60,327 bases of DNA, from NCBI GenBank assembly GCA_025350665.1, contig JANXXJ010000044.1, positions 1 to 60,327 on the forward strand. The letters run 5' to 3'. Shown here piece after piece: positions 1-60,327 of this stretch. Numbering within the stretch: the stretch's first letter is position 1; each line of letters starts with the position of its first letter. The translations under genes were made by a program, and so were the position numbers. Under the pieces are notes generated by a model. That model saw only the letters and a list, made by a program, of their open reading frames with translations. It searched no databases and was not told the DNA's origin. The DNA comes from Gemmatimonadota bacterium (GTDB lineage: Bacteria; Gemmatimonadota; Gemmatimonadetes; Gemmatimonadales; GWC2-71-9).

Positions 1-674
1 CGGGCGACATCGACCCGCCGGAGCAGCCGGAGCGAGGGATCGCCCGCCTGGGCCAACCGCGAGCGAGGTTCCACGGCGGCGGCCAGATCGCCACGAATCA
101 CCCTGGCGATCGTCGCCGCCGTAGCATCGCCGAACAGTTGCTCCAGGGGCGCCGCCCCGGCCTGGGTCAGCAGCGCGGCGGGCGCCTGATCGCACAGACC
201 GAGACAAGGACTCCGGATCCAGGCCCCGTCGGCGGGAATCGCATGGGCCACTCCATCCGGCGCATGCCAGGCCGGACCGACGGTCCGTTCGAGCTCGGCG
301 CAGATCGTTTCGGCACCCTTGCAGCGGCACCCGATGTCGTCGCAAACGTGCACGATCCGCTGCGGGCGGGGCACCGTCGATAGGAGAGCGTAAAACGTCG
401 CCACGCCATAGGCATCCGCCGGTGGCACAGTGAGGCGCTGGCACAGATACATGAGCGCCCCTTCGCTGATCCAGCCGATCCGGGACTGGACGGCGTGGAG
501 CACCGGGAGGAGCAAGTGTCGGGACGCCCGGAGGCCGAGGCCGCCGGTCGCGGTGTGCTGGTCGCGTTCCCCGCGCGGCCCGCCCCGCCAGCCGTCCTCG
601 GGCGGACCGAGGATGGCGTCGACCGCGGCGCGTTCGTCGGCAGTCGGGGCGGCATCGAGCAGATGGAGATCCAC
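1..674 (-). CDS. NuoE/NuoF-like NAD(H)-linked subunit of formate dehydrogenase (N-terminal part; runs off window edge)
   Basis: Not in the ORF track because it is open at the edge. Manual translation from GTG at 674: MDLHLLDAAPTADERAAVDAILG...LLLPVLHAVQSRIGWISEGAL...GVATFYALL...VHVCDDIGC...SPCLGLCDQAPA, the NuoE 2Fe-2S pattern. Starts 15 nt after the fdh stop. Confidence 0.85.
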   Translation of the reverse strand, partial: MDLHLLDAAPTADERAAVDAILGPPEDGWRGGPRGERDQHTATGGLGLRASRHLLLPVLHAVQSRIGWISEGALMYLCQRLTVPPADAYGVATFYALLSTVPRPQRIVHVCDDIGCRCKGAETICAELERTVGPAWHAPDGVAHAIPADGAWIRSPCLGLCDQAPAALLTQAGAAPLEQLFGDATAATIARVIRGDLAAAVEPRSRLAQAGDPSLRLLRRVDVA

Positions 675-689
675 GGCAGACTCGTTTCG

Positions 690-2606
690 TTAGGCGACGG
701 CGCCGGCCGTGGCCCGCACCGGTTCGATCCGGACCGCGCAGGCCTTGAACTCGGCCGTGCCGGATTTGGGATCAGTGGCGTCGATGGTGAGGACGTTGGT
801 CCGAACCTGATCCTGATAGTGGAAGGTCATGAACACCAGGCCGGCCCGGAGGTTCCGGTCGAGCCGGACCGGCGCCACCACGGTTCCCCGACGCGAGGTG
901 ACCTGAACCAGATCACCGTCCCCCACGCCGAGACGAGCCCCGTCCTCTGGGGACATATCGCAGGTTTCCCCGCGGGTGAGCGGCGAGGTGAAGCCGCCGG
1001 TCTGGACTCCGGTGTTGTAGGCGTCGAGGCGCCGGCCGGTCGTGAGCTGGAACGGATACTCGGCGTCGGGTCGTTCGACCGGCGGATCGTGCTCCACGAC
1101 GCTGAACGGCGCTGGGGGCCCTACGCGGGGCTCCGCCCAGAGCCTGGCGTGGAGGAATTCCTCGCCCGGATGGGACTCGTCGTAGCACGGCCAATGGAGG
1201 CCCCCATGCTGTTCGAGCCTGGCGTAACTCATCCCGGCCACCATCGGCGCCAGCGAACGGACCTCGTTCCAGACGTCTTCGGCCGAGGGGTTGCCCCAGT
1301 CGCGTCCCATCCGTCGGGCGATTTCACCGATGATCCACCGGTCGTCCCGGGCGTCGCCGGGCGGCTCGAGCGCTTGGCGGACCCGCTGGACCCGGCGCTC
1401 GCTGTTCGTGACGGTGCCTTCCGACTCGCACCAACTCGACGAGGCCGGCAGGACGACCGACGCCAGTTCGGCGGTCCGGGTGAGGAGGATGTCCTGCACC
1501 ACCAGGTGATCGAGCCCGGTGAGGAGCCGCTCGGTCCGGTGCTGGTCGGCCTCCGACTGGGCCGGGTTCTCACCGATCACGTAGACGGCCCGGACCTCGC
1601 CGTGCTCCATGCCGTGAAACATCTCGGTGAGGTTCCGGCCGTATTCGGGTTTGAGGGGCACGCCCCAGGCCTGCTCGAACTTGTGCCGCACCGCTTCGTC
1701 CCGGGTCCAGTCCTGGAAACCGGCGAGGCGGTTGGGAATGGCGCCCATGTCTCCGCCGCCCTGGACGTTGTTCTGGCCCCGGAGCGGATTGAGTCCCGAC
1801 CCCCAGCGGCCCACGTGGCCGGTGAGGAGGGCCAGATTGATCAGGGAAAGAACGTTGTCGACCGCGTTGTGGTGCTCGGTGATGCCTAACGTCCAGCAGA
1901 TGACGGCCCGGTCGGCCCGGGCGAGCGCCAGCGCGGCGCGTTCGATGACGTCGGCGGGGACACCGGTTTCCTTCTCGGCGTACGCCAGCGTATAGCGCTC
2001 GACGGCCGCGGCATAGGCGGCATACCCGCTGGTGGCGCGGTCAATGAAGGCCCGGTTGACCAGCCCGGCGTGGATGATGACCCGCGCCATGGCGTTCGCC
2101 AGGGCGATGTCGGTGCCGACGTTCAAGCCGAGCCAGGCCTCGGCCCACTGGGCGGAGGCGGTGCGCCGGGGGTCCATCACGAACAGCCGGGCGCCGCGAT
2201 GGATCGCCTTGAGGACGTGATGGAAAAAGATCGGATGGTTTTCCCGGGCGTTCGCTCCCCAGAGGAAGACCACGTCGGTCTCTTCCACTTCCCGGTAGGA
2301 GCTGGTGCCCCCGCCCGCGCCGAACACTGTCGCCAGACCGACGACGCTAGGAGCGTGTCACGTCCGGTTGCAGCTGTCGATGTTGTGGGTCCCGAAGGCC
2401 ACCCGGGTGAGCTTCGAGGCCAGGAAATTCATCTCATTGCTGGCCTTCGAGCAGCTCATGGTGGCGAGGGCGTCGGGACCGTGGGCCGCCTTGGTCCGCC
2501 TGAACCCATCGGCCGCGCGATCGAGGGCTTCGTCCCAGGACGCGGGCCGGAGCACCCCGTTGTCACGAACCAGAGGCTGGGTCAGGCGGGTAAGCGGTTT
2601 GGCCAT
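690..2606 (-). CDS. fdhF: Selenocysteine-containing Mo/W-bisPGD formate dehydrogenase catalytic subunit (about 638 aa, Sec at UGA 2358-2360)
   Basis: ORFs 2358..2621 and 690..2327 are in the same frame and separated by one TGA in NIDSCNRT-U-HAPSV, the Cys/Sec-His active site. Also has PLRGQNNVQG, ESEGTVTNSERRVQ and the C-terminal molydop-binding motif (LTTGR...AEFKACAV). ATG at 2606. Confidence 0.92.
2325..2357 (-). promoter_or_regulatory. Bacterial SECIS element
   Basis: mRNA after UGA reads CACGCUCCUAGC-GUCGUC-GGUCU-GGCGAC-AGUG: a 6-bp stem 12 nt downstream of UGA with a GGUCU loop, like the E. coli fdhF SECIS. Confidence 0.85.
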
Positions 2607-2692
2607 AGGTACTCCTTGCACGGGATTTCGAGCGACACCTGCCCCCGGAAAATGCCGGTCAGTCGGGGGCGGGGCAAGGCGACCGCCCGGGA

Positions 2693-3916
2693 TCAGCGGC
2701 CCGCCGTCGAATCGGGTTTGAGCCAGGCCCGGAAGGTCGCCTCCGCAAATGGCGCCTTGGTCTGACCGAGTAGATCGGAGGGCTTGTTCCTGAGGTAGCG
2801 ATCGAAGAAGGCCAGGGTATACGCCTTGATGATCTCGTGCACCCGTTTGGGGTCGGTCTGGGTCTTCGCCCGCGGATAGAACAGCGAGAGGTCCGAAAAA
2901 TCACCGTGGGCGGTGTGGGCGATGGTGACCGAATACCAATCGGCGCTCGAATGGGCCCGAGCCGAGCTGTCCTTGACGTCGAGTTCCGCCATCAGCTGAT
3001 GCACCACCAGCCGGTCCTTTTCGGGATATTCGAGGGCGTCGTCGTCGCCGTGGTGGAACTGGAGAACGGGGCGAGTGGTGCCGGTCTGATCAACGGAGCC
3101 GAAGAGCTGGCCGTCGTGGTCCACGGCGGCCCTGACCCGGGGGTCCACGGCGGTCAGGTCAACGGCCAGCGCCCCGCCGAACGACCATCCGAAGGCGCCG
3201 ATCCGGCTCAGGTCGAGCCGGCCGTGGAACGGCCCGGGATCCCGTGCCAGCCGCTCGATCTGATCGAGCGTGAACCGGGCGTCCCCTCGCCAGATCTTGA
3301 ACACCGGATCATCGAGATAGGCCCAGCTCGCCAGCGCATCCTTGCGGCCGTCCTTGGTTTCCTTGGGAAAGGCCAGGGTATCAGCGGTGAAGGCGGTCCC
3401 ATCCGGATACTTGATCGTCTGGTTGAAGCCGAAGTGCTCGATCGAGAAGACGACATAGCCCTGGCTGGCCAGCCATTCGGTGGCGTAGGTGGCGCTCCAC
3501 CGGGTCCAGGCGCCGCCGTGGTTGTAGATGATGATCGGGAAACCGGCCGAATCGCCGGAGGCAGGCGGAGCATCCAGGACCGAGTTCGTCTTCGCATGAC
3601 GGGCGGCTTTGGCGCCGGCCCCGTTCGCAAACTCAGCCGGTCGCAGAAGATATCGCGCGGTGTCGCCGGCCGCGCCGGGAGCGGCCGGGTACCAGACCTG
3701 AACGACGATGCGCCGCCGATCGTTGGGGTTTCGCGTATAGGTCTCGGCCCGCGACGAGTCGGTCCAGTCGAACTCCCGGGTGCCCACCGCGTACGGACCA
3801 GAGGGTTTCTCAAACGGATGTTCGGGAATCTTCGGGAGCATCGTCCAGTAGACGTAACCGCCGGCCGCGGCGAGCAGCACCACAGCGGCCCCGATGATCT
3901 TGACGGCCTTGCGCAT
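2693..3916 (-). CDS. Membrane-anchored/secreted alpha/beta hydrolase (PAF-acetylhydrolase/chlorophyllase-like)
   Basis: N-terminal hydrophobic segment, GPYAVG, VQVWYP, LASQGYVV, nucleophile elbow GWSFGG, HGDFSD. Confidence 0.85.
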   Translation of the reverse strand: MRKAVKIIGAAVVLLAAAGGYVYWTMLPKIPEHPFEKPSGPYAVGTREFDWTDSSRAETYTRNPNDRRRIVVQVWYPAAPGAAGDTARYLLRPAEFANGAGAKAARHAKTNSVLDAPPASGDSAGFPIIIYNHGGAWTRWSATYATEWLASQGYVVFSIEHFGFNQTIKYPDGTAFTADTLAFPKETKDGRKDALASWAYLDDPVFKIWRGDARFTLDQIERLARDPGPFHGRLDLSRIGAFGWSFGGALAVDLTAVDPRVRAAVDHDGQLFGSVDQTGTTRPVLQFHHGDDDALEYPEKDRLVVHQLMAELDVKDSSARAHSSADWYSVTIAHTAHGDFSDLSLFYPRAKTQTDPKRVHEIIKAYTLAFFDRYLRNKPSDLLGQTKAPFAEATFRAWLKPDSTAGR

Positions 3917-3942
3917 CGATCCCCCCTGGGAGAAGCCCGGCG

Positions 3943-4290
3943 TCAGCGCCGCCGGGATCGTTCGATCTCGAGCTGCTGGTACAGTGGTCCGCCATCGTAC
4001 GGCGGCGTCATCGCCCGCACTTGTTCGATGACGACGGTCGCGAACAAACCGCCCCGGGAATAGGGCTCCCGGTCGATGAACGCCTGCGCCGCCTCACGAT
4101 CGGCGAGGCGAACGATCACTTCCATGCCGAGCGGGGCTCCATCGCCGGACAGAATCGCCCCGCCGAAAATGGTGAATGGCAGGGCCGCGATCATGTACTC
4201 GATGTGTTCGAGCCGGATCGCCAGCCGCTCCTCGGCCCCGCCAGGGCGGTAGTGGCACCGAATGGCCCAGGCGGAGGAAGCCTCGATCAC
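3943..4290 (-). CDS. YciI-family protein
   Basis: GTG start overlaps upstream TGA (GTGA). RLAIRLEHIEY...GGAIL...AQAFIDREPYSRGGLF matches the YciI pattern. Confidence 0.75.
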   Translation of the reverse strand: MIEASSAWAIRCHYRPGGAEERLAIRLEHIEYMIAALPFTIFGGAILSGDGAPLGMEVIVRLADREAAQAFIDREPYSRGGLFATVVIEQVRAMTPPYDGGPLYQQLEIERSRRR

Positions 4291-5003
4291 CGAAGCGCCG
4301 CCCGGATCGCCACCTCGACGACGGGGCCGATGACCCGATACCCCGCTTCGTTCGGATGCACGCCGTCGCTGGCGTACTCCGGTCGCATGCCGTGGCGAGG
4401 ATCGGCGGTCGGGGTGTGGACATCGGCGTACACCGCGGCGTGAGCCGCCGCATATCGTTTCATCCAGGCGTTCAGCGCCACGATCTTCGGGGCCGGCTCG
4501 AGACCTTGCTTCCAGGGGTAATCGAAGACCGGCAGGACCGAAACGAGCACGACACGAATGCCGTTGACCCGGGCGAGTTCGCACATCGTGGCGATATTGT
4601 CTTCGATCATCTCGAGCGTCGAGGGCCCGGTGTTTCCGGCAATGTCGTTGGTGCCGGCCAGGATCACGACGACCCGCGGCTTGAGCGCGATCACATCCTG
4701 CCGGAACCGGAGCACCATCTGCGGTGTGGTCTGGCCACTGGTGCCCCGCCCAACATACGCCTTTCCCGGAAACAGGGTGCCGAAGAACGCCGCCCAGGCC
4801 TCGGTGATCGAGTCCCCCATGAACACGACGCGCCGTTCTCCCGGACGGGGCGGCGGCAGGTCGGCGTTGGCCTGACGGTAGCGGCGGAGGCCGGCCCAGT
4901 CGTCAGGGCCCGTTTGCGCCGCGAGCGAGGGCGCGGCCAGGAGCCCGATTACCGCGGCAGCCGCCGCCGTTCCTCGCCACTGGATCAGCCCGTGGCGCCT
5001 CAA
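4287..5003 (-). CDS. SGNH/GDSL hydrolase, secreted
   Basis: FMGDSIT, RGTSGQTT, ILAGTNDIAGN and DGVHPN blocks; signal peptide; probable TTG start overlapping the upstream TGA. Confidence 0.9.
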   Translation of the reverse strand: MRRHGLIQWRGTAAAAAVIGLLAAPSLAAQTGPDDWAGLRRYRQANADLPPPRPGERRVVFMGDSITEAWAAFFGTLFPGKAYVGRGTSGQTTPQMVLRFRQDVIALKPRVVVILAGTNDIAGNTGPSTLEMIEDNIATMCELARVNGIRVVLVSVLPVFDYPWKQGLEPAPKIVALNAWMKRYAAAHAAVYADVHTPTADPRHGMRPEYASDGVHPNEAGYRVIGPVVEVAIRAALR

Positions 5004-6409
5004 TAGTGCCCCACGCTTCCCTTGACCGCGGCGATCAGCTTGACGGGATCGAATCCCACACCCTGCTTCATCACCCATTCGACCTTCCGGATATCCGCGA
5101 TATTCGCCGCCGGGTTGCCGCCGATCACCACCAGGTCGGCCTGCTTCCCAACTTCGATGGAACCGACCCGGTCGGCCCGGCCCAGATAGGTGGCGCCGTT
5201 CATCGTGGCAATCTGGATCGCCTCGACGGGGGTGAAGCCGGCCTCGACCAGCAGTTCGATCTGACGCTGGTTGGCAAAGCCGGGAATGACGCCACCCCCG
5301 CCGGTAGGATCGGTCCCCGCCACCAGCAGCCCGCCCGCCTTGGCGAAGGCGTATTCGAGCGCCATGTCCCGCGGGAACAGCGTCGCGTAGTTCGAGCTGG
5401 TCTGCTTCGACACGCCGGCGTAGAACTTGTCGAACTGTTCCTTGAGGTGGGGCGCCAGGACCTCGGTGCCCGGCGGCATCGGGCGCCCCGGCGTGAAGGT
5501 CTCGAACACTGTCAGGGTCGAGGTGATCGCCACGTTGGCCCGGATCAGCTGGGCCACCAGGGTCTTGAACGCCGGACTGCCGGGCTCGACCTGGCCCAGC
5601 GCGGCCTCCCCGCCTTTCGGACATTCGTCCGGCGTTTTCCCAGCGACAAAATCGGTGGAGGCGAGGAACCCGTGCTCGAGATCGTCAATGCCGAGGGCGG
5701 CGGCCTCCGCGTAGGTGACGGAACAGAGATGGCCCGTGACCTTCAGATGGCGCCGATGGGCTTCCTCGATGGCGGCGCCGAGCACGTCTCGGCGGATTTG
5801 CATGTACGCCTTGAACGACGTGGCGCCCTGATCGGCCCAGAACGCCACGAACCGGCGCGCCTCCTCGGGTGTGTTAAGCGACTGCATCTGGCCGAACGGA
5901 TTCGGCCCGTTCAAATACGGGGCGGTGGCATCGATCCATGGACCTGGCTTGTCGCCCCGGGCAATGGCTTTGCCGATGTTGAGCTCGGCGTACCCGTTCA
6001 TGTTGCCGCCGGTCCGCAACGAGGTCACGCCACCAGCCAGGTACAGTTTGACGAAGGACTCGGTGAAATTGCCGTAGGTGCCGGAGCCCGCCGGATAGAA
6101 CAGGTGCTCGTGCACCATGACCAGGCCCGGAATGACGGACTTGCCCGTCAGGTCGAGGACCTGGGCGCCGGCCGGGACCGGCACGGCCGCCGCGTTCCCC
6201 ACTGCCGCGATCATCCCGTCACGGACCACCACGGTCTGATCATCGCGGGCCGGCGTGCCCCGTCCGTCGATCACCCGCACGTGCTGGAGCACCACGAGCC
6301 CGGTATCGATCGTGACGAAAGGCCGGACCCCCGGCCCGATCCGGGGACGCTGGGCCGCCACAGGAACGGCCACCTGCACCAGCACGGCAGTCAGCAGCAA
6401 AGTGCGCAT
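5000..6409 (-). CDS. Secreted amidohydrolase-family protein
   Basis: Signal peptide, PGLVMVHEH (HxH), AGTD, GSIEVGKQADLVV. Confidence 0.9.
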   Translation of the reverse strand: MRTLLLTAVLVQVAVPVAAQRPRIGPGVRPFVTIDTGLVVLQHVRVIDGRGTPARDDQTVVVRDGMIAAVGNAAAVPVPAGAQVLDLTGKSVIPGLVMVHEHLFYPAGSGTYGNFTESFVKLYLAGGVTSLRTGGNMNGYAELNIGKAIARGDKPGPWIDATAPYLNGPNPFGQMQSLNTPEEARRFVAFWADQGATSFKAYMQIRRDVLGAAIEEAHRRHLKVTGHLCSVTYAEAAALGIDDLEHGFLASTDFVAGKTPDECPKGGEAALGQVEPGSPAFKTLVAQLIRANVAITSTLTVFETFTPGRPMPPGTEVLAPHLKEQFDKFYAGVSKQTSSNYATLFPRDMALEYAFAKAGGLLVAGTDPTGGGGVIPGFANQRQIELLVEAGFTPVEAIQIATMNGATYLGRADRVGSIEVGKQADLVVIGGNPAANIADIRKVEWVMKQGVGFDPVKLIAAVKGSVGHY

Positions 6410-6461
6410 CGATCCTCCGTTTGAATCATCAGATGTTTCCGCCCCAGCGGCGGCGGTGCCC

Positions 6462-7364
6462 CTAGAAGATGCGGTCGATCAGCGCGAAGAGAAACACCGT
6501 CACGCTCATGACACCGTTCATGGTGAAGAAGGCGGCGTCGAGACGGGAGAGATCGCCGGGCTTCACCAGCCGGTGCTCGTAGGCGAGAATGGCGGCCGCC
6601 GCGACCAGGCCAGCGACGTACCACGACCCGAAGCCTGCTGCCCAGCCGAACAGCGCCAGGGCGGGAATGGTGACGCCATGGAGGAGCTTGGCCACCAGGA
6701 TCGCCCGCCGCTCACCGAGCCTGACGACGGCGCTGCGGAGCCCCAGGCCCCGGTCGAACGCCTCGTCAGGCAGCGCGTAGAACATGTCGAACCCCGCCAC
6801 CCACGTTGCCACCGCGACCGTGACGGCGATCAACATCCACCAGGGCTCGCTCCAGCGCCCCGTCACTGCCAGAAACCCGCCCACCGGCGCGATGGCGAGT
6901 CCCATGCCGAGCCACAGGTGCGGCCACCAGGTAAACCGCTTCGACATGCTGTACCCGGTCACCCACACCAGCGCCACGGGCGAAAGCCAGAGGCAGAGCC
7001 GGTTGAGCGAACCCGCGGCCCAGAGAAAAATCATGGCCGCCACCGCCACCGACGCCCAGGCCTGGCCCACCGACAGCGCGCCGGTCGGCAGTTCACGATT
7101 GCGGGTCCGCGGATTCTCCGAGTCGAAATGGCGGTCGGCGATCCGGTTGAAGCCCATCGCCACCCACCGCGCCGCCGAGAACGCGACCACGACCAGGAAT
7201 ACGGTCCGCCACTCCACCGCCCGCTGGAAGGACGCAGCCAGCACGCCAAGCAGCGCGAATGGAAGCGCGAACAGCGTATGCGGCAACTTGACGAAGTTGA
7301 CGTAGCGGACGAAAAGCGACGCTCCGTCGAAGGTCTGGCCTTCCCGCTTCACGGCCTGGCTCAT
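6462..7364 (-). CDS. UbiA-family prenyltransferase (MqnP-like, futalosine menaquinone pathway)
   Basis: KLPHTLFALPFA, FNRIADRHFDSENPRT, AGFDMFYALPD motifs; ATGA-coupled to the UbiD gene. Confidence 0.88.
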   Translation of the reverse strand: MSQAVKREGQTFDGASLFVRYVNFVKLPHTLFALPFALLGVLAASFQRAVEWRTVFLVVVAFSAARWVAMGFNRIADRHFDSENPRTRNRELPTGALSVGQAWASVAVAAMIFLWAAGSLNRLCLWLSPVALVWVTGYSMSKRFTWWPHLWLGMGLAIAPVGGFLAVTGRWSEPWWMLIAVTVAVATWVAGFDMFYALPDEAFDRGLGLRSAVVRLGERRAILVAKLLHGVTIPALALFGWAAGFGSWYVAGLVAAAAILAYEHRLVKPGDLSRLDAAFFTMNGVMSVTVFLFALIDRIF

Positions 7365-8836
7365 CGAATCCCGAGCCGGGGCCAGAGTTCGTCCACGCGC
7401 TTCCTGGTCCCCTCGTCCATTTCGATCAGCGGCGGCCACTCCCGGGTAAAGCCCTCCTCGGGCCATTTCCTGGTGCCGTCGATGCCCATCTTGCTGCCGA
7501 AGGTGAACGCGCGGCTGGCGTGGTCGAGCACGTCGGTCGGGCCCATGCTGAAGCGGACATCGCGTTCGGGATCGATGTTATTGAGGGCGATCCACCAGGC
7601 CTCGTCCGGATTCCGGACGTTGACATGCTTATCCACGACGACGAGCACCTTGGCCAGCGACATCAATCCGGCGCCCCACATGGCGTTCATCACCTTGTAG
7701 GCCTGTCCAGGGTACTGCTTGTCGATCGACACGAAAACCAGGTTGTGGAAGATCCCGCAGGCCGGCATGTGATAGTCGACGATTTCCGGCGTGGTGAGCT
7801 TGAGCAACGGGAGGAAGATCCGCTCCGTGGCGTGGCCGAGGTAGTAGTCCTCCATCGGCGGACGGCCAACCAGCGTGGCCGGGTAGATCGGATCCTTCCG
7901 CATGGTGACGCAGGTGATGTGGACGGCCGGGTAGAGATCGGCCAGCGAGTAATAGCCGGTGTGATCGCCGAACGGTCCTTCCATGACGAGTGGTTCCGCC
8001 GGATCGATGTAGCCCTCGAGAACAATGTCCGCTTCCGCCGGAACCTCGAGATCACAGGTCACGGCCCGGGCCAGTTCCACCGGCGCTTTTCTGAGAAACC
8101 CGGCGAAGATGAACTCGTCGATCGTGGGCGGCAGCGGGGCCGAGGCCGAATACATCGCGGCCGGGTCCGCGCCGAGGGCGATGACGACGGGCATCCTTTC
8201 GCCCTTCTCGGCCATTTCACGCCAATGGGCCGCTCCGACCTTGTGGCGCTGCCAGTGCATCGCGACGGTGTTCTTCCCCATCACCTGGACCCGATACATC
8301 CCGACGTTCCGGATCCCGCGCGAGGGATCCTCGGTGATGACCATCGGGAAGGTGATGAACGGTCCGCCGTCCATCGGCCACGTCGTGAGGACCGGAAGCC
8401 GGGTGAGGTCGATCTGGTCACCCTTGATCACCACGTCCTGGCAGCTCGGCCGCCCGCTCCGGGTCCGGGGCGGGAACTTGGCCACCTCGGCCAGTTTGGG
8501 CAGCATGGCGAGTTTGCCGAACAGTCCGTCGGGGACTTTAAGGTTCAACAACTCGGAGATCCGGCCGCCGATGTCGTCGAGGTTCTCGACCCCGAGGGAC
8601 ATCCCCATCCGCTTCATCGAGCCGAACAGGTTGATGCCGACGGGAATCGGGCTGACCGAGCCGTCGGCCAGCACGGGCTGTTCGAACAGGAGCCCCGGCC
8701 CGCCGCCCGGGCTCTTCATCACCCGGTCGCTGATCTCGGCCATCTCAAGGTGGACCCGGACCGGCTCCTTGATCCGGACCAGTTCCCCGGCTCGTTCGAT
8801 CGCCGTCACGAATTCCCGCAGGGTATCGAGTGCCAT
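7361..8836 (-). CDS. UbiD-family menaquinone biosynthesis decarboxylase (MqnL-like)
   Basis: RNVGMYR, EGPFGDHTGYY, GRPPMED and KMGIDGT motifs; start at MALDTLREF. Confidence 0.93.
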   Translation of the reverse strand: MALDTLREFVTAIERAGELVRIKEPVRVHLEMAEISDRVMKSPGGGPGLLFEQPVLADGSVSPIPVGINLFGSMKRMGMSLGVENLDDIGGRISELLNLKVPDGLFGKLAMLPKLAEVAKFPPRTRSGRPSCQDVVIKGDQIDLTRLPVLTTWPMDGGPFITFPMVITEDPSRGIRNVGMYRVQVMGKNTVAMHWQRHKVGAAHWREMAEKGERMPVVIALGADPAAMYSASAPLPPTIDEFIFAGFLRKAPVELARAVTCDLEVPAEADIVLEGYIDPAEPLVMEGPFGDHTGYYSLADLYPAVHITCVTMRKDPIYPATLVGRPPMEDYYLGHATERIFLPLLKLTTPEIVDYHMPACGIFHNLVFVSIDKQYPGQAYKVMNAMWGAGLMSLAKVLVVVDKHVNVRNPDEAWWIALNNIDPERDVRFSMGPTDVLDHASRAFTFGSKMGIDGTRKWPEEGFTREWPPLIEMDEGTRKRVDELWPRLGIR

Positions 8837-8870
8837 CCGCCCGTATCCGCCTGTTCCTGGGGCCGTCTGC

Positions 8871-9605
8871 CTAACGGCCAGCCCGTTCGCCGACATGAAC
8901 CGCACAGATTCCGCCGAGCAGCAACCGGTAGCGCACCGCCGCGAACCCCGCCCGTTCCATTTTCGCCTTGAGCAGGTCCGGCGACGGAAACGCCAGAACC
9001 GACTCCGGCAAATAGGTGTAGGCATCCCGGTGCTTCGAGACCAGGCGGCCGACCAGCGGGAGCAGCCGTCGAAAATAGAAGAAATAGAGGCCGCGCATCG
9101 GCTGCCAGGTCGGCGTCGTGAATTCGAGTACCACGAGCCGGGCGCCGGGCTTGAGCACCCGGGCGGCCTCGGCCAGTCCCCGGTCGAGATCCATCAGGTT
9201 CCGGACCCCGAAGCCCACGGTGGCCCCGTCAAAAAAGGCCGAAGCAAAGGGCAGGTCGAGCGCATCGGCGGCGACCGGCACGACCGCCTTGGACTTCCCC
9301 CGCCCGAGTTCGAGCATCGGCTTCACGAAATCGGCCCCGATGACGCGCCCTTTGAACCCGGGATCGTTGCCAAGGGTCGCGGCGAGGTCGAGCGTTCCGG
9401 CGCACAGGTCGAGGTAGGTGCCGGCCGAATTTCGTTCCCAGCCGAGTGCCTTGACCGCATCCCGCCGCCAGCGCCGGTCGATGTTGAGGCTCAACACGTG
9501 GTTCAGGAGATCGTAGCGCGGTGCGATCGCCGTGAACATGCCCCGGACGTAGGCCCGTTTTTCGGGACCGCCCGGCAGGCTTAAGTCTTTGTCGGTGGCG
9601 ATCAT
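8871..9605 (-). CDS. menG: Demethylmenaquinone methyltransferase (UbiE/MenG)
   Basis: MFTAIAPRYDLLNHVLS, LDLCAGTLD, FGVRN, AYTYLPES. Confidence 0.92.
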   Translation of the reverse strand: MIATDKDLSLPGGPEKRAYVRGMFTAIAPRYDLLNHVLSLNIDRRWRRDAVKALGWERNSAGTYLDLCAGTLDLAATLGNDPGFKGRVIGADFVKPMLELGRGKSKAVVPVAADALDLPFASAFFDGATVGFGVRNLMDLDRGLAEAARVLKPGARLVVLEFTTPTWQPMRGLYFFYFRRLLPLVGRLVSKHRDAYTYLPESVLAFPSPDLLKAKMERAGFAAVRYRLLLGGICAVHVGERAGR

Positions 9606-9776
9606 AGGGGACGAAATAAGCGCGGGGGACGATTTGCACGCAACCGGCGGGGCCAACCCTGCCCGGCGGCCAGTTGGCCAGCCCCGCAGGCTGGCGTCCC
9701 ACTGGCTCCGCTGCCATCTTTCCCACGGCCCGTTCAGGTGAGGTGGGGGCCGAGCGCCTCCCTCAACTGAGCCTCG

Positions 9777-10691
9777 ATGACCGAGACCTCACAAAAGCTG
9801 AGCGTCTGCCGACCGCTGGCGCCGCTCGACTACCTCACCCTTCTCTACACGGCGGGGTCCTTCCTGATTCTGACCGTGCAATCGGTCGGCACGAAGGATC
9901 TGCGCGTCACCACGGTCGAACTCGGCCTCCTGCTGGGCGCCCACATCCTCCTGATCGCCCTGGTGCTGCTGGCTGCGGAGGCCCGTCGCCAGGCGGCGGG
10001 CAGGCCGTCGTTTCTGGCCGAGTGGTATCCACTGGTGGTGTTGACGGCGGTCTATGGATCGGTCGGACTGGTCAACGCACCGAGAGAGGCGGCCGGGCTC
10101 TCCTACGACGCCGTGGTTCAGGGATGGGAGGCCGCGACGTTCGGACGGCAGGTGGCCCACGAGTGGAGTCGCGATCCCAACTCGACCGCGGTGTCCTGGC
10201 CGCTGTCGCTCTCCTACCTGGCGTTCTTTCCAGTCCTGATCGCCGCCCCGGCAATGCTCTGGTGGCGCAAACGGCACGAATGCGCCCGCCAGATGATCTT
10301 CGGGATCACCCTCACGTTCTTCAGCTGCTACATCCTGTTTCTGCTCTTCCCGGTCGCGGGCCCGCCCTACCTGTGGGGCTGGCCCCTGGACCCGCGCCAC
10401 ACCGGGCTGCCTGCCCGCATGGTCCAGGACCTGATCGATCGCGGCGATTCCTGGGGATCGGCGTTTCCGTCGAGCCACGTCGCCGCGTCGATGGCGGCCG
10501 CCATGTTGGGGCTCCGGATGTGGCGGCCGCTCGGCCTCATGCTCGTGCCGGTAGCCGTGGCGATCTGTATCGGCGTGGTGTACTTCCAGGTCCACTATGC
10601 CATCGATGCGTTGGCCGGGGCCGGGATCGCGGTGGTCACCACAATGATGACCCGGCGGGTGTGGACGGCGCGACGGGCGGCCGCGGCCTGA
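9777..10691 (+). CDS. PAP2-superfamily membrane phosphatase/phosphotransferase (IPC-synthase-like)
   Basis: Multiple TM helices, FPVAGP, AFPSSHVA, VHYAID. Confidence 0.85.
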   Translation: MTETSQKLSVCRPLAPLDYLTLLYTAGSFLILTVQSVGTKDLRVTTVELGLLLGAHILLIALVLLAAEARRQAAGRPSFLAEWYPLVVLTAVYGSVGLVNAPREAAGLSYDAVVQGWEAATFGRQVAHEWSRDPNSTAVSWPLSLSYLAFFPVLIAAPAMLWWRKRHECARQMIFGITLTFFSCYILFLLFPVAGPPYLWGWPLDPRHTGLPARMVQDLIDRGDSWGSAFPSSHVAASMAAAMLGLRMWRPLGLMLVPVAVAICIGVVYFQVHYAIDALAGAGIAVVTTMMTRRVWTARRAAAA

Positions 10692-10703
10692 CTTTGCCGC
10701 GGT

Positions 10704-12596
10704 TCACCCGCCGGCAGCAATTTTTTCGAGCGCCTCCCACCGTGCCGTCGCGGCGACAAGTCCGGCGTCGATCGTAGCCAGACGAGCCTTCGCCGCTCCC
10801 ACCGCCGCACCGTCACGCAACACCGCCGGGTCGGCGAGAGACCGGAACACCTCGTCCCGCTCCTTCTCCATCGCCTCGATCCGGTCGGGCAGCCCTTCGA
10901 GCTCCCGGGTCTCCTTGAACGACAGCCCCTTCTTCTTTCGCGCGGCCCCGTCGGACTGATCGGCCTTCTTCGCCGGCGGCCTGGCCGGTGCGGTCGCCGC
11001 CTTCGTGGTTTGACGAACCCAGTCCTGGTAGCCGCCGGCGTATTCACCGATCCGGCCCCCTCCCTCCATCACCAGCGTGCTGGTCACCACGTTGTCGAGA
11101 AAGGCCCGATCGTGGCTCACGACCAGCAACGTGCCCGAATACTCGATCAGGAGCTCCTCGAGGAGATCGAGGGTTTCGATGTCGAGATCGTTGGTCGGCT
11201 CGTCGAGCGCCAGGAGATTGAAGGATCGGGTGAACAGTCGGGCCAGGAGCAGCCGATTCCGCTCGCCGCCGGACAGGGTGCGGACCGGCGTCCGGGACCG
11301 TTCGGGAGAGAACAGAAAATCCTGGAGATAGCCCAGAACGTGACGGCGATTGGGGCCGATGTCGACGTGATCGGCGCCGCCTGCAATGCTGTTAAACACG
11401 CTCTGATCGGGGTCGAGCTGCTCCCGGAGCTGATCGAAGTAGGCGATCTCCAAACCGGTGCCATGACGGATCACCCCGGTATCGGGAGGCAGTTCCCCCA
11501 ACAGCAGCCGGAGCAACGTGGTCTTGCCTGACCCGTTGGGGCCGATCAGGCCGACCCGGTCGCCCCGCGCGATTGTGGTGGTAAGGCCTTTGACGATCGG
11601 CCGGTCGCCGTGGGAGAAACCCAGGTTCTCGGTTTCGATCACCAGCCGGCCCGAGCGTTCCGCCTCCTGGGCCTGCATCCGAACCGTGCCAACCCGGTCG
11701 CGGCGGGCCCGCCGTTCGAGGCGGAGGGCCTCGAGGGCCCGGACCCGGCCCTCGTTGCGGGTTCGCCGCGCCTTGATGCCGGTCCGGATCCAGACCTCCT
11801 CCCGGGCCAGCTTCTTGTCGAACAGCGCCCATTCCCGCTCCTCATTGGCGAGCGAGGCTTCCTTCCGCTCGAGGAAGGTGTCGTAGTTCGCCGCCCAGTC
11901 GGTCAGGCGGCCACGATCGAGTTCGATGACGCGGGTGGCGAGGCGCCGCAGGAAGGCCCGATCGTGGGTGACGAACAGCAGGGTGATACCGCGCTCGATC
12001 AGATAGCCCTCCATCCACTCGATCGCCTCGACGTCGAGATGGTTGGTGGGCTCGTCGAGCAGGAGCACGTCGGGCTCGCGGATCAGGGCCCGGGCCAGCA
12101 GGGTCTGCCGGCGCCGGCCGCCCGACGCCGCGAGGAACTCGGCATCGGGATCGAGTCCCAGGTGGGACAGCACGGTTTCGACCCGGGTCTGGAGCTGCCA
12201 GGCCCCGCTGGCGTCGAGTTGATGATGGAGCCGGTCCATGTCGGCCAGCGCCTGGTCTCCGCCGCCGTGGCCGACCCGGATCGTGGCTTCGTGATAGCGG
12301 GCCAGCAGGGTGCCGGCCTCGCCGAGCCCCCCGGCGGCCACGTCGAAGATCGTGCCCACGAGGTCGAGCGGAATATCCTGCTCCAGGCGGGACACCTGGA
12401 GCCGGCTCTGCCGGACCACCAGCCCCGAGTCGGGCTCGATGGTGCCGTCCATCAGCTTCATGAGCGTGCTCTTCCCCGCCCCGTTCCGCCCCAGCAGCGC
12501 GACCCGCTCGCCCCGATCCAGGGAGAAGGTTGCCCGGTCGAGGATCGGCGGACCGCCGAACGCCACGGTCACTTCCTGCATGCCTAACAATGCCAC
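10704..12596 (-). CDS. uup: ABC-F family ATPase (Uup-like)
   Basis: Two ABC cassettes (GRNGAGKST, GPNGSGKTT; LDEPTN twice), linker GIKARRTRNEGRVRAL, C-terminal coiled coil, no TM segments. Confidence 0.9.
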   Translation of the reverse strand: MALLGMQEVTVAFGGPPILDRATFSLDRGERVALLGRNGAGKSTLMKLMDGTIEPDSGLVVRQSRLQVSRLEQDIPLDLVGTIFDVAAGGLGEAGTLLARYHEATIRVGHGGGDQALADMDRLHHQLDASGAWQLQTRVETVLSHLGLDPDAEFLAASGGRRRQTLLARALIREPDVLLLDEPTNHLDVEAIEWMEGYLIERGITLLFVTHDRAFLRRLATRVIELDRGRLTDWAANYDTFLERKEASLANEEREWALFDKKLAREEVWIRTGIKARRTRNEGRVRALEALRLERRARRDRVGTVRMQAQEAERSGRLVIETENLGFSHGDRPIVKGLTTTIARGDRVGLIGPNGSGKTTLLRLLLGELPPDTGVIRHGTGLEIAYFDQLREQLDPDQSVFNSIAGGADHVDIGPNRRHVLGYLQDFLFSPERSRTPVRTLSGGERNRLLLARLFTRSFNLLALDEPTNDLDIETLDLLEELLIEYSGTLLVVSHDRAFLDNVVTSTLVMEGGGRIGEYAGGYQDWVRQTTKAATAPARPPAKKADQSDGAARKKKGLSFKETRELEGLPDRIEAMEKERDEVFRSLADPAVLRDGAAVGAAKARLATIDAGLVAATARWEALEKIAAGG

Positions 12597-12634
12597 GGTC
12601 GTCCCGCCCGTTTCGCTCTGAGTTAGTTTTGGGG

Positions 12635-13186
12635 ATGGCGCTCACCGCAACCATCTACACCTTCGACATCCAGCTCGCCGACACCGACCGCGGCGTCTAC
12701 GAGAAGCTGTCCCTACGGATCGCCTGCCACCCCTCGGAAACCGAGGAATCCCTGCTGACCCGGATGCTGGCCTACTGCCTCGAATACGGCGAGGGCATCG
12801 CCTTCTCCGCCGGCGTCTCCGACGGCACCGAACCCGCCATCGCCATCAAGGATCTGACCGGCGGGTGGCGGGCCTGGATCGACGTCGGCTACCCCGACGC
12901 CGCCCGGCTCCATCGAGCCAGCAAACTGGCGCCCCGGGTGGCCGTCTACATCCACAAGGATCCGTCCATCCTGCTCCGCCAGCTGGCCGACGAACGGATC
13001 CACCGCCGCGACGAGCTGGAACTCTACGCGATGGACCGGACGATGCTCGCCGAGCTGGCGAGTCGCCTGGTCCGGCGGATGGTCCTCGACCTGACGATCG
13101 CGGAGCGGCACCTCTATCTCACCATCGGCAACGACACGCTCACCGGCGAAGTCGTGCGGCTCCCCTACCAGTCGGTCGATCGGTAG
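12635..13186 (+). CDS. yaeQ: YaeQ-family protein
   Basis: MALTATIY...ACHPSET...RMLAYCL...WIDVGYPDAARLHRASK. Confidence 0.9.
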   Translation: MALTATIYTFDIQLADTDRGVYEKLSLRIACHPSETEESLLTRMLAYCLEYGEGIAFSAGVSDGTEPAIAIKDLTGGWRAWIDVGYPDAARLHRASKLAPRVAVYIHKDPSILLRQLADERIHRRDELELYAMDRTMLAELASRLVRRMVLDLTIAERHLYLTIGNDTLTGEVVRLPYQSVDR

Positions 13187-14715
13187 TTCTTGAGGAACTG
13201 ACCCCAGACGTGGGTCCCGGTGTTGAACCCGTCGATGATCGGGTCGACGATCCGGGCCGCCCCGTCGACGATGTCGAGCGGGGGATGGAAACGGTGCTCG
13301 GCGATCTTCCGGGCTGCCAGCACTTCGGGATCCTCGTCCGTGACCCAGCCGGTGTCCACCGCGTTCATGTGGATCCCATCGTGGAAATAATCGGTGGCCG
13401 AGGTCCGCGTCATCATGTTGAGCGCGGCCTTGGCCATGTTGGTGTGCGGATGCCGCGTGGTCTTGAAGCGACGGTAGAACTGGCCCTCCACGGCCGACAC
13501 GTTGACGATGTGCTTGTCCCGTTCGGGCGTCCTGAGCATGAGCGGCTTGAGCCTGGCGTTCAGGATGAACGGTGCCACCGCGTTCACCAGGTGCACCTCC
13601 AGCAATTCCACCGTCGGCACCTCCGCCATCACCAGCCGCCACGAGTTCCGGTCACGCAAATCCACCTGCTGGAGATCCTGATCGAGACGCCCCTCCGGGA
13701 ACAGCGCCTGCTGGGCCGCGATCTCCTCGGGCAGGAGTTTCACTTGCGAGAGCTCGGCCGCCCGGGTCAAGCCGATTACGTGGGTCGCGTCCTTCGGCAG
13801 TGGCGCCCCCGACGCGCCGGCCTCGGGCAGCATGTGATAGCCGCGAAGCCCCTCATATGCGCCGAGCAGGCGGCGGGCCGCCGGGGGCAGCTCGGCCGCC
13901 GACCCGGCCTCGGCCGCCATCATGTGCTGGTAGAACTCCGGCGGACGACGGACCGTCTGGCAGGCGTTGTTGACGATGAAATCGAGCCGGTCCCGGGTCT
14001 CTAAGAGGTGGTGACAGAAGGCCTCGACGCTCGGGGTGTGCCTCAAATCGAGTCCGAAGATCTCGAGCCGGTGGCCCCATTCGGCGAAATCGGATTCCCG
14101 GGCATAGCGGGCCGCTGAATCGCGCGGGAACCGGGTCGTGACGATCAGATGGGCGCCGGCGCGAAGCAGCTTGATCCCCGCCTGGTAGCCGATCTTGACC
14201 CGGCCGCCGGTGAGCAGCGCCACCCGGCCCGAGAGATCGGTCAGCTCGGTTCGCTTCCGAAAATTGAGCGCCGCACAATCGGGGCAGAGCTGATCGTAGA
14301 AATGATGAACCGCAGCGTAGTCCTTCTTGCAGGTGTAGCAGTTCTGCGGCTCGATCGCTTCCCGAAAGTCCGGGTCGTCGACGTCGGACTGACGACGCTC
14401 GGACGGCGGGAAGTAGTTGGGCGTGGTAAAGATCTGCTCACGGCGGAGCTTGCGGATCCCGGTGTCGGCCAGAACATCCTCGATCTTCTGGACCTTGGCA
14501 TTGCGCCGTTCGACCCGCTTTGCCTTGACCACTCGCCGGCGGGCGAGGGCGTCCGGCCGGGAGACCTCACCGGCGAAGCGCAACAGACGGAGCTTGGTAT
14601 CGGGATCGAGATCGGTGAGGATCTCCCGGTGGTCAGCGATCAGTTCCAGAATGTCGGCGGCTGCCCGGGCCCGGTCGGCGATCGGGACGGATTCGGTAAT
14701 GGTTTCATCGGTCAT
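13165..14715 (-). CDS. Atypical SDR-family oxidoreductase with N-terminal CxxC...CxxC domain
   Basis: ALLTGGRVKIG, IVNNA, IVNVS, HPHTNMAKAALN; CYTCK...LCPDC upstream of the Rossmann fold. Confidence 0.85.
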   Translation of the reverse strand: MTDETITESVPIADRARAAADILELIADHREILTDLDPDTKLRLLRFAGEVSRPDALARRRVVKAKRVERRNAKVQKIEDVLADTGIRKLRREQIFTTPNYFPPSERRQSDVDDPDFREAIEPQNCYTCKKDYAAVHHFYDQLCPDCAALNFRKRTELTDLSGRVALLTGGRVKIGYQAGIKLLRAGAHLIVTTRFPRDSAARYARESDFAEWGHRLEIFGLDLRHTPSVEAFCHHLLETRDRLDFIVNNACQTVRRPPEFYQHMMAAEAGSAAELPPAARRLLGAYEGLRGYHMLPEAGASGAPLPKDATHVIGLTRAAELSQVKLLPEEIAAQQALFPEGRLDQDLQQVDLRDRNSWRLVMAEVPTVELLEVHLVNAVAPFILNARLKPLMLRTPERDKHIVNVSAVEGQFYRRFKTTRHPHTNMAKAALNMMTRTSATDYFHDGIHMNAVDTGWVTDEDPEVLAARKIAEHRFHPPLDIVDGAARIVDPIIDGFNTGTHVWGQFLKNYRSTDW

Positions 14716-14843
14716 ACGTGGCGCCAAACATAAGGGAGTCGGTCAGAATCCCGGCCTTGTTCGGCGGACCCACCCCGCAAGGCGCCCGGTCGATCTGGCC
14801 GGGCCCTCGCAATGGCGGTGTTCGATCGTGCAGAGACACGATT

Positions 14844-16142
14844 TCAGTGGAACTGGGCGGTCTCCGTCGACCCGGCCAACGCCGTCGTCGATGACGCCCC
14901 GCCGCTCACCACCTGGGCCACCTCGTCGAAATACCCAGTCCCGACCTCGCGCTGGTGCCGGGTCGCGGTGTACCCGTTCGCCTCCGACGCGAACTCGGCC
15001 CGCTGCAACTCGGCGTAGGCCGTCATCCCCCGATCGGCGTAGCCCCGGGCCAATTCGAACATTCCGTGGTTCAGGGCGTGGAATCCGGCCAGCGTGACGA
15101 ACTGGAACTTGTACCCCATCGCGCCCAACTCACGCTGGAAGCGCGCGATCGTCGCCGCATCGAGCTTCTTCTCCCAGTTGAAACTGGGCGAGCAGTTGTA
15201 GGCCAGCATCTTCCCCGGGAACTTGGTCCGGATCGCCTCGGCGAACCGGCGGGCCTCCTCGAGGTCCGGGGTCGAGGTCTCGCACCAGATCAGGTCCGCG
15301 ATCGGCGCGTAGGCGAGGCCGCGGGCAATCGCCTGGTCGAGGCCGGCCCGAACCCGGAAGAATCCCTCGGCGGTCCGCTCGCCAGTCAGGAACGGCTGGT
15401 CCCGTTCGTCCACATCGGTGGTGATCAGCGAGGCGCCGTTCGCGTCAGTCCGGGCGACCAGGATGGTCGGCACGCCCTCGACGTCGGCCGCGAGCCGCGC
15501 GGCGATCAGGTTCCGAAGCGCAGCCTGGGTGGGAATCAGCACCTTGCCGCCGAGGTGGCCGCACTTCTTCTCGCTGGCCAACTGGTCTTCGAAATGAACT
15601 CCGGCCGCACCGGCTTCGATCATCGCCTTCATCAGCTCGAAGCAGTTGAGCGGCCCGCCGAACCCGGCTTCGGCGTCGGCCACGATCGGCGCGAACCAAT
15701 GGACCCCGGACGTCTTGCCTTCGGCATGCTCGATCTGGTCGGCCCGCTGGAGCGTCTGATTGATCCGTTTCACCACCATCGGGACGCTGTTGGCGGGGTA
15801 GAGGCTCTGGTCGGGATACATCTGGCCGGCCAGATTCGCGTCGGCCGCCACCTGCCATCCGGACAAATAGATCGCCTGGAGGCCGGCCCGGACCTGCTGC
15901 ATCGCCTGGTTCCCGGTCAGGGCGCCGAGGGCGTGGACATAGTCCCGTCGCTGGAGGAGATCCCAGAGCCGCTCGGCACCGAGGCGTGCAAGCGTGTGCT
16001 CGACTTGAACCGAGCCCCGAAGCCGGAGGACGTCCTCGGGCTCGTACGGCCGTTCAATGCCCCGCCAGCGGGCACTCGCCCGCCAGTCGTCGCGCAGGCC
16101 GGCGGCGCTGCCGTACGTGGTCGTCTCGATACGGTCGATCAT
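14844..16142 (-). CDS. aceA: Isocitrate lyase
   Basis: KKCGHLGGK signature, [39 protein letters not shown]. Confidence 0.98.
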
Positions 16143-16167
16143 AAGCCACTCTCTCTCGTCTGAAAGG

Positions 16168-17703
16168 TCAGACCGGGTCGTGCTGCCCGGCCACAATCAT
16201 CGTTTCGCTCTGCCGGCGGGCTTCGACCAGCCGGCGGCGGTCCTCGTCATCGGAGCAGCCGCCCAACAGCGCGCCGAGTTCCTCGTCATACAACCGGGTC
16301 AGAAACTCGGGAGTGTGCGGCACCGGGTGTCCAGACTCGTCAGCCACCTCCACTCGGTCCCGATGCTGAACCCGCTGCGCCAGCATCAGCCGGTAGATCC
16401 GGTCGGTCGCAAGGTCTTCCATGTAACCCTCGATCAGGCTGGCCCCCCGACCCGCCAGGACCCCGGCCCGGTATTGAATCGTGACCCGGGCGGCAGCCCG
16501 CGATCCCGCCACCGTATGGCGGCCGACGCCGGCCGGACCCGGCCGGAGGTCGGGATACCGCGCGATGCCCTCGGGACGAGTCATCCCCTGGTTCGGTATC
16601 GGGAACTGGGCCACCGCCACGGCATTCTGGTCCGGGTGTCCAGTCCAGGCACCGTCCATCAGCGCGTTCGCCTCATTCCGCTTGTCGGTTTCCAGCACCG
16701 TCATCGCCCGGGCGTTGAGCTCGGGATCGGTTCGGCTCGGAAAGAGGGCCGTCATTCCGCCGATCGCCAGCGCGCCTCGGCGGTGGCAGATCTCGGGCAG
16801 GAGCACCCGCAGCCGTTGGAAGAACGGAACGTCGTGGGGGATGGTATTGCGATCGGGCAACACCCACGCGGCGTCGGGAAGGTTGAAGTGGATGAGACTC
16901 GCCAGGTAGTCCCAACGACCGAGGTTGAGTCCGAGGACGTGGTCGCGCAGATGGTAGAGGAATTCCTCCATCTGATAGGCCATCGGGTGCGACTCGACCA
17001 GCGCCATGCACTTGATCGCGTCGGCCGGAAGCCCGCGGTCCGCGGCCAGGCGGCGGAACACGTCCCGCCACCACAGCGCCTCCTCCGCCGACTCCGATTT
17101 CGGGATATAGATCGCGATCGGATGGCGGAGGCGGCCCGGATCCACCTGGTGGACCAGGAGGGCCAGGTCGAACAGCGAGGCCGAGGTCGTCTCTTCCGGC
17201 ACGATCCCGGTCTGGCCGAGGTGCAACCCCCGCACCCGGACCCAGACAACCACGCCGCTCGGCTTGATCCCCACCTCCCGGCCGCGGTTCTGGTCGGCAT
17301 AGGCGAGGGTACCGTGGAGAGCGCCGACCGCATTGGCATGACCGCGGACCGTGTTGTCCCAGCCGTTGGCCATCGAGTCTTCCAGATCAATCATCACGCC
17401 GGGCGCGCCGGAGTTGAGCATCTTGACCACGAGCTCGGCGTCATCGGCCGGGCCGGTCATCTGGTTTCGCTGGTCGGCACACCAGTCCGGGAGGCGGATG
17501 GCCCAATCGCCGGCGGTGGCCTCGGACGGCGCCAGGTGGTCAGGCCGGGTGCCACGGTGGGACTGTTCGAGCACCCGGGCCCGGACGGCGACCAGGGCCC
17601 GTTGCCGCGGAGCAAAGGCCCGGTGCAGATCGAGATACCGGTCGAAGAAGCCGGGCGGAAGATCCCGGCGCGGGTCGAATCCGGCGGGGGGACGGTTAGG
17701 CAT
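16168..17703 (-). CDS. aceB: Malate synthase (A-type, compact form)
   Basis: [38 protein letters not shown]; directly upstream of aceA. Confidence 0.9.
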
Positions 17704-17797
17704 CGCGGCTCGTCTCGGGTATCGGCTCCAGGAACTTCCGGACGGACCGGTCGGTCACGTCCCGGACAAGCCTAGTCGGCGGCCCCCGATCGAGTCA

Positions 17798-17838
17798 AGC
17801 GAATTTTCGCTGTTGAATTGATTTTCGCTGAGAGCGAA
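17798..17838. promoter_or_regulatory. Putative operator array between aceB and the divergent regulator
   Basis: Palindrome AGCGAA-TT-TTCGCT (17798-17811), direct repeat ATTTTCGCTG (17803 and 17821), and TTCGCT-GAG-AGCGAA (17824-17838) in an AT-rich intergenic patch. Confidence 0.6.
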
Positions 17839-17879
17839 TGTAGGTTCGCGCAGCCCCTTCGCCCCCGGCGGCATCCCGC

Positions 17880-19391
17880 ATGACCACCACGACCCATCTC
17901 CGGACCATGTTCGGGGTCAAACTCTCCCGGCTCCGCGACGCCCGCCGGCTCTCGCAAACCGCGCTGGCCCAGCGGGCCCGGCTCTCGGTGTCGTACCTGG
18001 CCGAGATCGAAGCCGGCAAGAAATATCCCCGAACCGAGAAGATGCTGGCCCTCGCGGAGGCGCTCGGCGTCGGGTATGACGAGCTGGTCTCATCCCAGGT
18101 CGACGCCGAATTCGCGCCGCTCAAGGGCTTCCTCGATTCACCGGTGCTGCAGAGCTTTCCGTTCGAGCGGTTCGGCCTTCCCCGCGAACAACTCGTCCAC
18201 CTCCTGGCCCGATCGCCTCACGAGGTCGCGGCACTCCTCCGGACCGTGAACGACGTGGCCCGCCAGTACAACATCGGCGTCGAGCATTTCCTCCACGCCG
18301 CGCTCCGGTCCTATCAGGAACTGACCGGCAACTACTATCCTGATCTCGAAGCCGCCGCGGCCGCCCTGTCGGCGGAGATCGCCGGTCACGGCGGCCCCTC
18401 GACCTCGTTGGCCACCAGGCTCGAACGCTGGATCGAGGCCAACCTGCACCTCACCGTCGACGAGAAGACCCTCAGCCGGCCGTCGCCCCTTGGCGGGCTC
18501 CGGTCGGTACGGGTCGATCCCGGAGGTCGGCTGCTCCTCAATCCGAAGTTGGGACCGTCTCAGCGCGCCTTCACGCTCGCCCGCGAGGCCGCCTTTCATC
18601 GCCTGGCGCTCACACCCCGGTCACCGGTGTCGCCCCCGGACGCGAACGGGTCGTTCGATCAGGTGCTCAACGATTTCAAGGCCTCGTACGTCGCCGGCGC
18701 GATCGTGCTCCCCCGGGCGGCTCTGGTGGCCGACCTCAAGCGCTGGTTCAAACAGGCCCGCTGGCATCCCGGCGACCTGCTGGCGTTGATGGACAAGTAC
18801 CAGGTCACGGCCGAGACCCTCCTCTATCGCCTCAGTGAATTGGCGCCGGGCGAGTTCGGCCTCAAGGTTCATTTCCTGAAGTTCCGTTCGGTCGAGGGGA
18901 CGTTCCGGCTCGAGAAGCAGCTCAATCTTTCCAACCTGCCGGTGCCGCCCGGCCATGGCGGCGGCGAGCACTACTGCCGGCGGTGGCTGACCACGCGCCT
19001 GTTGACCGACCTCGCGGTCCGTCACCATCGCCACCCCCGGAAGGGCCCGCCCCCGGCACCCGAAATCGGGGTCCAGATCTCCCGCTTCCCCGACGACGTC
19101 AGCGAATATTTCTGTCTTGGTTTGGCGTTCCTGGCACCGATCGGTCCGCCCGATCCCGTTAGCCTGACGATCGGTTTCCGGATCGACGACCAGTTCAGAA
19201 GAACCGTCCGGTTCGCCGCCGACCGGACGGTTCCGCGGGCCCTGATCAGCTCGACCTGCGAACGATGTCCGCTCGACGCCGAAGCCTGCCACGACCGGGT
19301 GGCGCCGCCAACCATGGTCGAGCTGGCGCGCACCCGCGAGGAACAGCGCCGGGCCCTCGCGGCGATCCTCAGGCCGGACCAGCCGACCTGA
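17880..19391 (+). CDS. XRE-family regulator of the RamB/PccR/PrpR (ScfR)-like type
   Basis: N-terminal HTH (LSVSYLAEIEAGKKYP), central IrrE/DUF955-like region, EHYCRRW and C-terminal TCERCPL...C; divergent from the glyoxylate shunt genes. Confidence 0.85.
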   Translation: MTTTTHLRTMFGVKLSRLRDARRLSQTALAQRARLSVSYLAEIEAGKKYPRTEKMLALAEALGVGYDELVSSQVDAEFAPLKGFLDSPVLQSFPFERFGLPREQLVHLLARSPHEVAALLRTVNDVARQYNIGVEHFLHAALRSYQELTGNYYPDLEAAAAALSAEIAGHGGPSTSLATRLERWIEANLHLTVDEKTLSRPSPLGGLRSVRVDPGGRLLLNPKLGPSQRAFTLAREAAFHRLALTPRSPVSPPDANGSFDQVLNDFKASYVAGAIVLPRAALVADLKRWFKQARWHPGDLLALMDKYQVTAETLLYRLSELAPGEFGLKVHFLKFRSVEGTFRLEKQLNLSNLPVPPGHGGGEHYCRRWLTTRLLTDLAVRHHRHPRKGPPPAPEIGVQISRFPDDVSEYFCLGLAFLAPIGPPDPVSLTIGFRIDDQFRRTVRFAADRTVPRALISSTCERCPLDAEACHDRVAPPTMVELARTREEQRRALAAILRPDQPT

Positions 19392-19521
19392 CCCCCGTTA
19401 CTTCCGGCCCAGGCCGCCTTCGCGGATCACGGCATGGAGCGCGTCCAGGGCGTCGAGATCGAGTCGCAACCGTTCACCTTCTTCGAAGGAGACACGGTCG
19501 GAAGGAACGAATTCTCCGCGG

Positions 19522-20116
19522 TCAGCGCCGGACGACCCTGAGAATCCTGATCGCCGGGGTGAGGGTCTGGCCCTTGGCCGGGCTCCGCTGAATCGCCTTC
19601 ACGACGCTCATGCCCGACAGGACCCGCCCGAAGGCGGCGAAGCCCTGGCCGTCGGCATTCCGCTTGCCGCCGAAATCCAGTTCCGGCTGGTCGGTGACGC
19701 AGATGAAGAACTGATCCTGCGCGGTGTCGGGACCGCCCCGGGCCATCGACAAGGTCCCGGCCTTGTGCCGGAGTCCGGTCACGCTGGTCCGCTCGAGCGA
19801 AATCGGCGGCAGGCCGTCGGCCGCGCGGGTGGTGTCGCCGGCGGCCTGGATCACTTCGATCTTGACCAGCTTGTCGGGCTGATTGGCCAGCGTCACCGTC
19901 CGATGGAACAGGCCGTGGTCGTAGAAGTGCTTGGCCACGTAGCGGAGAAAGTTCTGACCGGTGATCGGGGCGTGCACGGTATCGATCTCCGCCTCGATCG
20001 CGCCCAGACTGGTTTCGATCCGCACCCGCGGCAGTCTTCTGGGCGTCCACGGTTCCGGCAACGCCGAAGGCGGCGGCCAGAACCAGCAGCTCGAACTTCC
20101 CGGCGGACCCCCGCAT
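19522..20116 (-). pseudogene. Secreted cyclophilin-type peptidyl-prolyl isomerase with one frameshift near 20035
   Basis: Cyclophilin motifs NFLRYV, FHRTV, VIQ, GTLSMAR, QFFI, GFAAFGRV. The signal peptide (ATG 20116, TAATG-coupled) is in another frame; removing one base in CAG AAG A CTG restores AQK-LPRVRIETSLG. Confidence 0.75.
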
Positions 20117-21348
20117 TATTTCACCGGCTCCAGTTTCCAGAAGGCGATCCCGCTGGCCTGTTGGCCCACGTCCACGGACCCGACCCGCGCGAGGGCCCTC
20201 AAGTCGTAGACATCGACCTTGCCGGGCTGAGCTCCCACGCCCTCGCTGCTCACGAACGCATAGCGGGAATCGGCGCTGACCGCCACGCCGTGGCTCACGG
20301 TGGTGGAACTCTTGAACTGGGCCGCGCTGGTGCCCGCGGCGATGTCGAAGATCTGCACGCCGCCGCCCTGCTTGAGCGTCGCGATCAGGTACTTGCCGTC
20401 GGGTGTCACGCCGAGGTTGTAGACGCCCCGCCCGGTCGGGAACCGGCGCGAGATCGCCCAGGCGGTTCGGTCGATCTCCACGATCTCGTCCGCCTTGTTG
20501 CAGGCGACGAACACCTTCCTCCCGTCGACCGAAGGCTGGGCCCAGGTCGGCGAGCAGCTGTTCGGCGTCATGGCATGGTGCATCCCGCCGCCGTAGCCCA
20601 CGTCCGCCGGATCGACTTCCGGCTTGGCCCGGCTGCCCGTGGCAGCCGCGGGCAGGTGATCGGCCATCTCGCCACGGTTGTCAGCGGCCAGCGGGCCTTC
20701 CTTGCCCTTGGCGAGCGAGAACCGCCGCGAAACCTTGAAGGTCCGGGTATCGATCTCCACCAGCTGGTCGTCCATCATGCAACCGGAGTAGTGAAACCGG
20801 CCGCTCGGATCGATCCGGCTCCCGTGCGGCATGGTGCAGGTGATCACCCGGGCCACCTCGGTGTGGGTCGGGGTATAGATCACCGACTGGGAGGAAGGCA
20901 CCATGTCGCCATGGAGATTGAAGTTGGCGGCGATGGCGTAGATCCCGTCGGGGGAGATGTCGATCGACGCCGGGAAATTGCCGAGCAGGACGCCGGGGCC
21001 GACCAGGGTGTCCGGACCCAGGGCGTAGCGCCAGTACTTCCCGTCGGGGAACCCGTGGCCCGTCGTCATGTGGAGGTATTTTCCGTCCCGCGAGATCGCC
21101 AGCCCATGGGGGCCTTCCATCTCGGCCGCAAATTCACCGACCGGGATCGATTTTTCGACGACGAAGCCGTCCGGGCCGAATTTGAGCCGGTAGATCATGT
21201 CGGCCGATTCGGCCCCGACATAGGCCCAGTAGTTGGCCGTGGGCGGGAGGGGTGCCGGGGCGACCGCCTGGGCCAGGAGGGCGGCCGGGACCGTGGCGAC
21301 CAGGCCCAGCAGGACGATCGCCTTGCGCGTACGGGATTCAGCGAACAT
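20116..21348 (-). CDS. Secreted YncE/YVTN-like beta-propeller protein
   Basis: Signal peptide; repeated blades GPHGLAISRDGKY, ISPDGIY, VTPDGKY, VSADSRY. Confidence 0.85.
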   Translation of the reverse strand: MFAESRTRKAIVLLGLVATVPAALLAQAVAPAPLPPTANYWAYVGAESADMIYRLKFGPDGFVVEKSIPVGEFAAEMEGPHGLAISRDGKYLHMTTGHGFPDGKYWRYALGPDTLVGPGVLLGNFPASIDISPDGIYAIAANFNLHGDMVPSSQSVIYTPTHTEVARVITCTMPHGSRIDPSGRFHYSGCMMDDQLVEIDTRTFKVSRRFSLAKGKEGPLAADNRGEMADHLPAAATGSRAKPEVDPADVGYGGGMHHAMTPNSCSPTWAQPSVDGRKVFVACNKADEIVEIDRTAWAISRRFPTGRGVYNLGVTPDGKYLIATLKQGGGVQIFDIAAGTSAAQFKSSTTVSHGVAVSADSRYAFVSSEGVGAQPGKVDVYDLRALARVGSVDVGQQASGIAFWKLEPVK

Positions 21349-21423
21349 CGTTAGTCTTCTCACGCATTGCAGATGGAAGTCGTTCGACTCGAAGGTCGTC
21401 GCTCACCCGATGGGAGTTCTGTC

Positions 21424-23457
21424 ATGAAGCTAACCGTTTCGCGGGGTCGCGCCATGCTGGGCGCGGTGGTTTTCGCACTCACGCTGGGCACCGCCGTGCC
21501 GCTCGCTGCGCAGGATTCGGTGGTGGTCAAACTGGTCGCCGAACCGGCCTCCGCCAAACTCCGGGCCGGTGATTCCACGGCGGTGACCGTCAAGGCCTAC
21601 AACGCCAAGGGCCAGGAAATCCCCAACGCCGAGATCCGGGTGTTCGCCGCCCGACGCGGCGTGGCCTTCAGCGACGGCAAGATCCGCGCGTTCCAGGCCG
21701 GCTCCTACACCGTGAACGCCATGGCCGCCGGGGCCGCCGGCAACCCGGTGATGCTGGAGATCCCGGTCACGATCACCTGGCCCTCGATCGCCAAGCTCGA
21801 GGTGGTGGCTGACGCCGACCGGCTCTACACCGGCACCACGTCGGCTCACCGGGTCAAGGCATCCCACCCCGACGGCAGCGAACGTCCGAGCCCGACGCCG
21901 GCCTGGCGCAGCTCGAATCCGGCGGTGGCCTCGGTCGACCGGTTCGGCAACGTCCGGGCCCACAAGGCCGGCAGCGTCGTCATCTCGGCGGAACTCGAAG
22001 GCGTCTCGGCCAAGGCAACCCGAACCGTCGTGGCCAATCCGACCACGTCGATCGCGCTGAGTGTCCGGGACACCACGCTGAAAACCGGCGACGTGCTCAA
22101 ACTCACGGCCGTGGCGCACCGGGCCGACGGTGCCGCCGTCGCCGATGCTCCGATCGTCTGGAGCTACAGCTATGTCCCAACCGACTCGATGGCCCCGTCC
22201 GGCATCCCCGGGGGTGCCGGCATCGTCCAGTTCGGCGAATTCGCCGCGAACTACCCCGGCCGCTACACTCTGATGGCCCGGTCCGGCTCGGCGTTCACCG
22301 AGACCACTATCGAGGTCAAGCCGCGCGACGCCCGGCGACGGATCACGGTCACCGGCCGCGGCTCGATCACCAACACCCACACCTCGGACCTCTGGCCGTG
22401 GACCGGCAAGGATGGCCGGGACTACGCCTTGGTGGGCACCTGGGGCGGCGACGGCTACGGCTTCGTCTACGATATCACCGACCTCAACAATCTGATCAAG
22501 ACCGACTCGATCAAGATCGACGCCCGGACCATCAACGACGTCACCGTCTCTCCGGACGGCCGCTACGGCGTGCTGGCCCGCGAGGGCGCGTCGAACCGGG
22601 TGAACGGTGTCGTGATCCTCGACCTCGCCGAGCCGGCGCACCCGAAAATCGCTGCCTCATTCAGCCAGGAGCTGACCGGCGGCGTCCACAACATGTTCGC
22701 CACCAACGACTACCTGTTCGCAATCTCCGGCGGCGCCAAATACGTCATCATCGACGTCAAGGACATCTACAAGCCCAAGTATGTGAGCGAATACCGGCAC
22801 CCGAACGCCCGGATCCACGATCTCTGGGTGCATGACGGGATCGCCTACTCCGCCCAGGGTGGCGCGGGAACTGTGGTGGTGGACGTCGGGAACGGGAAGT
22901 ACGGCGGCAGCATCGAGCACCCGAAGCTCATCACCGTGTACTCAGTGAACAGCGGCCACGAGATCTACCCATACTTCCAGCAGTCGACCGGCAAGGTCTA
23001 TCTGTTCATCGGCGACGAGGAGATGAACCGGTCGGGGCGGGTCTGGGAGGGCACCAACTACTTCGGCCAGATGACCACCCCGGGTGGCGTTCCGCAGACC
23101 TCGGGCGGCTTCACCCACATCGTGGATTTCACCGACCCGATGCATCCGAAGCCGGTGGGCCAGTATCACGTCGAGGATTTCGGGTCCCACGACATCATCG
23201 TCCAGGACGACATCCTCTATCAGGCCTACTATGACGGCGGCGTCCGGCTCGTGGACGTATCGGGTGAACTCCTCGGCAACCTGGCCGACCAGGGTCGTGA
23301 GATCGCCGTATTCAAGCCCTACGATCCGAAAGGCTACACCCCGAACGCGGCGTTCGTCATGAACGCGATGCCGTGGAAGGGGCACGTGCTCTTCACCGAC
23401 TTCAACACCGGACTCTGGGCGGCCAAGTTGCAGCCGAAGCAGGCGCTGACGCCCTGA
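21424..23457 (+). CDS. Secreted protein with Ig-like (Big_2) domains and C-terminal LVIVD-repeat propeller
   Basis: Signal peptide; WRSSNPAVASVD..G.V.A..AG Big_2 motif; GVVILDLAEP, GVRLVDVS, YQAYYDGG LVIVD-type repeats. Confidence 0.8.
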   Translation: MKLTVSRGRAMLGAVVFALTLGTAVPLAAQDSVVVKLVAEPASAKLRAGDSTAVTVKAYNAKGQEIPNAEIRVFAARRGVAFSDGKIRAFQAGSYTVNAMAAGAAGNPVMLEIPVTITWPSIAKLEVVADADRLYTGTTSAHRVKASHPDGSERPSPTPAWRSSNPAVASVDRFGNVRAHKAGSVVISAELEGVSAKATRTVVANPTTSIALSVRDTTLKTGDVLKLTAVAHRADGAAVADAPIVWSYSYVPTDSMAPSGIPGGAGIVQFGEFAANYPGRYTLMARSGSAFTETTIEVKPRDARRRITVTGRGSITNTHTSDLWPWTGKDGRDYALVGTWGGDGYGFVYDITDLNNLIKTDSIKIDARTINDVTVSPDGRYGVLAREGASNRVNGVVILDLAEPAHPKIAASFSQELTGGVHNMFATNDYLFAISGGAKYVIIDVKDIYKPKYVSEYRHPNARIHDLWVHDGIAYSAQGGAGTVVVDVGNGKYGGSIEHPKLITVYSVNSGHEIYPYFQQSTGKVYLFIGDEEMNRSGRVWEGTNYFGQMTTPGGVPQTSGGFTHIVDFTDPMHPKPVGQYHVEDFGSHDIIVQDDILYQAYYDGGVRLVDVSGELLGNLADQGREIAVFKPYDPKGYTPNAAFVMNAMPWKGHVLFTDFNTGLWAAKLQPKQALTP

Positions 23458-23558
23458 GCGCGGGCGAACACCCCTTCAACGGCGGCCTGTTCAACTCGAG
23501 CGGGCCGCCGTTGATTCTTCAAAGCTGTGTCCGACTGACGCTGATGGGACGGGGCCGA

Positions 23559-24004
23559 ATGTCGAACCGTCAGGTAGCCGAAAGCGGCCGGACCACGTTG
23601 CGTCGCACCGCCATCCTCGTCGCCATCACCGCCCTGGCCTGATGCAGCACCGACCCGGCCGCCGCGGACCTCGCACACGCCAAGGCCACCTGGCTCGGCC
23701 AGAACGTCCAGAACTAGGAGATGACGGTCCGGCGCCTCTGCTTCTGCGCCAGTGTGGAACCGGTCCGCGTCCGGGTGGAAGCCGGCGTGGCGGTTTGCCG
23801 AACGGTGATCGCGACCGGGCTTCCGCTCAACTCGGCCCTGGCAACGGGACATCCCGGGGTGCCGGGGCTGTTCAGCCTGGTCGAAGACGCCTACCGGCGG
23901 GCCTACAAGGTCAGCGCCACGTTCAACCGAGAATTCGGGTTCCTGGAATCCACCGTCATCGACGATGTCGGAAACGCCATGAGTTCCAGAGCGCCAGTAC
24001 CTGA
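23559..24004 (+). pseudogene. Degraded lipoprotein gene (DUF6174-like by recall)
   Basis: Reading through two in-frame stops (TGA 23640, TAG 23715) gives ...AILVAITALA*CSTDPAAADLAHAKATWLGQNVQN*EMTVRRLCFCASVEPVRVRVE...GLFSLVEDAY..., with a probable further frameshift near 23978. Confidence 0.65.
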
Positions 24005-24065
24005 TCTTGCCTACGGCTTGTCGACCGGCAGGTCGACGGCCGACCACTTCGTACGTCTCAACAGG

Positions 24066-24518
24066 TCACCGAGGCCGCACGACCAGGCCCTTGAACATGC
24101 CGAGCTTGACATGCGGGGTCTGTTTGGGCCCATCCTCGAGCGTGCAGATCAGGACGTAACTCCGCCCCGGCTGCAAATCGACCGTCAGCCCCATGTCGAC
24201 CTCCGTCCCGAACGGTGTGTACAGCAGGCCGTCAGCCTCGTAAATCGAGTCCACCGAAGCGCCGTCCCGCTCGGCCGCGAAGGCCTGGGCCGCTGTCACC
24301 CCGGGCCGCAACAGGGCCAGGCCGAGTTCGTGGTCGAGCGTCCCGGCGTTCTTGAATCGGAACACGGTCGGCCCGGGCGGCAGCGTATCCGGCCCTCGAA
24401 AGGCGAAGTCACGGCCCACGTACGACGCCTCCCTGGGCCCGGCCGAGACGCGGCACCCGATCACGCCAACCAGCAGCAGGGCGCCCCAGGACCGGAGACC
24501 GCATGGGCCGGCTCTCAT
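24066..24518 (-). CDS. Cupredoxin-like lipoprotein
   Basis: Lipobox VIGC; DFAFRGPDTLPPG, NAGTLDHE, YVLIC...PHVKLGM (His and Cys-His-Met type 1 copper ligand pattern). Confidence 0.7.
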   Translation of the reverse strand: MRAGPCGLRSWGALLLVGVIGCRVSAGPREASYVGRDFAFRGPDTLPPGPTVFRFKNAGTLDHELGLALLRPGVTAAQAFAAERDGASVDSIYEADGLLYTPFGTEVDMGLTVDLQPGRSYVLICTLEDGPKQTPHVKLGMFKGLVVRPR

Positions 24519-24949
24519 CGAACATCGAGCATCTTGAACATGCCCATCGTCATGTGACGGGCCTTGTCGGGCCCGTCCGTGAACTGACACCAGAGCGCAT
24601 AGTGCCGGCTCCGGACCAGGGTCACCCCGATGCTCACCGGAAAACTGGACTGGCCGGGCGCGCCAAACAGCACCGCGGTTCCTCCGTCCAGCAATGCCCT
24701 GACCTTCCGTCCATGCGCCAGCGAATCGGCGAACTCCGCCGGCCGAACCCCCTCGCGCAGCCGTCCGAGAATCATCTCATGCAGCACCGCACCGGCGTGC
24801 CGGTAGTGAATCCGCGCCGGGCCCGCCGGCAAGGTATCCGCAACGGCAAAGGCATAGTCAGAGGCGACGACCTCGACGTCGTTCGGAACGGCCGCGCGGT
24901 CGCAGCCGAAGACGGCGAAGGCGAGGACGGGCCAGAATCGGGCCTTCAC
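24515..24949 (-). CDS. Cupredoxin-like lipoprotein (paralog of the neighbour)
   Basis: GTG start overlapping upstream TGA; lipobox VFGC; DYAFAVADTLPAG, LHE, YALWC...RHMTMGM. Confidence 0.7.
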   Translation of the reverse strand: MKARFWPVLAFAVFGCDRAAVPNDVEVVASDYAFAVADTLPAGPARIHYRHAGAVLHEMILGRLREGVRPAEFADSLAHGRKVRALLDGGTAVLFGAPGQSSFPVSIGVTLVRSRHYALWCQFTDGPDKARHMTMGMFKMLDVR

Positions 24950-26070
24950 CGGCCGGTCTTGTGCCATTCGGCCAGGAGTTCGGCTTCCCGGGCCGCCGTC
25001 AGCCCAGGCCGGCGGGCGGTCGTGGATTCCCACGCTTCGCCTGTGGACTTGAACCACTGGAGCGTGTCTCGGGCGGTATCGGCGAGTGGGCGATAGGTCA
25101 GGCCCGCGGCGATCGCCCGCTTCGGGCTGATCAACCCGTTCCCCTTGTGATCGCCGATCGGCGGGTACCAGATCGGCATATCCGACCACGGGCGAATCTT
25201 CCGCTCAAGCAGAAACGGCGTCGGCACCCAGCTGAACCGCACGTCGGACGTCGTGATGCCGCGGATCCCGTAGAGAAACTCGGCCATCGAGAGCCTCGAA
25301 CCCGGCCCGGTGGCGTTGAAGGCCCCGGTGGTCCGGTTCTCGAGCATGCGAACGATCCACTCCGCCATGTCTCGCGCGTCGATGACCTGCACGGGGTCAG
25401 TCGGATCCCCGGGTGCGATGACTTCCCCGCCGCGGTCGATCCGGACCAGCCAGTAGGTGAACAGATGCGCGTTGTCACCCGGCCCGACGATCCAGCCCGG
25501 CCGGATGATGGTGTGGGACTCGGGAAACGCGTTCCGGACTTCCTGCTCGCACACCACCTTGAGCGGCCCGTAGTATTTCCGGGTGTCCTCGGAGGTGGGC
25601 TCCGGCAGCACGGCCTTGTCGTAGTCCTCGTCGAGGTTCTCGACGGCCAGATCCTTGTAGACGTCGCCGGTCGAGATGAACAGGTAGTGCTTGGCCTGCG
25701 CCTTGAGCATCTGAGCGGAGGCCCGGACCACGCGCGGCACGTATCCGGAGGTATCGACAACGCAGTCCCAGGTCCGGCCCTTCAGCACGTCGAGCCCGCC
25801 GTCCCGGTCGCCGAGGAGCCGCTCGACTTCGGGAAAGAGACCGGGATGGGTCTTGCCGCGGTTGAAGATCGTCGGGATGTGGCCCCGGGCCTGAGCCGCC
25901 CGCACCATGTGGGGGCCGATGAAGCCGGTCCCGCCGATGAAGAGGATCCGGAGCGGCGCCTTCCGGGCCGGCACGCCCCAGCCAAGCGGAGCGGACACCT
26001 TGCCGGCCGGGAGGGAGAACGACGCCGTCCCCGCTGCCGTCACCTTGAGAAAATCCCGTCGAGTCGCCAT
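24946..26070 (-). CDS. Tat-exported NAD-dependent epimerase/dehydratase-family (atypical SDR) protein
   Basis: TRRDFLK twin-arginine signal; IGGTGFIG; YGPLK; IRPGWIVGPGD. Confidence 0.88.
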   Translation of the reverse strand: MATRRDFLKVTAAGTASFSLPAGKVSAPLGWGVPARKAPLRILFIGGTGFIGPHMVRAAQARGHIPTIFNRGKTHPGLFPEVERLLGDRDGGLDVLKGRTWDCVVDTSGYVPRVVRASAQMLKAQAKHYLFISTGDVYKDLAVENLDEDYDKAVLPEPTSEDTRKYYGPLKVVCEQEVRNAFPESHTIIRPGWIVGPGDNAHLFTYWLVRIDRGGEVIAPGDPTDPVQVIDARDMAEWIVRMLENRTTGAFNATGPGSRLSMAEFLYGIRGITTSDVRFSWVPTPFLLERKIRPWSDMPIWYPPIGDHKGNGLISPKRAIAAGLTYRPLADTARDTLQWFKSTGEAWESTTARRPGLTAAREAELLAEWHKTGR

Positions 26071-26093
26071 GACCTGTCCCGTTGAGTGTGAGC

Positions 26094-27521
26094 CTAGAGC
26101 AGAATGCCGGCGATGGCCGCCGACATGAAATTGGCCAGCGTCCCGGCCAGCATCGCCCGGAAGCCAAGCCGGGCGAGATCGCCCTTGCGAGTCGGCGCGA
26201 GCGCTCCGATCCCGCCGATCTGGATCCCGACCGAGCTGATGTTGGCGAACCCGGCCAGCGCAAACGACGCAATGATGAAGGACCGGGGATCCAGCGTCGC
26301 CTTCAACGGCCCCAGCTGGGAAAACGCGATGAACTCGTTCAGCACTGCCCGGGTGCCTAACAGGCTACCCACCGTCCCGGCGTCCTGCCACGGCACCCCG
26401 AGGGCCCAGGCCACCGGCCGGCCGACCCAGGCGAGGATGGTCTGGATGTTTTCAGGAAACCAGCCGACCCAGCCATGGATGCCGGCCATGGCACCGTTCA
26501 CCAGCGCCACCAGCGCGATAAACGAGATCAGCATGGCGATCACGTTCAGCATCAGGTGAAGACCCTCACCGGTCCCACGGGCGGCGGCATCCACCACGTT
26601 CACGTCGGTCTTCGGGACATCGAGTTTGACATTGCCGTAGGTCTCGGGCGTCCCGGTCTCGGGCTCGAGCAGCTTGGCCATCATGATGGTGCCCGGCGCC
26701 GTCATGATCACGGCGGTGAGCAGGTGCCGGGCTTCGACCCCGAAGGCGATATACGCCGCCATGATGGAGCCCGAGATGTGGGCCATCCCCGCGGTCATCA
26801 CGGTCATCAGTTCGGACCGGGTCATTCTGGCCAGGAACGGACGGATGGTGAGCGGCGCCTCGGTCTGCCCCATGAAGATCGACGCCGCCACGTTCAGACT
26901 TTCGGCGCCGCTCGCACCCATGGTCCGGCTCATCACCACGGCCAGGGCGCGGACGATGAGCTGCATCACGCCCAAGTAATACATGACCGCGAACAGCGCC
27001 GAGACGAAAATGATGGTGGGAAGAATCTGGAAGGCGAAGATCACGCCGAGGCTCGAACCCGACTTGCCCAGCTCACCGAACACGAACTCGGAGCCGACGT
27101 ACGAGAAATGGAGCACCGATGTCACGAAATTGCCGAGGCGCCGGAACAGTTCCTGGCCGAAGGGGACCCGGAGCACGAAGATCGCGAAGGTCAGCTGGAG
27201 CCCGACGCCCCACCCGACAACCTTCCATTTGATCGCCCCGCGATTGCTCGAAAGGGCATACCCGACCAGAATGATCAGCACCATGCCGATTACGCCGGTG
27301 AGTCGGGTCGTGAGCGGAATCACCGGCTGGGGCGCGGCCGGCGGGACGACCGGCGCCGCCGACACGGCGGGAGGGGTCCGGCCGGAGGCCTGGGCCACCA
27401 ACGCCCCCACCTGGCGGCCGGTGGCCCCCGGCAGCGCCCAGGACGCGACCACTCCCACGATCACCAGCACCGCGGCGAGCAGCCAACCGCGGGCCCAACG
27501 CGCCTTGTCAGAGGATGCCAT
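26094..27521 (-). CDS. nupC: Concentrative nucleoside transporter (CNT/NupC family)
   Basis: FAFQILPTIIF, IFMGQTEAPL, NEFIAF, GFANISSVGIQIGG; GGAG RBS before ATG 27521. Confidence 0.93.
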   Translation of the reverse strand: MASSDKARWARGWLLAAVLVIVGVVASWALPGATGRQVGALVAQASGRTPPAVSAAPVVPPAAPQPVIPLTTRLTGVIGMVLIILVGYALSSNRGAIKWKVVGWGVGLQLTFAIFVLRVPFGQELFRRLGNFVTSVLHFSYVGSEFVFGELGKSGSSLGVIFAFQILPTIIFVSALFAVMYYLGVMQLIVRALAVVMSRTMGASGAESLNVAASIFMGQTEAPLTIRPFLARMTRSELMTVMTAGMAHISGSIMAAYIAFGVEARHLLTAVIMTAPGTIMMAKLLEPETGTPETYGNVKLDVPKTDVNVVDAAARGTGEGLHLMLNVIAMLISFIALVALVNGAMAGIHGWVGWFPENIQTILAWVGRPVAWALGVPWQDAGTVGSLLGTRAVLNEFIAFSQLGPLKATLDPRSFIIASFALAGFANISSVGIQIGGIGALAPTRKGDLARLGFRAMLAGTLANFMSAAIAGILL

Positions 27522-27666
27522 CCCCGCTCCGGTCATATATATGGGTGAAGTGAGCCGGTAAGTTGCCCCAATTCCGGCCGGGCGCAACACCCCTCGGCGG
27601 TCGCCGGGTGGGGCCCCTTGAGTTAGGATTCGTCCCATCTCGAAACGCCAATTGAACGGAGTACCG

Positions 27667-28923
27667 ATGCGCCTGATCACCCTGCTCGCCAATCTGATCC
27701 TCGTCCCGGCCTGGGCCGGGGCCCAGTCGCCGGCGCCGGTCACCGTCGTCAAAGCGGCCCGGATGCTGGACGTCGTCACCGGTCAGATGGTCGCGAACGC
27801 CGTGGTCGTGGTTCAGGGGGATCGGATCCTGTCGGTTGGCGGCCCCGCGCCGGCCGGCGCCACGGTGGTCGATCTCGGCGATGTGACCCTCCTCCCGGGG
27901 TTCATCGACCTCCACACTCACTTGAGCGGCGAGATCGGACCCGGCTCCTTCACGGCGGCCGTCACCGCCACCGAGGCCGACGCCGCCTTCGCCGCCGCCG
28001 CCAACGCCCGGAAGACCGCGGCCGCCGGCTTCACCACGGTCCGCGATTTCGGCGGCGACGTGACCGTCGCCCTGGGCAAAGCCGTCGAGCGGGGCATCGC
28101 GATCGGCCCGCACGTCATCCCGTCGCGAGACCCGATCAGCATCACCGGCGGCCATTGTGACGCCACCGGCTGGGCGCCCGGCATTCTGGAGAGGAACGAA
28201 AAAGACGGCGTGGCGGACGGCCCCTGGGCCGTGGTGCAGGCAGTCCGGTACCAGATCAAGCACGGGGCCCAGGTGATCAAGATCTGCGCGACCGCCGGCG
28301 TGCTGTCGATGGAAGGCCCGGTCGGCGCCCAGCAGATGTCGTTTGAAGAGATCAAGGCCGCGGTCGACGAAGCGAATCGCCACGGGCTCCGGGTCGCAGC
28401 CCACGCCCACGGCACCGAAGGCATCAAGGCCGCGATCAAGGCGGGCGTGACGTCGATCGAGCATGGGTCGATGCTCGACGACGAAGCGATCGCCATGATG
28501 AAGGAAAGGGGCACCTATCTGGTCCCGACCACGTACCTGACCGAACGCATCAACATGGCGATGCTCCCGCCCCTGGTCCGGTCCAAGGCCGAAACCATCA
28601 TTCCCCTGGCCCGGGCCAGCCTCAAGAAGGCCATCGCCGCCGGGGTGAAGATCGGCTTCGGGACCGACGCCGCGGTCTATCCCCACGGCGAAAACGCCCA
28701 CGAGTTCGAGTCCTATACCAGGCTCGGCATGTCGACCATCGATGCCCTTCGCTCCGCCACCAGCGTGGCCGCCGACGTCCTCGGCAAAACCGACCGCGGC
28801 ACCATCGCGGCCGGCAAACTGGCCGACCTCATCGCCGTCCCCGGCGACCCTGTCCGCGACATCACCGCCACGCAGCACGTCAGCTGGGTGATGGTCGGGG
28901 GACGGATCGTCCGAGGCAACTGA
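27667..28923 (+). CDS. Secreted amidohydrolase (Xaa-Pro dipeptidase-like subgroup)
   Basis: PGFIDLHTH, GGHCD, IKICATAGV, AAHAHG, SIEHG, GTDA. Confidence 0.9.
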   Translation: MRLITLLANLILVPAWAGAQSPAPVTVVKAARMLDVVTGQMVANAVVVVQGDRILSVGGPAPAGATVVDLGDVTLLPGFIDLHTHLSGEIGPGSFTAAVTATEADAAFAAAANARKTAAAGFTTVRDFGGDVTVALGKAVERGIAIGPHVIPSRDPISITGGHCDATGWAPGILERNEKDGVADGPWAVVQAVRYQIKHGAQVIKICATAGVLSMEGPVGAQQMSFEEIKAAVDEANRHGLRVAAHAHGTEGIKAAIKAGVTSIEHGSMLDDEAIAMMKERGTYLVPTTYLTERINMAMLPPLVRSKAETIIPLARASLKKAIAAGVKIGFGTDAAVYPHGENAHEFESYTRLGMSTIDALRSATSVAADVLGKTDRGTIAAGKLADLIAVPGDPVRDITATQHVSWVMVGGRIVRGN

Positions 28924-28927
28924 CCTC

Positions 28928-29539
28928 TTGGCCATTCGCCCGGGAACGCTTCGCGAGCAGACCGACCAGGAGGTCGTCTCGCTCGCCAAGGAGGGCAGTG
29001 AGGAGGCGTACCGCGAGTTGATTCGCCGGTACGAACGCCCGGTGTTCTCCCTGGTCTTCCGGATGGTCCGCAACCGCGAGCAGGCCGAAGATTTGTCGCA
29101 GGAAACCTTCATCAAGGTCTTGAACGCCGTTCAGAGCTACCGCCCCGAATACAAGTTCTCGTCCTGGGTCTTCAAGATCGCCAACAATGCCGCGATCGAC
29201 TTTCTCCGGAAACGGGAACTCGACACGCTGTCGCTCGACGGATCGCCGCACGCCGATACGCCCGAGCTGATCGAAGCGACCGCGCTCCAGATCTCCGAAC
29301 GGGGCGAAACCCAGCTGGATGAAGTTGCCAATCGGGAGTTGGGTGCGACGATCGAAGTCGCCATCGCCCAGCTCCGGCCGGAATACCGGTCCTGCATTCT
29401 CCTCCGCCATGTCGACGGTCGGAGCTACGAAGAAATCGCCGAGATGCTGAACCTGCCCCTCGGCACTGTGAAGACTTACATCCACCGGGCCCGCAATGAA
29501 TTGAGGATCCTGCTCAAGGATGTGAGAGACGAGGCGTGA
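28928..29539 (+). CDS. ECF RNA polymerase sigma factor (SigW/RpoE-like)
   Basis: AEDLSQETFIK, FSSWVFKIANN, SYEEIAEMLNLPLGTVKTYIHRAR. Confidence 0.95.
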   Translation: MAIRPGTLREQTDQEVVSLAKEGSEEAYRELIRRYERPVFSLVFRMVRNREQAEDLSQETFIKVLNAVQSYRPEYKFSSWVFKIANNAAIDFLRKRELDTLSLDGSPHADTPELIEATALQISERGETQLDEVANRELGATIEVAIAQLRPEYRSCILLRHVDGRSYEEIAEMLNLPLGTVKTYIHRARNELRILLKDVRDEA

Positions 29540-29576
29540 AACCCATTCACCGTACGCGCCGTACGAGTCATCGCTT

Positions 29577-30161
29577 ATGACACCATGGCCGACGCATCAT
29601 TTCACCGCTGACGACCTCGACGCGTTTCACACTGAAGCGTTGAGCAACGAGATGCAGTTGCATCTCGAAACGTGCGAGGATTGCCGCCGATTGGTGGTCC
29701 TCGATCGTCAGGTCTTGGCAATGATGAATCGGTTGTCGAGCTTCGGACCGCGGGACGGGTTCGCGGATCGGGTAATGGCGCGCGTGACCGTTGGGTCGCC
29801 CGCACCGGTTCCGGTGCTCTCGTACCCCAGGTTCACTCGCCCGCGTATCGCGGCCCTCTCGGCCCTCGCGGCCGGGATGGTGACGAGCATCGCCTGGTCC
29901 ACCGTCAATCGCGCCGTACTCGAAGGCTGGCTCGATCGGACGTCCGCGACGCTCTGGAACCTGGGAGCGTCGCTCTGGCAGCAGGGGCTGTTGCTCCTCG
30001 CCGCCCAGCCGTGGTACGACAGCATTCGGAGCGTTTCCGGCGAACCGGTCCGGCTGGCGTTGATCGCCGCCGGCACGATCGGTCTCTACGCCACCGGACT
30101 CGTTGCCCTCCGCCGCCTCGTCACCCCGTCGGCCGGCTCGGTATCCAATGCGCGGGCGTGA
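29577..30161 (+). CDS. Zinc-binding membrane anti-sigma factor (zf-HC2/ZAS)
   Basis: HLETCEDC (Hx3Cx2C) followed by two hydrophobic segments; directly after the ECF sigma. Confidence 0.85.
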   Translation: MTPWPTHHFTADDLDAFHTEALSNEMQLHLETCEDCRRLVVLDRQVLAMMNRLSSFGPRDGFADRVMARVTVGSPAPVPVLSYPRFTRPRIAALSALAAGMVTSIAWSTVNRAVLEGWLDRTSATLWNLGASLWQQGLLLLAAQPWYDSIRSVSGEPVRLALIAAGTIGLYATGLVALRRLVTPSAGSVSNARA

Positions 30162-30996
30162 GATCCTGCTGATCCTGCTCGGGCTCCTCCTGACGACCCC
30201 GCGAGCCCGCGCGGAAACCCGCACCGCTCCCCAGCGTCTGATCGAATTCCTCAAACAGCAACCGGCCCACGCGCCGGATGCCGGTTTGCGCCTCTCAGTT
30301 GACGATGGCGAAGCACTCGCCGCCCCGTCGGAAAATGCCTGGTCGCGAACGCTCACCAACCTCGCCGGCGTGACCGGTACCTTCATCACGCTCGGCCTGC
30401 TGGGCTTCGGCCTGGTGCTGTTCGGGAAGACCAATCTCGAAGTCGTCTCCGACACCGCGAGCCACAGTTTTCTCCGAGCCTTCATGGTCGGGCTGCTGTC
30501 GCAGGTGCTCATCATCCCGACCTTCGGGATGCTGGTGGTCGGGCTCGTCCTCAGCGTCGTGGGGATCCTGCTAGTGCCGTTCGTCGTGGCGGTCTACGGA
30601 CTGCTGGCGGTCGCCTGCCTGCTGGGCGGGTTCCTCGCGGTGGCCCACGCGATGGGCGAGACCCACACCCGCCGTCAGATGGCCCGGGGCGTGGCGCTGT
30701 CCCCCAACAGTTTCCGCTACCTGCTGATCGGCCTGGGCTCGATTGCCGCCGTGTGGCTCGCCTGGATCGCCTTCGGATGGGTGCCGGTTGCCGGGGCAGT
30801 GATCCTGGCGGCCGCGGTCCTCGCCACCTGGCTCCTTGCCACCGTGGGCCTCGGGGCCGCCGTGCTGTCCCGCCTTGGGGTCCAGCCGAGCTTCGCGGGC
30901 CGATTCCTCCCGACCGAGATGCTGACCGACGAGTACCTCTGGGCCACGCCGCAGCAGGGTGTCCCCGCCATCAAGCGTCCCACCGCCAAACCCTGA
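30148..30996 (+). CDS. Multi-pass membrane protein of the ECF operon, function unknown
   Basis: Signal-like N-terminus and about 5 TM segments; overlaps the anti-sigma stop. Confidence 0.75.
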   Translation: MRGREILLILLGLLLTTPRARAETRTAPQRLIEFLKQQPAHAPDAGLRLSVDDGEALAAPSENAWSRTLTNLAGVTGTFITLGLLGFGLVLFGKTNLEVVSDTASHSFLRAFMVGLLSQVLIIPTFGMLVVGLVLSVVGILLVPFVVAVYGLLAVACLLGGFLAVAHAMGETHTRRQMARGVALSPNSFRYLLIGLGSIAAVWLAWIAFGWVPVAGAVILAAAVLATWLLATVGLGAAVLSRLGVQPSFAGRFLPTEMLTDEYLWATPQQGVPAIKRPTAKP

Positions 30997-31043
30997 TCCG
31001 GCGGCGGCCACGCCCTCCGCCAGTGGGTCCGCGGGGACGGAGA

Positions 31044-31110
31044 GGTTCCGTTGGGGCGAGGTTCCGTTGGGGCGGGGTTCCGTTGGGGCGGGCGTAAGCC
31101 CGCCCTTACA
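31044..31110 (+). repeat. Three tandem 16-bp repeats ending in a REP-like hairpin
   Basis: GGTTCCGTTGGGGCG(A/G) at 31044, 31060 and 31076; the last unit runs into GGGCGGGC-GTAA-GCCCGCCC-TTAC (31086-31109). Confidence 0.85.
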
Positions 31111-31137
31111 TTTGGGGGATCTCAATTGGAGGCTCCC

Positions 31138-31698
31138 GTGAACGTTGCCGTGCTGGGCGTACTGGCCCTGATCGTGGTCTTCGTGGCCGTCACCTACAAC
31201 GGCCTCGCCTCGCTCCGCCTCCTCGCCGACAACGCCTGGGCCGACATCGACGTGCAGTTGAAGCGGCGCCATGACCTGATCCCGAGCCTGGTCGCCGCGG
31301 TGAAGGGCCACGCCGGCTACGAACGCGGGACGCTGGAAGCCGTGGTCGAGGCCCGGAACAAGGCGGCGACCGCATCGGGCCCTGCCGCCGCTGCCGCCGC
31401 CGAGGGCGCACTCGCCGGGAACGTCCGCCAGATCATCGCGCTCGCCGAGGCCTATCCCGACCTCAAGGCCGCCACGAGTTTCCTCGCCCTCCAGAAACAA
31501 CTCTCGGAGATCGAAGATCAGGTCCAGAACGCCCGGCGCTACTACAACGCGGTCGTCCGCGACCTCAATACCAGAATGGCCCAGTTCCCGGCCAACCTCC
31601 TTGCCGGCCCCTTCGGATTCAAGCCGCGGGAGTTCTTCGAGATCGGCGACGCCGGCGAACGCGCCGCCCCCCAGATCGACCTCGGGAAGACGCCATGA
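31138..31698 (+). CDS. lemA: LemA-family protein
   Basis: AWADIDVQLKRRHDLIP, AEAYPDLKA, ARRYYN, FPANL; GGAGG RBS before GTG. Confidence 0.95.
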   Translation: MNVAVLGVLALIVVFVAVTYNGLASLRLLADNAWADIDVQLKRRHDLIPSLVAAVKGHAGYERGTLEAVVEARNKAATASGPAAAAAAEGALAGNVRQIIALAEAYPDLKAATSFLALQKQLSEIEDQVQNARRYYNAVVRDLNTRMAQFPANLLAGPFGFKPREFFEIGDAGERAAPQIDLGKTP

Positions 31699-33395
31699 AC
31701 CGACTCTGGCCGGCTCTGCTCCTCGTCGCCGCCCCGGCGGCGGCGCAGGAACGCTCCCTCGTCATCGAGAAGTTCGACGCCACAATCAAGGTCAACGCCG
31801 ACGCGAGCCTCGATATCACCGAGGCCATCACCCCGCGGTTCACCGGCCACTGGAACGGAATCTTCCGGACCATCCCGATCGAGTACCGGACGCCGCAGGG
31901 ATTCAACTGGACTATCCGGTTCGACCTCGTCAGCGTGACCGACGGCCAGGGAAACGAACTCAAGGTCGAGAAGAGCCGCGAGCGCCACTACCTCAAGCTC
32001 AAGATCTGGGTCCCCGGCGCCGAGGATGCCACCCGCCACGTGGTCTTGAAATACCGCGCGAAGAACGGTCTCCGGTTCTTCGACGACCACGACGAGCTCT
32101 ACTGGAACGTGACCGGAGACGAGTGGGAGGTGCCGATCGAGAAGGCCGCCACCACGATCGAACTCCCGAGCGGCGCCCAGGGCGTCCGGGCGATCTCCTT
32201 CAACGGCGCCTACGGCGCGACCGACAAGGATGCCCTGATCACCAAGTCGGGGACCTCCGTCCATCTCGAGATGCCCCACCCGCTGGCCTTCCATGAAGGC
32301 ATGACCGCCGTGGTGGGCTGGAACAAAGGCGTCGTTACCGCACCCACCGCGGCCGACAAACTCTTCGGCTTTCTGGCCTCGAACTGGCCCCTCATCATCC
32401 CGATCCCGGTGTTCTTCGCCATGTTGTCGGTCTGGCGGAAACGGGGCCGGGATCCGAAGCAGCTCCCGATCACCGTCCAGTACGACCCGCCCGAGAACAT
32501 GACCCCTGCCGAAGCCGGGACCTTGCTGGACAATTCGGCCGACATGCGGGACATCACCGCGACTTTGGTGGACCTCGCGGTCCGGGGCTACCTCAAGATC
32601 GAGGAGAAGGAAGAGGCCAAGCTGTTCGGTCTCATCGAGGACAAGGAATTCGTCTTCCATCGGCTCAAGGGGCCGGGTGAATGGACCGGGCTCAAGGACC
32701 ATGAGGGCACCATGCTCGGCGCCGTCTTCGCCGACGGCCCGACGGTGGCCCTCTCCCAGCTGGAAAACGAGTTCTACCGGAGCCTCCCGGGGATCAAGAA
32801 CGCAATCTTCGCCGCCTTGATCGAACGGGACTGCTACAAGGCCCGCCCCGACTCAGTCCAGGGCGCCTGGATCGCTGGCGCGATGGTCGTGGGCTTCGGA
32901 GTCGGAGTCGGAGGGAGCGCCCTGGCCGACAAGTTCAGCATGACGCCGCTTCCGTTCATCATCGCGGGGGTGCTCTCGGGCCTGATCATGGCGGCGTTCG
33001 GGATTTACATGCCGGCCCGGACGGTGATCGGGGCCCGCACCCTCGAGAAGATTCTCGGCTTCGAGGAATTCATGAACCGGGTCGAGGGCGACCGGCTCCG
33101 CGACTTCGTCAAGACGCCGGCGATGTTCGAGAAATTCCTCCCCTTCGCGATGGCGTTCGGCGTGGAGAAGAAATGGGCGGCGGCGTTCCAGGACATCATG
33201 CGGGAACCACCGAACTGGTATGCCGGAGCCGGCTACGGCCAGTTCAACGCCGCGATGTTCTCGAACCGGCTCTCCACCATGGCCACCCAGGCGTCGAGCA
33301 CCATGTCGTCGTCGCCCCGGAGTTCGAGCGGCTCGGGCTTCAGCGGCGGTTCGTCTGGCGGTGGCGGCGGCGGAGGGGGCGGCGGCGGGTTCTAG
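31695..33395 (+). CDS. DUF2207 membrane protein
   Basis: GIFRTIP, DELYWNVTG, ATLVDLAVRGYL, LPFAMAFGV, Gly-rich tail GGGGGGGF; typical LemA neighbour. Confidence 0.9.
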   Translation: MNRLWPALLLVAAPAAAQERSLVIEKFDATIKVNADASLDITEAITPRFTGHWNGIFRTIPIEYRTPQGFNWTIRFDLVSVTDGQGNELKVEKSRERHYLKLKIWVPGAEDATRHVVLKYRAKNGLRFFDDHDELYWNVTGDEWEVPIEKAATTIELPSGAQGVRAISFNGAYGATDKDALITKSGTSVHLEMPHPLAFHEGMTAVVGWNKGVVTAPTAADKLFGFLASNWPLIIPIPVFFAMLSVWRKRGRDPKQLPITVQYDPPENMTPAEAGTLLDNSADMRDITATLVDLAVRGYLKIEEKEEAKLFGLIEDKEFVFHRLKGPGEWTGLKDHEGTMLGAVFADGPTVALSQLENEFYRSLPGIKNAIFAALIERDCYKARPDSVQGAWIAGAMVVGFGVGVGGSALADKFSMTPLPFIIAGVLSGLIMAAFGIYMPARTVIGARTLEKILGFEEFMNRVEGDRLRDFVKTPAMFEKFLPFAMAFGVEKKWAAAFQDIMREPPNWYAGAGYGQFNAAMFSNRLSTMATQASSTMSSSPRSSSGSGFSGGSSGGGGGGGGGGGF

Positions 33396-34159
33396 ACCCG
33401 CGCCGTATCCCGCCGGAACAGGGCCATGGCGCCGGCGCCAAAAACGACCGTCCAGAGCGCCAGACTGACCACCGCCGCCACGGTCAGCCCGCCGACCAGC
33501 GGCGCCCGGGCGATCTGGGCCACGCCGTACACCGGGCTCCAGACCACCACCGCCCGCATCCCGGCCGGCAGCATTTCTACCGGAATGAACAGCCCGCCGA
33601 ACATCGCCATGATCGCGAGGACCGGGCCGACGAACTGCATCACGTTCTCCGACGGCAACAGAAACCCCATGAACAGGCCGAACGCCGCGAAGACGAGCGA
33701 GCCCAGCCAGGCACCGAGGCCGGCTAGCAGCCAGACGTCGGCGCCAACCCGGACACCGGTCAGTGCCGCGACCGAGAACTCCGCCACGACCGCGATCAGA
33801 CCGAGCGTCATGGCCGTCAGAATCTTCATCGCGACGTAGGCTGCCGGCCGGAGCGGCGTCAGCCGGAGCTGGCGGCTCCACCCCAGGCTCCGTTCGACGG
33901 CCACCGCAGTGCCACCGGCCGTGGTGCCCACCATGGCGCCGTACACGGCCATGTTGATCATCAGATAGGCCAGACTCGCGGCCCCGCCGGGACTCTTCCG
34001 GGCCGTGCCGCTAAAGAGCAGATAGAACATGCTCGGGAACACCAGCACGAACATCAGCGTCCGGCGGTTCCGGAGAACCCGGCGCACCTCGAGGCGGAGC
34101 GCGGTGAGATTGAACCCGCCGAGCGGCAGGGTCCCGCGGGTGGCGACGGGCGCGGTCAT
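33392..34159 (-). CDS. ABC-2 type exporter permease
   Basis: Six TM segments, VAVERSLGWSRQLRLTPL; coupled to the ATPase. Confidence 0.9.
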   Translation of the reverse strand: MTAPVATRGTLPLGGFNLTALRLEVRRVLRNRRTLMFVLVFPSMFYLLFSGTARKSPGGAASLAYLMINMAVYGAMVGTTAGGTAVAVERSLGWSRQLRLTPLRPAAYVAMKILTAMTLGLIAVVAEFSVAALTGVRVGADVWLLAGLGAWLGSLVFAAFGLFMGFLLPSENVMQFVGPVLAIMAMFGGLFIPVEMLPAGMRAVVVWSPVYGVAQIARAPLVGGLTVAAVVSLALWTVVFGAGAMALFRRDTARV

Positions 34160-35058
34160 CGGGCACTCCCGGATTCCGGCCGGTCATCGGCCGTGAGGGC
34201 CACGAAGGCGGCCTCGAGATTGGATGATGTCACTTCGAGATCGCGAGCGGCCGTCTGGGTCAGCAGATGGCGGGCCACCAGATCGGAATCAGTGCAATGG
34301 ACGGTCACCGAATCGCCCTGGGCGTCCACGCCCGTGACGCCCGGCAGGCCGCGCAGCACATCGGTTTCGCCGCCGGGCAGCGTGGCGCGGACCTGACGAC
34401 CCGACGCCAGACCCTTGACCTCGGCCGCGGTCCCGTCCGCGACGATCGACCCCTGGCGGATCAGCACGATCCGGTCGGCGTAGGCGTCCGCCTCGTCGAG
34501 GTAGTGGGTGGCGAACATCACGGTCCGGCCCTGGGCCGCGTCCTCGCGAATCGAGCGCCAGAAGTCCCGCCGGGTCTCGACATCCATACCGGTCGTTGGC
34601 TCGTCGAGCACCAGCAGCCGGGGACTCGAGAGGAGGGCCAGCGCAAACCGGAGGCGCTGCTGTTCGCCGCCCGAACACTGGCCGACCCGCCGGGTGGCGA
34701 TCTTGGCGATCCCGGCCCGATCGAGCACCTCCGCCACCGGCCGCGGCGCCACATGGAGCGACGCCGTGTAGGCCACCGTCTCGGCGACCGTGAAGTCCTT
34801 GAGGAGCCCGCCCGACTGCATCACGGCCGAGATCTCGCCGTGCGCAATGGCATCGGCCGGGGAGCGCCCATAGACCTGGACGGTCCCGGCATCCGGCCGG
34901 GCCAGGCCAAGCAGCATGTCGATGGTGGTGGTTTTCCCGGCGCCGTTGGGGCCGAGGAACGCGACGATCTCCCCGGATTCGATGGCGAGGGAGAGGTCAT
35001 TGACGGCGGTGACCAAGCCATAACGCTTGGTCAGCTTCTTGAGGTCGACGGCGAGCAC
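34156..35058 (-). CDS. ABC exporter ATP-binding protein
   Basis: GPNGAGKTT, SGGEQQR, LDEPTTG, THYLDEAD. Confidence 0.95.
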   Translation of the reverse strand: MLAVDLKKLTKRYGLVTAVNDLSLAIESGEIVAFLGPNGAGKTTTIDMLLGLARPDAGTVQVYGRSPADAIAHGEISAVMQSGGLLKDFTVAETVAYTASLHVAPRPVAEVLDRAGIAKIATRRVGQCSGGEQQRLRFALALLSSPRLLVLDEPTTGMDVETRRDFWRSIREDAAQGRTVMFATHYLDEADAYADRIVLIRQGSIVADGTAAEVKGLASGRQVRATLPGGETDVLRGLPGVTGVDAQGDSVTVHCTDSDLVARHLLTQTAARDLEVTSSNLEAAFVALTADDRPESGSAR

Positions 35059-35121
35059 GGGTCTCAGGGGAAGGAGGCCCGCACCAGACGCGACGGTCGC
35101 CGGGATTGTTTCAGGCTGCCG

Positions 35122-36237
35122 CTACTGATTGATGATCGGGAGCGACATCGAGCGGGCGCCCGCCTCGCGCACCACGGCCCTGGTCATGGCGCCTAACGCC
35201 ACACCCGCGGGACTGTCCGGCGCCGACAGCACCACCGGGAGCCCCTGATCCGCCTGCTCCGCCAGACCGGGCTGGAGCGGAATCTGGCCCAGGAGCGGCA
35301 CCCCGAGTTCCGTGGCCAGGCGCTGGCCCCCGCCGGACGAGAAGAACTCGAACCGCTGGCCGGTGGCCGGATCGGTGAAGCCGGCCATGTTCTCGACCAC
35401 ACCATAGACCGGGACGTTCACTTTCTCGAACATCTTGGCGCCGCGGAGGGCATCGCCCACCGCCATTTCCTGCGGCGTCGTGACGATCACCGCCCCCGAC
35501 ACCTGGGCCGACTGGACCAGCGAGAGCTGGGCGTCCCCAGTGCCGGGGGGCATGTCCACCAGGAAGTAATCGAGTTCACCCCACTCCACGTCCCGCAGGA
35601 ACTGCTGCAGCACCTTCATGATGATCGGGCCCCGCCAGATCGCGGCGGCGTCCCGTTCCACCAAAAACCCGATCGACATGAGTTTGACCCCGTGAGCCAC
35701 GAGCGGCTGGATCCGGCCGCCGACCACGGCGGGTTTGTCGAAGATGCCGAACATCCGGGGCACGTTGGGACCGTAGATGTCGGCATCCATGATTCCGACC
35801 CGCTTGCCATCCCTCGCCAGCGCCACGGCGAGGTTGACCGCCACCGTGGACTTGCCGACCCCGCCCTTCCCCGACGAGATCGCGATCACCCGCCCCAGAT
35901 TCGAGTACTCCGCCGGGCTGGGCGGCTGGGGCATGCCCGTCGACTGCGGCATGGGCGCACCGGTTGGCGGTGCGTGGGTGGATTGGGCCGGCCCCGACGG
36001 ATCGACGACCGTGATCTTGACATCGGTGACGCCGGAGAGCGCCTTCAAGGCGGTCCGCGTCTCCCGAACCAGGGTGGCGGGGTCCGATCGTCCCAGCAGA
36101 AACGTGAAGGCGACCCGGCCGTCGCCGGCAACCTGAAGATCGCGCACCATCCCGGCCGACATCAGATCACTGTCGAGACGGGGGTTCTTGATCCGGGAGA
36201 GAACGGCGCCAACCTGGGCTTCGAGCGTGTCCGACAC
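35122..36237 (-). CDS. mrp: Mrp/ApbC/NBP35 Fe-S carrier ATPase
   Basis: SGKGGVGKST, DADIYGP, IWRGP, DMPPGTGD, VTTPQ, GVVENM. Confidence 0.93.
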   Translation of the reverse strand: MSDTLEAQVGAVLSRIKNPRLDSDLMSAGMVRDLQVAGDGRVAFTFLLGRSDPATLVRETRTALKALSGVTDVKITVVDPSGPAQSTHAPPTGAPMPQSTGMPQPPSPAEYSNLGRVIAISSGKGGVGKSTVAVNLAVALARDGKRVGIMDADIYGPNVPRMFGIFDKPAVVGGRIQPLVAHGVKLMSIGFLVERDAAAIWRGPIIMKVLQQFLRDVEWGELDYFLVDMPPGTGDAQLSLVQSAQVSGAVIVTTPQEMAVGDALRGAKMFEKVNVPVYGVVENMAGFTDPATGQRFEFFSSGGGQRLATELGVPLLGQIPLQPGLAEQADQGLPVVLSAPDSPAGVALGAMTRAVVREAGARSMSLPIINQ

Positions 36238-36252
36238 GGGGGACCTTCTGTT

Positions 36253-36483
36253 CTAGAGGGCTTGCACGACCTTCACCTCGGGCACAAACTGCTTGAGGCG
36301 GACCTCGATACCCTGGCGAAGCGTGATGGTCGACGCGGCGCAGCCATGACAGGTGCCACCGAGGCGGAGGGTCAGGATCCCGTCCGACTCGTCAAAATCG
36401 ATGACCTCGACCGACCCGCGATGCGATGCGATATAGGGCCGGAGCGAGTCGAGGCTCTCTTCGATGCGACTGAGGACGTCCAT
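36253..36483 (-). CDS. NifU/NfuA C-terminal-domain Fe-S scaffold
   Basis: LRPYIASHRGSVE...GGTCHGC...TLRQGIE; ATG at 36483. Confidence 0.9.
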   Translation of the reverse strand: MDVLSRIEESLDSLRPYIASHRGSVEVIDFDESDGILTLRLGGTCHGCAASTITLRQGIEVRLKQFVPEVKVVQAL

Positions 36484-36493
36484 GGTGAGATCA

Positions 36494-36994
36494 CTACCTC
36501 CGGCGGGCAATATAGCGGGGCCTGGAGGCCTCAGCACCGAGCCGGCCCTCGAAATCGTCGAGGATCTCGTGCAACGCCGCGAGCCGTTCGCGACCGACGC
36601 TCCGTTCGATCCCGTCGTACGCGGCCTCCGACTCGGGGGCCACCCGCCCGAGAAACGCCCGCCCGGCCGCCGAGAGCGAGATCCACGAGGACCGCTGGTC
36701 GGTCCGGCTCCCCTTCCGGACAATCAGCGTCCGGCCGGCCAGATCGCGGAGGATCCGGGACAGTGATGGCCCGCTCAGCACCGTGAGACCGGCGAGTGCC
36801 CCCGCCGTGGTCCGGTCCACCGAACTCAGGGCCCGGAGGACCCGCCACTGTTGTTCCGTCACGCCGTGCCGCCTGAGATGGGGACGGAAACGCTCCATCA
36901 CGGCCTCGCGGGCCCGAAGGAGCGCCATCGGCAGGGACTGCGAGAACGTGCGAAGGGATCGGGGCACGGGTCCGGACCGGTTTGACGGGAACAA
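36494..36994 (-). CDS. hpaR: Homoprotocatechuate operon repressor, MarR family (start may be GTG 36967)
   Basis: SLPMALLRAREAVMERFRP...GVTEQQWRVLR, PSLSRIL; divergent from the hpa cluster. Confidence 0.88.
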   Translation of the reverse strand: MFPSNRSGPVPRSLRTFSQSLPMALLRAREAVMERFRPHLRRHGVTEQQWRVLRALSSVDRTTAGALAGLTVLSGPSLSRILRDLAGRTLIVRKGSRTDQRSSWISLSAAGRAFLGRVAPESEAAYDGIERSVGRERLAALHEILDDFEGRLGAEASRPRYIARRR

Positions 36995-37011
36995 GTTACC
37001 ATGTTAACAAT
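36982..37011 (+). promoter_or_regulatory. Putative catabolic operon promoter with HpaR operator
   Basis: TTGACG at 36982; near-perfect palindrome GTTACCATGTTAAC (36995-37008) overlapping a weak -10-like TAACAAT. Confidence 0.6.
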
Positions 37012-37065
37012 TACCCCTGAACAATTAGGCGGGATTGTCACCGCCCGCAACCCCGGATCCCGGAC

Positions 37066-38076
37066 ATGAGCCACGAACCGGCCGACCTGTCGACCAACGA
37101 GAATCCACTCGGGCCTTCGCCGGCCGTGAAACTGGCCGTCGCCCGGGAAGCCCGGCGGGTCCATCGCTATCCGGCCCGGGACGATTCGGCCCTCCGTACG
37201 GCGCTCGCGTCCCACCACGGCCGGGACCTTACACCAGACCATTTCTTCGCCGGATCGAGCGCCTCGGAGATTCTCGCGTTCCTGGCCCGGGCCGCGTTCG
37301 CCCCGGGTGACGAGGGCATCGTCTGCTCCCCGACCTTCCCGGTGTACGCTCACACCATGGCCCATCAGGACGCCCGGCTCGTGGATGTCCCTCTCGATCC
37401 GGCCACGGCGGTCCACGACGGGGACCGGATCCTGGCCGCGATTACACCCCGCACCCGTCTCATCTATATCTGCAATCCGGGCAACCCCACCGGTGTGGTC
37501 CTTCCGGCGGCCGACTTCCGGGCCCTGCTCGATCGGGTCCCGCCCGGTGTCGTCGTGGTGGCGGACGAGGTTTACTACCAGTATGTCGCAGCGGACTTCC
37601 CCGATACCATTGAACAGATTCTCGCCGGTCGTGACGTGGTGATCGTGCACTCGTTCTCCAAGGGGTATGGCATGGCCGGTCTTCGGCTGGGCTACGGCAT
37701 CGCCCGCCCGGACCTGGTCCGCCGGTTCGGGAGGTTCCGCCTGACCTACCATCTGAGCGCCATCGCGCAGGCTGCCGGTGTCGCGGCGCTGACGGATCAG
37801 GGCCATGTGGAGAAGACCGTGGCGCTGACCAGGGACGGGCGCCGGTTCCTCGCTGTCGAGCTGGACCGGCTCGGGATCCGGTACTGGCCGAGCGAGGCCA
37901 ACTTCGTCCTCATCGCGCCGGCGGCGCCCGAGGCGGCGCTCGCTCGCCTCGCGGCCGACGGGATTCAGGTCCGGCCCGTTGAAGGCCCCGGCCGGGTCGC
38001 CTGCCTCCGCATCAGCATCGGCCGTCCCGACATGAACCGGCGGGTGATCGACGCCCTGGCCCAGGAAACCGCATGA
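37066..38076 (+). CDS. PLP-dependent HisC-like (class I/II) aminotransferase, probably aromatic substrate
   Basis: LSTNENPLGPSP, CNPGNPTG, DEVY, SFSKGYGMAGLRLGY, SEANFV. Confidence 0.85.
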   Translation: MSHEPADLSTNENPLGPSPAVKLAVAREARRVHRYPARDDSALRTALASHHGRDLTPDHFFAGSSASEILAFLARAAFAPGDEGIVCSPTFPVYAHTMAHQDARLVDVPLDPATAVHDGDRILAAITPRTRLIYICNPGNPTGVVLPAADFRALLDRVPPGVVVVADEVYYQYVAADFPDTIEQILAGRDVVIVHSFSKGYGMAGLRLGYGIARPDLVRRFGRFRLTYHLSAIAQAAGVAALTDQGHVEKTVALTRDGRRFLAVELDRLGIRYWPSEANFVLIAPAAPEAALARLAADGIQVRPVEGPGRVACLRISIGRPDMNRRVIDALAQETA

Positions 38077-39713
38077 CCGCTCAACTCACCGGTGGTGAGG
38101 CCGTCGTCGCCGCTCTCATCGCCCAGGGAGTCGACCTGGTCTACGGCCTTCCCGGCATCCAGAACGACTGGCTCTACAACGCGTTCTTCGATGCCCGTGA
38201 CCGGATCCGGGTCCTGCATACCCGGCACGAACAGGGCGCCGCCTATATGGCGCTCGGTCACGCCCTCGCGACCGGGCAGCCCGCGGTCTACAACGTGGTG
38301 CCCGGGCCCGGATTCCTGAACAGCACCGCCGCCCTGGCCACGGCCTACGGATTGAACGCGCCAGTGCTCTGCCTGAGCGGGCAGATCCCGTCGAAGACGA
38401 TCGGCAAGGCCCAGGGCATTCTCCACGAAATCCCCGACCAGTTCGGCATTCTCCGCTCGCTTACCAAATGGGCCGCCCGAATCGAGGCCCCCGGCGACGC
38501 GTCGAGCCTGGTTGCCGAAGCCTTCCGCCAGCTCCGGTCCGGCCGGCAGCGACCCGTCGGGCTCGAGGTCCCGATGGACATTCTCGAGATGCGGGCGGCG
38601 GTTGGCGCACCGGGTTTCCCGCGCGAACCGGAATATCCCGAGCCCGACCTCGACCTCATCGCCCAGGCCGCGCGCAAGCTTGGCGCCGCGAAGCACCCGA
38701 TGATTTTCGTGGGGGGCGGCGCCATGAACGCGTCCGCCGAGATTCGTGAACTGGCCGAGCTGCTTCAGGCCCCGGTGGTGGCGTACCGCACCGGCCGAGG
38801 CGTGCTCGACAGCCGGCACCATCTGAGCCTGGTCGCCCCCGAGGCCCACCCGCTCTGGCAGGATGCCGACGTGGTCCTCGCCGTCGGGACCAACCTCAGG
38901 ATGCCGCTCCAGCAATGGGGCGTGGATGACGACCTGACCGTGATTCGCATCGAGGTCGATCCGACCGCGCACGACCGGATCCGCGCCCCCGACATCGCCA
39001 TCACCGCCCGCGCGGAAGACGCCCTGCGTCCACTGATTGACCGAGTGAACCGGGCCAGCGTGGCCCGACCGCCCCGCCACGATGAGATGCAGACCCGGAA
39101 GGCTGCGTGGAACGCCGAATGCGCCTTTCTGGCGCCCCAGCGGGCCTTCCTCGACGTCATCCGGGAGGAGCTCGGTGAGAACGGCATCTTCGTTGAGGAA
39201 CTGACCCAGGTCGGCTTCTCGGCCCGGGCGATCTATCCGGTGTATCACCCCCGCACCTATATCGGGACCGGCTATCAGGGCACGCTGGGCTTTGGCTTTC
39301 CCACAGCACTCGGCGTGAAGGTGGCACGCCCAGACGTACCGGTGATCTCAGTGTCGGGGGACGGCGGGTTCATGTTCTGCGTGCAGGAGCTCGCTACGGC
39401 AGTCCAGCACAAGATTCCGCTGGTGTCCGTCATCTTCAACAACAGCCAGTACGGCAACGTCCAGCAGATGCAGCGGCAGCTCTACGGCAACCGGGTGATC
39501 GCCACCGATCTCGTCAACCCGGATTTCGTCCGCATGGCCGAGTCGTTCGGGGCTGCGGCGTGGCGGGCCCGGGACGCCGCCGAACTCCGGTCCGCGATTC
39601 GAGCCGGCCTCGCGGCGGACGTGCCCGTGGTCATCGACGTGCCCGTGGGCGACCTCCCGGACGTGGACCGGTTCCGGAAACAGCCTCGACTCCGGGGCCG
39701 GTCGGACCGTTAG
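38073..39713 (+). CDS. Thiamine-diphosphate-dependent enzyme (ALS/POX/decarboxylase-like)
   Basis: GLPG, RHEQGAAYMA, VPGPG, QGTLGFG, GDGGFMF...NN ThDP motif; no ALS small subunit adjacent. Confidence 0.9.
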   Translation: MTAQLTGGEAVVAALIAQGVDLVYGLPGIQNDWLYNAFFDARDRIRVLHTRHEQGAAYMALGHALATGQPAVYNVVPGPGFLNSTAALATAYGLNAPVLCLSGQIPSKTIGKAQGILHEIPDQFGILRSLTKWAARIEAPGDASSLVAEAFRQLRSGRQRPVGLEVPMDILEMRAAVGAPGFPREPEYPEPDLDLIAQAARKLGAAKHPMIFVGGGAMNASAEIRELAELLQAPVVAYRTGRGVLDSRHHLSLVAPEAHPLWQDADVVLAVGTNLRMPLQQWGVDDDLTVIRIEVDPTAHDRIRAPDIAITARAEDALRPLIDRVNRASVARPPRHDEMQTRKAAWNAECAFLAPQRAFLDVIREELGENGIFVEELTQVGFSARAIYPVYHPRTYIGTGYQGTLGFGFPTALGVKVARPDVPVISVSGDGGFMFCVQELATAVQHKIPLVSVIFNNSQYGNVQQMQRQLYGNRVIATDLVNPDFVRMAESFGAAAWRARDAAELRSAIRAGLAADVPVVIDVPVGDLPDVDRFRKQPRLRGRSDR

Positions 39714-39722
39714 GCGACCCGC

Positions 39723-40301
39723 ATGATCCCGCCCGAGCACCGGCCGCTCTGGACCCGGGCCCTGGCCTACCTCGGGGTCCGCCAGAACGCCGAGCACACC
39801 CGGTACAGCACCGGATTCGCCGAACGCCTGGTGGCGTGCTGTGGCGCCCGCGGCGACATCGTCCTGCCCGCGATCATTCTTCACGACACCGGCTGGAGTA
39901 CCGTCCCGGAGGACAAGATCCTCGCGTCGTTCGGTCCGCGCACCAGATACCCGGAACTCCGGCGCCAGCACGAGGTCGAAGGGGCACGGATCGCGAGGCG
40001 ACTGCTCACGGAGCTCGCCTACGGGCCTCCCGATATCGAGGTCATTGCCGCCATCATCGACGGGCACGACACCCGCGCTGAACCGATCTCTCTCGAGGAC
40101 GCGGTGGTCAAGGATGCCGACAAGCTCTGGCGTTACACCCGATTCGGGCTCGAGACTGTCAGAGCCTGGTTCGGTCATACGGTCGCCCAGCAGCTCGCCC
40201 TGCTCGAAGGCTGGGGCAAGACCAGGCTCGTTACCGATCCGGGCCGCCACATGGCGATGGGCCTCCTGACGGCGCTCCAGGCCGAGAACCGCAGCGACTG
40301 A
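39723..40301 (+). CDS. HD-domain protein
   Basis: H...ILHDTGW...QHEVEGA...GHD...VKDADKLWR. Confidence 0.85.
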   Translation: MIPPEHRPLWTRALAYLGVRQNAEHTRYSTGFAERLVACCGARGDIVLPAIILHDTGWSTVPEDKILASFGPRTRYPELRRQHEVEGARIARRLLTELAYGPPDIEVIAAIIDGHDTRAEPISLEDAVVKDADKLWRYTRFGLETVRAWFGHTVAQQLALLEGWGKTRLVTDPGRHMAMGLLTALQAENRSD

Positions 40302-41117
40302 ATGAATGCCGCCGAGAACGGCATCGTGCTGCCGAAAGGCTGGGCTGTGCGGACCCGGTTCGAGGAACTGGCCCGGTCCCAGCGGATCGTGTTCCTTGCC
40401 GGCCTTCCGGGCGTCGGGAAGAGTTTGCTGATCCAGCAGCTGGCGAGGATGGCCCATGGATGCGGGAGGAACGTATTCCTGCTGCAGTGGGACGTGGCGC
40501 GGGCCGCCTTTCAGACGCCCGAGATGCTGCTACGGTACCCCGAAATCGACGGCTTTACCCACGCGGCGCTCAAGAAGGCGGTCGGACTCTGGGCTCGGGA
40601 CGCCGTGGCGCGCTGGCACGAGACCAATGCCGATCCCGCGGCCCTGCTCATCGCCGAATCGCCGCTGATCGGGAACCGGTTGATCGAACTCGCCCAGCCC
40701 GCGGCCGACCGGGCCGAGCCGATTCTGGCGAGCGAGGCCACCCGATTTGTCGTGCCGGTGCCGACCCGGGAAGTCCGGGCCATGATCGAGGCCACCCGGG
40801 AGACTACCATCCAGTCGCCGCGACACCCGCGGGAGGTGTCGGACGCGCCGCCGAACGTGCTCCGGGCCTTGTGGCGTGAGGTCCTCCTCGAAGCCGTCCC
40901 AACCGAAACCCGCGCCGATCCGCCCTACGACCCGGCGGTATATGCCGGCGCATTCACCCTCTGGCTTGCGGGCCGGCACGCGGAGATAGTCTCGATCGAC
41001 CGAGTGCTCGCCCCGGGGACCTCGGCCTACCAACTCGACGTGCCGGCCGCGGACCTCGTGGCCAGCCAACCCGAAGTAGCCGACGTCATGCAGCGCATCG
41101 ACCGGATGTTCCAGTAA
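40302..41117 (+). CDS. Hypothetical P-loop NTPase/kinase-like protein
   Basis: Walker A LAGLPGVGKS; starts immediately after the HD gene stop. Confidence 0.65.
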   Translation: MNAAENGIVLPKGWAVRTRFEELARSQRIVFLAGLPGVGKSLLIQQLARMAHGCGRNVFLLQWDVARAAFQTPEMLLRYPEIDGFTHAALKKAVGLWARDAVARWHETNADPAALLIAESPLIGNRLIELAQPAADRAEPILASEATRFVVPVPTREVRAMIEATRETTIQSPRHPREVSDAPPNVLRALWREVLLEAVPTETRADPPYDPAVYAGAFTLWLAGRHAEIVSIDRVLAPGTSAYQLDVPAADLVASQPEVADVMQRIDRMFQ

Positions 41118-41134
41118 CTGAAGAGGACAGAGCT

Positions 41135-42661
41135 ATGGCCGCCGGATCCGCCTCATCGTCGATCACCCCGGATTTCATCGCGGCCGTGCGCGAGAGACTC
41201 GGGACGCAGGAGATCCCCCACTTCATCGGCGGGGAGTTCGTCCGCGGTGTTCGGGGCGAAACATTCGACACGCTCGACCCTTCGACCAACCGGCCGCTGG
41301 CCCGGGTCTCCCGCGGGTTTGCCGAAGACGTCAATCGCGCGGCCAACGCGGCGCACCAGGCCTTCGCCACCTGGCGGAGGCTGGCGCCCAAAGCCCGCCG
41401 CGCCCACCTGATCCGGATTGCGACCGTACTGGAAAAGCACGGCGACGAACTCGCCACGATCGAATGCCTCGACGCGGGCCAGGTGATCAACGTGGTCCGG
41501 GCCCAGATCGCCCGGGCCGCCGAAAATTTCACCTTCTACGCCGAATACGCCGAACGGGCCATGGACGGCCGGACCTATCCGGTCGGCCACGAGTGGCTGA
41601 ACTACACCGTTCGGGTACCGGTCGGGCCGTGCGGCATCATCACGCCGTGGAACTCGCCGCTGATGCTGGCGACCTGGCGGATCGCTCCGGCGCTGGCGAC
41701 CGGCAACACGGTGATCCTCAAGCCGGCCGAATGGTCGCCTCTCACCGCCTGGAAGCTCGCCCAGATCGTCCAGGAGGCGGACTTGCCGCCCGGCGTCTTC
41801 AACGTCGTCCAGGGCTTTGGCGAAGAAGCCGGTGCCCCGCTGGTGGCCCACCCCAAGGTGCCGCTCATCACGTTTACCGGTGAGACCACCACCGGCACCA
41901 TCGTCACCAAGAACGCGGCTGACCAGCTGAAACGCGTCTCCCTCGAGCTTGGCGGCAAGTCGCCGTCCGTCATCTTCGACGACGCGGACCTCGATCGGGC
42001 CCTCGACGGCACCGTGTTCCAGATCTTCAGCCTGAACGGCGAGCGCTGCACCGCGAACTCGCGGGTGCTGATCCAGGAATCGATCTTTGATGCGTTCGTG
42101 AGCCGGCTCGAAGCGAGGACCAGGGCCGTCACCGTCGGCCACCCGCTCGATCCGGATACCGAGGTGGGGCCGTTGATCCACACCGAGCATTGCGCCCGGG
42201 TCCTCGAGTACCTGGAGATCGGACGCCACGAAGGTGCCACGCTCGTGGCCGGTGGGCACCGGGTCGGCACCGAGGGAAACTACGTGTCGCCGACGCTGTT
42301 CACCGGCACCAACGCGATGCGGATCGCCCAGGAAGAGATCTTCGGCCCGGTCCTGGTGGCAATCCCGTTCACGGACGAAGCCGATGCCCTCGCCAAGGCG
42401 AACGACGTGAAGTACGGCCTCGCCGCCTATATCTGGACCCGCGACATCGCCCGGGCCCACCGCATGGCGCTCGGCATGGAGGCGGGCATGACGTGGCTCA
42501 ACAGCCACAACGTGCGCCACTTGCCGACGCCGTTCGGCGGTGTCAAGATGAGCGGCACCCACCGCGAAGGCGGCGAGTATGCGTTCGAGTTCTACACCGA
42601 AATGAAGAATGTCGCGGTGCCGCTCGGCAACCATCCGATCCCGCAGTTCGGAAAGAAGTAG
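41135..42661 (+). CDS. hpaE: 5-carboxymethyl-2-hydroxymuconate semialdehyde dehydrogenase
   Basis: ALDH motifs ITPWN, FTGETTTG, LELGGKSP, SLNGERCTA, EEIFGPV, and the HpaE-type tail HPIPQFG. Confidence 0.93.
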   Translation: MAAGSASSSITPDFIAAVRERLGTQEIPHFIGGEFVRGVRGETFDTLDPSTNRPLARVSRGFAEDVNRAANAAHQAFATWRRLAPKARRAHLIRIATVLEKHGDELATIECLDAGQVINVVRAQIARAAENFTFYAEYAERAMDGRTYPVGHEWLNYTVRVPVGPCGIITPWNSPLMLATWRIAPALATGNTVILKPAEWSPLTAWKLAQIVQEADLPPGVFNVVQGFGEEAGAPLVAHPKVPLITFTGETTTGTIVTKNAADQLKRVSLELGGKSPSVIFDDADLDRALDGTVFQIFSLNGERCTANSRVLIQESIFDAFVSRLEARTRAVTVGHPLDPDTEVGPLIHTEHCARVLEYLEIGRHEGATLVAGGHRVGTEGNYVSPTLFTGTNAMRIAQEEIFGPVLVAIPFTDEADALAKANDVKYGLAAYIWTRDIARAHRMALGMEAGMTWLNSHNVRHLPTPFGGVKMSGTHREGGEYAFEFYTEMKNVAVPLGNHPIPQFGKK

Positions 42662-42667
42662 GAGCCC

Positions 42668-43636
42668 ATGTCCGTCCCCGAGATCGTCCGCATTGGCCAC
42701 GTGGTGCTTACCGTGGCGGATCTGGCCCGGGCCCGCCATTTCTACGTGGATCTGCTGGGCATGAACGTCCTCCACGAGGGCAGCGGCGGGATCTATCTTC
42801 GCGGTGTCGAAGATCGCGAATGGTCGCTCAAGCTCGAACTTGGCGGCTCGCCCCGGGTGCGGCAGTTCGGTTTCAAGGTGGCAACCGATTCCACCCTCGA
42901 CGAGTTGGAGCGTCTGGCCGTGGACCTGGGTCTTCCGCATCGCCGTGAAACCGAGCGCGACCGGCCGGCGATGCTCAGGATCCAGGACCCGTTCGGCTTC
43001 CCGATGACCTACTACTATCAGTCGGTTCGCCACCCGTGGTTGCTCCAGCGATACGACCTCCATCGCGGCCCGGGCATCAGCCGGATCGACCACGTCAATC
43101 TGTTCTGCCCCACCGTGGCGGACATGGGCGCCTGGTACCAGCAGCGCCAGGGCTTCCGGCTGACCGAATACACGGAGGACAAGCATGGGGTGACCTGGGC
43201 CGTCTGGATGCATCGCAAGGGGAATGTCCACGACCTGGCCATCACCAACGGCACCGGGCCCCGGATGCACCATTTCGCCTACTGGCTGCCCGACGGCAAC
43301 CGGATCATGCAGCTGTGCGACATTCTGGCCGGCGCCCGCGCCGAGGCCCACATTGAGCGCGGGCCGGGCCGGCACGGCATTTCGAACGCCTTCTATCTCT
43401 ACCTCCGCGATCCCGACGGCCACCGGATCGAGCTGTACACCTCGGACTATCTCACCGTCGACCCGGATTTCGAGCCGATCCGCTGGGACCGGGACGACAT
43501 CCGCCGCCAGCAGCTGTGGGGTGGGCCGGCGCCGAAGTGCTGGTTTACCGAAGGCAGCATGGTCGAATCCGAAGACGGCGGTCTGGTCCCGACAACGGAG
43601 TCGGTCCTGACCGGCGTCCCGACCTACATCTCATGA
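42668..43636 (+). CDS. hpaD: 3,4-dihydroxyphenylacetate 2,3-dioxygenase (VOC/type I extradiol)
   Basis: IDHVN, HRKGNVHDLA, MHHFAY, IERGPGRHGISNAFYLYLRDPDGHRIELY. Confidence 0.93.
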   Translation: MSVPEIVRIGHVVLTVADLARARHFYVDLLGMNVLHEGSGGIYLRGVEDREWSLKLELGGSPRVRQFGFKVATDSTLDELERLAVDLGLPHRRETERDRPAMLRIQDPFGFPMTYYYQSVRHPWLLQRYDLHRGPGISRIDHVNLFCPTVADMGAWYQQRQGFRLTEYTEDKHGVTWAVWMHRKGNVHDLAITNGTGPRMHHFAYWLPDGNRIMQLCDILAGARAEAHIERGPGRHGISNAFYLYLRDPDGHRIELYTSDYLTVDPDFEPIRWDRDDIRRQQLWGGPAPKCWFTEGSMVESEDGGLVPTTESVLTGVPTYIS

Positions 43637-44322
43637 CCCGGATGTTCGTGCCCGACCCCCGCGGTCCGATTCCGGCCACCCGGGCCGTCTACGCCGCGGC
43701 GCTCAACCGACAGGCCACGCTCGCGGCGTTAGGCGACGCGCTCAGCCGCGACCCCTACCGCGAGCCGCCGCGGGCGCCGATCCTCCACCTCAAGCCGGCC
43801 AATACCTGGATCGGCCCGGGCGACCCCATCCCCTGCCCTCGGGACGTGCCCGCGCTCCGGATGGGCGGCACGCTCGGGCTCGTCATCGGCCGGACCGCGA
43901 GCCGGGTGGCGCCGGCCGAGGCACTGGACCACGTCGGGGGCTGGCTGATCGCCAACGACGTGAGTGTGCCGTACGAGTCCCACTACCGCCCGGCGATCAA
44001 GCAGCGTTGCCGGGATGGCTTCTGTCCGATCGGCCCGGCGGCGCCGGCGGCCGCTCTCGCCGAACCGGACCGGTGCGAAGTGGTGATCGAGATCGACGGC
44101 CGGATCCGGGGCCGGGCCGACGGAAGTGGGCTGGTCCGCGGCGCGGCCCGCCTCCTGTCCGACATCTCCGCGTTCATCACGTTTGAACCGGGCGACGTCC
44201 TGCTGATTGGCGAACCGCACGACAGCCCACTCGCCGAGCCGGGGGCGACCGTCCGGATCCTGATCGACGGAATCGGGTCGGTCACCAACCCGGTCCGCTG
44301 GGAACCTGCGGGGACCCCATGA
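43633..44322 (+). CDS. hpaG: HpaG isomerase/decarboxylase N-terminal subunit (FAH family)
   Basis: VYAAALN, PYREPPRAPILHLKPANT, ANDVS, YRPAIKQRCRDGFCPIG. Confidence 0.85.
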   Translation: MTRMFVPDPRGPIPATRAVYAAALNRQATLAALGDALSRDPYREPPRAPILHLKPANTWIGPGDPIPCPRDVPALRMGGTLGLVIGRTASRVAPAEALDHVGGWLIANDVSVPYESHYRPAIKQRCRDGFCPIGPAAPAAALAEPDRCEVVIEIDGRIRGRADGSGLVRGAARLLSDISAFITFEPGDVLLIGEPHDSPLAEPGATVRILIDGIGSVTNPVRWEPAGTP

Positions 44323-45065
44323 AGCGAGCCCGTGTCCTGGTCGATGGAGTCGAGTTCGCCGCCACGGAGGCGCCCGAGGGCTTGCGGCTGCCCGACGGGC
44401 GGTTCGTGCGCGACGAACAGGTCATCTGGTGTCCGCCCGTCACGCCCCGCACGACATTCGCGGTCGGCCTCAACTACGCCGACCACGCCCGGGAGCTGGC
44501 TTTCAAGCCGCCGACCGAACCGCTCGTGTTTCTCAAGGGTCCGAACACGTTCACCGGCCACCGGGGCCTGGTCACCCGCCCCGACGACGTGACCTTCATG
44601 CACTACGAGTGCGAGCTCGCCGTGGTGATCGGACGCACCGCCCGCCGGGTCCGGCAGGCCGAAGCCCTCGACCATGTCGCGGGCTACACGGTCGCCAACG
44701 ACTACGCCTTTCGTGACTACCTCGAGAATTACTATCGACCCAATCTCCGGGTGAAGAGCCGGGACCGGGCCACACCGCTCGGTCCCTGGCTGGTCGACGC
44801 CGCCGACGTGCCGGACCCGATGAACCTGGCGCTCCGTACGACGGTGAACGGCAAGGAGACCCTGAGTGGATCGACCCGGGACATGATTTTCGGCATCCCC
44901 TGGCTGATCGAATACCTGAGCGGCTTCATGACCCTCTCGCCGGGTGACCTGATTCTCACCGGCACACCGGAAGGCCTCGCCAATGTGATGCCCGGCGACG
45001 TCGTCATCACCGAGGTCGAGCAGGTCGGCCGGCTATCGAGCACCATCGTCGCGGAGACCCTCTGA
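44319..45065 (+). CDS. hpaG: HpaG isomerase/decarboxylase C-terminal subunit (FAH family)
   Basis: GLNYADH, PLVFLKGP, MHYECELAVVIG, DYLENYYRPNLRVKSRD, LTGTPEG. Confidence 0.9.
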   Translation: MKRARVLVDGVEFAATEAPEGLRLPDGRFVRDEQVIWCPPVTPRTTFAVGLNYADHARELAFKPPTEPLVFLKGPNTFTGHRGLVTRPDDVTFMHYECELAVVIGRTARRVRQAEALDHVAGYTVANDYAFRDYLENYYRPNLRVKSRDRATPLGPWLVDAADVPDPMNLALRTTVNGKETLSGSTRDMIFGIPWLIEYLSGFMTLSPGDLILTGTPEGLANVMPGDVVITEVEQVGRLSSTIVAETL

Positions 45066-45454
45066 TGCCCCATTTCGTGGTGGAGTACACGGACAATCTT
45101 GGCGCCGAAGCCCGGATCGGCGAACTGCTGACTCGCGTGAACCGGATTCTGCTGGCCCAGAATGGCGTGTTTCCGGCCGGCGGCATCCGGTCGCGGGCCG
45201 TCCGCCTCAGCGAGTACGCTGTTGCCGACGGGGCCGAGGACGACGCCTTCGTGCACGGCGTCCTTACGATCGGGAGCGGGCGTTCGGCAGAGGTGAAGCA
45301 GCGAGTGGGGGATCAGATCTTCGAGGCCATCAAGGACCACTTCGCCGGTCTCTACGCCCGCCGCAATCTCGCCCTCTCGTTTGAACTCGGCGAATTCAGC
45401 GAACAGGGTACCTGGAAGCACAACAACATCCACGCCCGGTTCAGGAAGGCCTGA
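45065..45454 (+). CDS. hpaF: 5-carboxymethyl-2-hydroxymuconate delta-isomerase
   Basis: N-terminal MPHFVVEYTDNL (catalytic Pro), GGIRSRA, KHNNIH. Confidence 0.92.
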   Translation: MPHFVVEYTDNLGAEARIGELLTRVNRILLAQNGVFPAGGIRSRAVRLSEYAVADGAEDDAFVHGVLTIGSGRSAEVKQRVGDQIFEAIKDHFAGLYARRNLALSFELGEFSEQGTWKHNNIHARFRKA

Positions 45455-45460
45455 GATTCC

Positions 45461-46261
45461 ATGGACAAGCGTTTGTTTCCCGACCTCGCGCGCCGCCTCG
45501 ACCAGTCGGAAAGGACCCGGCAGCAGATCCGCCAACTGTCCCTCGACTATCCGGACATCACGATCGAGGATGCCTACGCCATCCAGAATGCATGGGTCGG
45601 AATGAAACTCGCTGCCGGGCGGCGGGTCGTAGGCCACAAAATCGGGCTCACGTCCAAGGCGATGCAGTACGCCTCGAATATCTCCGAACCCGACTACGGC
45701 ACGCTGCTGGACGACATGGTATTCCAGAACGGATCGACTCTGCCGATGGACCGGTTCATCGTCCCCCGGGTGGAGGTCGAGCTGGCCTTCATTCTCGGCC
45801 GGTCGTTGTCGGGGCCGAACTGCACCCTGGTCGATGTACTCTCCGCCACGGATTACGTCGTGCCTGCCGTTGAGATCATCGATGCCCGGATCCAGCAGGT
45901 GGACCCGGACACGAAGACCACGCGGAAAGTGATGGACACGATCTCCGACAACGCCGCCAACGCCGGAATCGTCCTGGGCGGCCGTCCCTTCAAGCCGAAC
46001 GAGGGCGACATGCGATGGATCGCCGCCCTGTGCCACCGGAACGGGGAGATCGAAGTGTCGGGAGTCGCCGCCGCGGTGCTCAATCACCCGGCCAACGGCG
46101 TCGCGTGGCTGGCCAACAAGCTGGCCCCGCATGGCGTGGCGCTCGAACCGGGCGAGATCGTACTCGGCGGCTCGTTCGTAAGCCCGGTGCCGGCCCGCCG
46201 GGGCGACACATTCCATGTCGATTTCGGCCCCCACGGGTCGATCGCGTTCAATTTCGGCTGA
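45461..46261 (+). CDS. hpaH: 2-oxo-hepta-3-ene-1,7-dioate hydratase
   Basis: [48 protein letters not shown]. Confidence 0.93.
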
Positions 46262-46274
46262 TCGAGGCGCCGTC

Positions 46275-46857
46275 ATGAATTTTCCCCTCGTCGACACCAC
46301 CGCCGCCGTCACGCAGATCGATTCTGGCAGCACCGCCTGGATGCTGGCGAGCGCGGCGTTCGTCCTCCTGATGGTGCCGGGCCTCGCGATGGCAACATGG
46401 AAAACCGACCAGCCTCGGCATGGCCTCGGGTGTCGTCGCGGGGCTGGTGGGTATTACCCCGGCCGCCGGCCATGTCCAGCCGCTCTGGGCCATGTTGATC
46501 GGAGCCATGACGTCTGCCGCCTGTTATACGGCCGTGCAGCTCAAGGCGCGGGGTGGCTATGACGACGCGCTCGACGCCTTCGGGGTTCACGGGGTGGGTG
46601 GTCTGGTGGGGGCGCTGGCCACCGGCGTCTTCTGTTTCACCCCGGTCGCCGGCCTGCTACGCGGCGGCGGTCTCACCCAGCTTGGCAAACAGGCCCTGGG
46701 CGCGGGCGCCGCGATCGCCTTCGCGATGCTCGGCACCCTGATCATCGGAACCGTACTCAAGGCCACGATGGGTCTCCGCGTCACCGAGGCGCAGGAGCGG
46801 GAGGGCCTCGACCTGAGCCTCCACGGCGAACGCGGCTACCACTCGGAACTGATCTGA
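46275..46857 (+). pseudogene. amtB: Ammonium transporter with large internal deletion and frameshift
   Basis: N-terminus IDSGSTAWMLASAAFVLLMVPGLA is joined out of frame at about 46389 to the C-terminal part GKPTSLGMASGVVAGLVGITPAAG...YDDALDAFGVHG...GLDLSLHGE. Confidence 0.9.
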
Positions 46858-46885
46858 CCCGGACCTTGAGTCCGATGGGAGCAAC

Positions 46886-47244
<359 letters not shown>

Positions 47245-47253
47245 CCGGGCGAC

Positions 47254-50001
47254 CTACTCCGCCTTGAGCGCCGCGACCGGACTGATCCGCCCGGCCCGCC
47301 GGGCCGGTACCCAGGCCGCCGCGGCCGCCACACCGACCAGCAACACCGGCACCAGCAACAGCGTGAGTGGATCATACCCGCGAATCCCGAACAACAGGCT
47401 CTCGAGGAGCCGGCCCACCACAACGGCCGCCACCACGCCGACCGCCGCGCCGGCCAGCACCAACCTGAGCCCGCCCCACATCAGCAACCGCACCACCGAA
47501 TCCGGCCCCGCCCCGAGCGAGAGTCGGATGCCTACCTCGCGGCTTCGCTGCGCCACGGCGTAGCTCACCGCGCCATAGAGACCGATGCAGGCCATCACCA
47601 TTGCCAGCACGGCGAACGCCATCAGAGCGGTGGCCCCCATCTTGAGCGGATAGGCCTGGGCGCCGATGAAGCTCTGCAGAGTCCCGCTCTGCATCACGAA
47701 CGTGTCGGGATCGAACGCGATGACCGCGCGGCGCATCTCGGCCGCCACCCGCTCCGCATCTCCCGTCGTCCGAGCGACGAAGAAGTCCGGCTGCTGAGAC
47801 AATTGGGCCGGTTCGTAGATGAACGGACGCGGCTCCTCTCCGAGGCTCCGGATCTTGGCGGTCTTGACGATCCCGACGATCTCGATTTCGCGGGCACCGT
47901 TCCGATACCGCTGGCCGAGGGCGCTGCGGCCCGGGAAGAACTTCGCCGCGAACGCCTCGTTGACGATCACGGCCTGGGCCGAGTCGCTGTCCCGGAGGGT
48001 AAAGTTGCGGCCGGCCACCAGGGTGAGCCCGGCGGCAGCGATAAAGCCGGTGTCAATCGCGGCCTGATCCACCTGGTGGGACGTTCGACCCTGCGGCGGT
48101 TCAATCCCGGGAACGGTGATCTCCGAACCCTGGGTTCCCAGTGTGTTGAGATGGAGGTTGCTGATCCGGCCAACCGCGTCAACGCCGGGGATTTCGGCCA
48201 AGCGCCGGATCAGCCGGTCGACCACCCGGCCGCCAGTGGCGGAATCCCGTGGCGGGTTGGCCCACAAGAAAGCCGCCGGCTTCGCCCCGAACCCGGGATC
48301 GATGTTGCGGGCCGCGTTCAGGCTCCGAACGAAGAGACCGGCCAGTACGAGCAGCACCATCGAAACGGCCACCTGGCCGCCGACCAGCAGGTGGCGGAGC
48401 GCCCAGCGCTGACGGCCGCCACCGGTGGTCTCATCGCGGATCACCGAGGCCAGGTCCATCCGGGTGGACTGCAGGGCCGGCACGAGCCCGAAGAGGACTC
48501 CGGCGCCGACCGAGACCGCCATTGAGAATCCGAGCACCCGCCAGTCGAGCGACAGGGCCAGGTCGAGCGTCACCGGCAGCGGAATGTTGCTGCCGAGCAC
48601 GACCTTCAAGGCGAGCCGCCCGAGCACCACGCCGAGGGCTCCACCCGCAAGCGCCAGGATGACCGTCTCCACCAGCAACTGCGAAATCAGCTGACCTCGC
48701 GTGGCGCCGAGCGCCAAACGGACAGCGATCTCCTTCCGTCGATCCACGGCTCTGGCGAGCAGGAAACCGGCCAGGTTGGCGCACGCGATCACCAGCACCA
48801 ACCCCACCACGAGCATCAGCATCCCGGCCACCGGCACCAGGACTTCATCGATAGGCGGGTAAATGATGATGTCGGACTTCGGGATGACGGTCACCGCAAC
48901 GTCCTGCTGCCAGCCGCTCAGATGCTGCGACTTGAGGTCCTGGGCCACTCGGTTGATTTCGACCTGCGCCTGCTGGAACGAGACGCCGGGCTTGAGACGA
49001 ACCGTGAGAAAGGTCCCGCTGGTGCCGCGATCGAGCAGCTGATGGCTGCCTGGCTCGAGGCGGTCGATCATCATCACCGGGAGGAAGATGTCGGTTGGCA
49101 CCGCATGAAGGCGCCCGGGATAATCCGCGGCCAGCACCCCAAGGACCACGTAGCTCGACCCGTTGAACCGGACCGGACGGCCCAGGATCGCCGGGTCGGC
49201 CCCGAAGTACTTCCGCCACGCCCGTTCGCTCAGCACCACCACGGCGCCCTGCCCCGGCGCCGGCGCATCGGACGGCTGGATCAGCCGCCCGAGAATGGGC
49301 CGGAGGGCCAGGGTCTCGAAATAGTCCGCCGACACGAGCTCAGTCGTGAGCTTGACCGTCCGGCCGCTCACGTCGTAGGAGACGAACGACATCTTGGTGC
49401 TCGCGATGCCCGCGATCGAGCCGGCGAGCCGCCGGAAGTCGGCGACATCGGGCTCCGACATCACGTTGTACCGGAAGCTCCCGTCGGACCGATAGAGCTC
49501 GATCAGCTGCTCCGGGCTCCGGAGCGGGGGTTTCCGCAGAATGATGTCGTTGACCAGCGTGAACATCGCACTGTTGGCGCCGATGCCTAACGCCAGCGAC
49601 AGCACCGCGGTGACGGTGAACGCCGGCCTGGCCATCAGGCGCCGGACCGCGTACCGGGCGTCCCGGCCGAGCCTCGCCAGTCGGGAATCCCGCTCCCCGG
49701 TCCCGCCCATCGTCTCGGGCGTCACCACTCGCTTGGCCTCGCGAATCAGATCGGCCGTGCGACGCCCGTCGCCGAAGGCCTCGAGCAACTGCTCCGGCGT
49801 CCGCCCCGCCGCGAGGCCATCCTCGAAGTGAGCCACCATCTCACGGAACACCTCTTCGCGCCTTTCCTCGGCCAGGCCGGTCGCGGTCACCACTTCGGCA
49901 ATCCGCGCCGCGACGATTTGCGGCAGGCCGGCCTTCCGGCCCAGCTGCTCCACCTGGATTCGGTCCATCCGGCCGCTGAAATTCTCCTGGCGATTGGTCA
50001 T
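47254..50001 (-). CDS. MacB/FtsX-type duplicated orphan ABC permease (ADOP-like) with N-terminal extension
   Basis: LALGIGANSAMF, LVIACANLA, RRKEIAVRLALGA, REVGIRLSLGA, PARRA; no ATPase gene adjacent. Confidence 0.9.
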   Translation of the reverse strand: MTNRQENFSGRMDRIQVEQLGRKAGLPQIVAARIAEVVTATGLAEERREEVFREMVAHFEDGLAAGRTPEQLLEAFGDGRRTADLIREAKRVVTPETMGGTGERDSRLARLGRDARYAVRRLMARPAFTVTAVLSLALGIGANSAMFTLVNDIILRKPPLRSPEQLIELYRSDGSFRYNVMSEPDVADFRRLAGSIAGIASTKMSFVSYDVSGRTVKLTTELVSADYFETLALRPILGRLIQPSDAPAPGQGAVVVLSERAWRKYFGADPAILGRPVRFNGSSYVVLGVLAADYPGRLHAVPTDIFLPVMMIDRLEPGSHQLLDRGTSGTFLTVRLKPGVSFQQAQVEINRVAQDLKSQHLSGWQQDVAVTVIPKSDIIIYPPIDEVLVPVAGMLMLVVGLVLVIACANLAGFLLARAVDRRKEIAVRLALGATRGQLISQLLVETVILALAGGALGVVLGRLALKVVLGSNIPLPVTLDLALSLDWRVLGFSMAVSVGAGVLFGLVPALQSTRMDLASVIRDETTGGGRQRWALRHLLVGGQVAVSMVLLVLAGLFVRSLNAARNIDPGFGAKPAAFLWANPPRDSATGGRVVDRLIRRLAEIPGVDAVGRISNLHLNTLGTQGSEITVPGIEPPQGRTSHQVDQAAIDTGFIAAAGLTLVAGRNFTLRDSDSAQAVIVNEAFAAKFFPGRSALGQRYRNGAREIEIVGIVKTAKIRSLGEEPRPFIYEPAQLSQQPDFFVARTTGDAERVAAEMRRAVIAFDPDTFVMQSGTLQSFIGAQAYPLKMGATALMAFAVLAMVMACIGLYGAVSYAVAQRSREVGIRLSLGAGPDSVVRLLMWGGLRLVLAGAAVGVVAAVVVGRLLESLLFGIRGYDPLTLLLVPVLLVGVAAAAAWVPARRAGRISPVAALKAE

Positions 50002-50002
50002 C

Positions 50003-50350
50003 TCAGGCCTCCTGGCTGATCGGGGTGACGAGGCCGAGGCCGATCATGGCCTGGAAGAGCTCCTGCCATTCGGCCCGTCGCTGCTCGAGGGCCTGGACGC
50101 CCTTGTCGGTGAGCTTGTAGTACCGGCGTCGACGGCCCGAGGGCAGTTCCACCCAGCGGCTTTCGACCTGCCGCTTGGCCTCGAGGTTGTAGAGCATCGG
50201 GTAGAGCGTGGATTGGCCGAGCGCGAGCACGCCGTCGGACCGCTGCGAGAGGGCCTCGGCCAGTTCATAGCCGTACATGTCCCGCCGCTTGAGGAGCTGG
50301 AGGACGGCCACCGGCCCCGCCCCGCGGATGAATTCGCGCTTCAATTCCAT
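50003..50350 (-). CDS. PadR-family transcriptional regulator
   Basis: MYGYEL, STLYPML, GRRRRYYKLTDKG; 1 nt upstream of the permease start. Confidence 0.92.
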   Translation of the reverse strand: MELKREFIRGAGPVAVLQLLKRRDMYGYELAEALSQRSDGVLALGQSTLYPMLYNLEAKRQVESRWVELPSGRRRRYYKLTDKGVQALEQRRAEWQELFQAMIGLGLVTPISQEA

Positions 50351-50380
50351 GGTTGCCTCTTGGTTTATACCTCGGCCACA

Positions 50381-50409
50381 ATAGTAAGACGACATTGCCA
50401 AAACGTCAA
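50381..50409 (-). promoter_or_regulatory. Sigma70-type promoter of the padR-permease operon
   Basis: Minus strand TTGACG (50409-50404), 17-nt spacer, TACTAT (50386-50381), 30 nt upstream of the ATG. Confidence 0.7.
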
Positions 50410-50451
50410 CAAATGAAACGTTTCATGGATGAAACGTCACGCTCTGGAACG

Positions 50452-50478
50452 AAAAAAAGGCGGACGTCATCGTCCGCC
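50452..50478 (-). terminator. Rho-independent terminator after the DHH gene
   Basis: Minus strand GGCGGACG-ATGA-CGTCCGCC followed by T7. Confidence 0.85.
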
Positions 50479-50511
50479 GCTCGTTTGAACCAAGACCGCC
50501 TTCCCCGAGAA

Positions 50512-51519
50512 CTAGCTCAGGAACTCCCGCGCCGCACGCAGCACCGCGGACTGCACGTCGGCCAATGCGCCTTCCATCGAAAGACCGGCCGCTTTCACAT
50601 GACCGCCCCCGCCGAACGGCTTGGCGAACCTGGCGACATCCACGTCGCCGACCGACCGGAGCGACACTTTGATCCGCCCCTGGCTGATCTCGCGAAACAG
50701 CAGCGCCATGCGGACCCCGGCGATCGATCGGGCGTGTTCGACCACGCCGTCGAGGTCATCGCTGGTGACGCCGTGCCGCTCCACCGCGCCCGGCGGCACC
50801 GTAATCCACGAAAGGCCCACATCGGGCTCGACCACCAGCGTCTGCAATGCCTCCGCCAGCAGCCGGACCCGGCCCTCGGGTGCGCCGGCGTACACGTCGA
50901 GATAGATCGCCTCCGGATCGATCCCGCGGTCCAGCAGCTCGGCCGCGATCCGGAGGGTCCGTGGGTGCGTGTTGCTGAATCGAAAGCCGCCGGTGTCGGT
51001 CAGGATGCCGACATAGAGCGCCCGGGCGGCCGGCTGGGACAGTGGCCATTCGTTCGCCAGGGCGATTTCGACGATCAGTTCGGCCGTCGCCGCTGCCGAG
51101 GGGTCGACATACCGCGGCCCGTCCGGCAGGGTACCCGGACTGACGTGGTGATCGATGCAGCCCACCGTCACGCCCCGGGTCCGGACCGTCTCCGCCAGCA
51201 TGCCGAGCCGGGACAGGTCGCTGATGTCGAGGACGACGATGGCATCGGCCTGGCGGAGCGCCTTCACCGCTTCCCGGCTTCGATCGACATTCGGCAGATC
51301 GCGGAACAGAAAATCGAATCGGGGCGGAGTCGGCGTCGGATTGGCGATCGTCGCCGCGACGCCGTTGGCCTTGAGCAGATGCACGAGGCCAACCTCACTG
51401 CCGAGCCCGTCGCCATCCGGGTTCACGTGGGTGGTGAGACAGACCCGGGTCCCCGGTTTGAGCAGGGCGGCAATGTCGCGCGCGGCGGCGAGCTTGTCGG
51501 CGGTCAGCGTAATCGGCAT
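50512..51519 (-). CDS. nrnA: DHH-family phosphoesterase (NrnA oligoribonuclease/pAp phosphatase)
   Basis: HVNPDGDGLGS, IDHH, GILTDTGGF, VSLRS, GGGHVKAAG. Confidence 0.93.
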   Translation of the reverse strand: MPITLTADKLAAARDIAALLKPGTRVCLTTHVNPDGDGLGSEVGLVHLLKANGVAATIANPTPTPPRFDFLFRDLPNVDRSREAVKALRQADAIVVLDISDLSRLGMLAETVRTRGVTVGCIDHHVSPGTLPDGPRYVDPSAAATAELIVEIALANEWPLSQPAARALYVGILTDTGGFRFSNTHPRTLRIAAELLDRGIDPEAIYLDVYAGAPEGRVRLLAEALQTLVVEPDVGLSWITVPPGAVERHGVTSDDLDGVVEHARSIAGVRMALLFREISQGRIKVSLRSVGDVDVARFAKPFGGGGHVKAAGLSMEGALADVQSAVLRAAREFLS

Positions 51520-51621
51520 AGGAGAAAGATAGTCCGACTGCCCGTCTCGGAGTGGCCGGAGGCCGCCACAGAACGGTCACCGGCTTCCCCTCCCCCCGAT
51601 CCGGCGGCATCTTTGTCCCCC

Positions 51622-52860
51622 ATGAAGAAACTCACCCTGACCCACTGGATCCTGATCGGCACCCTGGTGGGCGCCGTGGTCGGTTACCTCGACCACAACG
51701 TGTGGCTCGATACCGATGTCGCCGAGGCCTTGAAGCCGTTCTCGGCGATTTTCATCCGGATGATCAAGTCGATCGTGGCGCCGCTGATCTTCTCGAGCCT
51801 GGTGATGGGCATCGCCGGCCACGGAGACGATCTGAAGCAGGTCGGTCGCCTGGCGTTCCGATCGATCCTCTACTTCGAGGCGGTCACCACGGTGGCGCTC
51901 TTCGTTGGCCTGGGCGCGGTCCATCTGATCAAGCCCGGGGTCGGCGTGGCCTTGGTCAGCGCCGGCGACGACGTCAAGCAATTCGCCTCCACTCACACGA
52001 CTCTGTCCGGGGTGCTCGAACACACTGTGCCGGCCAGCATCATCGACGCCATGGCCAGGAATGAAACCCTGCAGATCGTCTTCTTCTCGGCCCTGTTCGC
52101 CATGGCCCTGACGCAGGTGAAGGGCCGGCCCAAGGAAGTGATGCTCGAGGTTCTGGAGAGTCTGACCCAGGTGATGTTCAAGTTCACCGGGATCGTGATG
52201 AAGTACGCCCCGATCGGCATCGCCGCGGCGTTGGGTGTCACCATCGGCAAGAACGGGCTCGGCGTGATCCTGAACCTGGGGAAACTGGTGCTGACCCTGT
52301 ACGGGGCGCTGGTGGTGTTCATACTCGCGGTCCTGGTGCCGGTGGCGTTGATGGCCAGGATCAATCTCCGGAAGTTCTGGCACTGGGTCCGGGAGCCGTG
52401 GCTGATCGCCTTCACCACCGCCTCTTCCGAAGCGGCCCTGCCGCTGGCCCTCGAAAACATGGAGAAGTACGGGGTACCGCGCCGGATCGTCTCGTTCGTG
52501 CTGCCGACCGGCTACTCGTTCAATCTCGACGGGTCGACGCTGTACCTCGCGGTGGCCTCGATCTTCGTGGCCCAGGCAGCAGGCATCGACATGCCGTTCA
52601 GCACCCAGCTGGTGATGATGCTGACCCTGATGCTCACCAGCAAAGGCGTGGCCGCGGTGCCCCGGGCGTCGCTGGTGATCCTTTCGGGAACCTTGACCCA
52701 GTTCAACCTGCCGCTCGAAGGCATCGCCGTGATTCTGGGCGTCGACGCCTTCATGGACATGGCTCGGACGTCGGTCAATCTGCTGGGCAACTGCCTGGCC
52801 TCGGCCGTGATGGCCCGGTGGGAAGGCGAACTCCGTGAGGCCCCGCTGCCCGAGACCTGA
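51622..52860 (+). CDS. Dicarboxylate/amino acid:cation symporter (GltP/DctA family)
   Basis: FIRMIKSIVAPLIF, AFTTASSEAALP, GYSFNLDGS, LTSKGVAAVP, DMARTSVN. Confidence 0.95.
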   Translation: MKKLTLTHWILIGTLVGAVVGYLDHNVWLDTDVAEALKPFSAIFIRMIKSIVAPLIFSSLVMGIAGHGDDLKQVGRLAFRSILYFEAVTTVALFVGLGAVHLIKPGVGVALVSAGDDVKQFASTHTTLSGVLEHTVPASIIDAMARNETLQIVFFSALFAMALTQVKGRPKEVMLEVLESLTQVMFKFTGIVMKYAPIGIAAALGVTIGKNGLGVILNLGKLVLTLYGALVVFILAVLVPVALMARINLRKFWHWVREPWLIAFTTASSEAALPLALENMEKYGVPRRIVSFVLPTGYSFNLDGSTLYLAVASIFVAQAAGIDMPFSTQLVMMLTLMLTSKGVAAVPRASLVILSGTLTQFNLPLEGIAVILGVDAFMDMARTSVNLLGNCLASAVMARWEGELREAPLPET

Positions 52861-52884
52861 GGCGCCTCAATGGCGAGGCCTGCC

Positions 52885-55515
52885 TCAGTCAGTCGAAATC
52901 GCCTCGATCGGGTGGATCCGCGCGGCCTGACGACCCGGCAGCCAGCAGGCCAGCGCCGCCGTCATGATCAGGAGGAGCGCCACGCCCGCCACGGTAGCGG
53001 GATCGGTCACGCCCACGCCGTACAGGAACGCGGCCAGCCACCGGCCTTCGAGCAGGGTCAGCCCGATACCGATCCCAGTACCCGCCAGGGCATAACCGAC
53101 GCCTCGTCGCACCACCATCCCCGTGACGTCCCCCGGTGCCGCGCCTAACGCCAGGCGGACCCCGATCTCCCGCCGCCGCTGGCGGACCGTGTACGACATC
53201 AAGCCGAATACCCCCAGCGCGGCCAGCACCATCGCGGTGGCCGCGAAGGCGCTCAGCACCGCGGTCCACCGGAACGGATCGGCGAGCGAGCGGTCGACCT
53301 GCGCCCGCATCGTGGTCTCGACCACCGGGAGCTCCGGATCGAGCCCCGCCACTGCCTCCCGCAGCGCCTTGAACGTGGCGGCGGCGCCCGCCCTGGTGCG
53401 GACCACCAGATTCAGCGCTCGGGGCTGATACTGGGGCAGCGGGCTGTAGACGCCGATGGCCTCAGCCGCGAGCCCGAGGTACTTCACGTCACCCACTACG
53501 CCGACCACCGTAGTAGGCGGGCAGGTATAACAGCCACCCGACACCATCTGTTTCCCGACGGCGGACCCGCCCGGGTAAAACCGCCGCGCCCAGGCCTGGC
53601 TGACCACCACCACCGGGGGCGCGGCGGCTGAGTCGCCGACCGCCAGGGCACGTCCCGCCAGCAGCGGTACCCCCAGAGCGCGGAAGTAGCCGGGGCTCAC
53701 CGCGGACCAGGGAGCCGTCGGCTCGGCGCCGCCCTCCGGGACCGGGTGATCGATCAGGTTGAAATTGTTCTCGTCCTGGGGCTCGGCCGGCGGAAGGTTC
53801 AGCGTTTACCCCGCCGCGGCGACCCCGGGAATGACGGAAGCGCGCTGCTCCAGCAGGTTCCAGAACCTCTCCCTGGCCGGATATTCGGGATAGCGAACGA
53901 CCGGAAGTGCCACGGCGATGCTGACCGCGCCGTCCGGATCAAATCCCGGACTAACCCGCTGCAACTCGACGAAGCTCCGGAGCAGGAGCCCCGCGCCGAC
54001 CAACAGAGGCAGCGCCAGCGCAAACTCCGCAATCACGAGGGCGCTCCGGGCCGCGCTGGCCCGCCGGCCGGTCCCGACCCGGCGCGTATCCAGGCGGAGG
54101 GACCCCGCGCCCCGGCCGGCCAGGCTCGCGATCAACGCCGGCGCGCTGACAAGGAAGCCGCTCACTATCGCGACCAAGGCGGCGAAGACCAGCGACCGGC
54201 CGCCGAGGGCGACCTCGTGAAGGCGCGGCAGCCCGGTCACCCGGGTCGCGACCATTTGCAACCCGAACGCCGCGAGACCGAGGCCCACGAGGCCGGCCGC
54301 CACCGTCAGCACCAGGCTGTCGGTCACCAGCAGCCGCGCCAGCCGCGACGTCCCCGCGCCGAGGGCGGCCCGGACCGCCAGTTCCTGCTCTCGAGCCGAG
54401 GCCCGCACCAGCATCAGCGTGGCCACGTTGGCGGTGGCGACCAGGAGCACCAGCAATACCGCTCCGCCGAACAGCCAGAGCTGCCGCCCGGACTGACCGA
54501 CGATGGCGTCCCGCAACGGCACCGGCGTGAGTCGGGCGGTCTGGTCCCGGAAACCGGCGGCCCACAGCGGGAAAATCCGTTCGCTGATCCCCGCCAGGTC
54601 GCGGGTGGCGTCGGCGATCGTCAGGCCCGGCCGGAGCCGGCCGATCCCGCGAAGCCAGAACGGCCCTCGGCGCGACGGGGTGGCGAGCTTGAGCTGAAGC
54701 CAGACCTGGGCCGGCACGGCGGCCAATTCGCCCTGCCCCGGCGGCAGCACCCCAACGACGGTGTGGCTGATCCCGTCGATGGTGATCGACCGACCGAGTG
54801 CCGCCGCCGCGCCGCCTAACCGTTCCCGCGCCATGGCGTCGGTGACCACCGCAACCGCCGGGGCATCGGCGAGTTCATCCGCCGGGACCACCAACCGACC
54901 GGCCGCCGCCCGGACATCGAGCGCCCGAAAGAAGTCGGCCGTCCCCCTGCCCGCGACCATCTGTTCCGGGCGGCCAACCCCCGAGAGGGCGACCTCGCTC
55001 CAGCGCACCGCCCCGAACGCGTCGAAGGTCCGCTGCTGGTCGCGGATGGCGAGGACGTCGACGGTGGACAGCGACCACAGGTTGGTCGGTGAATTCTTCT
55101 CATAGATCCGGACCAGGCGGTCGGCCGCCGGGTAGGGCAGGTCGGCCAGCAGGACCCGGTCGGCGAGGGTGAAGACCACCGTCCCGGCGCCCAGGCCAAG
55201 GCCGAGGACCGAGATCGCCGCCAGCGCGAAGATCGGACTCGCCCGGAGGCCCCGGAGCGCGTAGCGGACGTCGGCCACGACATCCTCGAGCGGCCGAACA
55301 CCGCGGGCATCGCGCACATCCTCTTTGACCTGTTCCATCCCCCCGAACGCGAGGAGGGCCTCCCGTCGCGCCGTTGCCAAATCGGCGCCGCGGCGCACCC
55401 GCTCCGCCGTTTCCTGATCGACATGAAATCGAACTTCGTCATCGAGTTCCGACTCCTGGCGGTTTTTCCGGGCCAGCGCCTTGACCCGCTCCGACCAATC
55501 CGAGAACACACTCAC
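52885..55515 (-). pseudogene. ADOP-like ABC permease interrupted by an in-frame TAA at 53806-53808
   Basis: ORFs 53806..55665 and 52885..53700 are in frame (VAAAG*TLNLPP...WSAVSPGYF); GTG start at 55515 overlaps the PadR stop. Confidence 0.85.
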
Positions 55516-55859
55516 GGGGCACCGTCCGCCAGCCGAAACGCCAGGATCCCCTCGACCGCGGCGGACGCCCTCCGCCACGACAGGACCTCGGCGTCGAGCT
55601 GGCGCCGCCCGGCAGCGGTCAGGACATAGTAGCGGGCCCGGCGATTGTTCTCGGTGACCCGCCACTCCGAACGAATCGATCCCTTCCGGAGCATTCGCTG
55701 GAGCGCCGGGTAGACCGACCCCTGCGGCACGGTGAACACCGCCGCCGACATCTGGCCGATCCGGTGACCGATGCCCCAGCCATGCATGGGCTCGAGCGAC
55801 AGTGCCTTGAGCACCAGCAGTTCCAGCGTCCCCTGCAGCAATTCGACGTTCTCGCCCAC
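55512..55859 (-). CDS. PadR-family transcriptional regulator (ADOP-associated type)
   Basis: LLQGTLELLVLKAL, MHGWGI, QGSVYPALQR, TENNRRARYY; GGAGGA RBS. Confidence 0.95.
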   Translation of the reverse strand: MGENVELLQGTLELLVLKALSLEPMHGWGIGHRIGQMSAAVFTVPQGSVYPALQRMLRKGSIRSEWRVTENNRRARYYVLTAAGRRQLDAEVLSWRRASAAVEGILAFRLADGAP

Positions 55860-55862
55860 GGC

Positions 55863-55919
55863 TTCCTCCAGATGATCTAGAGGAACACTAGCACCTCTCC
55901 TCCAGACCGTCAACAGAAG
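55863..55919. promoter_or_regulatory. Putative tandem PadR autoregulatory operators
   Basis: Inverted repeat TTCCTCCAGA-TGA-TCTAGAGGAA (55863-55885) over the RBS; degenerate copy CTCCTCCAGA-CCG-TCAACAGAAG (55897-55919). Confidence 0.65.
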
Positions 55920-55990
55920 CGGCGCCGATGATTGGGTGCTTGACTGGCGGCGGCCAGAGCGTAACGTCTGTCTCCCCCAAGGAGACCCCA

Positions 55991-58045
55991 ATGCCCGGCC
56001 ACAGCAACGAGATCCTGATCACCCTTGCGGTGGCCTGGATTTATATCTCGATCGTCCGGTTCGTGGATATCAACGAGCGGGAGCCGGTCTGGAGCCTCGC
56101 GCTCGCGTTCGGGTTCGGTCTGGGCGCCGCGACGCTGCTCCCCTTGCTGGTCGAGTCGTCGACGCTCGTGCTCACCGTCTGGCCCGGCGCGGCCTTCGTC
56201 GAATCGGCCAAGTTCGTCGGGTTCGCCGCCGTGGCGCTCGCCTTCGCCGGGATCGCCCGGACCCGGGGCTGGTCGGAGCTGACCGACCTGGTGGACGGCA
56301 TGGTCTACGGCATCACCTTGGGCCTCGGCTACAGCACCGGCGAAATTCTGGCCCAGCAACTGGCGTCCTCCCACTCCACCATCATTCCCCTGCTCCAGAG
56401 CCCGGGCCGGGCGATCGTCGGCAGTGCGCTCGCCGGGCTTTCCCACGGCGTCTTCGGGGCGCTGGTCGGGCTCGGGTTCGGCGCGGCGATCGAGCGGCGG
56501 AGCCTGGCGGCCTGGCTGCTTCTCCCGCTGGCGGGCCTGGCCGCGGCCATCGGTGCCGACGGCCTGTTCCGGATTCTGGCGCACGGCAACGCCCTGGGCG
56601 GCCAGGCCGGGGTGACCCGGGCCTGGCTCGCCGTGATTATTCCGATGGCGGCAATGATCGTGATCGGGTTGTTCGGGCTCCAGGCCGAGCGCCGGATCAT
56701 CCACGCGGAACTGGTGGACGAAGTGACGGCGGGAACGCTGTCCTCGGCCGAGCTCGGACTGTTGGAGAGCTTCTGGAGGCGACAGCTGACCTACGTGTCG
56801 CTGCTGCTCCAGGGCCAGGTGAAGCGCTGCCTCGACCTGGCGGCGCTGCACAACCGGCAGGTGCAGCTGGCGCTGTTCAAACGCCAGGCGGCCCGCGCCA
56901 CCGAGCCTGCCCGGGCTCAGCTGCAGAAGCAGGTCACGACGGTGCGAGCCGCGCTGCATCGGGCCCGAGCGGCCGTCGCGGGTGCGCTGTTGATCGGCCT
57001 GTTGGTCAGGCCGTCAACCATGGCCGAGTCACAATCGCCGCAGGGGAACTGGACGTCATTGAGCCAACTGATCGAGGCCGGCAAGCTGGATATCGGCGGC
57101 TATTGGGGGAAAGCGCTCGGCACCCGGTACCAGCCGCCGGCCGCGGTCGAGGAATACTCGGCCCGTTCGGCTTGCCGCTACCTCAAGAACAACGCAGTGT
57201 ATTGCCCTCCGTCCAGGAGCATCTACTACGATCCACCGTTCCTGCAGGCGCTGTGGAAGGACATCGGCGATTATGGTGCGCTGTTCGTCCTGGCCCACGA
57301 GTGGGGTCACCTGGTTCAGGCCTTGCCCGGCGTGATGACCGGGGCTCGGCTCTTCACCATTCAGAATGAATTGCAGGCCGACTGCCTTGCCGGTCAGTAC
57401 AGCCGTGACGCCACCGGCAGGAAGGTGCTCGACGCCGGTGACGAGAACGAGGCCGTGCTGTCACTCCGCAAGGGACGGGACGACGTCGACTACCCCTGGT
57501 TCGACCAGTACGCCCACGGCAGCGGCGGCCAGCGGGTTGACGCTTTTCAGGAGGGGCTCGACGGGCGATCCTGCGAGGGCGCTGACTTCTGGCGCCGGGT
57601 CCATGTGGACCCGACCGCGGCCAACCGCCCGGCAACCCCGCGAGTCGGGAGCCTGACCCTAGTCTGTTCCCGCGGCGAATTCGTCCGGAAGGAAGTCCAG
57701 CTGCTTCCGGCCCTCGTCCACGACGACGTCACCGACGCGCTCAAGGGGTATTTCCGGTCCCCGGACGGCAGCGAAGTCATGGTGCTGATGCTCGCGACGA
57801 CGAGTGCCGAAGCCGCCACCACCAAACTCCAGCGGATCTCGAAGATCCTTCGCGACAGTACGTTCCACACCGTGAGCCAGGGACCAATCAAGGATGGCGC
57901 GGTGGAGACCGGCCGGTGGGAGCGGCTCCAGGGCAAGACGGAGATCGTCCTGTTCCAGAACCGCCAGGTTCTGGAATGGGTCGAGGGCCCGCTCGAGGTC
58001 ACCTGGAAGTTCGAGACCTCGCCCGCGGCTGACTGCCAACCCTAG
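55991..58045 (+). CDS. Fusion of PrsW-like intramembrane domain and YpfJ-like neutral zinc metallopeptidase
   Basis: D..EREP, DGMVYG...GLGY, SHGVF (PrsW-like); NAVYCP, VLAHEWGHLVQ, ELQADCLAG, AHGSGGQR (zinc peptidase). Confidence 0.8.
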   Translation: MPGHSNEILITLAVAWIYISIVRFVDINEREPVWSLALAFGFGLGAATLLPLLVESSTLVLTVWPGAAFVESAKFVGFAAVALAFAGIARTRGWSELTDLVDGMVYGITLGLGYSTGEILAQQLASSHSTIIPLLQSPGRAIVGSALAGLSHGVFGALVGLGFGAAIERRSLAAWLLLPLAGLAAAIGADGLFRILAHGNALGGQAGVTRAWLAVIIPMAAMIVIGLFGLQAERRIIHAELVDEVTAGTLSSAELGLLESFWRRQLTYVSLLLQGQVKRCLDLAALHNRQVQLALFKRQAARATEPARAQLQKQVTTVRAALHRARAAVAGALLIGLLVRPSTMAESQSPQGNWTSLSQLIEAGKLDIGGYWGKALGTRYQPPAAVEEYSARSACRYLKNNAVYCPPSRSIYYDPPFLQALWKDIGDYGALFVLAHEWGHLVQALPGVMTGARLFTIQNELQADCLAGQYSRDATGRKVLDAGDENEAVLSLRKGRDDVDYPWFDQYAHGSGGQRVDAFQEGLDGRSCEGADFWRRVHVDPTAANRPATPRVGSLTLVCSRGEFVRKEVQLLPALVHDDVTDALKGYFRSPDGSEVMVLMLATTSAEAATTKLQRISKILRDSTFHTVSQGPIKDGAVETGRWERLQGKTEIVLFQNRQVLEWVEGPLEVTWKFETSPAADCQP

Positions 58046-58058
58046 CGGGCAACACGAC

Positions 58059-59681
58059 TCACATCCGCGGGATCGAACAGGCGAAGTTCGCCGCGTCGTC
58101 GCTGCTGCCGGTCCCCTTGTACTGCGCCGTTTTGGGATAGGCGCACAGCGGCCGCGTGATCTTGGTCTCTTTGGCCGGATCGCCGACGGGCTCTCCCGAC
58201 CGGATCCCGGAGGCGACCAACCGATCCGGCGCCACGCCCTTCTCGACCCAGCGCTCGAGGGCGGCCCGGAGGTCACGATCGGCGTCATGCTGCCCGGCCT
58301 GACTCAACTCGTTGCCGAAGGTATTCGGTCCGGCCCCGCCGCCGCAGTGGCTCATCCCTGGCACCATGAACAGGCGGTAGAAGTCGGCGACCGGTTTGCC
58401 GTTCGGCCGTTCCAGGGTCTTTTTGACGCGCTCGTAGAACTCGATCGAGCTGTGTCCGCTGATGGCGGCGTCACCCCAGCCGTGGTACTGCAGCAACTTC
58501 CCGCCCCGATCCCGGAACGGCGCCAGGTTGGGATCGTTCGAATCGAGGATCCCGCCGGTCTTAGCCAGGGCTTCGGCATAGTCCCGGTCGAGGTCAAAGT
58601 TCTTGTAGTCCCATTTGGGGTCCTGATGGACGATGGTGCCGTAGAACGACGTACCGAACCAGGCCTGGAGCGGGGGCCCCATCGGTGAGGCGCCTACCAG
58701 CCAGGGGTTCCACGTGCCCGGGAATGCTTCGGTTCCCGGCACCATGCCGGGATAGATCGGCTGACCGGACTTGGTGGTCCCGGGGCCCCGGTAGACCTTC
58801 TCGAGCGCCGCGAGCTGAGCATCCGTTAGGCAGTTGGGGCCGTCGGCGCCGGCGCAGCGAAGCGCGGCCGACCGGAAGTGGCAGCGCCGAGGATCTTCGA
58901 TCAGCCCGTCCTTGACGCCATCGATCGCGTCGCACTGGCTCACCACGGCGGCCTGGATGGCTGCCAGCTTGGTGACCGGAATCATGCTCAACGGCGTCTC
59001 GTTGAGTGCCCGCCAGTTCCAGACCGCGCCGGTGAGCAGCCCGGTCCAGTTGCTGGCCGGCGCCCCAGCCACGATTCCGTTGAAGTCCTCCGGATACCGC
59101 TCGGCCTCCATCAAGGCTTCGCGGCCGCCGTCGGAGCACCCGAAGAAGTACGAGCGACTGGCCGGCTTGCCGTAGAAGGCCTGGATGATCGCCTTGGCCT
59201 GTTCCGCCGTCTGGTGGACGGCCCGGTGTCCGAAGTCGATCAGTTTCTCCGGGTGGCCGATCGCGAAATCCGGGGTCGGGCCGGCATGTCCGTCATCGGT
59301 GGCCGCCGTCGCGTACCCACGGGCGACCCCCGCCGCAATCGTGGCGGCGATGATGGTCCCGGCGTATCCACCGTTACCCATCTGCTGGAACTTGCCGTTC
59401 CACGCCTCGGGCACCGGGAGCCAGACTTCGAACTTGATCTCCGAGTCGCCGGTCGGCCGGGCAACCCCTTCGACCCGGCAATATGATGGCAAGTCGAGCG
59501 ACGGCAGGGCGCCCTGGGGAGAGGACTCCTTGTAGGCGCCCGCGGCAACCACTGCCGCCGAGGTGATGCTCGCCTGGGACAGGGCGAGGGTCCGCAAACT
59601 CTCGCAACTCCGCTGGGCCTGAGCACGGGCAGTGAACGTTCCGACGAGTACAGCCGACAGCAGGGTCGCCCGATAGCGCAT
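58059..59681 (-). CDS. Tannase/feruloyl esterase family hydrolase, secreted
   Basis: WNGKFQQMGNGG, GCSDGGRE, YHGWGD, PGMSHCGGG, RPLCAYP. Confidence 0.93.
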   Translation of the reverse strand: MRYRATLLSAVLVGTFTARAQAQRSCESLRTLALSQASITSAAVVAAGAYKESSPQGALPSLDLPSYCRVEGVARPTGDSEIKFEVWLPVPEAWNGKFQQMGNGGYAGTIIAATIAAGVARGYATAATDDGHAGPTPDFAIGHPEKLIDFGHRAVHQTAEQAKAIIQAFYGKPASRSYFFGCSDGGREALMEAERYPEDFNGIVAGAPASNWTGLLTGAVWNWRALNETPLSMIPVTKLAAIQAAVVSQCDAIDGVKDGLIEDPRRCHFRSAALRCAGADGPNCLTDAQLAALEKVYRGPGTTKSGQPIYPGMVPGTEAFPGTWNPWLVGASPMGPPLQAWFGTSFYGTIVHQDPKWDYKNFDLDRDYAEALAKTGGILDSNDPNLAPFRDRGGKLLQYHGWGDAAISGHSSIEFYERVKKTLERPNGKPVADFYRLFMVPGMSHCGGGAGPNTFGNELSQAGQHDADRDLRAALERWVEKGVAPDRLVASGIRSGEPVGDPAKETKITRPLCAYPKTAQYKGTGSSDDAANFACSIPRM

Positions 59682-59767
59682 GGTCCGTCTCCAAGTGATC
59701 GTGGGGTTGTGGTCGAATGGTAGCATCGGTCCGATGCTCTGGCGACCCGTTGCCGTGGCGGGTGGGC

Positions 59768-60290
59768 CTATTTGGTCCAGATCACGATCGCCGCGCAGTT
59801 GTCGTCATGGAACTCAGCGGGAAGGTCGCTCACGCCGCGGTACACGTCGATCAGCTCGATCTGGAACGGCCCGATCCGGTCAAGCATCTCGGCTACCACA
59901 CCGCGGAATCGGTCTCTGATTTCGGTCAAAGAAGCCGTCGTACTTGGTCGTCCAGGCGTACTTGGCCGGCTTGGCGTTCCGGGCGGCTACAACCAGGTCC
60001 GGGAGAACCTGCGCCCCCGCCTCGAGCCGGACCACGAGCGATGCCAACCCATCAGCGACCGACACTTTGAGGGCTTGGGGGCGGAACCCGATGGCGCGGA
60101 TGAATAGCGTCCCTCCGGAACTGGAGACGGCGGGCAAAACGAACGCCCCGGCCGTGTCGCACATCGCAGTCCTTGGCGTCTCGACCAGAAGCGACGAGCA
60201 GGGTGTCGGTCGATGGCCCTGGGTATCCCGCACCACCGACCGGCCGAAGGCTCAGCACTGCCCCGGCAAAACCGATGGCTATCACCCAAT
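59768..60290 (-). pseudogene. Remnant of a carboxypeptidase-regulatory-domain/plug-domain protein
   Basis: VRDTQG...DTAGAFVL...IRAIGFRP...LPDLVV...YDGFFDR, then out of frame IELIDVYRGVSDLPAEFHDDNCAAIVIWTK* (TAG 59768-59770). No intact start; upstream boundary uncertain. Confidence 0.55.
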
Positions 60291-60327
60291 GTGACACGGG
60301 CATAGTGGGCCTAAACACCAATCATTG

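Follow-up and report, generated by a model that had tools for sequence, protein, structure and literature searches.

A dispersed, conserved octamer with a G+C-rich halo in Gemmatimonadales genomes, a candidate uptake-sequence-like tag

Copies of the octamer CGTTAGGC are strongly over-represented in a Gemmatimonadota bacterium of the order Gemmatimonadales; they are conserved between species, avoid one another at short range and are each surrounded by a halo of raised synonymous G+C, which suggests tagging for uptake and short-patch gene exchange. Judging from genome comparisons, we give about an even chance to the reading of CGTTAGGC as a genome-wide conserved double-strand word, an uptake-sequence-like tag that would centre short exchange tracts.

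The window, the whole stretch of 60,327 nt analysed here, carries 13 copies of the heptamer GTTAGGC/GCCTAAC, all at the coordinates given in the first-pass annotation and with no further copy (Table 1). The zero-order expectation of about 6-7 heptamers given there agrees with a computed 6.8, and dinucleotide shuffles of the window (n=100) yield 2.08±1.42 copies with a maximum of 6, none of the 100 reaching 13. TTAG and CTAA are as rare outside the word as had been estimated (about 10): there are 24 in total, 13 inside the word and 11 outside. Also as described, three copies span stop codons (689, 8869 and 39709), one spans a start (ATG CCT AAC at 17695) and the remainder are coding, copy 58825 reading xGC CTA ACx; Leu-Gly TTA GGC copies, annotated as seven, number eight in our own gene calls. 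The word was correctly called non-palindromic and used on both strands, GCCTAACG being the reverse complement of CGTTAGGC. The heptamer excess stands, but the unit had been taken one base short, the true word being the octamer, which accounts for 9 of the 13 window copies. The identity between the word and the integron attC core had been overlooked.

Table 1. Copies of the word in the window.
Sequence	Position	Strand	Context
CGTTAGGC	688..695	+	complement GCC TAA CG, stop of formate dehydrogenase alpha-like gene (690-2327, -)
CGTTAGGC	1884..1891	-	TTA GGC Leu-Gly, formate dehydrogenase alpha-like gene
CGTTAGGC	8869..8876	-	CGT TAG GC, stop of gene 8871-9605 (-)
GTTAGGC, preceded by T	12582..12588	-	Leu-Gly, codons 4-5, Uup-like ABC-F ATPase
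GTTAGGC, preceded by G	17695..17701	+	complement ATG CCT AAC, malate synthase-like gene start
GTTAGGC, preceded by T	26355..26361	-	Leu-Gly, NupC/NupG nucleoside transporter
CGTTAGGC	35191..35198	-	Leu-Gly, Mrp/ApbC-like Fe-S carrier gene
CGTTAGGC	39708..39715	+	CGT TAG GC, stop of TPP-binding enzyme gene (38073-39713)
CGTTAGGC	43727..43734	+	Leu-Gly, HpaG/FAH-family gene
CGTTAGGC	49585..49592	-	Leu-Gly, ADOP-family permease
CGTTAGGC	53143..53150	-	Leu-Gly, second ADOP permease, 3' part
GTTAGGC, preceded by G	54814..54820	-	Leu-Gly, second ADOP permease, 5' part
CGTTAGGC	58824..58831	+	complement xGC CTA ACG, gene 58059-59681 (-)

In the source genome (G000), whose assembly contains no rRNA, CGTTAGGC occurs 726 times, 24.5x above an order-3 Markov model. 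Against 15 synonymous shuffles, the coding null used for both word lengths, 589 coding octamers were observed versus 22.4±4.0 (~26x) and 669 coding heptamers versus 56.7±8.5. Under a stricter null, in which codon choice is also conditioned on the next amino acid and some of the signal is thereby absorbed, 74.5 octamers are expected versus the 589 observed. TTA is used in 443 of 1353 xCG-Leu-GGC contexts versus 6 of 6909 xCG-Leu-G[not G] contexts, and in none of 198 xCG-Leu-GGC contexts across three motif-poor genomes; genome-wide, 498 of 846 TTA codons stand in the G-TTA-GGC context. The two refuting outcomes named in the first-pass annotation, a ratio near 1 under a codon-aware null and no TTA enrichment in this context, did not occur. 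Realisation of the word increases with GC3, from 15% in the lowest decile to 45% in the highest, and its density climbs with regional GC3 (rho 0.55). No intergenic excess was found, either in the source genome (0.10-0.13 versus 0.14 per kb in coding sequence) or in the richest carrier, G054 (0.57 versus 0.89 per kb); of the intergenic TTAG tetramers, 39 of 664 lie inside the word, about 6x the baseline. A search for close inverted pairs or terminator pairs of the word found none, and the octamer has no extended flanking consensus, the bases next to it being only weakly preferred. A one-step mutational ratchet was considered and rejected, neighbour words not being depleted (CGTTGGGC O/E 1.03).

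All four reading frames are used in G054, which belongs to another family than the source genome; 113 of 201, 48 of 69, 39 of 67 and 16 of 103 contexts are realised, by frame, in the 284 kb of its 3.6 Mb from which its figures are drawn. The tripeptides ALG, PND and PNG are there in excess (1.7x, 3.3x and 3.7x), with the reversed tripeptides at about 1, while the excess in the source genome is close to nil (ALG 1.06-1.09). A proteome tripeptide imprint is described for uptake sequences in PMC2817400.

Conservation was assessed by comparison with a relative, G002, over 550 kb of ~5.0 Mb. Sense Leu-frame sites were kept in 38 of 40 cases, versus 33-45% for most control words (p=1.4e-9); antisense Pro-Asn sites were kept in 6 of 13, no better than control words and below the sense sites (p=0.003). 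At one methyltransferase codon, 9 of 17 congeners have the word. Density is alike in DNA specific to G002 (28 in 143 kb) and in shared DNA (66 in 380 kb; p=0.57), the former set including assembly gaps of the source genome and genes from motif-rich congeners. Of 201 genomes of the phylum, 190 have the word at a low level; high levels are found in at least three separate lineages of Gemmatimonadales. Over-represented words that might stand in for it were sought in 200 kb from each of four genomes, three of them motif-poor and one a low-motif congener, and only CACAGAG, in G025, was recovered. Five copies of CGTTAGCC had pointed to a dialect in L137, a reading that was dropped because its genome holds just 54 CGTTAGNC. 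No report of a dispersed CGTTAGGC motif was found in the literature covered, which stopped short of subscription papers and bioRxiv supplements.

Sense Leu-frame copies make up 444 of the 588 internal coding copies in the source genome and are also the best kept, as would be expected of a translation or RNA signal in which the rare UUA codon sits in a fixed context for bldA-like control or pausing. Such a signal is nevertheless highly improbable, given that the antisense frames are enriched 9-10x (122 versus 12.0 and 17 versus 1.9) and are 58-70% realised in G054, that the halo described below is equally strong around antisense Pro-frame sites (+2.6) and that the mutual avoidance of copies runs across gene borders. 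The Val-Arg frame in the source genome is near the level of the simple null (5 versus 3.4).

Copies of the word are not randomly spaced. Pairs less than 500 bp apart number 20 in the source genome, versus 51.4±6.7 in a genome-wide permutation and 42.3±5.1 when copies are permuted within contigs (0 of 500 as low). The avoidance holds in all three pair orientations, and since it persists where a gene border lies between the copies (7 of 47 realised), a rule of one copy per gene is rejected. Pairs at 750-1000 bp are in surplus (40 versus 25.8±4.6 genome-wide and 32.8±4.0 within contig). In G054 the avoidance is restricted to distances below 150 bp (32 versus 76), and spacing scales in different lineages are threefold apart. 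With this spacing, the codon-aware excess, the use of both strands, the conservation between species and the four frames of G054, the first-pass claim of a selected genome-wide signal is upheld.

Around the copies of the source genome, the G+C residual at fourfold sites declines over 12-500 bp as +1.95±0.28, +0.82, +0.71, +0.62, +0.31, +0.19 and -0.06 points, the first bin (~+2.0 points) covering 12-50 bp and the halo having vanished by 400 bp. Twofold sites show it too, and in G054 it amounts to +2.88±0.44, +1.85, +0.91 and +0.20. In the controls, the residual stays flat around 850 control words and around 1111 contexts in which the word is not realised, rare codons that are not part of the word have no halo, and neither do 263 contexts left unrealised in motif-poor genomes. 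Orthologues in motif-poor genomes gave -1.9±1.3 and -0.3±2.1 in an underpowered test. Local protein conservation was rejected as the cause, since at a slope of -0.05 to 0.09 per unit identity it would account for at most ~0.4 points. Halo and avoidance share one scale and both are shorter in the denser G054. At fourfold sites, divergence from G002 is 0.27 for positions up to 200 bp from a copy and 0.30 for those more than 500 bp away, a drop that is not significant within genes. The halo shows each copy to alter the evolution of the adjoining DNA.

The halo is two-sided and equal relative to the word, to the fork and to the direction of transcription. This bears on the idea of a replication-oriented signal of the Chi, KOPS or primase-site kind, for which a non-palindromic octamer at ~1 copy per 6 kb, a frequency near that of E. 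coli Chi, would be suitable. We regard it as most improbable: copies fall 248 on the inferred leading and 246 on the inferred lagging strand, a check proposed in the first-pass annotation that reveals no polarity, genes on both strands realise the word equally, strands are mixed along one contig of more than 0.9 Mb, and with respect to the fork the halo is about as strong on one side of a copy as on the other (+1.19 versus +1.11). The canonical dif lacks the word; identity with a dif half-site and a restriction to ter or ori were looked for and not found.

The first-pass annotation had named three kinds of signal, an uptake sequence, a nucleoid or segregation site and a HIP1-like methylation or repair motif; the first is the best fit as a candidate, though unproven. 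Under it, short fragments carrying CGTTAGGC would be preferentially taken up or integrated, a preference that would both propagate the word and maintain it at silent positions of codons. One copy per fragment would suffice and a second in the same tract would gain less, which could account for the avoidance. Positions near a copy would be exchanged more often, as part of its tract, and would in consequence drift to G+C, through GC-biased conversion or more effective codon selection, giving the halo; tracts would be ~0.2-0.8 kb long. The link between G+C and recombination is contested: PMC4866539 reports a strong link in 1 of 10 species and, after control, a positive one in Neisseria and a negative one in H. 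influenzae. In Neisseria, denser uptake sequences are reported to accompany shorter conversion fragments (PMC2397512). The protein that reads the word is probably common to the whole order, with lineages differing in the amount of DNA exchanged, and such differences are proposed to underlie the repeated rise and decay of the same word.

The competence gene set looks intact, with ComEC, ComEA-like genes and pilM-Q-like and minor-pilin clusters, and occurs in motif-rich and motif-poor genomes alike (ComEC 73/75, ComEA-type domains 76/76, FimT-like pilin 51/80). A search for a receptor by convergence in FimT, PilV and PilW found neither pilin residues shared by eye nor a lineage-specific pilin. 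ComEA copy number was set aside as a correlate, being high in most rich congeners, yet 2 in G013, 1 in G054 and 7 in the motif-poor G023.

The main rival retains the methylation/repair part of the HIP1-like suggestion and is possible, if doubtful: once bound or methylated by a protein, the word would be the starting point of a repair patch that extends both ways and measures a few hundred bases, lowering G+C to A+T mutation nearby and favouring a single copy per patch. The halo fits this as well as it fits uptake, halo and avoidance lying on one scale, and the lower divergence near sites points the same way, with the reservation already given for comparisons within genes. MutS is encoded, and a candidate exists in an order-wide Type IIG-like N6-adenine methyltransferase of 973 aa with N6_Mtase, Eco57I and MmeI_Mtase domains (G000:C336:20342-23263), whose NPPW motif is present in 103 of 103 aligned orthologues and which adjoins a DrmD/SNF2-like SF2 helicase. 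GCCTAAC has an A in the second-to-last position, as is typical of MmeI/BREX targets. On the other hand, the word is non-palindromic, and a mark on one strand would not, we reason, label both daughter strands. The enzyme also fails to track the word: it is found in 40 of 41 genomes regardless of motif richness, its clades follow family and genus, and no alignment column sets the motif-rich lineages apart, the top score (0.56, versus 0.34 for a control triple) falling on residue 158, far from the recognition region. The methylome of Gemmatirosa comprises RGATCY, ATGCAC and CCAGN7TCA only (PMC3974934), which would count against the enzyme if Gemmatirosa has its orthologue. No C5 methyltransferase was found in the source genome (94% complete), where N6_N4_Mtase has a single partial match.

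A HIP1-like site bound by a protein that organises the chromosome, or by another DNA-binding protein, with selection for spaced occupancy, is unlikely. The excess, conservation and non-random spacing resemble those of HIP1, which has no proven function (PMC5861425); the surplus of pairs at 750-1000 bp, the rise of density with GC3 and the single copy in the 41 kb of the dnaA/parB contig would also agree. Binding alone does not predict a synonymous G+C halo, and the spacing scale varies threefold among lineages. In G013, on an 84-site subset of 568, the dnaA contig holds 4 copies versus ~6.6 expected, and density on the dif contig is normal, the nearest copies lying 3-4 kb from dif and the strand not switching there. 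A nucleoid or segregation site is likewise disfavoured by the lack of polarity and of any switch or gap at dif, depletion in the vicinity of the origin being mild.

CGTTAGGC is also the R' end of attC sites in these bacteria, matching the GTTRRRY core. Next to intI, both in relatives and in the source genome, hairpins predicted to be attC sites end in it or in close variants in 7 of 16 strand-reads, and the minor variants of rich genomes (CGTTAGTC, CGTTAGAC, CGTTATGC and GTTGGGC) resemble attC cores. The dispersed copies could then be footprints or targets of the integron integrase, IntI converting attC-core-like chromosomal sites into its best substrate. IntI matches occur in 33 of 41 relatives, and recombination of IntI with double-stranded genomic attG sites is described in bioRxiv 10.1101/2022.09.11.507474. 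We hold this to be very unlikely: the attG consensus is merely GWT, the copies are unpaired point substitutions in codons, and retention and spacing are not expected of a passive footprint. A full attC site would lie behind a cassette gene and have, 45-150 bp upstream, an inverse core with which it forms a hairpin; among 863 heptamers, 9 places were candidates for this and ~4 of them were judged attC-like by arrangement, and close opposed word pairs show no excess. IntI co-occurrence was rejected as an explanation of the word's distribution, the N-terminal domain not being found in G054, the richest, nor in G049, G013, G029 and G037, and being present in most motif-poor genomes.

For the uptake reading, a speculative explanation of the shared spelling is that the bias favours integron-cassette DNA. 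We consider it rather unlikely, as a whole, that an uptake-sequence system, the third to be known and independent of the others, exists in Gemmatimonadales with the attC core as its tag and with a halo that records exchange-tract length and GC-biased conversion in these uncultured bacteria. Uptake or integration would there favour CGTTAGGC because every cassette carries it, and the bias of frequent transformers would write the same word over their own chromosome. Uptake-type self words are, according to PMC1939737, established in Neisseriaceae and Pasteurellaceae only.

The repeated rise and decay of the word within one order provides matched positive and negative lineages, and with the halo two questions can be addressed from genomes alone: whether such words owe their abundance to drive or to selection, and whether bacterial G+C is raised by recombination. 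If the attC match is causal, it would tie sequence-biased uptake to the capture of cassettes by bacteria of soil, sediment and wastewater.

Like the DUS of Neisseriaceae and the USS of Pasteurellaceae, CGTTAGGC is a short non-palindromic word on both strands, made by substitutions in genes and conserved beyond codon need, with a tripeptide imprint at high density (G054, though weak in the source genome), reaching ~1 copy per kb and most crowded where the local scale is shorter, in genomes that encode competence genes. It differs in belonging to another phylum, in having 8 bases only with no extended flanking consensus, in lacking terminator pairs and an intergenic excess (in Neisseria most copies are intergenic, according to PMC2397512), and in showing no depletion in strain-specific DNA in the comparison with G002. 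It is also scattered over several lineages in one spelling, without dialects, uses the rarest codons, is spelled as an attC core and has yielded no receptor candidate. With the cyanobacterial HIP1 (GCGATCGC) it shares an octamer in more than 15-fold excess, inside the 15- to 300-fold range of HIP1, conserved, non-randomly spaced, taxonomically patchy and of unproven function; unlike HIP1, it is not palindromic, has no tracking methyltransferase and shows short-range avoidance and a G+C halo, where HIP1 has long-range periodicity. The attC core has identical letters, host attC sites beginning GCCTAAC and ending (C)GTTAGGC, whereas the dispersed copies are single, unpaired, mostly in housekeeping genes and abundant where no integrase was found. 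The Chi site of E. coli, GCTGGTGG, is a non-palindromic octamer with coding-frame bias; CGTTAGGC resembles it in copy number, in that bias and in a likely tie to recombination, and differs in having no replication orientation and a two-sided local effect.

The heptamer GTTAGGC (complement GCCTAAC) was claimed by the first-pass annotation to occur 13 times in the window, and all 13 copies are where they were placed; the over-representation holds as well, with 2.08±1.42 copies in dinucleotide shuffles, none of which reached 13. Contig C218, which is the window, belongs to a 4.59 Mb assembly (67% G+C, 94% complete), in which the heptamer occurs 863 times and the octamer CGTTAGGC, hereafter the word, 726 times. 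The latter is the top-ranked octamer of the genome, at 24.5 times its order-3 Markov expectation. Only the end variants TGTTAGGC (5.9x) and CGTTAGGT (9.7x) are clearly elevated, inner-base variants lying mostly at or below expectation (maximum 1.5x). Under the codon-aware null proposed earlier the excess stands, with 589 coding octamers versus 22.4±4.0 after synonymous shuffling. The word is real, and selected or driven; no report of it as a dispersed motif was found in the openly accessible literature.

Coding octamers occupy the frames xCG TTA GGC (445 vs 5.1 expected), xxG CCT AAC G (122 vs 12.0), xGC CTA ACG (17 vs 1.9) and C GTT AGG C (5 vs 3.4), counts that inherit gene-model errors because the genes (4092, 91% coding) were called with a model trained on this same genome. 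A further 85 copies span stop codons, as CGT TAG GC, and 39 are intergenic. The richest carrier, G054, belongs to another family and uses all four open frames: the word is realised in 113/201, 48/69, 39/67 and 16/103 of the contexts able to spell it, and the tripeptides ALG and PNx reach 1.7-3.7 times expectation in its proteome. None of 198 Leu-frame chances is realised in three genomes poor in the motif. Taken together, these patterns of frame usage identify the word as a DNA-level signal. The proposed check of strand skew revealed no polarity, with 248 leading and 246 lagging copies on strands inferred from fourfold G skew.

Orthologous sites were compared, as had also been suggested, with the related genome G002 over 370 kb of alignment (88% identical). 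Sense Leu-frame sites are kept in 38 of 40 cases, versus 33-45% for control words, except for one small control class (8/10). Antisense Pro-Asn sites are retained less often (6/13, p=0.003), which may partly derive from the greater number of silent exits in that frame; this asymmetry is not required by a purely double-strand signal.

All 21 congeners carry the word (145-1971 copies each), three other genera of the family have 24-74 copies, and 3 of 8 genomes of a second family have 177-561. Across 201 phylum genomes, at least 173 copies occur in 11 (5 of the source genus, 6 of family f2) and 0-96 in the remaining 190. Among the 50 genomes reached via loci, CGTTAGNC occurs 458-3419 times in 4 and 5-199 times in 46. 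In these counts G050 and G245 are one genome under two handles, and the unpublished low-copy genomes G055, G137, G176, G231 and G256 serve among the negatives only and support no claim. In the phylogeny of an order-wide methyltransferase present in single copy, at least three families contain rich lineages, and poor sister lineages lie between them. The word is largely lost from a nested congener clade, which keeps 1 of 10 source-genome sites where the peptide permits.

Copies avoid each other. There are 20 pairs less than 500 bp apart; permuting the realised labels over the coding chances gives 51.4±6.7, permuting them within contigs gives 42.3±5.1, and 0/500 permutations were as low. The deficit affects direct, convergent and divergent pairs alike and crosses gene borders (7/47); control words display none. 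In G054, five times denser, it is confined to distances below 150 bp (32 vs 76 heptamer pairs). Copies are also surrounded by a halo of raised fourfold-site G+C, measured after removal of gene, codon-family and position effects: +1.95±0.28 points at 12-50 bp, then +0.82, +0.71, +0.62, +0.31 and +0.19, with a value near zero at 400 bp. No such halo surrounds the 1111 unrealised contexts, the 850 control words or rare codons that lie elsewhere than in the word. Twofold codons show it as well, and sense and antisense copies each have it. G054 has its own halo (+2.88±0.44, +1.85, +0.91, +0.20), as does G002, which is not independent of the source genome; other carriers, pooled, have a weaker one (+1.78±0.70). 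Stop-codon copies (+2.61±0.92) are uninformative, because their control is raised too (+1.65±0.73). Local protein conservation accounts for little of the halo, although the control with orthologs is weak. Both sides are equal by word, fork or transcription direction; one uneven sub-split (leading-strand word, left 1.53 vs right 0.71, SE 0.38) was treated as noise.

Were word-bearing fragments, with the word at a random position, exchanged more often, a symmetric peak would arise. A symmetric peak that falls off within a few hundred bases and contracts along with the avoidance distance fits such exchange, and we give an even chance to the word being a putative uptake-sequence-like tag. ComEC and ComEA-like proteins are encoded in the source genome, together with a pilM-Q-like cluster and two minor-pilin clusters, the pilin labels being our own assignments by motif. 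Against an uptake role, neither an intergenic excess nor terminator pairs were found, and word density is equal in strain-specific DNA. A lineage-specific receptor, sought in motif-rich versus motif-poor genomes, was not found. Two-way repair starting at a bound or methylated word would account for halo and spacing equally well, yet we consider it rather improbable: the one candidate found for it, a Type IIG-like methyltransferase whose gene neighbours that of an SF2 helicase, occurs in 40 of 41 genomes whatever their word content and has no residue co-varying with the word, and the word is not among the motifs of the Gemmatirosa methylome (PMC3974934).

That gene pair resembles a domesticated defence pair (Table). 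A basic PilV-like pilin (+6 to +8) is found in the source genus and in two motif-poor genomes. The origin contig C271 (dnaA, parB) has the lowest GC3 among large contigs (0.744) and one word copy in 41 kb; in this genus GC3 may increase with distance from the origin. Over-represented CACAGAG in G025 (L044-L053, 35 vs 4.4) and TTCCCCAAGC-like words in G054 (L168-L175) are possibly local repeats. Chi and KOPS polarity, the MmeI/BREX target rule, the attC variant spectrum, the dif consensus and bldA were taken as general background.

Table. Location of features in the source genome (G000) and two relatives.
Feature	Location	Remarks
Second ADOP permease, two reading frames	window 52885-55515, minus strand (53806-55515 and 52885-53700)	each matches part of family profile; frameshifted or split gene
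Type IIG/MmeI-like N6-adenine methyltransferase (973 aa), then DrmD/SNF2-like helicase (660 aa)	G000:C336:18363-23263 (L002, L032)	methyltransferase single-copy; housekeeping surroundings; methyltransferase matches in 40 of 41 Gemmatimonadales genomes, clades following family and genus
FimT/PilV/PilW-like minor-pilin cluster	G000:C196:10033-11488	adjoins glycyl-tRNA synthetase-like gene; 21/21 congeners
Canonical dif-like site	G000:C233:12201-12230	near-identical in G006, G007, G013
Integron integrase	G000:C120:7891-8362	truncated by contig end
attC-like hairpins (about four)	C317:698-763; C229:3886-3954; C222:3825-3915; C17:106-181	small G000 contigs; adjoin cassette-like genes or IS elements
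30-bp perfect inverted repeat	G000:C171:82-174	ends GCCTAAC / GTTAGGC; at called-gene start; may be assembly fold-back or attC-like hairpin
comEC within 5-8 kb of integron integrase	G024:C15:2588-11340	motif-poor, same family as G124; regular cassette array follows
comEC within 5-8 kb of integron integrase	G124:C135:975-9985	motif-poor, same family as G024

GCCTAAC occurs in one integron paper (PMC12901181), and attC sites of relatives mostly terminate in CGTTAGGC, equally in motif-rich and motif-poor genomes. An integrase domain was not found in the draft assemblies of five carriers (G054, G049, G013, G029, G037), so an integron integrase probably does not read the word today. In G069, otherwise word-poor, five copies of CGTTAGCC within 14.6 kb (L137) probably represent either a cassette array or a locally repeated sequence. 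An uptake bias toward cassette DNA would explain one spelling across separate lineages, as a speculation.

As to known systems, chromosomal integrons receive cassettes by transformation (PMC12614218) and IntI acts on genomic attG sites of consensus GWT (bioRxiv 10.1101/2022.09.11.507474). The link between recombination and G+C is contested (PMC4866539), a further point against the uptake reading. For uptake sequences proper, PMC2817400 reports a doubling of their tripeptides, and PMC2397512 that in Neisseria shorter conversion fragments accompany denser uptake sequences.

Follow-up and report, generated by a model that had tools for sequence, protein, structure and literature searches.

Four genes placed ahead of a homoprotocatechuate ring-cleavage operon in a Gemmatimonadota bacterium appear to encode an undescribed route for the breakdown of L-DOPA, a reading in which we have somewhat better than even confidence. 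That this upper pathway leads from an aromatic amino acid to homoprotocatechuate is very likely, and its main substrate is probably L-DOPA. The genes lie in a stretch of DNA of 60,327 nucleotides (GCA_025350665.1, JANXXJ010000044.1:1-60327), hereafter called the window.

Operon organization

Eleven genes form one operon locus (36494..46261; Table 1). The repressor gene hpaR is divergent from the other ten, which run from the aminotransferase through the ThDP enzyme, the HD protein and the P-loop protein to hpaE, D, G1, G2, F and H. The spacing within this run is −4 to +17 bases, and the composition is even across the genes (GC 0.64–0.73, GC3 0.82–0.89). The tight, hpaR-divergent operon described in the initial annotation is present with all eleven genes in the order given there. 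Curated NCBIfam cut-offs are exceeded by HpaR, HpaE, HpaD, both HpaG halves and HpaH, and not by HpaF.

The operon contains no hpaBC, hpaX or hpaI aldolase gene, and of these the initial annotation left hpaI unmentioned. It has no aldehyde dehydrogenase besides HpaE, so the earlier observations that hpaX and a dedicated aryl-aldehyde dehydrogenase are missing from it hold. A profile search of the genome returned an HpcH/HpaI-family gene on contig C313 as a sub-threshold hpaI candidate (148 < 369 bits). A sigma-70 scan gave one promoter-like site against 0.9 expected, and three terminator-like sites were found against 4.3 expected; neither count is informative.

Table 1. Genes and candidate operator of the operon locus (positions in the window).
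Feature	Position	Strand	Evidence
hpaR, MarR-family repressor	36494..36994	-	TIGR02337, 141.7 > 121.2 bits
Candidate HpaR operator, near-palindrome GTTACCATGTTAAC	36995..37008	.	between hpaR and aminotransferase gene
Class I-beta PLP aminotransferase, predicted aromatic amino acid (L-DOPA/Tyr) transaminase	37066..38076	+	PF00155
ThDP enzyme, PRK08266 family, predicted aryl-pyruvate decarboxylase	38073..39713	+	PRK08266, 745.7 > 571 bits
HD-domain protein, predicted CreD-like aryl-phosphate phosphohydrolase	39723..40301	+	PF01966
P-loop protein, unnamed family, predicted hydroxyl kinase	40302..41117	+	invariant motifs, weak kinase matches
hpaE, CHMS dehydrogenase	41135..42661	+	TIGR02299, 775.6 > 638.35
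hpaD, homoprotocatechuate 2,3-dioxygenase (VOC type)	42668..43636	+	TIGR02295, 381 > 321.4
hpaG1, N-terminal half of isomerase/decarboxylase	43633..44322	+	TIGR02305, 228.9 > 228.65
hpaG2, C-terminal half of isomerase/decarboxylase	44319..45065	+	TIGR02303, 367.8 > 276.4
hpaF, CHM isomerase	45065..45454	+	PF02962, E 7e-51; PRK15031, 132 < 215 bits
hpaH, 2-oxo-hept-4-ene-1,7-dioate hydratase	45461..46261	+	TIGR02312, 442.9 > 351.5

The palindrome between the divergent genes has no second match in the window, where chance alone would give 0.01, or in the rest of the genome. It is kept in genome G002 and in two Acidobacteriota loci, upstream of the module operon there. The site is one mismatch off TTAA-N4-TTAA, the HpaR site as given in PMC7180172, and we regard it as a putative HpaR-type operator. 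The hpaR reading frame opens with TTG, and the real start may be a few codons further in.

Aminotransferase and ThDP enzyme

The aminotransferase is predicted to act on aromatic amino acids (L-DOPA/Tyr). Its best match in the PDB is the M. tuberculosis ArAT (PDB ID: 4R2N; E 4e-45), and it scores slightly below the cut-off of the hisC model TIGR01141 (267.7 < 276.55). K199 is invariant in 36 copies of the module. The pocket residues S67, F91, V93 and Y228 agree only partially with V86, F110, L112 and F246 of ArAT; F91 is found in 36/36 copies, position 228 is F or Y, and position 67 is mixed. The Phe of the ArAT pocket is also present in the true hisC of this genome. The pocket residues Asn103, Tyr127 and Met129 of HspAT are not conserved, and the N-terminal lid is absent, and with it the lid residue Tyr25. 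By the TIGR01141 cut-off, his-operon context, pocket (Asn103/Tyr127/Met129/Tyr261) and lid, the operon aminotransferase falls outside HisC; the module ortholog at locus L099 exceeds the TIGR01141 cut-off. A search for a separate hisC, suggested in the initial annotation, located one in a full his operon on contig C29.

The ThDP enzyme is a predicted aryl-pyruvate decarboxylase. The catalytic residue E53 and the G429-D430-G431 motif are invariant. The runner-up family is AruI (PRK07524), whose cut-off is not reached (379 < 500 bits), and the score against the AHAS model is 311 < 538 bits. There is no AHAS small-subunit gene next to the ThDP gene, and ilvC was not found in the genome (94% complete). 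The suggested look for ilvB and hpaBC elsewhere in the genome had a mixed outcome: no clear ilvB was found, and hpaBC is present (see below). Beyond the genus, the nearest ThDP relatives are in three Acidobacteriota (100/99 support), in which HpaD and HppD are present and HpaB was not detected. Rhizobium has a more remote PRK08266 gene that forms a pair with one for a TyrB-class aromatic transaminase.

HD and P-loop proteins

The HD and P-loop genes, which had been left unexplained, look like genes for a phosphohydrolase and a kinase. The HD protein shares 47.8% and 39% identity with HD proteins from cre-type clusters of Rhodococcus, a comparison made with the Rhodococcus proteins, whose creD identity is by gene order. 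The metal-site residues (H54-D55, H83, H115, and D133) are invariant in 21 rows including three Rhodococcus proteins. We predict a CreD-like aryl-phosphate phosphohydrolase. A HAD gene occupies its place in Proteobacteria copies of the module, and the slot beside the P-loop gene is filled by an HD or a HAD gene depending on the phylum.

The P-loop protein (model pLDDT 91.5) has an invariant Walker A motif, D64-x-x-R67, E119, R159, and R166. We take the Walker A motif, D-x-x-R and the lid arginines to be marks of a hydroxyl kinase. Kinase matches are weak (PSTK, APS kinase, adenylate kinase); the best is to PSTK (E 2e-4 over 46 columns), with which the D-x-x-R after strand 2 aligns. The fold matches tie at Z 8–10 between kinases, among them chloramphenicol phosphotransferase and gluconate kinase, and Get3/ArsA ATPases, and the fold searches picked out no single P-loop family. 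The family has 1019 relatives. None of 30 Atlas hits belonged to a Pfam-named cluster, and for the long form's C-terminal domain the Atlas likewise returned no family with a name. A prediction of a complex between the ThDP and P-loop proteins settled nothing (score 0.00). Because the HD protein resembles a cresol-cluster phosphohydrolase, a HAD gene stands in its position in Proteobacteria, and kinase motifs are found in the P-loop protein, the sequences suggest a kinase of a new family and phosphorylate–transform–dephosphorylate chemistry.

Distribution of the module

The survey was based on 74 P-loop loci, with 37 module genomes outside the genus and 22 genomes of the genus, all of them incomplete assemblies. 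L103/G087 was left out of the module counts (its ThDP gene is just 28.6% identical), as was G064, a duplicate of G001. The P-loop/ThDP core occurs in 43/74 loci from six phyla, with ThDP orthologs 53–76% identical. In 40 of these 43 loci the P-loop gene is next to the ThDP gene or has the HD gene alone in between. The ThDP gene is missing from the other 31 loci, some of which are short contigs. Within the genus, eight of 22 genomes have the module in the same order and all eight have hpaD; the gene is present in 3/14 genomes without the module. HpaD of either fold is found in 32/37 module genomes outside the genus and in none of the other five, against a background of 15/200 and 9/200 in two samples.

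A sample of 400 Pseudomonadota genomes yielded no copy of the P-loop gene, and a metagenome scan gave one locus. StyD-like (phenylacetaldehyde-dehydrogenase-like) genes are present in 7/74 loci and PuuC-like or similar genes in 4/74; a search of this genome for an ortholog of the StyD-like dehydrogenase found none (best match about 40%). We found no description of the cluster in the literature, searched by titles and abstract openings with thin coverage of subscription journals and of older tyrosine and homoprotocatechuate work. Tyrosine degradation via homoprotocatechuate was reportedly described by Sparnins and Chapman in 1976.

Hydroxylases

The initial annotation took the absence of hpaBC as a sign of an already dihydroxylated substrate. 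The absence is confined to the operon. HpaB (above the cut-off) and an HpaC-like reductase are encoded on contig C103, and the argument from a missing hydroxylase therefore fails here. Unlinked hpaBC has a precedent in LB400, where a distance of 309 kb is given (PMC3053370). HpaB occurs in this genome and in seven of the eight module genomes of the genus, which leaves a monohydroxylated substrate just as plausible here. Six genomes of the genus have HpaB without the VOC-type hpaD (4/6 are negative for the other fold too). Outside the genus, HpaB is above the cut-off in just 5/37 module genomes and was not detected in 27/32 of those with HpaD, and neither HpaB nor the heme hydroxylase was detected in 10 genomes with HpaD; these tallies cover HpaB and the heme hydroxylase, with E. 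coli-type HpaB searched in five genomes.

In 18/74 loci the cluster contains a gene for an SfmD-like heme tyrosine hydroxylase (PDB ID: 6VDP; E 8e-15). SfmD is described as converting Tyr to L-DOPA (PMC8179489). The homolog has 184 aa and an HxnHxxxC motif with n = 39 (criterion n 37–40), and H99, H139, and C143 are invariant in 8 aligned copies of the 18. The 18 genomes come from only two lineages; HppD is found in one (17 lack it) and HpaB in two. A CreD-like HD gene was found in just 5/18, so not every cluster comes with a dedicated phosphatase. A 533-aa Phototrophicaceae protein was first taken as a tyrosine hydroxylase. Its match to the SfmD-like profile is weak (E about 1e-10), the cysteine of the motif is missing and the PDB gave no match to SfmD/TyrH, and as evidence for a tyrosine hydroxylase it gives weak support.

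A search of this genome gave no SfmD/TyrH-like gene; HppD is encoded. A search with Pfam HgmA_C did not find hmgA, and the gene beside hppD matches TIGR01015 weakly (52 bits). No PRK08132 monooxygenase was found in this genome (one search scored 18/42 candidates).

Proposed pathway and alternatives

The reactions that we infer for all four upper genes would begin with transamination of L-DOPA to 3,4-dihydroxyphenylpyruvate, which the ThDP enzyme would decarboxylate to the aldehyde. A dehydrogenase, encoded outside the operon here and inside it in some relatives, would then form homoprotocatechuate (DOPAC), and HpaD, E, F, G and H would cleave and process the ring. We favor this course because HpaD tracks the module, HpaB is rare in module genomes outside the genus and SfmD-like genes occur without HppD. 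The StyD-like genes in related clusters and the separate hisC also speak for it. The L-DOPA route of the initial annotation is in this way partly supported, on other grounds than its hydroxylase argument. In lineages without HppD, the heme tyrosine hydroxylase of the cluster would make L-DOPA from tyrosine. Since this genome has HppD, its operon would serve L-DOPA that is imported or made by HpaBC.

The most likely role for the P-loop and HD proteins, in which our confidence is short of even, would be to add a phosphate to a ring hydroxyl and to remove it, by analogy with the Cre and Hpe pathways. A more detailed scheme is less likely than not. The new kinase would O-phosphorylate L-DOPA or the first intermediates, and the shielded catechol would undergo transamination, decarboxylation and oxidation before a CreD-like or HAD phosphatase frees homoprotocatechuate, with a catabolic SfmD-type heme enzyme making it an HppD-independent way to degrade tyrosine in Chloroflexota and Rhodothermota.

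It is also possible that the amino acid route holds and no intermediate is phosphorylated, an alternative that touches the two accessory genes only and can coexist with the main route. PLP is inactivated by L-DOPA through cyclisation, and the P-loop and HD proteins could repair the cofactor after formation of the catechol-PLP adduct, or give ATP-dependent support to the ThDP enzyme. The P-loop gene is indeed most tightly tied to the ThDP gene, it has no linked phosphatase in many clusters, and its fold matches are even between kinases and ATPases. However, the D-x-x-R alignment with the kinase PSTK, the cre-cluster type of the HD gene and the HD/HAD swap across phyla argue for phosphate chemistry. 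A different explanation gives each of the four genes a place in a single series of steps and starts from an aryl amino alcohol or phosphorylated substrate: an alkyl phosphate is formed by the kinase and transaminated by the HisC-like enzyme in the manner of histidinol phosphate, the HD enzyme strips off the phosphate, and the ketol that results is cleaved by the ThDP enzyme; in a variant, O-phosphotyrosine enters with its phosphate already on. The HisC fold family of the aminotransferase fits this, as do chloramphenicol phosphotransferase and gluconate kinase among the many tied fold matches, but the HspAT pocket and lid are lost, SfmD-type hydroxylases act on amino acids, and the nearest annotated relatives of the HD protein are in phenol-phosphorylating clusters, which makes it very unlikely.

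Among readings that concern the substrate, an Ehrlich-type route from L-tyrosine or m-tyrosine to 4- or 3-hydroxyphenylacetate, in which the ring is hydroxylated later, here by the unlinked HpaBC and in some relatives by a PRK08132 flavin monooxygenase, is rather doubtful. The genes on C103 and the frequency of HpaB in the genus are consistent with it, and HpaB lies inside two related clusters (L063 and L089). A PRK08132 monooxygenase with a 63–64 aa partner is directly upstream in G009, G011, and G012, and the pair is divergent on two alphaproteobacterial plasmids; the pair with this small partner has the size reported for MhaAB (PMC3053370). Against this, HpaB is uncoupled from the module both in the genus and elsewhere, tyrosine is already handled by HppD here, and the 18 clusters with a hydroxylase for the amino acid itself suggest that hydroxylation comes ahead of transamination. 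Finally, the first two genes might be a housekeeping hisC and ilvB that are neighbors of the hpa genes by chance, a view that fits their top generic annotations (hisC-like, acetolactate-synthase-like) and the failure to find a clear ilvB elsewhere. This is most improbable and already contradicted by the hisC on C29, the ilvC and AHAS results, and a linkage with hpa genes that is repeated across phyla.

Relation to known systems

If the proposed L-DOPA route is correct, it would be a gene-defined route for the complete aerobic breakdown of this plant metabolite and drug, and a route for tyrosine that bypasses HppD. It would give functions to the unnamed PRK08266 ThDP family and to an orphan P-loop family, and it would include an SfmD-type heme enzyme with a catabolic role, the first of its kind. 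If the P-loop protein is an aryl kinase, it would be a third way of phosphorylating phenols, convergent with CreHI and HpeHI of the PEP-synthase type.

The hpa meta-cleavage operons of E. coli W, Yersinia and LB400 share HpaR, HpaE/D/G/F/H and a TTAA-N4-TTAA-like site with the operon described here. Compared with the hpaGEDFHI operon with hpaR and hpaBC, the present one is without hpaI, hpaX and hpaBC, has four upper genes between the operator and hpaE, and has an HpaD of the VOC type. A transaminase, a ThDP decarboxylase and an aldehyde dehydrogenase act in the Ehrlich pathway, in AruH-AruI-KauB of P. aeruginosa and in Pat-Pdc-Pdh of Aromatoleum. The three-step logic is alike, and AruI is the nearest named ThDP family. 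In contrast to these, the present route has a PRK08266 ThDP enzyme and a HisC-fold transaminase, is predicted to act on a catechol, is coupled to meta-cleavage and includes two additional genes.

HpeD is NagD-like and, we presume, of the HAD family; a HAD gene fills the slot in proteobacterial copies of the module. In the Cre pathway of C. glutamicum (4-cresol) and the Hpe pathway of Rhodococcus (acetovanillone), a phenol is phosphorylated, the side chain is transformed and the phosphate is removed, as outlined in PMC9618137 and PMC7764795. The likeness to Cre is in the HD protein, with 39% identity to the HD gene product in the creD position. CreHI and HpeHI are two-subunit kinases of the PEP-synthase type, whereas the kinase here is a P-loop candidate and phosphorylation is predicted; the operon has no CreHI/HpeHI homolog, and the genome elsewhere has one weak partial match. 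The SfmD-like homologs inside the 18 related clusters share the HxnHxxxC motif with SfmD/TyrH. SfmD is a biosynthetic protein of 365 aa, whereas the single-domain cluster homolog is found in a catabolic context.

Organization and control of the operon

The gene content and order first read from the sequence are accurate: hpaR diverges from an operon of aminotransferase, ThDP, HD and P-loop genes followed by hpaE, D, G1, G2, F and H. Neighbouring genes of the operon lie −4 to +17 bases apart, with uniform codon composition throughout. No hpaI is present in the operon either, and the hpaI candidate of this genome scores below the cut-off. A near-palindrome next to hpaR is retained in genome G002, and two Acidobacteriota loci also have it, upstream of the module operon. 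The four upper genes are flanked by this site and hpaE, a position which suggests that all genes from the aminotransferase onward may form a single transcript under HpaR, the MarR-family repressor.

At 46276–47240, amtB is broken (an N-terminal piece and the C-terminal third lie in different frames and the middle is gone) and glnK is frameshifted. About 875 bases here do not align to the corresponding G002 locus, and tblastn found no second copy.

Features of the operon in the window
Feature	Position	Strand	Remark
hpaR	36494-36994	-	
candidate HpaR operator	36995-37008		near-palindrome; sole such site in window and genome (≤2 mismatches)
aminotransferase	37066-38076	+	
ThDP enzyme	38073-39713	+	
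HD protein	39723-40301	+	
P-loop protein	40302-41117	+	
hpaE, D, G1, G2, F, H	up to 46261	+	

Conservation of the upper module

The lower pathway (hpaE-D-G-F-H) is already known. The four genes ahead of hpaE are a real, conserved unit that is apparently undescribed; no description was found in the literature searched, which was limited in coverage. Among 22 genomes of the genus, the ThDP ortholog occurs in eight and the HD gene in exactly those eight, all with the order aminotransferase-ThDP-HD-P-loop. hpaE directly follows the P-loop gene in seven, which are all whose contig reaches so far. hpaD is encoded in 8/8 of these genomes versus 3/14 of the others. In G013, a C-terminal remnant of the P-loop gene (104 aa; L025:8030-8344) ahead of hpaE is a probable sign of secondary loss of the module.

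A scan with the P-loop alignment confirmed 278 relatives, of which the best 74 loci were analysed. In this Chloroflexota-rich set, selected by the P-loop gene alone, 43 loci carry a ThDP ortholog (53–76% identical; Gemmatimonadota 6, Acidobacteriota 3, Chloroflexota 22, Deinococcota 3, Rhodothermota 2, Pseudomonadota 5, unassigned 2), and 18 of the 74 hold aminotransferase, ThDP, P-loop and hpaD genes together. The ortholog adjoins the P-loop gene in 24 of the 43, with only the HD gene between in 16. The 31 loci without the ThDP gene are partly short contigs and partly stand-alone P-loop genes. Searching the genomes behind 50 of the loci left 37 with the module, once a duplicate and a genome whose ThDP gene is not orthologous had been set aside; these are incomplete assemblies, and the related genomes among them are not independent. 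HpaD is encoded in 32 (VOC type in 27; the unrelated LigB type in five, all five Pseudomonadota); five have neither type. Background HpaD rates are 15/200 in the order of G084 and 9/200 in the class of G045.

Sulfatase-like genes stand beside the module in three phyla (L074, L089, L101); downstream of it, L074 has an aromatic amino acid permease. A nitroreductase-family gene, possibly an iodotyrosine deiodinase, is inserted between the HD and P-loop genes at L089:9229-9921.

Aminotransferase and ThDP enzyme

The closest solved relative of the aminotransferase is the aromatic aminotransferase ArAT. The pocket positions of the operon enzyme map to S67, F91, V93 and Y228; F91 is constant in 36 module copies, but common to this genome's hisC too. 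The N-terminal lid is absent (window 37066–37100), as in all Gemmatimonadota copies, which have 10 residues before the NEN motif versus 26–40 in most other phyla. A separate hisC belongs to an apparently complete his operon on contig C29, and ilvC was not found in this genome (94% complete); it is thus unlikely that the operon enzymes are the housekeeping HisC and AHAS.

The ThDP enzyme belongs to the PRK08266 family, with AruI nearest among named families. On Rhizobium plasmids, a member 48% identical follows a TyrB-class aromatic transaminase, an independent pairing. The aminotransferase-ThDP pair also occurs, without the P-loop gene, near nifDK on Cupriavidus taiwanensis symbiosis plasmids (L136:6952-12519), adjoining a PRK05849 PEP-synthase-like gene; Microvirga has a similar pair.

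The initial annotation had left open whether decarboxylation was plain or oxidative, to the aldehyde or to DOPAC. The 74 loci contain 12 non-HpaE aldehyde dehydrogenases, seven of which share 50% identity or more with the StyD-like (phenylacetaldehyde-dehydrogenase-like) gene of G009, and their presence in related loci favours plain decarboxylation to the aldehyde as the probable step; the oxidative version is disfavoured. The StyD-like gene lies immediately 5′ of the aminotransferase in G009 and G011; further upstream in these two, and in G012, lies a PRK08132 flavin monooxygenase gene accompanied by one for a 63–64 aa partner. The best match in this genome to the relatives' aryl-aldehyde dehydrogenase is only ~40% identical, and no ortholog was found.

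Substrate of the module

L-DOPA was originally proposed on the grounds that an already dihydroxylated substrate would explain the missing hydroxylase. That argument fails here because contig C103 encodes HpaB (564 bits; cut-off 480) with an HpaC-like reductase, adjoining paaABCD. HpaB occurs in 16/22 genus genomes, including 7/8 with the module, but also six without VOC-type hpaD, so its distribution does not follow that of the operon. The C103 locus (L032:3359-7163) reads gntR / hpaB - 2-hydroxyacid dehydrogenase - hpaC, upstream of paaABCD. Many genus genomes retain this arrangement, among them some that have no hpaD at all and a lactonase-like gene instead of hpaC; its substrate may be other than 4-HPA.

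A different line of evidence comes from a 184-aa gene between or after the P-loop genes in 18/74 loci, 17 of which also contain hpaG or hpaD. Among PDB entries it matches SfmD best (E 8e-15), then TyrH (E 8e-6), and H99, H139 and C143 correspond to the HxnHxxxC motif of SfmD, which is described as converting L-Tyr to L-DOPA (PMC8179489). In the 18 genomes, which represent two lineages only, HppD occurs in one and HpaB in two; HppD is present in 10 module genomes lacking the SfmD-like gene. The simplest reading of this distribution is L-DOPA as the common substrate: bacteria in which tyrosine lacks another route would produce it on site, and those with HppD would import it or make it in another way. 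We consider L-DOPA the best-supported substrate, with confidence somewhat above even. A long P-loop form (424–434 aa, extra C-terminal domain, precomputed PF27188) is followed by the SfmD-like gene in 15/15 loci (e.g., L046:7834-9108). A weaker, third case of hydroxylase linkage is a 533–539 aa protein next to the aminotransferase ortholog in three Phototrophicaceae-type genomes (L127:6880-8481, L128:6158-7759, L129:5951-7570), with a weakly SfmD-like helical domain fused to a C-terminal Rieske ferredoxin.

The main rival, tyrosine or m-tyrosine hydroxylated later, seems to us improbable. HpaB is above the cut-off in 5/37 module genomes (E. coli-type HpaB covered in five genomes), and ten encode HpaD with neither of the two hydroxylase classes searched, HpaB and the heme enzyme, detected. 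The window ThDP enzyme groups with Acidobacteriota copies (tree support 100/99) whose genomes have HpaD and HppD, HpaB and the heme hydroxylase being undetected. The present genome also encodes HppD, with a weakly hmgA-like neighbour, and therefore likely degrades tyrosine by its ordinary route.

HD and P-loop proteins

Walker A, D64-x-x-R67 and two arginines after strand 4 are invariant in the P-loop protein. Its best sequence match is PSTK; structural matches to its confident model are similarly good for kinases and Get3-like ATPases. An HAD hydrolase after the P-loop gene replaces the HD gene in five Pseudomonadota loci and two plasmids, and a metallophosphoesterase ends two Rhodothermaceae clusters. 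Tentatively, and at somewhat less than even confidence, the pair may be an aryl kinase and phosphatase: the former would phosphorylate and the latter dephosphorylate, so that the catechol is shielded. The HD gene is missing from 13/18 SfmD-bearing genomes, and in 11 of these the locus also shows no phosphoesterase, which counts against this reading. An L-DOPA pathway shielded by phosphorylation is rather doubtful.

Relation to known systems

The sole plasmid matches of the HD protein are in Rhodococcus clusters with the cre operon gene order, as given in a gene table (PMC7764795); it shares 47.8% identity with an HD gene lying upstream and 39% with the one at the creD position. Phosphorylation of the phenol is the first step of the Cre pathway; Hpe, a related pathway, proceeds by phosphorylation, transformation and dephosphorylation (PMC9618137). 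The aminotransferase pocket is intermediate between the ArAT and HspAT patterns (PMC4703992). The near-palindrome differs by one base from the HpaR site TTAA-N4-TTAA (PMC7180172), and the unlinked hpaBC resembles Burkholderia xenovorans LB400, where hpaBC is placed 309 kb away from the hpa cluster (PMC3053370).
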